A DNA stretch of 37,623 bases from a virus (IMGVR_UViG_3300025610_000065:1-37623), one strand, 5' to 3'; positions 1 to 37,623 are shown, counted from the stretch's first letter. Notes: a model not told the origin generated them from the sequence alone. Numbers and translations are program-made.

Positions 1-2
1 AT

Positions 3-347
3 GCAAAAGTTGATTTAACCTCAACCGATCTTACTGTTTTATATACTGCACCTAGTGGAGCAGACTTTAATGCTTCTATTGTAAATTCTATAATAGTTTC
101 AGAAGATAGCGGTAATGCTGATACGTTAACACTAACTATTACAAATGGCAGTGACGTATTTAGCTTGTTTAAAGTAAAGGCAGTAGGTGCAAACGGTACT
201 GTTGAGTTATTGACAAGAGACTTAGTTTTACAAAGTGGTGAAGTATTGAAAGTACAAGCTGCAACAGCAAATAGACTACATGTTGTAGCAAGTATACAAG
301 AGTTATCTAAGACAAGAGTAACAACAAGTGCGTTAGCACAGATATAG
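3..347 (+). CDS. 5'-truncated probable virion structural protein
   Basis: Frame is open from the window edge (AKVDLTSTDLTVLYTAPSG...), so it is longer than the 165..347 track ORF; beta-rich, upstream of the ejection-protein cluster. Confidence 0.6.
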   Translation, partial: AKVDLTSTDLTVLYTAPSGADFNASIVNSIIVSEDSGNADTLTLTITNGSDVFSLFKVKAVGANGTVELLTRDLVLQSGEVLKVQAATANRLHVVASIQELSKTRVTTSALAQI

Positions 348-349
348 GA

Positions 350-378
350 TTGAACAAATATTTAAAATAAGGTAATGT
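350..378 (+). promoter_or_regulatory. sigma70-like promoter, probably giving a leaderless mRNA
   Basis: TTGAAC(350-355)-17 bp-TAATGT(373-378); ATG at 385 has no SD. Confidence 0.4.
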
Positions 379-384
379 GTTAGA

Positions 385-1218
385 ATGGGTATAGGTAAAT
401 TATTAAAAAAAATTGCTCCTGTAGCACTTAGTGCATATTTTGGACCTAGCGTTGGAGCTGGTATAGGACAATTGTTCGGTGCTTCTGCTGTCAATCCGTT
501 CATATCAAGAGCAGTAACAGGAGCTTTAGCCAGTAAACTTGGTGGTAGTAAAAACAAAGATGCTCTCATGGCTGGTTTGTTATCAGGTGGATTAGGTGCA
601 ATGTTTGGTGGTGGAACTGGTGCAGAAGCTGGATCAAACGCAACAAACCAAGCTGCTGTTAAAGCTGGAACAATTGGAAAAGATATGTCAAAAGAACTTG
701 CTCGTAATCAAGCAGTTCCAGATAGTGCTTTATTTAGCAAGACAGCAACTGATGTGGCTTCCGAAGGTATTAAAGGTGTAACCACAGGTGGTGGTAATTC
801 TGGTAGCTTTTTGAATGCTTTAGGTATTGGTGATGACACTATTGCAAATAAGTTTTTAAGTTCAGGTTTAGGACAAGGATTAACCGCTGGATTGTTAATG
901 CAATTACTAGCTGGTGGTGAAGATGAAGGCGACATGAGATCAGAATTTGAAAGAAGACCTTTTGGATACGGAGGACCTGGTGGCAGACTTGGTGGTATAA
1001 CATACGCTAACATGGGAGGACCTATGGGTTTTCCTCGTAGAAATGGTGGTATAGACCCAAGCGAAGGTTCTGGACGTAAAGATGATGTACCTGCTATGCT
1101 TATGGCAGGTGAATTTGTATTGACAAAAGATGCGGTTAAAGGATTAGGTGATGGAAATCAAAGAAAAGGTATTCAAAGAGCTTATAATATGATGGATAAC
1201 TTGGAGGCTAGAGCATAA
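385..1218 (+). CDS. Gly/Ala-rich internal virion (DNA transfer/ejection) protein
   Basis: Amphipathic Gly-rich N-terminus; C-terminal GG..GSGRKDDVPAMLMAGEFVLTKDAV resembles a motif common in tape-measure/ejection proteins; operon position. Confidence 0.6.
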   Translation: MGIGKLLKKIAPVALSAYFGPSVGAGIGQLFGASAVNPFISRAVTGALASKLGGSKNKDALMAGLLSGGLGAMFGGGTGAEAGSNATNQAAVKAGTIGKDMSKELARNQAVPDSALFSKTATDVASEGIKGVTTGGGNSGSFLNALGIGDDTIANKFLSSGLGQGLTAGLLMQLLAGGEDEGDMRSEFERRPFGYGGPGGRLGGITYANMGGPMGFPRRNGGIDPSEGSGRKDDVPAMLMAGEFVLTKDAVKGLGDGNQRKGIQRAYNMMDNLEARA

Positions 1219-2222
1219 TGGCAACTCAAACCTATGAAAATATACAACGATTACCTCCTTTTCTTGAAGGTCTGCAAAAAAGATTGTTGCAAACGGGATT
1301 CGGTGAATTTGATGGTGACACACAAACTACTAAAGGTTTACTAGACTCTCCTTTAGGTTTGCCAGATTATCAAATAGCTGGAATGGATACACTTCGTAAA
1401 GATGCAATAAACTTAGGCGAAGGAATGGCTGGCACTTACAAGCCTTTTATTGAAGGAGCTTCACAGCAAGGTTTAGCTGGTCAACAGGCATTGGCTAGTG
1501 GCTTGGGTATGTTACAGCCAGGTCAGTCACAAAAATTTACTGATCCTTTAGTCGCACAAACAACTGCAAATATATCTAAATTTCAAGATCCATTTCAACA
1601 ACAAGTTATTGATAGAACAATGGCACAGCTTGATAGACAAGCTGGATTAAGACAAGCTGGAGCAGATGCGGCAGCCGTACAAGCAGGTGCATTTGGTGGG
1701 TCAAGACAAGGTGTTCAAAGAGCAGAAACAGAACGTAATTTACAAGACACAAAAGCTGATACGTTAGCTAGATTGCTATCTTCTGGATTTGGTCAATCGT
1801 TAAAAGCATCACAAGATGCCGCTGGAGCGGGTTTAAAAGCTCAACTAGAGTCAGGAAGACTAGCTGGCGGTCTTGGGCAAGCATTTGGAACCTTGGCTGG
1901 CACAACGTCAGATATAGGTCGTTTGCAACAAGCATTAGGTCAAGCAGATGTATCGCAGTTAAGTCAGTTAGGTGCAATGAGACAAGCTCAACAACAGGCT
2001 CAACTGGATGCACAAAGACAAAATGCAATGCAAACAGCTCAAGAGCCTTACACAAGATTACAATTAGGTCAGAACTTGTTGCAAGGAATGCCAAGTGCAA
2101 GTATTCCATCTACGTTTACGCAAGCAACAACACCTTCTGCTAATCCATTCTTACAAGGTATAGGTGCTTACACAACATTGTCACAGATCGCACCTTTTGG
2201 TGGCGGTCAAAAAAGCTCATAA
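1218..2222 (+). CDS. Gln/Ala-rich internal virion (pilot/ejection) protein
   Basis: Helical Q/A-rich, AGAFGGSRQGV motif typical of podovirus ejection proteins; TAATG coupling. Confidence 0.6.
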   Translation: MATQTYENIQRLPPFLEGLQKRLLQTGFGEFDGDTQTTKGLLDSPLGLPDYQIAGMDTLRKDAINLGEGMAGTYKPFIEGASQQGLAGQQALASGLGMLQPGQSQKFTDPLVAQTTANISKFQDPFQQQVIDRTMAQLDRQAGLRQAGADAAAVQAGAFGGSRQGVQRAETERNLQDTKADTLARLLSSGFGQSLKASQDAAGAGLKAQLESGRLAGGLGQAFGTLAGTTSDIGRLQQALGQADVSQLSQLGAMRQAQQQAQLDAQRQNAMQTAQEPYTRLQLGQNLLQGMPSASIPSTFTQATTPSANPFLQGIGAYTTLSQIAPFGGGQKSS

Positions 2223-2231
2223 GGTTTAGGC

Positions 2232-4106
2232 ATGGCTATTAACGATAGATTTGCAAGTGGTTTTTCTGGATTAAATAAACCTGGTTACATTACAATTCCA
2301 GATCTTATTAAGCCAGCAAATCCAATTAATCAATTAGATCCTAAACTAATTCGTAATTTAGGAATAGAAAGTGCTATACCAACTTCTGATAAACTTTTAA
2401 AACAATTAAGTGATAAAAAAGATTCTTTATTATTTTCTCCTGATTCAAATATAAATCCAAAAATTATAAAAAAAAGATTGGCTGATCTTAATCAAATAGA
2501 AGATGAAAAAGCAGCATCAGGTGAATTAACATCATTGAGAGATTTTAGACCTCAAGGTTCTTTGTCAGGAATAGGTGAAATTGATTTAGCTCAAGAAAGT
2601 AATCAAACATTAGGAGATAAATTAGCAGGATTAGATGGATCATCTACTGGAGCTGGTGCTAATAAAAAAACAGAGCTAGAAGCTAAAATACTTGAAAATC
2701 AACAAATAGCGGAAGAAGAACGAGGAATAGCTGGAGAAATAACAGGCGATGAAATAGGAGCTACAGATCCTGTGGATGCTCCTAAGAGTAAATTTCAAAA
2801 AAATCAAGAAAGTTTACAAGCATTATTTACATCAGCTATGGATGAACAAAAACAATTGTTCGGTGATTTAGCAGATGAAACTGGTAACAAAACTATAGAA
2901 GATTACAAAGCTGACTTTCAGAAAGCTACAGGTATAGATGTATCAGGTGAGCCAGATAACAAGATGGCACTTATGTCTTTAGGATTGTCCTTGATGCAAA
3001 ACAAAGCAGGTAAAGGATTTAACCTTAGTAACATACTTACATCTGTTGGTGAAGCTGGTGAAGCTGCTATGCCAGCATTTCAGAAAGCTAAAGATGATGC
3101 TAGAGCTGGTCAAATAGCTGCTGGTAAGTTTGCTCTGCAACAGACACAAGCTGATGAAAAAACTAAACTAGCGTTAGCTAAAGAAAAGCGACTAGCTCTT
3201 AGTGCATTAAGCAAAGAGTTTAGAACTAAAGCAGAGAATAGGTTTTTAAAGAAAGAAGATCATTTAAATCAAATGGAGCAAAAAGAATTAACTGAAACAA
3301 TTAAACTTAGGGCAGCAATGATAAAAGCTGGTAATAAAGCTAATGAATTAACTGGTAAAGTTTTAAAAATTAGCCCTATTGATGGACAAGGAAATCTTTC
3401 ATATAGTAAATCTTTTAAAAAAGATGCGGGTGAAGGAAGTAGCGTAACTATTTTTAACAATGCTCCAGAAGATATAAGAAGATTTAAAAATGCTTTTGGA
3501 AACATAAAACAAGCTAGAAATTCGTTGTCAAACATTCAAACCCTTAACAATCAATTATTATCAACTGGTACAATCCCTGCATTTGAAATAGTTAGTGATA
3601 GTATTAAAAATGTAGGAGTTGCCCTTGGCATAAAACCTGAAACTTTATTTAAAGATCAAGTTTTATCTGATGGTAAAGGTGGTTTTACTTTGAAAAAAGG
3701 TGTGTCTAGGTCAGATTTATCTAAAACATTAAGAGATCAATTAGTAGTTCAATATAAAAGATTTTTAACACAAGAAACTGGGAATGGTATTTCTAATAAA
3801 GATGTTGAGATGGTTAATAAATTACTTGGTGAAGTTGCAGTATTAACAAATCCACAAGCCGCTAATGAAAAATTAGCCGCAATAGATGCTATTTTTCAAA
3901 AAAGTGAAGATCAAGTTGTAAACGTATTTACAGCATTTAGAGACAGAGACAGTTATATGAATGAAGCTCAATATAAAAAAGCTATGGGTGTTTTAGGTGA
4001 AGATGCAAATAATACAGAAACATATAAGTTTGGAACAACAGGCAGAGCTTTTAATGTAAGAATGGGTCAAAACGGAAGAATGATTTATAGCTTGAAGACA
4101 AAGTAA
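2232..4106 (+). CDS. large helical protein, probable internal virion protein
   Basis: 624 aa coiled-coil-rich ORF within the ejection cluster. Confidence 0.5.
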   Translation: MAINDRFASGFSGLNKPGYITIPDLIKPANPINQLDPKLIRNLGIESAIPTSDKLLKQLSDKKDSLLFSPDSNINPKIIKKRLADLNQIEDEKAASGELTSLRDFRPQGSLSGIGEIDLAQESNQTLGDKLAGLDGSSTGAGANKKTELEAKILENQQIAEEERGIAGEITGDEIGATDPVDAPKSKFQKNQESLQALFTSAMDEQKQLFGDLADETGNKTIEDYKADFQKATGIDVSGEPDNKMALMSLGLSLMQNKAGKGFNLSNILTSVGEAGEAAMPAFQKAKDDARAGQIAAGKFALQQTQADEKTKLALAKEKRLALSALSKEFRTKAENRFLKKEDHLNQMEQKELTETIKLRAAMIKAGNKANELTGKVLKISPIDGQGNLSYSKSFKKDAGEGSSVTIFNNAPEDIRRFKNAFGNIKQARNSLSNIQTLNNQLLSTGTIPAFEIVSDSIKNVGVALGIKPETLFKDQVLSDGKGGFTLKKGVSRSDLSKTLRDQLVVQYKRFLTQETGNGISNKDVEMVNKLLGEVAVLTNPQAANEKLAAIDAIFQKSEDQVVNVFTAFRDRDSYMNEAQYKKAMGVLGEDANNTETYKFGTTGRAFNVRMGQNGRMIYSLKTK

Positions 4107-4115
4107 GGATTAGTT

Positions 4116-7100
4116 ATGGCTTTAATAACAATTGAATTACCAAATGAATCTTTTGATGTTGAAATAGAAGGCGATCAGCCTAACGAAGCTGAACAAGCCG
4201 CTATTGAAAGTTTAATAAGACAAAAGACTTTAGAAACAGACACTTCAAGTACAGAAGAAACAGTAGAAGAAGCTCCTAAGTTTGACACTGGCACTGGTAT
4301 AAGTAGTGGATCATTAAGAGCTGCTTTGTCTATGGCAGAAAATAACGAAGAAGAAGACTTAATATTAGCAAAGTTTGGTATAGAAGAAGGCGAATACCTG
4401 CGTGATAATCGTGGAAGATTAGCTCTTACACCTGAAGGAGCGTCAAAGGTAGGTCAAGAAATAACTCAAAACACATTAATAGATGAAGAAGGATTTAGTA
4501 AATATGACTTTGCTGATCTTGCCAGTATAGCTCCAGAACTTATCGGTGGTGTTACTGGTGCAATTAAAGGAGCAGCTTTTGGTTCAGTTGTGCCTGGTCT
4601 TGGAACTATTTTAGGTGGTGCAATTGGTGCTGGTTTAGGATCAGGAGCAGGTCAAGGTGTTGAAGAAATAATAGAAGGTTTAGCTGGTGTGTCTAAACAA
4701 TCAGCAGCCTCAATTGCAGGAGACATAGGAACAGAAGCAGCTATAGGATTTGTTGGTGATCTGACATTTGGTGTGGCAGGAGCTTTGTTTAAAACTGCTA
4801 AAGGTATGACTTATGGATTAAAAGAATTACCACCGCAAGAAGCAAAGGCGGCAGCAGAATCAATAGGATTAAAAGTACCAGTAAAAGATCCTACAGGAGA
4901 ACCTTTAAAGTTATTAGATGAATTAGGACAACCTGTTAAGAATGCAGATGGCACGGATAAGATGTTACTAGATGTTCAAGGTAATCCCGTCATAGGTCGT
5001 TATGAAGACGCTGGATTAAAGCCAAGTTTAGCGGCTATTGGAGCATCTGGTATTATATCAAGAAAAGAAAAGATTATTGAAAAAGTTATAGGACCTACTC
5101 AAAAGCAACAAGAAAACTATCAAAATATGTTAAAAAATATTAACTATTTTAAAAGTTTAACTGGTGATGCTGGAGAAACATCCGCAGAAGAAGTTGGACA
5201 AATATTATCAAAAGGTGTCCAAGAAGAAGGAGCAATATTAAATACTGTTACTCAAGATGCTCAAAAAAGTGTATTAGAAACATTAGATGGAATCGTTGGT
5301 GCTTTTGGAAAGTCAACTACAAAAGATGTTCAATTAAATGATGAAATATTTTCTATTTTAAAAAAATCATCTGAATCATTTGATGATTTAAATACTCAAA
5401 TGTTTGGTAGAATAGATGATGTTTTAGCAGACACTCTCAAAGACCCAAATTTTTTAAGCACAGGCTCATTAAAATCATTAGCTAGTAGATTAGAAGCAAA
5501 AACATCTTCTGCGGCTATATTTGATGCTAATATTGGAGCGGCTAAATCAACATCAAAAGCTGGTGTAGCTAAAGCATTAGTAGATAGTATTAATAGTTTA
5601 GGTGAATATACAAGTTTTTCTCAGTTATATAATTTAAGAAGTGCAATAGGTGATGCAGCCAGAGTTACTGGAACAAAAAATGGCGGTAGATTTTTACAAA
5701 AAGCATTAGCAGAAATAGATACAAAATTAACAAGTAAAAATTTTAAAGCTGAATTAGCAAATTATACTGATAGAACTCAACAAGTTGTAACTGGACAAAT
5801 GAGAACAAAACTTGATGACGCAGCTAACAGTTTAGATGAATCAAGAGCTTTCTTTGCTAAAGGAACAGATTTATTTGAGACATTTGGAGATCATATAAAT
5901 GTTAAATCATTAAATAAATTAATTATGGCAGGTAAAGATCCTAATATTGATTTTGCTAAAAAACTTATAAGAGACGGAAATCCAAAACCATTACAAAGTG
6001 CTTTAAATGCAATCAAAGGAATGACACAACGATCCGCTGATGATGTGTCTCAAGAAGCTGGATTAGGTATAAAAAGAGCTGAAAGATTAAGAGGTAGGTT
6101 AGCTAATAGTTGGATAAGAGAAGCAATGGATGATGCCACTGGTAAAGTTGTTGGTGGACTTCCAGATGATTTGGCTTTCTCTGGTGTTAAGTTTTCACAA
6201 GCTATAGATAATTTAGGAGCGACTGCTGATACTTTATTTGGAAGTCAGGCAGGTGCAGTAAAGGCACTAGCTAAACAATTAAGAATGACATCTAACTCAA
6301 AAATGACTCCTGAAGCCGTAAAAAAAGCAATTGATGAAGGTGCGCCTAAAGATTTAGTAGATGCTTTACGAGAAGTAAATATAGCTCAAAGACAACTAAC
6401 ACAGTTTGAAAACAACTCTGCTTTAAAAGCATTGAACAATGAAAGTATAACACCACTAATAGCATCAGAAACATTGGCGAAACCTAGTGCTAAAGCTGAA
6501 TCTGTTGAAGCTGTTATGAAGTTTTTTAAAGATAGAGCTGATAGAGCTGTAGGCAAAGATCCAGCATTATTAACAAAAGCTCAAGAAGACCTGGCTAAAA
6601 TGCAAAACTTTTATATGAACAATGTATTAAAAGATTTTGGTGGTGATGCTTTTATTGATGGGTCTTCTATGAAGGCTTTTGCTAAAAGTTTTAATGAAGG
6701 TGGAGCAAATGGTAAGTTTCGTTCTGTATTTGGCGAAGAAACGGGTCTACAATTAGAACAATTTGGTAGAGCGTTAAATACTTTAACAAAACAAGCTCAA
6801 GGCGGTGATCTTATAGCCGCCAACATTGCATCTGCACCTTTTCAAAACATAGGAAAATTAGCTAACTTTAGCATTGTAGGTAAATTTTTATTAAACAAAC
6901 CTTATTTTAACAGATTTATGAATGATTATAAAGCTCAAGCTGCTGGTCAAAAAGATCCTAGCAAAGCTAGGTTGTTCTTAGGTATGTTTACTGAAGCAAT
7001 GGCACAATTTAGCGCACAAGCACCTGGTCAATTGATGCAAGAAGCTGTAAATGAAGGTGCAAAACAATTATCGGCTGTCTCTGATAGCGCTGGATTAACC

Positions 7101-7310
7101 TCAGAATTGCAAAATTTAAGGTCAAATATAGAAAGAGGCGTTGACCAAAACCGAACAAATGTTCGCCCTAACCAAACTGGAATGAACATACAACCAGCAT
7201 CAACTAATACAGGAATTGGAGCTATAGACGTTACTGATCCAAGTACAGCGTTAGCTTTAGGACTAAGCCCATCAATGCAAGCAATAGCCAGTAGGAATCA
7301 AACAGCATGA
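4116..7310 (+). CDS. large internal virion/ejection protein
   Basis: 1064 aa; Gly-zipper hydrophobic segment (GAIKGAAFGSVVPGLGTILGGAIGAGLG); last and largest of the cluster. Confidence 0.6.
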   Translation: MALITIELPNESFDVEIEGDQPNEAEQAAIESLIRQKTLETDTSSTEETVEEAPKFDTGTGISSGSLRAALSMAENNEEEDLILAKFGIEEGEYLRDNRGRLALTPEGASKVGQEITQNTLIDEEGFSKYDFADLASIAPELIGGVTGAIKGAAFGSVVPGLGTILGGAIGAGLGSGAGQGVEEIIEGLAGVSKQSAASIAGDIGTEAAIGFVGDLTFGVAGALFKTAKGMTYGLKELPPQEAKAAAESIGLKVPVKDPTGEPLKLLDELGQPVKNADGTDKMLLDVQGNPVIGRYEDAGLKPSLAAIGASGIISRKEKIIEKVIGPTQKQQENYQNMLKNINYFKSLTGDAGETSAEEVGQILSKGVQEEGAILNTVTQDAQKSVLETLDGIVGAFGKSTTKDVQLNDEIFSILKKSSESFDDLNTQMFGRIDDVLADTLKDPNFLSTGSLKSLASRLEAKTSSAAIFDANIGAAKSTSKAGVAKALVDSINSLGEYTSFSQLYNLRSAIGDAARVTGTKNGGRFLQKALAEIDTKLTSKNFKAELANYTDRTQQVVTGQMRTKLDDAANSLDESRAFFAKGTDLFETFGDHINVKSLNKLIMAGKDPNIDFAKKLIRDGNPKPLQSALNAIKGMTQRSADDVSQEAGLGIKRAERLRGRLANSWIREAMDDATGKVVGGLPDDLAFSGVKFSQAIDNLGATADTLFGSQAGAVKALAKQLRMTSNSKMTPEAVKKAIDEGAPKDLVDALREVNIAQRQLTQFENNSALKALNNESITPLIASETLAKPSAKAESVEAVMKFFKDRADRAVGKDPALLTKAQEDLAKMQNFYMNNVLKDFGGDAFIDGSSMKAFAKSFNEGGANGKFRSVFGEETGLQLEQFGRALNTLTKQAQGGDLIAANIASAPFQNIGKLANFSIVGKFLLNKPYFNRFMNDYKAQAAGQKDPSKARLFLGMFTEAMAQFSAQAPGQLMQEAVNEGAKQLSAVSDSAGLTSELQNLRSNIERGVDQNRTNVRPNQTGMNIQPASTNTGIGAIDVTDPSTALALGLSPSMQAIASRNQTA

Positions 7311-7768
7311 ATATAGACGAATTAAGAGAAGAATTAAAAGAAGATGAAGGTTGTAAGTACGAAATTTACTTAGATCATTTAGGTTTGCCCACATTTGGTA
7401 TAGGTCATTTAGTTACTGAATGGGATGAAGAATATGAAAAGCCAGTAGGAACACCAGTATCAGAAGAAAGAGTAAATAAATGCTTTAAAGTGGATGTTGA
7501 AGGAACAATATCAGAGTGCAAAAAATTATTTAATAACTTTGATAATTTGCCAGAAGAAGTACAAAAAATCTGTGCAAACATGATGTTCAATATGGGTCGT
7601 CCTCGTTTATCTGGTTTTAAAAAGTTTTGTGCCGCCATAGCTGATGAAGATTGGCTTGAATGTGCCGTGCAAATGGAAGATTCAAGATGGCATAAGCAAG
7701 TCACTAACCGTGCCAATCGTTTAATTAAAAGAATGGAAGCCATAGGTATAAAAGAACAAGTCGCTTAA
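7307..7768 (+). CDS. endolysin, T4-lysozyme-like muramidase (GH24)
   Basis: DEG..YEIYLDHLGLPTFGIGHL (E-D-T catalytic pattern), MMFNMG, DSRWHKQV..RA.RL. Confidence 0.9.
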   Translation: MNIDELREELKEDEGCKYEIYLDHLGLPTFGIGHLVTEWDEEYEKPVGTPVSEERVNKCFKVDVEGTISECKKLFNNFDNLPEEVQKICANMMFNMGRPRLSGFKKFCAAIADEDWLECAVQMEDSRWHKQVTNRANRLIKRMEAIGIKEQVA

Positions 7769-7956
7769 TTATTAAGTGTACCTAAACCTAAACGAGTAAC
7801 ATTGTCTTCTTCTTTAAATCTATTTGAATAATCTTTATCAACCCATATAGATATTTGTTGACGTACATTACGTCTTTCATCATCGCAAATACGTTTTAAT
7901 TTATAATAAGTATCAGTATCTATACCAATGGACTTGAATTTTTTTGGATCTGCCAT
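7765..7956 (-). CDS. ribbon-helix-helix (Arc/CopG-like) DNA-binding protein, 63 aa
   Basis: MADPKKFKSIGIDTDTYYKLKRICDDERRNVRQQISIWVD strand-helix-helix pattern; SD GGAG upstream of ATG 7956; only credible minus-strand gene. Confidence 0.65.
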   Translation of the reverse strand: MADPKKFKSIGIDTDTYYKLKRICDDERRNVRQQISIWVDKDYSNRFKEEDNVTRLGLGTLNN

Positions 7957-7962
7957 TACAAT
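7934..7962 (+). promoter_or_regulatory. sigma70-like promoter for the DUF1064 gene (leaderless)
   Basis: TTGAAT-17 bp-TACAAT; predicted start coincides with ATG 7970, which lacks an SD. Confidence 0.5.
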
Positions 7963-7969
7963 AACTCCC

Positions 7970-8347
7970 ATGTATAACAATAATAAACGAATTATAACCC
8001 GAAAATTTGGGAAACCCAACAAGTATTTCGCAAAAAAAACAGTCGCAATGGGTCTAAAGTTTGATTCAAGATGGGAAGCAGAGCGTTGGGGTCAATTAAA
8101 AGCTATGGAAAGAGCTGGTGTGGTTGATCAATTAGACAGACAAGTTAAGTACGAATTAAATGTAAATAGTCAAAAAATATGTAATTATATTGCTGACTTT
8201 ACATATCTATTAATAGAAGAAGATGGATCATCTAGATTCATAGTTGAAGACGCTAAAGGTGTTCTTACGCCTGAGTTTAAGCTAAAGAAAAAACTTATGC
8301 TTGCCATACATAATATAGATATTTTATTAACTTTCAAAAAAAAATGA
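7970..8347 (+). CDS. DUF1064-family PD-(D/E)XK endonuclease
   Basis: NKY.AKKT...FDSRWEA.R, YIADF.Y, VEDAKG..TPEFKLKKKLM. Confidence 0.85.
   Translation: MYNNNKRIITRKFGKPNKYFAKKTVAMGLKFDSRWEAERWGQLKAMERAGVVDQLDRQVKYELNVNSQKICNYIADFTYLLIEEDGSSRFIVEDAKGVLTPEFKLKKKLMLAIHNIDILLTFKKK
7991..8019 (-). promoter_or_regulatory. leftward promoter for the RHH gene with overlapping palindrome
   Basis: Minus strand TTGGGT-17 bp-TATAAT; TTGGG-AAA-CCCAA palindrome at 8007-8019. Confidence 0.4.
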
Positions 8348-8358
8348 TAGAACAAGTA

Positions 8359-8388
8359 TTGACTTTATTGTAACTAGTGCTATATATG
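8359..8388 (+). promoter_or_regulatory. promoter of the replication operon
   Basis: TTGACT then TATATA/TATATG at 16-18 bp; strong SD AAGGAGGT before ATG 8420. Confidence 0.5.
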
Positions 8389-8419
8389 AAGTTCTAGCTT
8401 ATTAACAAGGAGGTCAATT

Positions 8420-8875
8420 ATGACAAAAGAGCGAGATGTCGCATTTCAGAGCTACTTTGAAATGGACACTAAGAATTTATTCCAACACAGAAATGAACTC
8501 AAACAAAGATATGATACAGCTAAGAAAGAATTGGCTTTAATCAATGAAGTCTTAGATGCTAAACATTATAATGATGCTCGTAATGAACTTGCGAGACAGA
8601 ATAAAAATTTTGGTACAGTTACAATCCATACTCCTAACAGTAATTTACAAATGAAAATTAATGTTAAGAAGAAAGTTTCTTGGGATCAAGCTGGTCTTAT
8701 GACTACACTTGATACTCAAATGGATGCAGAAGATGCAAGACATTATGGTAAGGTAAGTGTTACTATTGAGGAGCGTAAATATAACAACGCTCCACCAGCT
8801 ATAAAAGCTCTCCTTGAGCCACATAGAACTGTCGAGATAGCATCAACAACCTACGAACTTGAGGAGGTAGAATAA
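8420..8875 (+). CDS. hypothetical phage protein of the recombination module
   Basis: Strong SD, coiled-coil N-terminus, KKVSWDQ motif, coupled to the AAA_24 gene. Confidence 0.6.
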   Translation: MTKERDVAFQSYFEMDTKNLFQHRNELKQRYDTAKKELALINEVLDAKHYNDARNELARQNKNFGTVTIHTPNSNLQMKINVKKKVSWDQAGLMTTLDTQMDAEDARHYGKVSVTIEERKYNNAPPAIKALLEPHRTVEIASTTYELEEVE

Positions 8876-9756
8876 TGGCATTGAATATAATTACAGCCGA
8901 ACAACGTATGGCTGAGAAAAAAGGTCATAAGATTGTTGTGTGTGGTCAGAGTGGAGTGGGTAAAACCACTCTTGCTCGGACTTTAGATGCAGATACTACA
9001 TTGTTCATGGACTTAGAGGCAGGTGATGCGGCTATCGAAGGGTGGCCCATAGACGTTATCCGACCTAAGACATGGGCTGAATGTCGTGACTTTGCATGTT
9101 TTTTAGGTGGTGGTAATCCATCTTTGACTGACGATCAATCTTATAGCCAAGTGCATTATGATTATGTAGTGCAACAATATGGTGATCCCTCTGAAATGAT
9201 GAAGAAATATGATACTATATTTATTGACAGTATTACTGTTGCTGGTAGATTATGTTTTCAGCATTGCATGGGTCAACCCGAAAATAGAACTAGAAACGGT
9301 ACAATAGACACTCGTGCTGTTTATGGTATGCAAGGTCGTGAAATGATGTCATGGCTAACGCATTTACAACATATTCGTGAAAAGAATGTTATTTTTGTTG
9401 GTATTCTTGACGAAAAAGTTGACGATTATGGTCGCAAGCTATTTGAACTACAAATAGAAGGCGCAAAGACAGGTCGTGAACTGCCAGGTATTGTTGATGA
9501 AGTTATCACAATGGCAGTTATGACAGGTGACGAAACAACAGGCACATACCGTGCTTTTGTATGTCAGACTTTAAATGAGTGGGGTTATCCAGCAAAAGAT
9601 AGATCGGGCAAACTCGATGTATTGGAAGAGCCACATTTAGGTAAACTTCTGACTAAAATGAGTGGCGGACAAAAGCAATCAGAAAGAGAGCTTACATTTG
9701 TTGATCCAGCCAAACAACCAACGTCTAGCAACGAAGGAGTAACTAATAATGCTTGA
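8875..9756 (+). CDS. AAA_24 / Sak4-like P-loop ATPase (recombinase)
   Basis: Walker A GQSGVGKT, Walker B IFIDSIT, DLEAG, C-terminal PAKDRSG. Confidence 0.85.
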   Translation: MALNIITAEQRMAEKKGHKIVVCGQSGVGKTTLARTLDADTTLFMDLEAGDAAIEGWPIDVIRPKTWAECRDFACFLGGGNPSLTDDQSYSQVHYDYVVQQYGDPSEMMKKYDTIFIDSITVAGRLCFQHCMGQPENRTRNGTIDTRAVYGMQGREMMSWLTHLQHIREKNVIFVGILDEKVDDYGRKLFELQIEGAKTGRELPGIVDEVITMAVMTGDETTGTYRAFVCQTLNEWGYPAKDRSGKLDVLEEPHLGKLLTKMSGGQKQSERELTFVDPAKQPTSSNEGVTNNA

Positions 9757-10357
9757 CTTAAATAATATAACCCCAGATGAGGGTAATGACTTTTCTTTAA
9801 TTCCACATGGAACTATTGCTCGTGCAATACTTTATATCAAACCACAGTTGGATGGTGTAAGGATTCCCGATTTAGCACAAGATGCTATATTTAGGCAATC
9901 AGCACATTCTTCAGCTAAATGGATTGAATGTGAATTTACCATTGTAGGTGGTGAGTTTGACAAACGTAAAGTTTGGCATAATATATTCTTTGATGGCGAT
10001 AAGAAAAATCAAAATGGTATTTCCGTATCAAAGGAAATAGGTCTTAGAACTCTTAGAGGTATTATTGATAGTGCCAAAGGGTTAAGTCCAAATGATGTTT
10101 CACCCGAAGCTAATGCTCTTAGACAAATACCAAGCCTTGAGGCAATTAATGGCATGGAGATTTGTATGAAGATTGCAGTTGAGAAAGGCACTAACGGTTA
10201 CGATGACAAGAATAAAATGCTTGCACCTGTAACTTTAAATCAAGATGGTTATATAGGTAGCGGTAATACGTCAGCACCTATGCAACCGACTGTGCAAGCT
10301 CAACCACAAGTGCAACAGCCTCAAAATGGTGTAACTCCATCTTGGGCAAATAAATAG
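9749..10357 (+). CDS. DUF669-like single-stranded DNA-binding protein
   Basis: DFSLIP.G N-terminus, EFTIVGGEFDKRKVW, Q/P-rich tail ending PSWA; follows the Sak4-like gene. Confidence 0.65.
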   Translation: MLDLNNITPDEGNDFSLIPHGTIARAILYIKPQLDGVRIPDLAQDAIFRQSAHSSAKWIECEFTIVGGEFDKRKVWHNIFFDGDKKNQNGISVSKEIGLRTLRGIIDSAKGLSPNDVSPEANALRQIPSLEAINGMEICMKIAVEKGTNGYDDKNKMLAPVTLNQDGYIGSGNTSAPMQPTVQAQPQVQQPQNGVTPSWANK

Positions 10358-10368
10358 GTTTCTGCGAA

Positions 10369-10436
10369 TCTAGCGGCAAGACTGACCTTCGTCTGCTAGA
10401 ACTCGTTTGGGTAGCACGAGTGCCGTAAAGCTACCC
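10369..10436 (+). ncRNA. structured intergenic RNA: hairpin plus H-type pseudoknot
   Basis: TCTAGC..AGAC/GTCTGCTAGA hairpin; ACTCGT/ACGAGT stem whose loop GGGTAGC pairs with GCTACCC. Confidence 0.55.
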
Positions 10437-10462
10437 TTTCATCATCTAGCAATGAGGGAATT

Positions 10463-12142
10463 ATGATACTTAGACCATATCAACAAGTAGCCGTTGATGA
10501 CGCATCAAAAGCTCTTGATAAACACAAAAACACTATCGTTGTTGCTCCAACGGGAGCGGGTAAAACTATTATGTTGTCTGCATTAGTAGGCAAGAAATAT
10601 AAAAAAGGCGATAGAGTATTAGTCATACAGCACAGAGATGAGCTTGTACGACAGAATGCACATAAATTTTCCCGTGTTAATCCAAATATATCCACAAGTA
10701 TAGTTGACGGATCAGAGAAAGATTGGTCTGGAGAAGCCATATTTAGTATGGTGCAGACGCTTTCAAGACCGAACAATTTGGATAACATGAAGCCTGTTGA
10801 CATGGTTGTGATTGATGAAAGTCATCATGCAATAGCAGATACATATCAAAGAATTATTAACAGGGTCAAAGAAGCGAACAATTCTGTAGAGATAGTTGGC
10901 TTTACAGCGACTCCTAATCGTGGAGACAAAAAAGGTTTAAAGACTGTATTCAATAATTGTTCGCATCAAATTGAGATAGGAACACTTATTCGTGAGGGTT
11001 TTCTTGTACCGCCTAAAACATTTGTTATTGATGTAGGTGTTACAGATGATTTGCAAAATGTTCGCAGAACTGTGTCAGACTTTGACATGGGCGAAGTTGA
11101 ACGAATTATGAACAAGAGAGCCATCAATGAGAAGATTGTAGATGAATGGAAAGACAAAGCGGGAGACAGAAAGACAGTTGTTTTTTGTTCTACAGTTGTT
11201 CATGCACAAGATGTATGTGATGAGTATCGTAGATCAAATGTTAGAGCCGAATTAGTTACTGGAGAAACTCCGTCAGAAGAACGTAAACAGATACTACATG
11301 ACTTGGAACATGGAGATATACAAGTTGTTGTCAATGTCGCTGTGCTTACAGAGGGCTTTGATGCTCCACCTGTTAGTTGTATTGTTTTAACAAGACCATG
11401 TTCATACAAATCTACAATGGTACAGATGATTGGTCGTGGACTCCGAACAATAGATCCAGAAGAACATCCAGACATCATTAAAAAGGATTGTGTGGTTTTG
11501 GACTTTGGAACAAGTGTGCTTACACATGGATCATTAGATGAAGGCGTAAATCTTGAAGGAGCTGAAGCTCAAAGAGCTGGAGAAGCACCTGTTAAAGTAT
11601 GTCCAGATTGTCAATCAGAAGTGCCATTGTCCTCTCGTGAATGTCCTATTTGTGGGCATGAGTTTGGCGCAGAAGGCAAAGAAGCATTAGAAGACTTTGT
11701 AATGACTGAAGTTGATCTCATGGACAGATCACCGTTTAGATGGATTGACTTGTTTAATAATGGAGTTTGTATGAGTGCGAGTGGTTTTAATGGTTTTGGT
11801 ATGGTTGCACACTTAGATGACATATCTGTAGCCATTGTAAAGCGTACTGGAGGCAAGTTAAGGGTAGTTAGTGTTGGAACTAAGGAACAAGCCATAGCAT
11901 CTGCTGATGACTTTCTAAGGAAGATTGAAGACAGTGATGCTGCTAAGAAAGGTAAAAGATGGTTAAATGAAGCTGTAACGCCAAAGCAATCGGAAATGTT
12001 GAGACGTTACGGTGTCGATGTTAAGCCAATAGATTTTAGTTGGAATAAATATAAAGCGGCTTGCTGGTTGAATTATGTTTGGAATAAAGATCAAATAGAT
12101 AAAAGAATTATAATCATAGGAGAAAAAAATGCACCGAAGTGA
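10463..12142 (+). CDS. SF2 DEAD/DEAH-box helicase with C-terminal Zn ribbon
   Basis: LRPYQ, APTGAGKT, DESHH, TATP, LTEGFD, QMIGRGLR, CPDC..CPICGH. Confidence 0.95.
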   Translation: MILRPYQQVAVDDASKALDKHKNTIVVAPTGAGKTIMLSALVGKKYKKGDRVLVIQHRDELVRQNAHKFSRVNPNISTSIVDGSEKDWSGEAIFSMVQTLSRPNNLDNMKPVDMVVIDESHHAIADTYQRIINRVKEANNSVEIVGFTATPNRGDKKGLKTVFNNCSHQIEIGTLIREGFLVPPKTFVIDVGVTDDLQNVRRTVSDFDMGEVERIMNKRAINEKIVDEWKDKAGDRKTVVFCSTVVHAQDVCDEYRRSNVRAELVTGETPSEERKQILHDLEHGDIQVVVNVAVLTEGFDAPPVSCIVLTRPCSYKSTMVQMIGRGLRTIDPEEHPDIIKKDCVVLDFGTSVLTHGSLDEGVNLEGAEAQRAGEAPVKVCPDCQSEVPLSSRECPICGHEFGAEGKEALEDFVMTEVDLMDRSPFRWIDLFNNGVCMSASGFNGFGMVAHLDDISVAIVKRTGGKLRVVSVGTKEQAIASADDFLRKIEDSDAAKKGKRWLNEAVTPKQSEMLRRYGVDVKPIDFSWNKYKAACWLNYVWNKDQIDKRIIIIGEKNAPK

Positions 12143-12416
12143 AGCACTAAAAAAAGTAGATTTAATTATAAACGGACCTAGAGCTAAAACTCATGGCGAT
12201 GCTACAGAAACTCATACATACATAGCTGAAATATGGAACATATTGTTAAGAAAAAAATTAAAAGAGCCTCTTGATATACATGATGTCTATAGAGCAATGA
12301 TAGGCATTAAACAAATTAGAAACAGTCAGAATCCAAAGGTAGAGGATAATATGATTGATGTTATCGGATATGCAGCACTAGCTATAGAGGCAAAAGATGG
12401 CAAGCATCAGAGTTGA
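12129..12416 (+). CDS. DUF6378-like all-helical phage protein
   Basis: R...HGD...IA.IW...D...D..GYAAL pattern. Confidence 0.7.
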   Translation: MHRSEALKKVDLIINGPRAKTHGDATETHTYIAEIWNILLRKKLKEPLDIHDVYRAMIGIKQIRNSQNPKVEDNMIDVIGYAALAIEAKDGKHQS

Positions 12417-12654
12417 TTACACTTTATTTTTTGAGCATCCTGTAAGTAAAAAGGAAGGCAAGATGTTCGTTCCTATAGATCTTGATTGTGGTAAAGAAGA
12501 TCTTATGGAGTATATAAATAATGCTATTATGGATACTTGTAGCGAACTTGATAACATAGTCAGTGGTAAGGCAGTTGTTCATTATTTTGGAGCTACATTT
12601 GATTTACATTTTTACATTCAGGAGGATGACGAATGTCAGATAACCATCCATTAA
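12397..12654 (+). CDS. hypothetical protein
   Basis: SD GAGG, overlaps both neighbours in the operon. Confidence 0.6.
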   Translation: MASIRVDYTLFFEHPVSKKEGKMFVPIDLDCGKEDLMEYINNAIMDTCSELDNIVSGKAVVHYFGATFDLHFYIQEDDECQITIH

Positions 12655-12854
12655 AGAGGTTTGCTCGGATTTGTTCGGAAATAGGTTGGGATAAAAAATT
12701 GTGCGATTTGTCAGAAGACGAAGTTGTTGGTATAATATCTAACATACAATTATCGTCTAATGTAGACGAGTTTTACAACGGAGAATATATTGCTCGTATC
12801 CACTTTCAATACTCAGATAAATCATGGTCGGGAGGTGGCGATGCTCCCTTCTAA
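12633..12854 (+). CDS. DUF6511-like small protein
   Basis: EIGWDKKLCDLSEDEV and C-terminal DAPF; sits just before the Cas4-like nuclease. Confidence 0.55.
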   Translation: MSDNHPLKRFARICSEIGWDKKLCDLSEDEVVGIISNIQLSSNVDEFYNGEYIARIHFQYSDKSWSGGGDAPF

Positions 12855-13560
12855 AGAAATAACACAATTAATATCAGATGCTATAGATCAAAGCATAGTC
12901 GATCAAAATGATAAAAGAACTAAACGAACTTACTTAGGTGGTTCATCTCTTGGCGAATCATGTTCTAGAAAAATACAGTATAGATACATGGGTTATGAGG
13001 CTGATGAGGGTCGTGACTTCAGTGCAAATACCTTGAGAATCTTTCAGTTTGGTCATCAAATTGAAGATGATGTTGCACTATGGTTAAAAAATGCTAAGTT
13101 TGATTTGCGTACAGAAGACAAGAAAGGCGAACAATTTGGTTTTTCTATCGCAGATGGGGAGATCAAAGGTCATATAGATGGTGTAATATGTGGAGGTCCT
13201 GTGGACATGGGGTATCCGTGTTTGTGGGAGAATAAGTCAGCCAATGATAAGAAGTTTAGAGAATTTATGATGAAAGGCGTAGCTAGAACTAATCCAGTTT
13301 ACGCAGCTCAGATAGCTTTGTATCAGGCATACATGAACTTAACAGAGCATCCATGTTTATTTACAGTATTAAATAAGAACACAAGTCAGATATATTATGA
13401 ACTTGTTCCCTTTGATAAAGTATTGGCGCAAGAGATTAGTGATAAGGCTGTGAATATTTTAGAAGCAACAAAAGCAAACGAAATTTTACCTAGAGTAGCA
13501 TTCTCAAGAGACTTCTTTGACTGCAAATGGTGTGAGTTTCAAGATAGATGTTGGAGTTAA
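12841..13560 (+). CDS. Cas4-like PD-(D/E)XK exonuclease
   Basis: YLGGSSLG..C.R, GHIDG, WENKS, Y.AQ..LY, CKWCEFQDRC Fe-S-type cysteines; SD GGAGGT supports start at 12841. Confidence 0.85.
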   Translation: MLPSKEITQLISDAIDQSIVDQNDKRTKRTYLGGSSLGESCSRKIQYRYMGYEADEGRDFSANTLRIFQFGHQIEDDVALWLKNAKFDLRTEDKKGEQFGFSIADGEIKGHIDGVICGGPVDMGYPCLWENKSANDKKFREFMMKGVARTNPVYAAQIALYQAYMNLTEHPCLFTVLNKNTSQIYYELVPFDKVLAQEISDKAVNILEATKANEILPRVAFSRDFFDCKWCEFQDRCWS

Positions 13561-13561
13561 A

Positions 13562-13604
13562 ATAGGCGACATGAAAGGTAGAGAAACAAACAAATGTCGC
13601 CTAT
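13562..13604. repeat. 11-bp inverted repeat (stem-loop)
   Basis: ATAGGCGACAT / ATGTCGCCTAT with a 21-nt loop. Confidence 0.8.
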
Positions 13605-13634
13605 AACTTCAGCCAACGAAGTAAGGATATAATA

Positions 13635-15815
13635 ATGACTATAATAAGACTTGGCAATAAAAATCGTGAGATGAACTCACATGAATTAGTAGAACTAATT
13701 AGTCAAAAAGTGCCACCAGAGGTGCAAATAAGTGAGCTTAGAAACACATATCCAAACGGAGTTATTCGTGGGGATCAATTCTCTATTGGTTCATTATCGG
13801 GAGAGCCTGGTCAATCATTAAAAATAGATATAAATCCTAGATCACCATACTTTATGAAAGGTCAGGACTTTAACGGTGCGTCAGGTATTGGTGGTATCGT
13901 AAAGATATTGATGGAAGGTCGTGGCATGAGATTACCTGAAATCAAAGAATTGTTCGGAAACTATCTGGACGATTCTCCAAGTTTTGTCAGGGATCAGGAA
14001 GCTCCTCCGCCAATTATTAATCCATCTTTGCGTCAACAGATAACAATGAACACTCCATTTGACTCCGAACATTTGTATCTAAATGCAGATGGAGAAATAC
14101 TTTGTATAGTCAGACGATATAATATGAGAGATGGTGCGGGTAATCCCGTCATGGATGATCACGGTAAACCTAAGAAAGAGTTTCGTCAGTTTACTGGTAA
14201 TAATCCATATCCTAAGATGCCTGATGTAAGACCGTTATATAATATACCGAACATTTCTGCTTCAGATAAAGTTATATGGGTAGAAGGCGAGAAGTGTGCT
14301 GATGCTCTTAATGAACTAGGTTTTACAGCTACATGTACTATGGGCGGAGCGGGTATGTTATCTCGTAAGTCAGCCAGTCAATTTGATTTCTCACCGTTGC
14401 ATGGCAAAGAGTTAACAATTTGGCCCGACAACGATACAGCGGGTAAAAAGGTCGCTGAGTTAATACAAGATTTAGCTATGAATGCGGGTGCTAGGTCAGT
14501 TACGATGTTAACTCCGCCAGCGGGTAAGCCTGAAAGATGGGATGCAGCGGATGCAATTGCAGAAAACTTTGATATTGGTAACTTTCTTAATACAAAGATA
14601 AAGCATGTAAAGAAAACAATTAACTTACTGGATGAAAGTTTATTAATTAAAAGGTTTCAGGGTCAAGCTCCTGAACAAAAGTTTTTAATCGGAGACACAT
14701 TACCATTAGGTGTACCAATCATATTTTCAGCCGCTGGAGATGCGGGTAAAGGTATGATGACACTAGACTTAGCAATGAAGGTGTCTAGTGGTCAGCCCAT
14801 GACAAGTGCTTTCGGGGATAATATTACAGAGTTTGGTAACACAATTATCTTTACAGCAGAGGATGATGAAGGTGAAATGCACAGGAGAATTGAGCGTTTA
14901 GACCCGAACAATTCTCGTTTTGACTATGAACATGAGATCAGGATTGTATCTCTTCCTAATGTTGGTGGTGTATTTCCAATACTTCAGGAAACTAGTGACG
15001 GATACAAGACCAGCATTGAATTTGAGAAGATATACGAACAAATCTTACAAATGAATAATTTAAAATTAATCGTGTTTGATCCATTAGCATCATTTGTCCA
15101 TGCAGACGTAAATTCTGATCCAGCAGCAGGAGCTGCACTAACTGGTTTACTAGCACAAGTGGCTACAGAAACTGGAGCTTCTGTAATGATGTGTCACCAT
15201 ATGACAAAAATCAAAGATGATGTGGCAGTTGCATCTCCCGAACAAGCAAGGAATATGATTAGAGGTACGTCAGCATTAGTTGATGGTGTGAGGTGTGCGT
15301 TTGCCATATGGCAAGTTGATGAGGCTACTGGTCGAAGGCGTTGTCAGGATTTAGGTATAGAATATCAAAGAAACAGATGCTTTGATGGCGCAGTCGTTAA
15401 GTCAAATGGTCCCGCAAGGCGTGACATAAGGCATTTTGTTCGGGATATGTATTCTGGACTACTGGAAGACAAATCGGAAGACATATCAAGACTGCATTCT
15501 GGAAGTAATCGGGAAATAAAGAAAGATGCTTTATTTGCTTGGATTGCCACATGTGAGCGGGAAGGTAGAGCGTTAACACAGCAATCGGGAGCTGATGCCA
15601 TTTTGCAACGTATGAGTGCAGATCCAGACGCACCAAGAACTTTGGATAACTGCACACAAAGAATGGTTGATGGAATTGTTCGGGAATTATTGGCAGAAGG
15701 CAGGATCGGGAAGTATTCATTTAGTAGGTCAGGTGGTCGTAAGTGGCTTGGAACTACAGATGGTGACATGAGCAGAGGAGAATATGAAGCATCAACAGCA
15801 ACGGAGAATGTATAA
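13635..15815 (+). CDS. primase-helicase (Toprim + RepA/AAA_25 helicase)
   Basis: WVEGEKCADAL and WPDND Toprim motifs; AAGDAGKG P-loop, TAEDD, LIVFDPL, HHMTK, RGTSAL. Confidence 0.9.
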   Translation: MTIIRLGNKNREMNSHELVELISQKVPPEVQISELRNTYPNGVIRGDQFSIGSLSGEPGQSLKIDINPRSPYFMKGQDFNGASGIGGIVKILMEGRGMRLPEIKELFGNYLDDSPSFVRDQEAPPPIINPSLRQQITMNTPFDSEHLYLNADGEILCIVRRYNMRDGAGNPVMDDHGKPKKEFRQFTGNNPYPKMPDVRPLYNIPNISASDKVIWVEGEKCADALNELGFTATCTMGGAGMLSRKSASQFDFSPLHGKELTIWPDNDTAGKKVAELIQDLAMNAGARSVTMLTPPAGKPERWDAADAIAENFDIGNFLNTKIKHVKKTINLLDESLLIKRFQGQAPEQKFLIGDTLPLGVPIIFSAAGDAGKGMMTLDLAMKVSSGQPMTSAFGDNITEFGNTIIFTAEDDEGEMHRRIERLDPNNSRFDYEHEIRIVSLPNVGGVFPILQETSDGYKTSIEFEKIYEQILQMNNLKLIVFDPLASFVHADVNSDPAAGAALTGLLAQVATETGASVMMCHHMTKIKDDVAVASPEQARNMIRGTSALVDGVRCAFAIWQVDEATGRRRCQDLGIEYQRNRCFDGAVVKSNGPARRDIRHFVRDMYSGLLEDKSEDISRLHSGSNREIKKDALFAWIATCEREGRALTQQSGADAILQRMSADPDAPRTLDNCTQRMVDGIVRELLAEGRIGKYSFSRSGGRKWLGTTDGDMSRGEYEASTATENV

Positions 15816-16084
15816 TGTTATTGGCAGACGGTTTTGAAGGAGCGTTTATCGGAGTGGCTACAAGATGTGGGCAACCGACATTAGCTGTTTACAGCGCACA
15901 TAAATGTATTAAACTATTAGTAGAAAGAGATGGCATGACGCATGAAGAAGCATTGGAATACTTCAATTTTAATGTTGTTGGTGGGTGGGTCGGTGAAGAA
16001 ACGCCTTTATTTCTTGAGTCTATGTCATTGATTGAAGCGTGTAACTTAGATGGGGAGGTTAATGACAATGAGCGAACAGAGTAG
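15815..16084 (+). CDS. conserved phage hypothetical protein
   Basis: ADGF..AFIGV...EEALEYF.FNVVG.WVG..TP motif that I recognise from aquatic phages. Confidence 0.7.
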   Translation: MLLADGFEGAFIGVATRCGQPTLAVYSAHKCIKLLVERDGMTHEEALEYFNFNVVGGWVGEETPLFLESMSLIEACNLDGEVNDNERTE

Positions 16085-16262
16085 AAGAAGAACTTGGCAA
16101 CCAGTTGTGCAGACGAAAGAAAGACCGAATAATTGTTCGGTTTGTGGCAGGTCTGGAGCTTCGTATTCTATTGATGGAGGTTGGAATTGGCATTGTTGGG
16201 TGTGTGTACCAGATGAAAGTTACTTCAAAGCAGGTGGGAAAGATGATGCAAAAATGTATTAA
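16062..16262 (+). CDS. small Zn-finger-like protein
   Basis: SD GGAGG; CSVC..CWVC. Confidence 0.55.
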   Translation: MTMSEQSRRRTWQPVVQTKERPNNCSVCGRSGASYSIDGGWNWHCWVCVPDESYFKAGGKDDAKMY

Positions 16263-16536
16263 CTGCGGTGCCAAAATGAAAGTAGGGCGTTATGAAAAAG
16301 CTAAGTTTTGCGTAAATTGCAATTATGAAAGACAAGCTGGTAATGCTGAAATTAAAAAAGTTTTTAAAGATTTGCAAAAAAGAAACAGTAAAATGACACC
16401 TGAAGAACTAGAAATGAATGAAAAATTTGAAGATGATCCAAGAGCTGAAACCGAACAATTATACGGTAAAGTATCAAAAACTCCTGACAGATCCCATTAT
16501 TCTCCTGTTAGCAGTATTGATATAGAAAATATGTAA
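16243..16536 (+). CDS. hypothetical protein with N-terminal Zn finger
   Basis: CINC..CVNC; start reassigned to ATG 16243. Confidence 0.55.
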   Translation: MMQKCINCGAKMKVGRYEKAKFCVNCNYERQAGNAEIKKVFKDLQKRNSKMTPEELEMNEKFEDDPRAETEQLYGKVSKTPDRSHYSPVSSIDIENM

Positions 16537-17177
16537 TGCCAGAGCTAATATGTAATTTACCAGCAGAACAAATTTGGGTTAGAAAAGAATATCTTAGAGA
16601 TTTACAAGACGGACATGGTGAATTTGTAAAGGGTATATGGATTACAGCTAAATCTATAGCGGGTCGAGCTTTTTACTTTGAAACTTATTTACCCGAATAT
16701 GGAGCTATGTTTGATAAGCTACCAATATCTGCATTTGTATCAAAACCAGTTACGCCTAAACTGGATATGAATTTACCTAATCTGCAATTTTGGAATTGTA
16801 TGGATTACAATGTTACAGCTATACATAAACAATTTATCGGAAGCATGGATTTTGAAGTCTTGACAAGAGATTTTGGTATCGTCAAAGGCACATATATATG
16901 CACATTGGATAACTACCATAATCAGCCTGACGTAATTGACTACAGTACCAGTGAAACACCTGAAGAACATAAATCATTTAATTTATTACAGTTAGAAAAT
17001 GGACAATATTGTTTATATCCGAACAATAGAATGAGAATTTATGACAATAGCCTGACTCCTGAGAAGCCTAAAATGCCCGATTTTAAAGTTAGCACAGTTG
17101 AGTACCAAGTTGAAAACGGTAACAACACAAGGCTAGGCGATACTGACGAATACTTTTGGAAAACCAAAAAAGAATAA
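16536..17177 (+). CDS. conserved marine phage hypothetical protein
   Basis: 213 aa; GAMFDKLPISAF, LQFWNC, EHKSFN, YPNNR. Confidence 0.7.
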   Translation: MPELICNLPAEQIWVRKEYLRDLQDGHGEFVKGIWITAKSIAGRAFYFETYLPEYGAMFDKLPISAFVSKPVTPKLDMNLPNLQFWNCMDYNVTAIHKQFIGSMDFEVLTRDFGIVKGTYICTLDNYHNQPDVIDYSTSETPEEHKSFNLLQLENGQYCLYPNNRMRIYDNSLTPEKPKMPDFKVSTVEYQVENGNNTRLGDTDEYFWKTKKE

Positions 17178-17184
17178 TTCACCA

Positions 17185-17213
17185 TTGACAATGTAGTTAT
17201 CATTACATATATA
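17185..17213 (+). promoter_or_regulatory. sigma70 promoter with operator in the spacer
   Basis: TTGACA-17 bp-TATATA; GTTATCATTAC at 17196-17206. Confidence 0.7.
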
Positions 17214-17244
17214 GATTATATAGGTCTATCGTAAGGAGATAATT

Positions 17245-18357
17245 ATGGAAAAACCAATTCTAGCAAACGAACTAATTACAGCTCTTGGAGATGCCAAAAG
17301 AAATATACTTGGATGGCAAGGCGGTAAATATGCAGAGGGCATGAGGCGCAACGTACAAACTGAAATCGTTACTGCTCAAAAATTTGTATTAAGCAAAAGC
17401 CTTATTGAACATGCAGTGCAAGCAAGTATGTCAAAACCCGAAATACTTTTTAATATGTTGGAGCGAGGTATTCCTCCATTTAATTCTTTATGGATTGAAT
17501 GGGATGAGGTTTACCGTCAAGAACTATTAAAAAAGATTCATGAATCAAATGGTAAAACATATGATATAGGCGAGACTATTATGCCCGTTGGCTATCATGT
17601 TCTTAAACATAATGGCGATTATATCTATGCTTTATACACTAAGTACGAACCCGATAATAAAAGTTATATGGTATCACCACAGATCGGGTTTAGCATTGAT
17701 AACGAAAAGCCATTTGATAGATTAGATGCATCGGGTAATCCCGAAGTTATGTCTGAAAGTGATTGGCTAAGAGCATCATGGCAAGCTACTGAGGCATATC
17801 TTGGCAGTTGGTATGCTCAAGAATATGGTAAAAATGGTACTAAAAAAGATAAATACTATTTAGATTTAATTAGACAACGAATTACTACAACACAAACCGC
17901 ATCAATGCATTGGATGATAACTCAAGAAAAATTTGATCGTGGTTGGGATCAAAAAGAGATGAGTAAATTTATGGAAATCTCTTACAATGTTATGGAGGGC
18001 GATGGTAGGTTTATGATCGCACTACTTGGGTTGTTAAACTACGATTTAATCGCCACAGAAGAGATAACTCCACCTAGAGAGATAGATCATATAGCCTTTG
18101 GTCGTAAAGTGCCTAAGAACGAATATAAGGTCGTTACGATTAACTTACCAAAGCCTAGAGGTAAAAGGGTTTACTCCCGTATGTTTACGGGTCAAGGATC
18201 GCCAAAGCGGGAGCATTGGAGACGAGGACATTGGAGAGTGTTAAAGAATAAAAAAGGCGATGTTCTTAAAAGAATTTGGATAGATCAACAAAAGGTTGGC
18301 AATGCTGAATTAGGCAAGATTACACATGATTATGTATTAAATAAAAAAGATGCTTGA
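17245..18357 (+). CDS. hypothetical protein with C-terminal SP.REHWRRGHWR motif
   Basis: 370 aa, SD AAGGAG, own promoter. Confidence 0.7.
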   Translation: MEKPILANELITALGDAKRNILGWQGGKYAEGMRRNVQTEIVTAQKFVLSKSLIEHAVQASMSKPEILFNMLERGIPPFNSLWIEWDEVYRQELLKKIHESNGKTYDIGETIMPVGYHVLKHNGDYIYALYTKYEPDNKSYMVSPQIGFSIDNEKPFDRLDASGNPEVMSESDWLRASWQATEAYLGSWYAQEYGKNGTKKDKYYLDLIRQRITTTQTASMHWMITQEKFDRGWDQKEMSKFMEISYNVMEGDGRFMIALLGLLNYDLIATEEITPPREIDHIAFGRKVPKNEYKVVTINLPKPRGKRVYSRMFTGQGSPKREHWRRGHWRVLKNKKGDVLKRIWIDQQKVGNAELGKITHDYVLNKKDA

Positions 18358-18421
18358 CATGGTATTGAATACTATAGTAACTATAAAGGACTATCTTAAC
18401 TAGCAAAGGAAGGAAAGTAAG

Positions 18422-18625
18422 ATGACTGCAATAAAACTAAAAGGTGTATTTAACAACAGAAAATCAATTGTAAGTACAAAGATTTTTGTTGAATGGAATG
18501 ATAATCCTAAAATGGAACTCTTAATGAACGATATGCCAAATGAATTGGCTGAGTTATGGGATGAATGGTTATCTGATATTGAGAACGAAGAAAATGCTAA
18601 AAATGGGAGAAATCATAATGAGTAG
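18422..18625 (+). CDS. hypothetical protein
   Basis: SD AAGGA; TTGACA at 18354-18359 upstream. Confidence 0.55.
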   Translation: MTAIKLKGVFNNRKSIVSTKIFVEWNDNPKMELLMNDMPNELAELWDEWLSDIENEENAKNGRNHNE

Positions 18626-18806
18626 ACTATCTGACAAACTACTTGAAGTAGAATTGTTCGTAGGTGAGCAGTTGCAGGACTACACAAACGAGCAAGTGTT
18701 AAAGCAAGTCAAGATCAAGTTTGGTGTTGATATGTATGTAGAACATGCAAAAGATTTGTTGAATGAATTTCAACAAGAACTTAACTTTCAGAGGTTACAA
18801 CCATGA
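18618..18806 (+). CDS. hypothetical protein
   Basis: SD GGGAG before ATG 18618 (MSRLSDKLL...). Confidence 0.55.
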   Translation: MSRLSDKLLEVELFVGEQLQDYTNEQVLKQVKIKFGVDMYVEHAKDLLNEFQQELNFQRLQP

Positions 18807-19213
18807 TATTAGTTAAAAGAATAGATATGGCATTACATATCCAAGAGTTAGTTGCATTAGAGAACATAACTGTAAGCTATCAATCGCTTACAGAAACTGT
18901 TCCTAGATATTCAGCTATCCCGTCTAGGCGACATATAACCATTAGACCGACTAAAAATACGGGATATTATGTGTCTGCTTTACATGAAATCGGTCATATA
19001 CTTGGTGGTAATCAATCTCGTAATAACACAACAAAGGAGAAAGAAATTGGTGCATGGATTTGGGCAATGTTACATGCGATTGTATGGACAGATACTGCGG
19101 ATCGGGTCATGGCTAAAGCACTACGTTCATACGGTGTTAGCCAATCTGAAATCGAGGAAATCCAACATAAATGGAATCCAACAACAAGAGATGAGGAGCA
19201 ACAAATTGCTTAA
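18803..19213 (+). CDS. putative zincin metallopeptidase (HExxH)
   Basis: ALHEIGH followed by EIGAW. Confidence 0.6.
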   Translation: MILVKRIDMALHIQELVALENITVSYQSLTETVPRYSAIPSRRHITIRPTKNTGYYVSALHEIGHILGGNQSRNNTTKEKEIGAWIWAMLHAIVWTDTADRVMAKALRSYGVSQSEIEEIQHKWNPTTRDEEQQIA

Positions 19214-19313
19214 TGAAAAATTTATAAAAATACATATTCAACAAGCTACTCCGTACAAAATTACCTTTGTAGATAAAATTGTTCGGGCTTTGTACAAAAT
19301 GAAACAATGGTAA
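19206..19313 (+). CDS. small hypothetical protein (35 aa, TTG start)
   Basis: SD GAGGAG; fills the operon gap. Confidence 0.35.
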   Translation: MLNEKFIKIHIQQATPYKITFVDKIVRALYKMKQW

Positions 19314-19432
19314 AAAGAGCAAAAATTCATAGCACTAGCAGATCATGGGAAAAATCTCTCAAAAAATCTGCTAGAGTTAAAGAGCGCCAGCGGACAAAGC
19401 GAAGAATTGTTCGGGAAATCAAGGAGGAATAA
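19307..19432 (+). CDS. small highly basic protein (41 aa), not in the ORF track
   Basis: MVKRAKIHSTSRSWEKSLKKSARVKERQRTKRRIVREIKEE; stop abuts the next ATG. Confidence 0.5.
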   Translation: MVKRAKIHSTSRSWEKSLKKSARVKERQRTKRRIVREIKEE

Positions 19433-19543
19433 ATGGGCGAGTACGAATGTATAGATTGTAACGAAATCTTTTGGGCAGAAGAACCGCCTCACCCTAAAGA
19501 TCAATGTGATCGTTGTAGAGAAGAGGAAAAAGACAATGGTTAA
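19433..19543 (+). CDS. 36-aa Zn-finger microprotein, not in the ORF track
   Basis: SD AAGGAGG; MGEYECIDC...CDRCREEEKDNG. Confidence 0.6.
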   Translation: MGEYECIDCNEIFWAEEPPHPKDQCDRCREEEKDNG

Positions 19544-19766
19544 AATGTTTGTCCTCATATGTGTCGTTTGGGTTGAGGGCAGTCGTTATGACGGTGGTGA
19601 ACAGAAGTGTATCATGCACGAAAGCCAAGTAAAGTATATGACGTTGGATCAATGTCGTAACGATATACCCAAAAGCGAACAATTAATAGAAGGTGCTATA
19701 TATGATAACTTTGGCGAAGAGCCTATAGATCATAAAATTATGGCTGGATGTTTTGGAGGAGCATAA
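19536..19766 (+). CDS. hypothetical protein with hydrophobic N-terminus
   Basis: SD GAGG; MVKMFVLICVVW, four Cys. Confidence 0.55.
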   Translation: MVKMFVLICVVWVEGSRYDGGEQKCIMHESQVKYMTLDQCRNDIPKSEQLIEGAIYDNFGEEPIDHKIMAGCFGGA

Positions 19767-19951
19767 TGATTAGAAAAATACCAAAAGAAAAGTTTGTTAT
19801 CCATTGTAAGGAAACAAAGTATTACATGGTCGAGATCGAAGCTGATAACTACGATCAAGCCGTTAAAAAGTGGGAGAACATAGCCAAAAGGCGTGACTAC
19901 ACCACACTTCACAGAGAAATGGAAACACAAAGCGTGAGTCAAGAGGTATAA
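19766..19951 (+). CDS. hypothetical protein
   Basis: SD GGAGG, TAATG coupling; VEIEADNYDQA motif. Confidence 0.6.
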   Translation: MIRKIPKEKFVIHCKETKYYMVEIEADNYDQAVKKWENIAKRRDYTTLHREMETQSVSQEV

Positions 19952-19952
19952 A

Positions 19953-20207
19953 ATGAAACTTAAAATTATAAATAAAAAAGAAGATCAGCCTACACTTGAA
20001 GAAGCACAGGAATTTGTCGGTGGTTGGGTTGAAAGAATACTCTTAAAAAATGGCGATATAATGCTTATTGATGAAGAGGGTAAATTAAAACAAAATAGCA
20101 TTAATCCTAAAGCTACAGATTATTGGGTTAAGAGTTTTGGTATGACTGACGTTATCGTTGGTGATGCTATTTTAATCAAACAAAATGCTTTAACGGATTT
20201 ATGGTAA
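19953..20207 (+). CDS. DUF3846-like protein
   Basis: TLEEAQEFVGG.VE, DEEGKLK..N..AT, IVGDA. Confidence 0.75.
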   Translation: MKLKIINKKEDQPTLEEAQEFVGGWVERILLKNGDIMLIDEEGKLKQNSINPKATDYWVKSFGMTDVIVGDAILIKQNALTDLW

Positions 20208-20208
20208 T

Positions 20209-21327
20209 ATGATAGATATAAAGGTCGGAGATTGTCGGGAGGTGCTTAAAACCTTACCCGATAAGCATTTTCAAACATGTGTAACAAGTCCGCCATATTA
20301 CGGTTTGCGAGATTACGGAACTGATGCGCAAATCGGACTGGAAGAAACACCCGAACAATTTGTCGAGTCGCTGGTCAATGTGTTCCGTGAAGTCAAGCGG
20401 GTGCTTAAAGATGACGGAACTCTATGGTTGAATCTAGGCGACAGTTACTCAAGTGGCGGTAGAACTAGCACAACGAATCAAACTGTTCGGGGTAATACTG
20501 ACTACGGAGTTACTAGACCACCGCCTATTGTGGGTATAAAGCCCAAGGATTTGATCGGAATCCCGTGGCGTGTGGCGTTTGCCTTGCAAGCTGATGGTTG
20601 GTATTTGAGGCAAGATATAATCTGGCACAAGCCTAATCCCATGCCCGAAAGCGTACAGGATAGATGCACAAAAGCCCATGAATACATATTTCTTCTAAGT
20701 AAAAGCCCTTATTATTACTACGATAATGTGGCTATCAAAGAAGAAGCACAGGATTGGGGAACTCGAGACCGAACAAATGGTAAGTATCACAACGAAGGTA
20801 CTGGATTAAATCCGCATACTGGTCTGGAAAAGTCATACGAGACAAAGAACAAGCGTAGCGTCTGGACTGTTAACACAAAGCCTTACAAAGAAGCCCATTT
20901 TGCCGTGTTTCCTACTGATTTAATCGAGCCAGCGATACTGGCTGGATCTAGCGAGAAGATTTGTTCGGGTTGTGGGAAGTCGTACAGGCGTGAAATGGTC
21001 ACAACTGACGTTCCAGATAGAATTGTTCGGGATCATATGGTTGGCGTTATACCTAAACGGGATAAACCTACTCGTATGAATAGCAAGAATATGTTGTCGC
21101 TGACAAAGGAAGATAAAGGATTTGTTAAGCAATGTGATTGCGATACCAGTAAAACCGAACAAGATCGGGTCTTAGACCCTTTTGGCGGATCGGGAACTAC
21201 TGCACTGGTTGCTGACAGGCATAATAGAGATGCTACCGTTATTGAGCTAAATGAGTCGTATATTGAAATAGCTAAGAATAGACTGGAAGGCGATTCACCG
21301 CTTTTCGCAAATGTGGAGGTGAGCTAA
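20209..21327 (+). CDS. orphan N4-cytosine/N6-adenine DNA methyltransferase, beta class
   Basis: TSPPYYGLRDY catalytic motif before the LDPFGGSGTT SAM-binding motif; HFAVFP. Confidence 0.92.
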   Translation: MIDIKVGDCREVLKTLPDKHFQTCVTSPPYYGLRDYGTDAQIGLEETPEQFVESLVNVFREVKRVLKDDGTLWLNLGDSYSSGGRTSTTNQTVRGNTDYGVTRPPPIVGIKPKDLIGIPWRVAFALQADGWYLRQDIIWHKPNPMPESVQDRCTKAHEYIFLLSKSPYYYYDNVAIKEEAQDWGTRDRTNGKYHNEGTGLNPHTGLEKSYETKNKRSVWTVNTKPYKEAHFAVFPTDLIEPAILAGSSEKICSGCGKSYRREMVTTDVPDRIVRDHMVGVIPKRDKPTRMNSKNMLSLTKEDKGFVKQCDCDTSKTEQDRVLDPFGGSGTTALVADRHNRDATVIELNESYIEIAKNRLEGDSPLFANVEVS

Positions 21328-21623
21328 TGGCTAAAAAGAAACAGAAGAATTGTTCGCAATGTAAAGAAAAAATCATTATCGGCATGGAACTGGTAATGAA
21401 TAACCGAACAATTTGCATTGGTTGTGCTGTTGAGAAAGGAATAGCACAGAAATGGCAAGCGCCAGTAAGTCATGTTTTAAGCTGTAAATATGATTTATAT
21501 TCATGTGGCGAATGTTACAGAAACTACACCGTAATGATGGAGCATTTGGGCTATGTTTGTACCCTTAATGGTACGTTCTATAAGCCTACTAATGACCCTA
21601 AAATTGTGGTGCTTTATGAGTGA
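21327..21623 (+). CDS. Cys-rich hypothetical protein
   Basis: SD GGAGGT; three CxxC pairs. Confidence 0.6.
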   Translation: MAKKKQKNCSQCKEKIIIGMELVMNNRTICIGCAVEKGIAQKWQAPVSHVLSCKYDLYSCGECYRNYTVMMEHLGYVCTLNGTFYKPTNDPKIVVLYE

Positions 21624-21846
21624 TTTACTTACCGCTTACCAACTTACTCGGTAAGTAAAAATGACGGTAAGTAGTAAGTCATTGAAATTGTTCGGTTTTT
21701 TGAAGCAACTTACGGAGGTTACTTCTTATCACGGTAAGTTAGAATTTAGCTCTAAGTCATTGATTTTAAAGCTACTTACCAACTTACCGAACTTCCCCCC
21801 TAAAGGGGGTATAAGAGGGTGGTAAGTAAACCACCCCTCTTACCCT
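21624..21846. repeat. iteron-like repeat cluster, putative replication origin or packaging site
   Basis: About 12 CTTAC/GTAAG copies in both orientations, hairpins, two IHF-like sites. Confidence 0.6.
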
Positions 21847-21873
21847 ATTAAACTAACGTAGAATGGAGACAAA

Positions 21874-22074
21874 ATGGAAAACCCGTTAGAGAAAAAAAGA
21901 AGAGGTTATTTATCATTTTTTTGCGATGGTGTCATAGACGCTGTTGCACATCGTGAACTTGATATTAAAAAAAAATCATCTGCTTATTACAAACAAGGAT
22001 ATGATTTTGGTTTAACTTTTCGTGACGCATTAACGAAAGAAGATTTAGATGAAATTAGACAGGAGAAAAAGTAA
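21874..22074 (+). CDS. hypothetical protein
   Basis: SD GGAG; YKQGYDFG; coupled to terS. Confidence 0.6.
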   Translation: MENPLEKKRRGYLSFFCDGVIDAVAHRELDIKKKSSAYYKQGYDFGLTFRDALTKEDLDEIRQEKK

Positions 22075-22601
22075 TGCCAAAAGTAGCTGAGAATTTAACG
22101 AAGGAACAACGATTAGCTGGATGGAAAAGATTGACTGATAAACAGCAAGATTTTTTAAATAACTTTATGCACAAGGATATGACGCAGACAGAATCGGCTA
22201 GGCGAGCAGGATACGCAAATCCTGGCGTTGATGCTGTAAGGCTGTTGCGTAACCCAGTCGTTCAGGAACGCTATCAGGAAATGCGTGAAGAAGCTCGTAG
22301 TCGTTTCGGGGTTACTATTGATAAGTCGGTGCGTGATCTTCTTAAAATCCGTAACGAAGCGTGGGAGAGCGGTAAATTTGGTGAGGCTATTCGGGCTGAA
22401 GAATTGCGTTTAAAGGCTACTGGGTTGCTTGTAAACAAAGCTCATGTACTACATGAACGCACAGACAGCATGACAAGAGACGAAATACTGGCAAAACTAC
22501 AGGAATTCCAAGAGATAGCACAGAAACGCATGAAAACAGCCATAACCACCCATAAAGACCCAAACTTGATAGAGCAAAGTAGCGTAAAACCCAAAAACTA
22601 G
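22074..22601 (+). CDS. terS: terminase small subunit
   Basis: LTDKQQ.F...TESARRAGY...RLLRNPVV N-terminal HTH pattern of Terminase_2-type TerS. Confidence 0.8.
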   Translation: MPKVAENLTKEQRLAGWKRLTDKQQDFLNNFMHKDMTQTESARRAGYANPGVDAVRLLRNPVVQERYQEMREEARSRFGVTIDKSVRDLLKIRNEAWESGKFGEAIRAEELRLKATGLLVNKAHVLHERTDSMTRDEILAKLQEFQEIAQKRMKTAITTHKDPNLIEQSSVKPKN

Positions 22602-22629
22602 CATATTTACTTGGAGGGGGTACTCTCAG

Positions 22630-22900
22630 GGTCTCCCGAACAATTCCTGTGGGCATAGGGATCGGGGTACTATCGGGCTTGTTATCGGGCTAATTGTTCG
22701 GGCTTTGATCGGGATCGGGCTTGTGATTGGGGTCATTCTTTGCCAAATTGTTCGGGTCAGGATCGGGGTCCTCCTGCTCCCAGCAACCCGAACAATTGTT
22801 CCAGTTGTAACGCCAGCAGGTCACGCTGTCCGTCCTGCTGGAAACCGAACAATTGTTCTCTACAGCAGGTAGCTGGATCTGGCACGGCTGGTTCAGGTAA
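22630..22900. repeat. GC-rich non-coding cluster of CCGAACAATT, ATCGGG and CCTGCTG motifs
   Basis: CGAAC-type sites at 22636, 22692, 22746, 22788, 22845; several ATCGGG and CAGCAGG/CCTGCTG. Confidence 0.8.
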
Positions 22901-22946
22901 TTTATGTCATATGATATATTTTTTTTATTTTTTTTTAATTTAGTTG

Positions 22947-22975
22947 TTGACAAGGTAGCAATCATTACATATATT
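22947..22975 (+). promoter_or_regulatory. strong sigma70 promoter, cassette 1
   Basis: TTGACA-17 bp-TATATT, upstream T tract, GCAATCATTAC in spacer. Confidence 0.8.
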
Positions 22976-23007
22976 AGTATTAATTAATCAGCTAATGGAG
23001 AAAAAAA

Positions 23008-23373
23008 ATGATAGTACAAACAGTAAATGAAAACCAATTTATAGACGCTTTTAGAACTTGGGATACATACAAGAATAATTTTTCTTATGAAGGATTAAAG
23101 GCATTATATGAGGAATTAGAGCAAGTTGCGGAGTGTATGGATAGCGGTCAAGTTGAACTTGATGTAGTTGCGATCTGTTGTGATTATACAGAATACGAAA
23201 ACTTTCAAGAGTTTGTAGACGCTTACGGAGATAAATACAAATATATATTTGGCGGTAATAATGACTGCATTGATTATTATACTTCCGTCATTCTTCCTGA
23301 TTGTTGGATAGGAAAAGACCAAGACAATCACGAAGAAATAAAAGATTTACCATTTATAGTCCAACAGTTTTAA
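23008..23373 (+). CDS. acidic conserved phage early protein
   Basis: NFSYEGLKALYE, ELDVVAICCDYTE; SD GGAG. Confidence 0.75.
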   Translation: MIVQTVNENQFIDAFRTWDTYKNNFSYEGLKALYEELEQVAECMDSGQVELDVVAICCDYTEYENFQEFVDAYGDKYKYIFGGNNDCIDYYTSVILPDCWIGKDQDNHEEIKDLPFIVQQF

Positions 23374-23384
23374 CGGGGGTCAGC

Positions 23385-23462
23385 ATGTTATTTTATACAA
23401 TCTTTTTGAATGTGGTAGCATTCGCACTATTTACCGCAACAGTTTTACTCTTTCTTTTGTAA
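23385..23462 (+). CDS. 25-aa hydrophobic single-TM micropeptide, not in the ORF track
   Basis: MLFYTIFLNVVAFALFTATVLLFLL; SD-like GGGGGT; ends before the terminator. Confidence 0.45.
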   Translation: MLFYTIFLNVVAFALFTATVLLFLL

Positions 23463-23477
23463 TTGTTCGGGGATCGG

Positions 23478-23503
23478 ATCGGGGGTTCTTCCCCCGATTT
23501 TTT
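23478..23503 (+). terminator. intrinsic terminator
   Basis: ATCGGGGG-TTCTT-CCCCCGAT plus T run. Confidence 0.7.
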
Positions 23504-23640
23504 CCTGTAGATACCGAACAATTGTTCCCTCCCCTCCCCCTCCTGCTGTGAAACCTGAAACCGAACAATTGTTCTCTTTTGTCCTGCTGGTTCAGGAAAT
23601 CCTGCTGTGAAATAAAAATAAAAAAAAGTTTATTTAGTTG

Positions 23641-23669
23641 TTGACATATGTGTAATCATTACTTATATT
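23641..23669 (+). promoter_or_regulatory. strong sigma70 promoter, cassette 2
   Basis: TTGACA-17 bp-TATATT, upstream A tract, GTAATCATTAC in spacer. Confidence 0.8.
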
Positions 23670-23702
23670 AGTATTAAGTTAAACAAGCCAATGGAGAAGC
23701 AA

Positions 23703-23888
23703 ATGAATAACATGAGTAAACTGGTAACAATATGGAACGACTGGACTAAAGCGAACAACTTGCCCAGCATGAGTGCCAGCGAGCTACTTTGGCAAGAAGG
23801 GTTAGATGAAAGCCAAAAAAGATTCATCAATGCCTTCATCGAAATGTGGGAATCAATGTCAGCATACACATCATCTTGGGATCAATAG
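23703..23888 (+). CDS. hypothetical early protein (61 aa)
   Basis: SD GGAG before ATG 23703; between promoter and terminator. Confidence 0.7.
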   Translation: MNNMSKLVTIWNDWTKANNLPSMSASELLWQEGLDESQKRFINAFIEMWESMSAYTSSWDQ

Positions 23889-23897
23889 GTTTCTCCG

Positions 23898-23930
23898 AAA
23901 AAAGTCCAGCAGGTTGCTGGGCTTTTTTTT
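23898..23930 (+). terminator. intrinsic, possibly bidirectional terminator
   Basis: A run-GTCCAGCA-GGT-TGCTGGGC-T8. Confidence 0.8.
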
Positions 23931-24041
23931 ATCTACAGGGCGAACAATTGTTCGCTATTATTTTCCTGTTGGCAATGAAGCAGGTAATAAAGTAACGACT
24001 GGTAATAATAATGTTTTTATAGGTTTTTATGCTTTTACTAC

Positions 24042-24070
24042 TTGACAAGGGTAGTAATGATTGCTATATA
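24042..24070 (+). promoter_or_regulatory. sigma70 promoter, cassette 3
   Basis: TTGACA-17 bp-TATATA; GTAATGATTGC in spacer; leader TAAACAAGCCAATGGAGAA identical to cassette 2. Confidence 0.75.
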
Positions 24071-24103
24071 TATAGTAATTAAACAAGCCAATGGAGAAAT
24101 AAT

Positions 24104-24274
24104 ATGTTTGATATAGAGTATAAACTAGGTTGGAGATACATAGTCTGGGTAGGCGGTGTAGACGATTATTATAAAAACTATAAAGATGCAAAAGAGGCAG
24201 CTAAAGAGTGGACTGATGCAGGTTACGACTTTGTGGAGATTCAAGAACTATCAGAATTAAGAGGGAGTCAATAA
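24104..24274 (+). CDS. 56-aa hypothetical protein, not in the ORF track
   Basis: MFDIEYKLGWRYIVWVGGVDDYY...; SD GGAG; TAATG coupling to the next gene. Confidence 0.7.
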   Translation: MFDIEYKLGWRYIVWVGGVDDYYKNYKDAKEAAKEWTDAGYDFVEIQELSELRGSQ

Positions 24275-24738
24275 TGTTGTACTTAGCATACGGTGCAAAC
24301 CTAAACAAAAGAAACATGGCAGTAAGGTGTCCACTTGCGACACCTTTATGCAGTATTGATCTAAGAGGTTACAAGTTATCATTTAATAATGTGGCGACTA
24401 TCGTTAAATCAGAAAATGATTCCGTTCCCGTTGGAGTGTGGAGAATAACTGAAGAGTGCGAGAAAGCATTAGATAGATATGAGGGCTTTCCTAATCTATA
24501 CCGAAAAGAATACTTGGACTTGACTAAACTCGGATTGAATCAGGGTATGGTATATATAATGAACTATGGTGGTAAAGCAGTACCGAACAAAAGCTACTTC
24601 GATACCATAAAGCAGGGGTATCAGGACTTCCAGCTCAACACCGAACAATTAGTGAATGCTGTACTGGAAGCATATGATTATGAAAAAGATGCTGGTCGAG
24701 TCATTCAAACAAGGCGTGGCGGGGGTAGATGGAGGTAA
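24274..24738 (+). CDS. gamma-glutamylcyclotransferase (GGCT/AIG2-like)
   Basis: YLAYGANL...RCP, ALDRYEGFP.LY, MVYIM. Confidence 0.88.
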   Translation: MLYLAYGANLNKRNMAVRCPLATPLCSIDLRGYKLSFNNVATIVKSENDSVPVGVWRITEECEKALDRYEGFPNLYRKEYLDLTKLGLNQGMVYIMNYGGKAVPNKSYFDTIKQGYQDFQLNTEQLVNAVLEAYDYEKDAGRVIQTRRGGGRWR

Positions 24739-24760
24739 TTGTTCGCTTCACCCAGCAGGA

Positions 24761-24786
24761 AAACCCAGATCCTTCTGGGTTTTTTT
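24761..24786 (+). terminator. intrinsic terminator
   Basis: AAACCCAGA-TCCT-TCTGGGTTT plus T run. Confidence 0.8.
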
Positions 24787-25008
24787 ACAGGTAAATAACG
24801 AACAATTGTCCGCTAATCGGGAGGACGCTGATCGGGGAACACCCTGATCGGGGAATTTTCTGACGGCATTTCTGAGAATCCCAATCCTGAGATCCCCACT
24901 CTTAATGAAAATTTTTTTGATTTTTTTTTTAAAAATAAAAAAGTCAATAAAAACAAGGACTTATAAGTAATTAAATTATTTATATACTATATATACAAAA
25001 AATAAATG

Positions 25009-25036
25009 TTGTAATGATTACTAGAACTGTTATTTT
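25009..25036 (+). promoter_or_regulatory. probable promoter and operator of the amidoligase gene
   Basis: TTGTAA...TGnTATTTT; GTAATGATTAC at 25011-25021. Confidence 0.5.
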
Positions 25037-25072
25037 AATTGGACATTTTAATTTAATTGAGGAAACAAACAA

Positions 25073-26266
25073 ATGACTATTTTAAACAACAACAACAGAC
25101 CATATTTTTTAACTTTTGGTTTAGAGCCTGAATTTGTCAGACCGCATTATTCAAATGTAGATATTCATAATCATGTTGATGGAGTATTTGCAAAATCAGA
25201 TGGCAGTTTAAGAGATGGAGGAGAATTAGAATTACCAATTTATGCTGATAGCAATAGAGCATGGGAACATATAGAAAAAGTTTTTAACGTAGCAACAAAC
25301 CAATATAATTGCGTTTCAAATTCGTACAAATGTTCTGTTCATGTTCATATTGGAATGCGACCAATAGACAGAACAATTGTTAATGAACAAACTTTTACAA
25401 ATGAAAGTATTAATTTTGCACAATCAAATAATAATATTAGATCGAGAATTGGAGCAAAAATATCTGATTATTTTGGGCAACCTTTACCGCTAGAAATTGC
25501 TAGAGATGTTAGTTATAGAATTGTAAAAGATATAGCTTTATTTTCAACAATGCTAACACCAAAACGTAGAGACTGTTATTACGCTAAGTATCCATCAACA
25601 ACTGCACAAGCCATACAAAACACTAGAGCGGATATAAATAGCTTAATATCATCAATAAGCACAGAACGTAAGTATTCAGCGATTAACTTACTATCACTTG
25701 CACCAAATAATTATAGTAACAATGTAAAGTATACTATGGAATTTAGATCACATAGCGGATCTATGGATATGCCAAAGTTAAGAAATTGGATAAGATTTTT
25801 ATTAAACTTAGCTTATCACTCAATTGATACTAGATTTGTACAAGCTCAGAGCTTGCTACAAACACCAAACGTAATTGCAAGGCATGGAACAAAAGCACAA
25901 ATTGTTTGGGAGCTTGCAAGATCAGATAATGGAGCATCTACACAAGAATTAATGAATGCTAGCAATATAAGATCAGCTCAGAGAATTAGAGTTATGTTTA
26001 GTGAATGGAGAACTCAGTTAGCAAATACTTTTGGACAGAATGTTATTGAAACATTAACACAACAACATTATGGACATAGATATTCTACAAGTAACGGACA
26101 ACACGATTTAAACGGCTATAGAATACCTAGAGAAATTCAAGGTAATGGAAACGGTTATGTATTTAATGGTGCAGGAGATGCAGGAATACTTGCAGGAATG
26201 AATGCAGAATTATTGAATGCAACCAACCAAAGAATTCAAGAAATTGCTACTATCCGATCTCGATAG
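25073..26266 (+). CDS. amidoligase (COOH-NH2 ligase, Amidoligase_2-like) with C-terminal winged-HTH-like extension
   Basis: TFGLEPE, SDGSL, GELELP, CSVHVH, KY.AIN, TMEFR.HSG, NWI. Confidence 0.85.
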   Translation: MTILNNNNRPYFLTFGLEPEFVRPHYSNVDIHNHVDGVFAKSDGSLRDGGELELPIYADSNRAWEHIEKVFNVATNQYNCVSNSYKCSVHVHIGMRPIDRTIVNEQTFTNESINFAQSNNNIRSRIGAKISDYFGQPLPLEIARDVSYRIVKDIALFSTMLTPKRRDCYYAKYPSTTAQAIQNTRADINSLISSISTERKYSAINLLSLAPNNYSNNVKYTMEFRSHSGSMDMPKLRNWIRFLLNLAYHSIDTRFVQAQSLLQTPNVIARHGTKAQIVWELARSDNGASTQELMNASNIRSAQRIRVMFSEWRTQLANTFGQNVIETLTQQHYGHRYSTSNGQHDLNGYRIPREIQGNGNGYVFNGAGDAGILAGMNAELLNATNQRIQEIATIRSR

Positions 26267-26299
26267 TAGCAACCAAAACAATTGTAATTAAAATGTAAA

Positions 26300-26330
26300 A
26301 GGCGGGATTTTTCCCGCCTATTTTTTATTT
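26300..26330 (+). terminator. intrinsic terminator
   Basis: AGGCGGGA-TTTT-TCCCGCCT plus T-rich tail. Confidence 0.8.
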
Positions 26331-26531
26331 ATTAACAGAACAATTGTATTTATTTAATTATTCTTAAAATTATCTAAGTTATTGATTTTACTATATAAAT
26401 CGGGGATATACACCCTATACACCACCAAAATATATATACAAACAATCAAAAAAGTTCTAAACCGTGTTCCCCTCAAACGACCCCCATCAATTTCAAAAAC
26501 GACCTCCAAAAAAAATTTTATAAAAAAAATC

Positions 26532-26560
26532 TTGCACTTTTTGGTATTCATTGCTACATC
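26532..26560 (+). promoter_or_regulatory. promoter of the XRE operon with operator-like spacer
   Basis: TTGCAC-17 bp-TACATC; GTATTCATTGC at 26544-26554. Confidence 0.5.
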
Positions 26561-26580
26561 TTGTATGTTAGGAGGGCATT

Positions 26581-26817
26581 ATGCCTAGATATAGATTAAG
26601 CTACGGAAGGAAGAGGACGTTTGAGTCTGATGACATCATGGGTGTTTTGGATTTTATGGGTATAAGCAAGAGTGATTCAGAGACTAAGTGGTTGAAGGAC
26701 AACGCTATGGACATTTGCAACTATGCTTACAAGCCGATTAGGTTTGGAACGAAGGAAGAATTTGTAGAAGACTTAGTAAAAATGAATTTATTAGAGGAGT
26801 TAGCCAATGAAACGTAA
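26581..26817 (+). CDS. hypothetical protein
   Basis: SD AGGAGG; overlaps the XRE gene. Confidence 0.65.
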   Translation: MPRYRLSYGRKRTFESDDIMGVLDFMGISKSDSETKWLKDNAMDICNYAYKPIRFGTKEEFVEDLVKMNLLEELANET

Positions 26818-27193
26818 TGAAAACAGCTATGCGAAGGTAAAAAACAAAGAAATGTTGAATTATCGCAACCAGATGGGCGTAAGTCAGGTTGCTATGGCGA
26901 AGAAATTAGGATTAAGTCATAGGATGTGGAATCATTATGAGCATGGAACGAAGCCAGTTCCAATATCTGTAGTTTTATCAGCGAAATATTTGTGTAAGAA
27001 CATGGATAAGATGGATGAATTGCACGATGACATAAAAAAACACGAAGAGCCGTTGACGAAATGGGATGTTGACAGGATTGAGGCTCTTATGAGGAAGATG
27101 AAAGACGATATTTCTGCAAATTCTCAGATAGTTTCTAAAATTTTAGCACAAAGCCACAAAGAAATGGGCTTTCTATTGTCAAAAATAAATTAA
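26807..27193 (+). CDS. XRE-family HTH transcriptional regulator
   Basis: RNQMGVSQVAMAKKLGLSHRMWNHYEHG..PVP. Confidence 0.85.
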   Translation: MKRNENSYAKVKNKEMLNYRNQMGVSQVAMAKKLGLSHRMWNHYEHGTKPVPISVVLSAKYLCKNMDKMDELHDDIKKHEEPLTKWDVDRIEALMRKMKDDISANSQIVSKILAQSHKEMGFLLSKIN

Positions 27194-27234
27194 TCGTATA
27201 TCATCTCCACATAAATTAGTTTTTTTGTGGAGAT
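27176..27234 (+). promoter_or_regulatory. promoter plus SD-sequestering hairpin at the head of the packaging operon
   Basis: TTGTCA-17 bp-TATCAT; ATCTCCACA/TGTGGAGAT inverted repeat covers the SD. Confidence 0.6.
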
Positions 27235-27238
27235 TTTC

Positions 27239-29848
27239 ATGGCGAATGGACCTCTGGGCGGAAATATGGGTACGCCACCTGTACCACCACAACCGCCACA
27301 GGTAAGTTTTGAAACAACAGCCCAAAGCAGGGGTAATTTTAACAATTTTTTAAAATCCATGCCAAATACAACGTCTATGACCCCTATTCCTCCAATGGGG
27401 TCATCCCCTATGATGCCAGCTCCAGATCCGATGGCGAGTATTGACATATTCAATCAGCCTGTAAACATGCAGTTAGGTGGTGTAGCGGGTAATCCTTTGG
27501 ATAGTTATGGTGATTATTTATCTCAGCAGATAGATAACACGCAGGTTGAGCCATTTATTCAAGAAGTTCAACAGATGGCTAGTCAGCGTTTTAATTTAGG
27601 TGGTGACAGTGGTGGATTAAAGACATTTTTAGAGCCTACGATATTCGAGCCACCTCAAGATTTATCAAGACCAAAGATGGAATTCGCAGAGCCACTTTTA
27701 CAACCTTTCAATCCTATGATGCAAAGACCTGCTGCTCCGTTTCAGATGCAAGGGCTTGGACAGCCTATGAGAGACAAAGACGGCATATTAAGAGAGCCAA
27801 TGGGTTTGCGAGGTGGACCTGAAATGTTTAATATGATAGACCAGCGAATATTCAATGACGGCTTTATGCCAGAACCTGCACAATTAACAGGTGGTTTTAC
27901 AAGGTCTTATGCTAATGGTGGCGATGTTGGTGACTTTAGCGACTTTGGTGGCTTTGACGATCCATCAGACCCATTTGGTGGCGATGATAACACGGATTTT
28001 TCTGATCCAGATAGTGATATGGATTACACAGACAGTTACACGGATCAAGATTTTACTGATGCAACAAATATTGGCAGTGGCGGCGATAATCAGCCAGATG
28101 CTTTTCCAACATCAAGACCAGAGATTTTAAAAGAGGCGATTGCAAGAGCTGAAAATGAGGTTTTTGGTGGCACAGCATCTGATGCTTTGGGATTTATAAA
28201 CAAAGATGGTAGTTTAACAAATGCTGGTCAGAAAGAATATGACAGTTCTATTATGGCTAACTTAGATGTTCTTCAAGATGAAAGACCTGCTGATACTGGC
28301 ACACAATTAGCTAGCATATTTGACAATAAAGACATATTGACAGCTTCTACTAAAAACGTGAATCCAGCAGATATTGTTCAAGCGTCTTTTAGACCTAGTT
28401 CGTTAAATTCTACATTTAGCAATAATGTTTTAGACGGTCTTGATTTAAATACAGCATTCGGAGGAAACAGAGGCGCAAAAACTGATACTGGTGTAATTGG
28501 TTCTACAGATGCAGAATTAAATGCTTTAGAAAGATCTATAGCAAACACACAAAGAGCCAATGAAATTCAGAATCAATTAGCGAATGTAAATAATCAAACT
28601 TTAGCTGATAGAGTACAGAACCAAAGAGGTTTAGGTATAGATATATCTACTATACCAGACATTTCATTAGAAAATATAATGTCAAGTAACATAAGCAAAG
28701 AAGACCCAAACAAAGCGACTGTTACGCAAAACATAAGTCCGCAGAACACCGCTGATAGAATATCTAGAAACAATAGAACTATAGATGAAATTAAAGCTGA
28801 TATGGGTAGTAGAGTTCCTGACACTGCATTAGAAACTATGGCAGGTCGAGTTGGACCTACTGATACGGTATTTGATATTGATACGACAGATACAAGAAAC
28901 TTTGTAGGCGATGATTTTGACACTGCACTCAATCTTGTTGATAGAAATGAAGCAGATAGGTTAGCCGCAGGACAAGCTATGGGTGTTGGCACTGCGCCTA
29001 ATTTACAAAATTTAACCTCAACAGCTATGGGCAGAGGTCAAAACGTAACAAGATCAATTGCACCAGAAGATTTTGAAGAAAAAGTAGGCAGAGACTTTAA
29101 TGCTAATCGTATGGCAGACATTGAGAGATTGTATGGAGAAGATGTTGGTCAAACAAAAGCTGGAAGGGGTTCAGATCCTACATTCTTTGAAGACAAAGGT
29201 TTTACTGGCACAGCAGGAGGCATATTAGACGCAATAGAGAGAAAAACCAGAGAAAACATGGCTAACGAAATAGCATTAGGCAGACCTATGGGATTAGGTG
29301 AAACATTTTTTGGATTTAACGCACCAGATTTAAGAACACAGACTATGAAAGATTACATGTCTAATGTTCAACCTAATTATGATTTTGGTGATTTTAATCA
29401 AACTTCAAAATCAATACCAGAAAAACAATTAGTTAGAAATAATAGTGGTCGTGTTATTGGTATAAGAGATGCAAGTGGTAGGTTGGTTTCTGGCATGGAT
29501 CCGAATGCTCCTATGGGCAGTGATGACAATAATGAAAATCCATTAATACTTAGACCTATTGCAAAAGCAGAAGAGGAAGAGAAGGAAGAAGAAAAGTTAC
29601 CAAACGTAATAGGCGGAGGAGATCCTATAACACTTCCAACTCCTAAATCTGTTGTTGTTGATTCACCATTTACAAGTAATGTCTCAGATTTTGTACCATC
29701 TACTTTTAATACAGGCGATATAAATAAATTAATCGAGATGTTAACAGGTGTTGCTGCTCCTAAATCTATGAAAAAAGGTGGGGTTGCTGGATATGCAGAA
29801 GGTGGTCGAGTTATGCAAGCATTGGATAATCTCTTAGCGACAGCATAA
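27239..29848 (+). CDS. large acidic low-complexity protein (869 aa), possibly virion-internal
   Basis: SD GGAG before ATG 27239; P/M-rich N-terminus, D-rich segment, xxxGG motifs; coupled to terL. Confidence 0.7.
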   Translation: MANGPLGGNMGTPPVPPQPPQVSFETTAQSRGNFNNFLKSMPNTTSMTPIPPMGSSPMMPAPDPMASIDIFNQPVNMQLGGVAGNPLDSYGDYLSQQIDNTQVEPFIQEVQQMASQRFNLGGDSGGLKTFLEPTIFEPPQDLSRPKMEFAEPLLQPFNPMMQRPAAPFQMQGLGQPMRDKDGILREPMGLRGGPEMFNMIDQRIFNDGFMPEPAQLTGGFTRSYANGGDVGDFSDFGGFDDPSDPFGGDDNTDFSDPDSDMDYTDSYTDQDFTDATNIGSGGDNQPDAFPTSRPEILKEAIARAENEVFGGTASDALGFINKDGSLTNAGQKEYDSSIMANLDVLQDERPADTGTQLASIFDNKDILTASTKNVNPADIVQASFRPSSLNSTFSNNVLDGLDLNTAFGGNRGAKTDTGVIGSTDAELNALERSIANTQRANEIQNQLANVNNQTLADRVQNQRGLGIDISTIPDISLENIMSSNISKEDPNKATVTQNISPQNTADRISRNNRTIDEIKADMGSRVPDTALETMAGRVGPTDTVFDIDTTDTRNFVGDDFDTALNLVDRNEADRLAAGQAMGVGTAPNLQNLTSTAMGRGQNVTRSIAPEDFEEKVGRDFNANRMADIERLYGEDVGQTKAGRGSDPTFFEDKGFTGTAGGILDAIERKTRENMANEIALGRPMGLGETFFGFNAPDLRTQTMKDYMSNVQPNYDFGDFNQTSKSIPEKQLVRNNSGRVIGIRDASGRLVSGMDPNAPMGSDDNNENPLILRPIAKAEEEEKEEEKLPNVIGGGDPITLPTPKSVVVDSPFTSNVSDFVPSTFNTGDINKLIEMLTGVAAPKSMKKGGVAGYAEGGRVMQALDNLLATA

Positions 29849-31332
29849 TGGAACAGGCGTTAACAGCATCACAATTTGCAGAGTATCTTAGTGATGATGA
29901 AATTTCTAAGATTACGCCTCTTCTTGATCGTCTTAAAGTTTTAGAAGAACAAAAAACAAGTCAAGATAATTATTTAAAGTTTGTAAAGAAGATTTGGCCC
30001 AGCTTCATTGAGGGCAAGCATCACAAAATATATGCAGACAAGTTGCAAAAGGTAGCTGATGGTAAAATCAAGCGTTTAATTGTAAACATGCCACCAAGAC
30101 ATACGAAATCAGAGTTTGCGAGTTACTTGTTTCCAGCGTGGCTTATGGGCAGACGACCTGATCTAAAGATAATACAAGCAACGCACACGGCAGAACTTGC
30201 GGTAGGTTTTGGTCGTAAGGTCAAAAACCTTATTGATAGCGATGACTTCAGGGATATATTTCCTGATATAAAATTAGCTAGTGATGCGAAGGCATCTGGT
30301 AGATGGTCAACAAATGGTGGCGGAGAATATTACGCTGTTGGAGTTGGGGGTGCGTTAGCTGGTCGTGGTGCTGACTTATGTATCATTGATGATCCAGTAT
30401 CAGAGCAAGATGCTTTGAGTCCAACAGCGTTGGACAGTATTTACGAATGGTATACGTCAGGTCCTAGACAAAGATTGCAACCAGGTGGTTCGATCATTAT
30501 TGTTATGACCAGATGGGGTATTAAAGACCTAACAGCTAGAGTTATCTCTAAGCAAGCTGAAGGAGGAGCAGACAAATGGGAAGTCGTGGAGTTTCCTGCA
30601 ATATTTCCAGATACAAACAATGTACTTTGGCCCGAATATTGGAGCAGAGAGGAATTAGACGGAGTAAAAGCGTCAATTCCAGTAGCCAAGTGGAATGCAC
30701 AGTATATGCAAAACCCAACGGCAGAAGAAGGAGCTATAATAAAAAGGGAATGGTGGAATGTTTGGGATAATTCTGAACCACCTCCATGTTCGTATATCAT
30801 ACAATCATACGATACCGCTTTCAGTAAAAATGATCGTGCTGACTTTAGTGCTATTACTACTTGGGGGATATTTACACCAGTAGAAGGTGAGGGTGATGCA
30901 ATTATTTTACTTGATGCAGAGAAGGGCAGATGGGATTTCCCAGAACTGAAGCAAAAGGCTTATGAACTAAATGAGTCTTACGACCCTGATATGATATTGA
31001 TAGAGCAAAAAGCTAGTGGTACGCCTTTAACACAGGAGCTTAGACGTATGGGCATTCCTGTTACACCCTTTACACCGAGCAAAGGTGCTGATAAGTTTGC
31101 AAGGATGAATGCTTGCGCACCAGTATTTGAAAGTGGTATGGTATGGAGACCAGACGCTAATTTTGCGGAGGAAGTCGTTGAAGAATGTGCGAGTTTTCCA
31201 CATGGAGACCATGATGACTTGGCAGATTCGATGACACAGGCTATACTAAGATTCAGACAAGGTGGTTTTATATCCACACCTGACGATGAAGAATTTGAAC
31301 CAGGATATAGAAGAAAAATGGAGTATTACTAA
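29848..31332 (+). CDS. terL: terminase large subunit
   Basis: MPPRHTKS Walker A, IIDDP Walker B, MTRW, YMQNP, SYDTAF, IEQKASG, HDDLADSMTQA. Confidence 0.95.
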   Translation: MEQALTASQFAEYLSDDEISKITPLLDRLKVLEEQKTSQDNYLKFVKKIWPSFIEGKHHKIYADKLQKVADGKIKRLIVNMPPRHTKSEFASYLFPAWLMGRRPDLKIIQATHTAELAVGFGRKVKNLIDSDDFRDIFPDIKLASDAKASGRWSTNGGGEYYAVGVGGALAGRGADLCIIDDPVSEQDALSPTALDSIYEWYTSGPRQRLQPGGSIIIVMTRWGIKDLTARVISKQAEGGADKWEVVEFPAIFPDTNNVLWPEYWSREELDGVKASIPVAKWNAQYMQNPTAEEGAIIKREWWNVWDNSEPPPCSYIIQSYDTAFSKNDRADFSAITTWGIFTPVEGEGDAIILLDAEKGRWDFPELKQKAYELNESYDPDMILIEQKASGTPLTQELRRMGIPVTPFTPSKGADKFARMNACAPVFESGMVWRPDANFAEEVVEECASFPHGDHDDLADSMTQAILRFRQGGFISTPDDEEFEPGYRRKMEYY

Positions 31333-31622
31333 TGGCTGGAGATTTACAAAGTAATTTAAAAAAAGGTCTTAAAGATCTAATGGCTAAAAAGAATGTAACC
31401 ATAAAGAAAAAATTATCAAAAAAACCTATTGATGTGACAAACAAAAAAGGCATGGAAAAAGCCATAAGAGAAATATCTGGAATGGAAATGGGTGGCGAAG
31501 TTATGGACACAACCAAGTCTATGCCCGTTGGTATGATGGACGGTGGTAAAGTCAAGCCTATGAAGATGAACATGGGTGGTGTAGTACCAGGCAGAGGTGG
31601 AAAGTTCAAAGGAGTTAGATAG
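31332..31622 (+). CDS. small basic GG-motif protein
   Basis: Three M-x-x-GG-x-V repeats; C-terminus FKGVR. Confidence 0.7.
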   Translation: MAGDLQSNLKKGLKDLMAKKNVTIKKKLSKKPIDVTNKKGMEKAIREISGMEMGGEVMDTTKSMPVGMMDGGKVKPMKMNMGGVVPGRGGKFKGVR

Positions 31623-31906
31623 TGGCAAAGCTCAAAGGTAAAAGAATAGCAGGAGAGCCTGGAACTATAGAATATGGTGGTCACAAGATATATAATAATA
31701 AAGGCGAAGGCGGTGCAAATTATTTAATATATGCTCCAGGTCGAATTGGTCCTGATGATGGTGCTAATACATTAAGTGATGCAAAAGCTATTGTTGATAT
31801 ATATTTAGGTCAGAAGATGGGTAAAAGATTTGGTGGTGCTGTAAAGAAAATGAATATGGGTGGTGTCATCAAAGGTCGTGGTGGTAGCTTTAAGGGGATT
31901 AGATAG
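31622..31906 (+). CDS. small basic GG-motif protein
   Basis: GTG start overlapping the previous stop; C-terminus paralogous to the previous gene. Confidence 0.7.
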   Translation: MAKLKGKRIAGEPGTIEYGGHKIYNNKGEGGANYLIYAPGRIGPDDGANTLSDAKAIVDIYLGQKMGKRFGGAVKKMNMGGVIKGRGGSFKGIR

Positions 31907-32358
31907 TGTCAGACGAAGCCGACAGAATCAGAACTTACCAAGAATTAGCAAGGCGTGGTCAAGCTGTGCCTGGTAAGAACTTTGGAACTGGCATTACTCC
32001 TAAAACAAAAAAGATAGAGCCAAAAGTAAAGGAGATAAATCCTGGCAAGAATGTTCAACTTAAATTGTTAAGATTAGGTGGTAATGTGAGTAAAAGCAAA
32101 AATCCATTAGCTGGTTTAAAGATGGCTACTAATATAGCGAATCAAGAAAGTAAGGATTTGGCTAAGTTAAAAAAAATAGCTAAAAAACCTCGTAAGATTA
32201 AAATGAAAAGACCTACTAACTTAGATATAAAAAACGCATCTATCACTAAACCAACGACAATGGGTATAAACAAGGCAACAATATTTAAAGCAAAAAACGG
32301 TGGCGAAGTTATAAACATGACTAGATCAATTATAATTAATCCAAAGACAGGAGAGTAA
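31906..32358 (+). CDS. Lys-rich GG-motif protein
   Basis: GTG start; LRLGGNV, AKNGGEV. Confidence 0.7.
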   Translation: MSDEADRIRTYQELARRGQAVPGKNFGTGITPKTKKIEPKVKEINPGKNVQLKLLRLGGNVSKSKNPLAGLKMATNIANQESKDLAKLKKIAKKPRKIKMKRPTNLDIKNASITKPTTMGINKATIFKAKNGGEVINMTRSIIINPKTGE

Positions 32359-32359
32359 T

Positions 32360-32635
32360 ATGAGTAAAAATTTAAAAGCAGATAAAACAGAAATTTTGAA
32401 TGAAGATTTTAGTAAAAATGTTGCTAAAACAAATGAAAAAAATAAAAAACTCATAGGTAATCAAAAGAAACTAGATAAAAATAAAGATGGTGTAATATCT
32501 GGCAAAGATTTTAAAATGATGGAATATGGTGGTAAAGTTCAAAAGATGAAGTATGGTGGTGTCGCAAAAGGTGGCAAAATGGGCTGTCGTGGTATGGGTG
32601 CAGCAATCAAAGGTGGCGGATTTTCTATTAGATAG
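32360..32635 (+). CDS. small basic protein with EF-hand-like loop and GG motifs
   Basis: DKNKDGVISGKD; MEYGGKV, MKYGGVA. Confidence 0.7.
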   Translation: MSKNLKADKTEILNEDFSKNVAKTNEKNKKLIGNQKKLDKNKDGVISGKDFKMMEYGGKVQKMKYGGVAKGGKMGCRGMGAAIKGGGFSIR

Positions 32636-32643
32636 GATTTGAA

Positions 32644-35061
32644 ATGGCAATCGAAAATATAAATGGTATCGCAGATGCGGTAGCTCCAGAATTAGAAGCT
32701 AATTTAGTCAAACTACCACCAGAGGCTTTGGTAGAAGGTGTTACAGAATTAGATGATGGATCGGCTATTGTTGGTGAAATGGAGATGGAAGCAGAAGCTC
32801 CTATTGCCATTCCTTTCGATGCAAACCTAGCCGAACATATTGATGAAGATGTTTTGTCAGAAATATCTAATGAAATTATACGCAACATAGAAGATGACAC
32901 TAATTCAAGAAGCGATTGGGAAGAACAATATAAAGGCGGACTAGAACTTCTTGGTATGAGTTACGAAGATAGATCCGAGCCTTTCGAGGGAGCATCTGGA
33001 ATAGTACATCCACTACTAGCTGAATCCGTTACACAGTTTCAGGCACAGGCATATCGTGAAATGCTACCCGCTGGAGGACCAGTTAAGACTTCAATCATTG
33101 GAGCAGAAACTCCAGAAGTAACAGCTCAAGCAGAGCGTGTTAAAAATTATATGAATTACCAAATAACTTATGAGATGGAAGAATATGATCCTGAATTAGA
33201 TCAAATGTTATTTTATCTTCCAATTGTAGGTTCAGCATTTAAAAAAGTTTACTTTGATCCAACAATGCAAAGAGCCGTCAGTAAGTTTGTGCATTCTGAG
33301 GACTTAATCGTTCCTTACAGTGCAACAGACCTAGCAACTGCGACAAGAATAACTCACTGCATTCGTATGGATAAAAACGAAATTAAAAAATTACAATTAT
33401 CAGGATTTTACAGAGATATAGACCTTCCTAGTTCTGGCGCTGATTCAGACACTATGAACGAAGTGAAGGATACAATTAACGAGATAGAAGGTATTACAAG
33501 TAGCTCTTCGCAGAATGAAGAGATGATGGTTTATGAAGTTCACACAGATTTAGATATTGAAGGATTTGAAGATATTGGAGCTGATGGTGAGCCGACAGGA
33601 CTGAAGATGCCCTATATCGTCACAATCATGGAGGACACTGGGGATGTCTTATCAATCAAACGGAATTTCAATGAAAGTGATCCGCTCCGTAGGAAAGTGC
33701 CTTATTTTGTGCATTATAAGTTTCTACCTGGTCTTGGGTTTTATGGTTTTGGTCTCACACATACTATAGGTGGTCTTTCCAGAGCTTCTACGTCCATTCT
33801 AAGGCAACTAATAGATGCTGGTACACTATCTAACTTACCAGCAGGTTTTAAAGCCAGAGGAGCTAGAATAAGGGATGATGAGACACCTCTTAATCCTGGT
33901 GAGTTTAGAGATGTAGATATGGTTGGTGGTGATTTAAGATCAGCCATCATGCCATTGCCATTTAAAGAGCCATCACAAACATTATATTCTCTTATGGGAA
34001 CATTAATAGATTCTGGCAGACGTTTTGCATCTATGGCTGACATGAAAGTTGGCGAGATGCAAGGCAACGCTCCTGTTGGCACAACTATGGCTATTATGGA
34101 GCGTGGCACGAAGGTTATGTCAGCTATTCATAAACGTCTTCATTACTCACAAAAGATAGAATTTAAATTGTTAGCTCGTGTATTTTCTATGGGTGTTCCA
34201 ATGTATCCATATCAAGTACCAGGAGCGCCACCAGAAATAAAACAAAATGATTTTGATGACAGAATAGATATATTACCTGTTTCTGATCCTAATATATTTT
34301 CAATGTCACAACGTATTGCTTTAGCTCAAACACAATTACAATTAGCACAAAGCAATCCAGAAATTCATGGGCAGAATGGTATGTATCAAGCCTATCGCAA
34401 AATGTACGAGGCGTTAGGAGTTACAAATATAGACCAAGTATTGCAACCTCCCCCACAACCAATGCCCATGAACCCAGCAAAAGAAAATCAAGAGGCATTG
34501 AGGTTGGGTGTGTTAACTGCATTCCCAGAACAAAACCATCAAGCACATATATCAGCTCATTTAGCTATGATTTCTACTCCTGTAGCACAATCAAATGCTT
34601 CAATACTTATGACATTACAAGGTCACATATCTGAGCATATAGCTATGATGTCTGAAATAACTGCACAACAGGAAGTTATGGCATCAATACCACCAGAACA
34701 ACAGATGATGATGCAACAAGATCCTAATATGCAGAAGCAAATAACAGATCAAATTGCATCAAGGGCAGCCGAAATTGCAGCCGAAGTGCAAGAACAATAT
34801 GCACAAGCACTGACACCTCCACCTCAAGAAGATCCTCTTGTTAGTTTAAGAAAACAAGAACTGGCTCTTCGTGGTTCTGAAATACAACAAAAAGCCGAAC
34901 AATTTCAGAAAAAAGCAGAGATGGATATGCAAAAAGAGTCAAATGATACGTTAATTGACAACAAACGTCTTCAGCAACAAGAAGAAATTGCTCAAGATAG
35001 AATACAAACTCAACGAGATATAGCAGCTATGAATGCTATGAAAGGAGGAAGAAGTGGTTAG
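32644..35061 (+). CDS. portal protein
   Basis: 805 aa after terL; HPLLAESVTQFQAQAY.E, GSAFKKVYFD, GFYGFGL, LRQLIDAGTLSNLPAGFK, Q-rich barrel-like tail. Confidence 0.88.
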   Translation: MAIENINGIADAVAPELEANLVKLPPEALVEGVTELDDGSAIVGEMEMEAEAPIAIPFDANLAEHIDEDVLSEISNEIIRNIEDDTNSRSDWEEQYKGGLELLGMSYEDRSEPFEGASGIVHPLLAESVTQFQAQAYREMLPAGGPVKTSIIGAETPEVTAQAERVKNYMNYQITYEMEEYDPELDQMLFYLPIVGSAFKKVYFDPTMQRAVSKFVHSEDLIVPYSATDLATATRITHCIRMDKNEIKKLQLSGFYRDIDLPSSGADSDTMNEVKDTINEIEGITSSSSQNEEMMVYEVHTDLDIEGFEDIGADGEPTGLKMPYIVTIMEDTGDVLSIKRNFNESDPLRRKVPYFVHYKFLPGLGFYGFGLTHTIGGLSRASTSILRQLIDAGTLSNLPAGFKARGARIRDDETPLNPGEFRDVDMVGGDLRSAIMPLPFKEPSQTLYSLMGTLIDSGRRFASMADMKVGEMQGNAPVGTTMAIMERGTKVMSAIHKRLHYSQKIEFKLLARVFSMGVPMYPYQVPGAPPEIKQNDFDDRIDILPVSDPNIFSMSQRIALAQTQLQLAQSNPEIHGQNGMYQAYRKMYEALGVTNIDQVLQPPPQPMPMNPAKENQEALRLGVLTAFPEQNHQAHISAHLAMISTPVAQSNASILMTLQGHISEHIAMMSEITAQQEVMASIPPEQQMMMQQDPNMQKQITDQIASRAAEIAAEVQEQYAQALTPPPQEDPLVSLRKQELALRGSEIQQKAEQFQKKAEMDMQKESNDTLIDNKRLQQQEEIAQDRIQTQRDIAAMNAMKGGRSG

Positions 35062-35314
35062 TTCAGTTCGTGCAGGAATGATTGCACAAGAAAAAGAAAA
35101 GAAAAGACAAACAAGACTTGCTGAACAAGGTGTAGTAACTTCACCAGAAGTTGTTCTAAAAGCAGTAATAAAACAAAATCCTTTGGAAGTATTAGAGGTT
35201 ATAGCAGATGTCGAGCCAAAAACGGAACAAAGTACAAAAGAAAATAAACCAAAGAAAACAAGCAAAGCCAAAAAACAAACCAAAAATAATAACAAAGTTC
35301 TCAAAGATAGCTAG
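35054..35314 (+). CDS. hypothetical protein with Lys-rich tail
   Basis: GTG start, SD AAGGAGG. Confidence 0.6.
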   Translation: MVSSVRAGMIAQEKEKKRQTRLAEQGVVTSPEVVLKAVIKQNPLEVLEVIADVEPKTEQSTKENKPKKTSKAKKQTKNNNKVLKDS

Positions 35315-35342
35315 ACCGCAAAGATTTGAAGGCGTTTTTTAA
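35208..35342 (+). CDS. 44-aa basic overlapping protein, not in the ORF track
   Basis: SD GAGGT; MSSQKRNKVQKK...KFSKIARPQRFEGVF; stop abuts ATG 35343. Confidence 0.55.
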   Translation: MSSQKRNKVQKKINQRKQAKPKNKPKIITKFSKIARPQRFEGVF

Positions 35343-36074
35343 ATGGTTGTTGCAGAAATTCTTACTGGTATTGCATTAGTACAGAAAAGCGTAGACTTTA
35401 TAAAAAGTAATATCGGTACAGTTAATGATATAAAAGATATAGCTAAACAAATTGATGGGTTTTTTCTTGGCGAAGAACAGATGAACAAGGGTCAAGGAAG
35501 AGGGCTTTCATTAAAAGAACAATTTGGCTCTGTAGAATCAAGTGCAGAAGACTTTATTAATCGTAGACTTTTAGAAGAACGAAGAAACGAATTAAAACAA
35601 TTAATTAATCTTAGGTTTGGACCTACTGCATGGGATTCAATAATAGCTGAAAGAGCTGAAAGAATAAACCAAGCTAAAGAAGCTCATAAACAAGCAAAAG
35701 CAAAAGCAAGAAAAGAAAGAGAAGAAATATTAGAGGTTGTTAAATGGGTTGGATATGGGTTTATCATAATTGGTTTAGTGACAGCAATGTTGGTTGTAGG
35801 TGTAAAAGTATTTGCGAAAGATTACACAAGAGATCAAAAAATAAGAAATGGTACTATTTCTTTACCTAAAATGACTACATGCAGACTGAAGAAACAAAAA
35901 GTATTTAAAGATAAAATGGCTTGCATTTATCAAGGTGCAAACAAAACCTATGAATTAGAATTTACAGATATTAGGATAGGCTGTCCAAAACAATATAAAT
36001 GTGTTTTTAATCCTAACGGAGATGAACCTTCAATAGACAAAGTTATGGAAAGTTTGAGGAGTATAGCCAAATGA
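35343..36074 (+). CDS. membrane-anchored hypothetical protein
   Basis: Coiled coil, one TM (WVGYGFIIIGLVTAMLVVGV), 4-Cys C-terminal domain. Confidence 0.7.
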   Translation: MVVAEILTGIALVQKSVDFIKSNIGTVNDIKDIAKQIDGFFLGEEQMNKGQGRGLSLKEQFGSVESSAEDFINRRLLEERRNELKQLINLRFGPTAWDSIIAERAERINQAKEAHKQAKAKARKEREEILEVVKWVGYGFIIIGLVTAMLVVGVKVFAKDYTRDQKIRNGTISLPKMTTCRLKKQKVFKDKMACIYQGANKTYELEFTDIRIGCPKQYKCVFNPNGDEPSIDKVMESLRSIAK

Positions 36075-36268
36075 CAGCCTTTATGCTTGCTTGCACATTA
36101 AATGGGATAGCTACTGGTGGTATATATTTTGAAAATGTTAATATATGCTTGCAGTATAAAGATAAATTAAGCAATCAATCTTATATGAAAGACGATAAGC
36201 CACAAGTGTATGAGTGTATTTGTAAGCTAATGCCTTTTGTAGATACAGAGAAAGTGAAGGTGTACTAA
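36071..36268 (+). CDS. small Cys-containing hypothetical protein
   Basis: ATGA overlap; four Cys. Confidence 0.6.
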   Translation: MTAFMLACTLNGIATGGIYFENVNICLQYKDKLSNQSYMKDDKPQVYECICKLMPFVDTEKVKVY

Positions 36269-36477
36269 TGACAGAAGAAAAAAAGAAATTAATAAATTTA
36301 GACATTGGTCAAAATAGTTTTGAATTATCTCTTAGAATCTTAGGAAATGAGTTTGTTGCAATAAAGATTGGTTCTACTAATTTTAGTGGAAAACTAATAG
36401 CAGGAGGTATTTTGTTGTTATTTTTTACTTTAGTGCTGTTAGAAGGCTTTGGTTTAAATGAGGTGTTAAAACAATGA
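36268..36477 (+). CDS. small membrane protein
   Basis: LSLRILGNEF; C-terminal TM. Confidence 0.6.
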   Translation: MTEEKKKLINLDIGQNSFELSLRILGNEFVAIKIGSTNFSGKLIAGGILLLFFTLVLLEGFGLNEVLKQ

Positions 36478-36710
36478 GTGTGGAAACTTTTTTAAAATGG
36501 AAGATATTACCAAGATTTATGATGCTTGCCAGTACCATAATGTCTTGGAGATGTGCTGAATGGTTTATGGATTTAGATGCACCAACCGCTAGTCAATCTG
36601 CATTTGTATCTGTAGTTATGGGTGTAATGACTGGTGTATTTGGTATATGGATGGGTCACGAACATAAGGGAGATAATAATGTTAACAGCGTTAATAGGAC
36701 CAGTAAGTAA
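36474..36710 (+). CDS. 2-TM small membrane protein (holin-like)
   Basis: WKILPRFMM...QSAFVSVVMGVMTGVFGIW; adjacent to the holin. Confidence 0.55.
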   Translation: MSVETFLKWKILPRFMMLASTIMSWRCAEWFMDLDAPTASQSAFVSVVMGVMTGVFGIWMGHEHKGDNNVNSVNRTSK

Positions 36711-37074
36711 TCTTCTTGGTAAGTTTATAGAAGACAAAGACATGAAGAACAAGTTGGCACATGAGGTGGCAACTATGGCAGAAAATCATGCACAGGAACT
36801 AGCTAAAGGGCAATTAGAAATAAATAAAGCAGAAGCTAGTCATAAATCCATCTTTGTTGCAGGTTGGAGACCTTTTGTTGGGTGGACTTGTGGAATAGCT
36901 TTAGCATGGCATTTTGTACTACAGCCATTAATAATGTTTTTGTCGGTTTTATTTGGCTTTACATTACCAGAACTCCCTGCTTTTGATATGGGAAGTTTAA
37001 TGACTGTTTTAATGGGAATGCTTGGATTGGGCGGCTTGAGGACATATGAAAAGCAAAAAGGTTTAACAAAATGA
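36679..37074 (+). CDS. 3-TM holin (GTA_holin_3TM-like)
   Basis: EINKAEA...FVAGWRPFVGW.C, LMGMLGLGGLRTYEK; SD GGGAG before ATG 36679. Confidence 0.85.
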   Translation: MLTALIGPVSNLLGKFIEDKDMKNKLAHEVATMAENHAQELAKGQLEINKAEASHKSIFVAGWRPFVGWTCGIALAWHFVLQPLIMFLSVLFGFTLPELPAFDMGSLMTVLMGMLGLGGLRTYEKQKGLTK

Positions 37075-37178
37075 TGTGGCATTGGCTAACTTTAGCAAAA
37101 TGTTTTAGTAAAATTGGTAATTATTTTTATTATAAACATGTAAAATGTTTAAAGGCATCACAAGGTAGAGGAAAATAA
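37071..37178 (+). CDS. 35-aa hypothetical protein, not in the ORF track
   Basis: ATGA overlap with the holin stop; ends 2 nt before the next start. Confidence 0.4.
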   Translation: MMWHWLTLAKCFSKIGNYFYYKHVKCLKASQGRGK

Positions 37179-37180
37179 GT

Positions 37181-37375
37181 GTGGACGGAATTAAATTAGC
37201 AGAGTATTTATATAAGAACATACGTCAAAGAAAAGAGGATTTAGCTCAATCTTTGGCTGATGGTTCGATAGACTCAATGGAAGACTATCGGTTCATAACA
37301 GGTCAAATACGAGGAATGACTTGGATTGAAGAAGAATTAAAATCCTCGATGAAAGGTACAGACTTAGATGACTAA
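37181..37375 (+). CDS. conserved phage protein upstream of GroES
   Basis: LADG....MEDYRFITGQIRG. Confidence 0.7.
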   Translation: MDGIKLAEYLYKNIRQRKEDLAQSLADGSIDSMEDYRFITGQIRGMTWIEEELKSSMKGTDLDD

Positions 37376-37623
37376 GAAACTGATCGTGCCAGAACGGTTT
37401 GTGGCACAAAAAAAAATCAATCCGACTTCTCCCTCTATAAGTAAAGCATTTGATGATAAAGAAGATGCTAATCCAAACTCAAAAGACCCTTCTAAAATGG
37501 AAAGATCAGCTCTTGATCGTTTACCAAGCCCAACTGGTTACAGGATGCTTGTTATTCCATATTACGTTCCAGAAAAAGTTAATGGTATCATAATACCTGA
37601 TAAGACTAGGGATCGTGAAAGTT
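37368..37623 (+). CDS. groES: GroES-like co-chaperonin with N-terminal extension, 3'-truncated
   Basis: LPSPTGYRMLVIP....EKVNGIIIPD matches the Cpn10 first strand and mobile loop. Confidence 0.7.
   Translation, partial: MTKKLIVPERFVAQKKINPTSPSISKAFDDKEDANPNSKDPSKMERSALDRLPSPTGYRMLVIPYYVPEKVNGIIIPDKTRDRES

Follow-up and report, generated by a model that had tools for sequence, protein, structure and literature searches.

A one-sided field of CGAACAA palindromes in a marine podovirus, with an early amidoligase–winged-helix protein as candidate binder

Why does a marine podovirus carry many copies of one short palindrome on one side of its chromosome, and which protein could bind them? The window, the whole 37,623-nt stretch of DNA analysed here, comes from a partial podovirus genome related to HTVC023P-type phages, and all of its called genes lie on the + strand. 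The clade is widespread (672 TerS relatives). No cultured member was found in the phage collection searched, and a host search by TerL scan of species genomes gave bins with relatives that were taxonomically mixed. The window and clade carry IHF-like sites, DUF6511, a GTA-type holin and DUF3489, which we take to be pointers to a proteobacterial host. In the accessible parts of the sources (PMC9599517, bioRxiv 2019.12.14.876532), HTVC023P-type pelagiphages have a TerL 56–60% identical to that of the window and share with it early cassettes between terS and terL. However, they have neither the CGAACAA motif nor the amidoligase protein with a winged helix (wHTH), and unlike in these phages, DNA polymerase A was not found in the window.

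The complete site is the 14-bp palindrome CGAACAA|TTGTTCG. The window holds 34 copies of CGAACAATT (17 on the + strand and 17 on the − strand), compared with 0.51 expected under an order-3 Markov model, and 20 copies lie within coding sequence, using all six frames. Synonymous-codon shuffles averaged 0.71 (global) and 1.44 (per gene) coding copies, and none of 300 shuffles in either test reached 20, two small genes having entered the test with wrong coordinates. The sequence-only reading had listed half-sites from 10769 to 24737, palindromes at 22790, 22847, 23516 and 23563, a 16-mer at 23940–23955 and three distal copies, and all of them are present. Its view that sites on both strands and inside genes are no codon artefact was borne out, and the enrichment was upheld by the codon-preserving shuffle it had proposed. 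The motif is real, and it is unchanged across contigs of 37–47% GC. A Chi-like role was ruled out, because the site is a dyad occurring on both strands. Among titles and abstract openings, we found no literature dealing with the CGAACAA motif, nor any describing cognate sites for a wHTH-amidoligase; PMC7824862 names amidoligases in one of its references only.

The density of CGAACAA dyads per kb was 0.29 (1–7 kb), 1.29 (7–14 kb), 2.53 (14–21.5 kb), 4.48 (21.5–24.85 kb), 0 (24.85–26.4 kb) and 0.09 (26.4–37.6 kb), and the positions in the window departed from uniformity (KS p=1e-4). A polar gradient ending at about 26.4 kb had been claimed. The non-uniformity and the near-absence in both flanks held, but the strict motif stops at 24.8 kb, and the reach to 26.35 kb applies to CG-less forms (25371 and 26338) and not to the strict motif. 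Within 7–22.6 kb, the window by itself showed no significant slope (p=0.18), whereas pooling nine contigs, which are related to each other, gave a significant one (161 sites, p=1e-9). Two components make up the pattern: the early intergenic spacers hold dense arrays of nearly complete palindromes, and the genes hold weaker half-sites at scattered positions. The scattered copies are as follows:

470..479 (− strand), 2854 (− strand) and 34895 (+ strand): distal background copies.
7151..22600, both strands, six frames: gradient zone with 29 CGAACAA sites, nearly all in replication and accessory genes, the second half mostly degenerate.

CGAACAA or an overlapping word was among the top 7-mers in 10/10 relatives. 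In nine clade contigs, the 72 kb on the left side of the XRE gene contained 165 sites and the 72 kb on its right side 5, and both motif and polarity, which the earlier reading had wanted compared in related phages, thus recurred. Among 71 loci of at least 3 kb with the perfect 14-mer, a density of at least 0.9 sites per kb was reached by 33 of the 52 from the clade and by none of the other 19, and non-clade viruses with the 14-mer had single copies. The helicase gene had 19 sites over 6 alignment columns and the primase gene 32 sites over 14, none common to all nine genomes, and terL plus portal had just 6 sites in 39 kb. Judging from these alignments, the sites in genes turn over between relatives. 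We considered a neutral by-product of duplicated and shuffled early promoter cassettes. The early cassettes are indeed repeated as units and exchanged between strains, and repeats of another kind occupy this interval in many distant relatives, but such shuffling cannot yield single six-frame sites in helicase and primase through several synonymous changes. For the coding sites this explanation is refuted, and as a whole we give it hardly any credence. In the alternative modules, comparable positions are taken by another palindrome, TGTGATCACA, and a scan for it found no new clade member.

The early module and its borders contain the following features:

21620..21860: conserved block of CTTAC/GTAAG iterons that includes an IHF-like site and G/C tracts, a putative origin-like or second terminus element.
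22074..22601, + strand: small terminase TerS (Terminase_2, SF6/SPP1-like).
22250..26380: zone of raised contig depth, with approximate borders derived from run X7 alone.
22636..22858: array 1, with five sites spaced by ~50 bp ahead of P1, in a GC-rich spacer that also holds TCGGG repeats.
22947..22975, + strand: promoter P1, Sigma70-type, with the palindromic spacer motif GYAAT-S-ATTRC at 22958–22968.
23461..23574: array 2, with three sites ahead of P2.
23641..23669, + strand: promoter P2, Sigma70-type, spacer motif GYAAT-S-ATTRC at 23652–23662.
23940..23955: perfect 16-bp palindrome ahead of P3.
24042..24070, + strand: P3, promoter-like, spacer motif at 24054–24064, found by eye and absent from the promoter scan.
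24274..24738, + strand: gamma-glutamyl cyclotransferase (AIG2-like).
24583..24812: final four of the strict sites, preceding the amidoligase promoter and setting the strict right edge.
25073..26266, + strand: Amidoligase_2 with a glutamine-synthetase-like fold and a winged-helix domain at residues ~269–355 (Pfam and model).
26300..26319, both strands: terminator-like hairpin closing the early module.
26375..26490: conserved non-coding element at the depth step, with an IHF-like site, a G-tract/C-tract and GTTYHCCWCAAAC (33 non-redundant relatives aligned), a candidate terminase cut region.
26581..27193, + strand: small "RHH-like" gene (so labelled in the sequence-only reading, without family match) and XRE gene.

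This layout bears on the possibility that the same wHTH ligand performs ordinary regulation of early promoters from the arrays, with the gene sites as a weak antenna or decoys. The best palindromes lie 70–200 bp upstream of the −35 of each promoter-like site, site spacings show a weak 10.5–11 bp phase (Rayleigh p 0.01–0.05, five periods tried), and the alternative modules place their own palindrome at the same kind of position. However, no array site covers a −35 or −10 element, and the promoter spacers are filled by a separate motif, of which a fourth copy (25011–25021) precedes the amidoligase gene. Array-site spacing is wide (20 to 127 bp), and regulation leaves unexplained both the one-sided 12-kb field in genes and the kept ligase residues described below. 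We regard it as unlikely, while still giving it some weight.

Contig depth over ~22.2–26.4 kb was 1.36–2.03 times that of the flanks in 7/7 runs, where depth counts assembled contigs of mixed populations, longest pieces only, and is not copy number. The right step at ~26.38 kb (run X7) matches the ~26.4-kb edge of the sequence-only reading, and within the plateau the depth climbs from left to right in X3, X4, X5 and X7, not X2, and then drops. Contig ends at 26484–26497 were rejected as a terminus, as a polymorphism at 26498 can account for them. We infer that the zone is likely a terminal repeat or redundancy of ~4 kb. The terms "terminal repeat" and "headful" had no match in the accessible text of PMC9599517 or bioRxiv 2019.12.14.876532. 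The dense site block would then probably stand at both ends of the virion DNA, with one-sidedness a property of the gradient only. An array for one protein marking one virion end had been proposed; the tie to an end is supported by the rough doubling of depth in all seven runs, but the dense block probably does not distinguish the two ends.

Long terminal repeats are known from T5 and short ones from T7. Phages SPO1 and Twort/K-like place early host-takeover genes in a repeated terminal block, and in the accessible parts of that source no sequence-specific site field reaching 12 kb into unique DNA is described (PMC3896407). The window phage also differs from long-terminal-repeat phages in being a podovirus with an SU10-type portal and an SF6-type TerS.

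A field beside such a repeat could serve as an ejection ratchet, in which a protein made from the first-entering repeat binds the gradient and pulls in the last DNA as pressure falls. If packaging ran from 26.4 kb leftwards, the gradient would be the last DNA to enter. The called genes lie on one strand, early promoters would point inward from a left end, the rise and drop of depth in four runs (not X2) are expected of a fixed right end, and the field makes up about the last quarter of a 55–60 kb genome. A P22-like packaging order would predict the opposite direction. Variants without the gene and arrays exist, and a ratchet has no need of a ligase domain; we consider it improbable.

To assess the candidate ligands named in the sequence-only reading, 99 loci spanning the early region were reduced to 59 non-redundant ones. 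All 53 early regions with the amidoligase-wHTH gene (locus L645 has it) carry 6–22 sites, and all six without it have 0; these loci are not mutually independent, and the Fisher test was therefore set aside. The six negatives represent about two alternative modules. L498, L630, L635, L636, L647 and L683 have 0 early sites and the same TerS helix as array-bearing sisters. The XRE gene is absent from 7 terL-spanning array bearers, and L160 has 6 sites without the RHH-like gene, which L647 carries together with 0 sites. Since XRE and RHH are each missing while the sites stay, TerS, XRE and RHH appear unlikely as ligands on these comparisons, and the amidoligase-wHTH protein passes. A phage methyltransferase was rejected, being present in just 3/11 contigs. 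Searches of 37 distant sequences and of 66 sister-lineage loci, which use other motifs, turned up no amidoligase-wHTH. The system is dispensable, because amidoligase-less variants make up 9 of 156 typed loci.

Because the arrays and the amidoligase gene sit in one block that is swapped whole, their co-loss is expected by linkage alone. Outside the block, the one test was weak: the upstream 7-mer density was the same with the gene (0.80 per kb) and without it (0.71), and good palindromes numbered 2 in 12.7 kb against about 4 expected. Decayed second halves were seen in L635 only (0.86 vs 2.4–3.3 matches), where absence of the gene refers to 16.5 kb covered of a 62-kb contig, L636 being likewise partial.

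The loci that share the TerS helix of their sisters and have no early site also weigh on the idea that these are small-terminase sites, at which the packaging motor would be loaded or stopped close to pac or to the edge of the repeat. The densest array directly follows terS in all relatives, clade members share a conserved TerS helix that differs from those of lineages with other motifs, and the arrays fill the doubled-depth zone. As in TerS-bound pac arrays (SPP1/SF6 type), a Terminase_2-type TerS lies beside the sites, the TerS model being poor (pLDDT 62) and its structure matches weak. However, the sites do not track the TerS recognition helix in the six loci, psg01 and G023 share another motif and not the TerS helix, and the TCGGG repeats, kept in 5/6 negatives, fit TerS better. 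We hold this explanation to be quite improbable. Among the roles offered earlier (ratchet, protection, packaging termination and sink), we rank packaging termination last in likelihood, since arrays are missing from sisters whose TerS helix is the same.

The site also matches CGAAC-N4-GTTCG, the Gram-positive-type LexA box, and the field might be a sink or operator set for a host repressor of that type or for another host protein. N4 is the favoured GAAC–GTTC spacing in 9/11 contigs, and the motif is constant over the GC range given above. However, the sites neither overlap nor abut a promoter, lying 70–200 bp upstream of −35 or in genes, the 14-mer is single in non-clade viruses, close sisters lack arrays, and the host pointers listed above are, we presume, proteobacterial. 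The alphaproteobacterial LexA box is the direct repeat GTTC-N7-GTTC, and GTTC/GAAC N7 direct repeats numbered 0–4 per contig, with no excess over neighbouring gaps. The suggestion of LexA thus keeps its fit to the sequence, but promoter position and sisters speak against it; LexA is disfavoured, and a host repressor in general very improbable.

The amidoligase-wHTH protein has 397 aa, and Amidoligase_2 (PF12224) was matched in 35/36 members, most of which are 19–38% identical to that of the window. Its model (pLDDT 88) matches glutamine synthetase (Z 12.3, rmsd 3.5, 216 aligned) and wHTH proteins (Z 6–7). E18, E20, E51, H90, H92, R165, E223 and R225 are invariant in the 36 proteins, and we take these acidic, histidine and arginine residues to be those of the active site. 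The wHTH helices are variable apart from two recognition-helix arginines, R306 (35/36) and R313 (34/36). Among 55 window ORFs and 44 ORFs of contig G006, both contigs being incomplete, no amidotransferase or ATP-grasp partner was matched, and the protein atlas was uninformative on both the wHTH and an 869-aa protein. The cyclotransferase, whose gene lies elsewhere in the genome in several relatives, is a possible eraser partner. Phages phiEco32, LUZ24 and RIO-1 encode Amidoligase_2 with gamma-glutamyl cyclotransferase, and the peptidoglycan role proposed for that cassette in the accessible parts of the sources needs no DNA binding (PMC5498523, PMC3890496). In contrast, the amidoligase of the window carries a wHTH and has an early position.

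In this study, we believe, with a probability of roughly 0.4, that the early wHTH-amidoligase binds the CGAACAA|TTGTTCG field and would cover the infecting linear chromosome at one end, with the ligase likely tethered there in cis. The wHTH would read the predicted site CGAACAATTGTTCG, probably as a dimer. With the early module as a terminal repeat of ~4 kb, the DNA right of 26.4 kb would lie at the far end of the virion molecule; this placement would explain the abrupt site edge and would mean that selection acts on the linear chromosome. The palindromes, crowded in the early module and progressively sparser across the adjoining 12 kb, would matter by density and not by position, as in chromosome-domain marking systems. 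Most speculatively, the tethered enzyme may glutamylate host proteins that meet phage DNA early, such as defence or silencing factors, and the cyclotransferase may erase the modification.

In MatP/matS, RacA/ram and Noc/NBS, a dimeric protein occupies palindromes across one domain, also in genes, and density matters. The system considered here differs in being phage-encoded, on a 16-kb scale and with a putative binder fused to a ligase, and the MatP, RacA and Noc families were not among the Pfam or fold matches listed for the amidoligase-wHTH. Mycobacteriophage stoperators, as described in the accessible literature, are asymmetric and oriented with transcription, whereas the present site is a dyad equally frequent on both strands of a genome with one-strand genes. 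Cluster O mycobacteriophages carry a 17-bp repeat, TGTTCGGNNNCCGAACA. Its dyad sites, over 30 in number, occur both within and between genes, most of them remote from promoters, and are concentrated towards one end of the genome (23/34). These features recur in the window together with the heptamer CCGAACA; the accessible parts of the paper propose no ligand beyond a "dimeric protein" (PMC4351075). The Cluster O repeat is TGTTCGG-N3-CCGAACA with invariant halves, whereas CGAACAA-TTGTTCG has a degenerate second half and the opposite half-site order and spacing, and Cluster O phages are unrelated siphoviruses with cohesive ends (PMC4351075).

A broader proposal, which we regard as tentative and rather doubtful, is a phage-encoded chromosome-domain system. 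A site gradient evolving inside coding sequence would concentrate a glutamine-synthetase-fold enzyme on the terminal quarter of the linear genome, where it would anchor or pull the end and tag host proteins in cis, and related podovirus lineages (Pag-Yong1 and others) may use the same scheme with other palindromes and binders. The fusion of wHTH and ligase suggests site-tethered chemistry on phage DNA. Iterated palindromes without a known ligand have been an open puzzle of phage genomes since Cluster O, and here natural knock-outs point to a testable binder, a ligase fused to a wHTH.

The window, a 37.6-kb virus record with a GC content of 37%, carries all called genes on the plus strand, and its TerL shares 56-61% identity with those of HTVC023P, HTVC027P, psg01 and DSL-LC04. 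Near-complete relatives reach 51-55 kb.

Features of the window
Plus strand: ejection proteins, lysozyme, resolvase, Sak4, helicase, Cas4-like nuclease, primase and methyltransferase
21620-21860, upstream of terS: iteron block of CTTAC/GTAAG inverted repeats and G/C tracts (in 9 of 10 contigs; IHF-like site in 8)
22074-22601, plus strand: terS
Between terS and the amidoligase gene, plus strand: small early genes and gamma-glutamyl cyclotransferase
25073-26266, plus strand: amidoligase
26.40-26.49 kb: conserved G/C-tract element
After the amidoligase gene, plus strand: XRE, terL and SU10-type portal

The 869-aa protein before terL (27239-29848) is highly variable with a conserved proline-rich start, and had no match in family or protein-atlas searches. 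The related genome G006 (L175-L177, 93% complete) had no unassigned ORF of DNA polymerase size among 44 ORFs scanned, and HTVC023P-type phages differ in this respect. Bins holding contigs with this TerL (L187-L266) were labelled as many unrelated phyla, archaea among them, which points to misbinning; one of them, L226, consists of a partial terL lying on a Dehalococcoidia chromosome.

The motif word CGAACAATT occurred 34 times in the window against 0.51 expected, and all the site positions listed by the sequence-only reading were confirmed. Genes held 20 copies, in all six reading frames, compared with 0.7-1.4 after codon-preserving shuffling (0 of 300 shuffles). The density climbed from 0.3 per kb to 4.5 per kb before falling to 0 beyond 24.85 kb; the abrupt end proposed at about 26.4 kb holds for weaker forms (up to 26.35 kb) but not for the main motif. 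Across ten contigs, the second half had at most two mismatches to TTGTTCG in 72 of 130 early sites versus 19 of 154 upstream sites. The full site is a pseudo-palindrome of 14 bp whose array copies are strong and whose copies within genes are weak. Once the main motif was masked, TCGG(G) formed a separate gradient at 9-26.4 kb; it favours the plus strand in early spacers, stands at the start of the 26.4-kb element, is retained in five of six modules lacking amidoligase, and is a candidate terminase-related repeat.

The same word was among the top 7-mers in ten relatives (TerS 59-88% where present, GC 37-47%), and the polarity was also retained, with 165 sites to the left of XRE and 5 to the right in clade contigs. 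Pooled over contigs, sites were sparse far upstream (0.2-0.5 per kb), more frequent within 8 kb of terS (1.2-1.8) and densest directly past it (5.2), and fell to 0-0.1 over the following 10 kb. Coding sites were gained and lost at many positions among relatives, so we believe that selection maintains site density rather than fixed places. A scan for the perfect 14-mer returned 152 stretches from 10 of the 64 parts of the collection; among the 71 loci of at least 3 kb that were scored, dense fields occurred only in the clade. The site field is a real, clade-wide feature.

Several ligands had been proposed. The TerS helix is constant within the clade, yet six loci that keep it (L498, L630, L635, L636, L647 and L683; L473 is similar) have no early site, which makes the TerS reading weaker; the LexA reading is also weaker. 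XRE is missing in seven array-bearing loci extending to terL, and the RHH-like gene is missing in L160 but present in L647, so neither fits the sites. Only the amidoligase winged helix is consistent with all loci: arrays were present in 53 of 53 loci with the gene and in 0 of 6 without it, and the loci named above that keep the TerS helix but have no early site lack the gene in this interval. Most amidoligase-less loci have an alternative early module with TGTGATCACA clusters spaced at about 20 bp (L498 4580-4680, L473 2500-2560, L635 9437-9485), and L647 has a third module type. The amidoligase model (pLDDT 88) combines a glutamine-synthetase fold (Z 12.3) with a winged helix spanning residues ~269-355, the latter with a middling score (Z 6-7); 12 of 36 members matched DUF3489 and 1 of 36 HTH_24. 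The presumed catalytic residues are invariant, and of two helix arginines one is conserved in 35 and the other in 34 of the 36 members. We infer that this domain is the best-fitting candidate ligand; the reading is weakened because gene and arrays move as one block, the six negatives represent about two events, and the density of upstream 7-mers was similar whether the gene was present or not (0.80 and 0.71 per kb).

A second palindrome, GYAAT-S-ATTRC, lies between -35 and -10 of early promoters (22958, 23652, 24054 and 25011), with a variant near 26545. It is a candidate shut-off operator, with 0-2 copies in the seven XRE-less loci and 0-5 in loci with XRE.

More distant relatives (TerL 43-65%) yielded no amidoligase-winged-helix protein. 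The corresponding early interval contains a 17-bp palindrome in seven copies in L218, GGCCGCAAG in L203 and L194, and CCAGCTGG in L224; other distant relatives examined showed no clear motif. HTVC027P (L083 16500-17700) has GCTTG tandems of 7 bp ahead of its early cassettes, whereas HTVC023P (L001 12450-15000), from the same host strain, has other repeats there; such phage-specific motifs in one host favour phage-encoded binders. The cultured phage Pag-Yong1 (L308, L267, L309) has 35 GGTTCA-N3-TGAACC sites genome-wide (at most one mismatch), this 15-bp palindrome being most frequent in the early region (8 per 5 kb), and GTCATACA repeats before terL; literature searches on these repeats found no paper. 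These repeats may represent the same kind of system. A phage-like stretch in a bacterial bin (G028:C21 1-45 kb, L291-L293) carries 13 AAGTTC-N4-GAACTT sites (up to two mismatches), roughly one per 3.5 kb. L203 starts with an inverted duplication of several hundred bases (1-1300), an assembly artefact or invertible segment, and at the end of L192 a 21-bp unit is repeated eight times in tandem (15976-16138).

The array had also been thought to mark a virion chromosome end. The longest contigs within ~22-26.5 kb had 1.36-2.03 times the depth of the flanks in seven runs, and run X7, apparently a single strain, gave 5.75, 9.34, 11.1, 6.87 and 5.84 with steps near 22.25 and 26.38 kb. The roughly doubled depth supports the claim in part; the values are depths of contigs assembled from mixed samples, with estimated steps, and give a lead rather than a map. 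They match the expectation for a terminal repeat of ~4 kb, as do the positions of the G/C-tract element and the iteron block; the latter may be a replication origin or a second terminus element.

Counting the motif, gradient, turnover, domain content and co-occurrence as shown, we propose that the early module would be the terminal repeat and that the amidoligase winged helix would bind its sites on the linear chromosome, probably early in infection since its gene has its own promoter-like site; speculatively, the ligase might tag host proteins in cis. The main rival is promoter control from upstream sites by the same protein, and an ejection ratchet is possible provided that the right end enters last.

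Literature searches found nothing on the clade motif or the amidoligase-winged-helix fusion. The 17-bp repeat of Cluster O mycobacteriophages (PMC4351075) is the nearest described case, sharing CCGAACA but differing in arrangement. PMC3896407 places early genes of SPO1- and K-type phages within long repeats, and phage amidoligases appear as peptidoglycan modifiers in PMC5498523. We regard the field as a new form of iterated phage operator field with a named candidate ligand. If the terminal repeat is true, genes to the right of 26.4 kb would sit at the molecule's opposite end, and the field would be a feature of the linear chromosome's right end, because it does not spread from a left repeat copy into terL.
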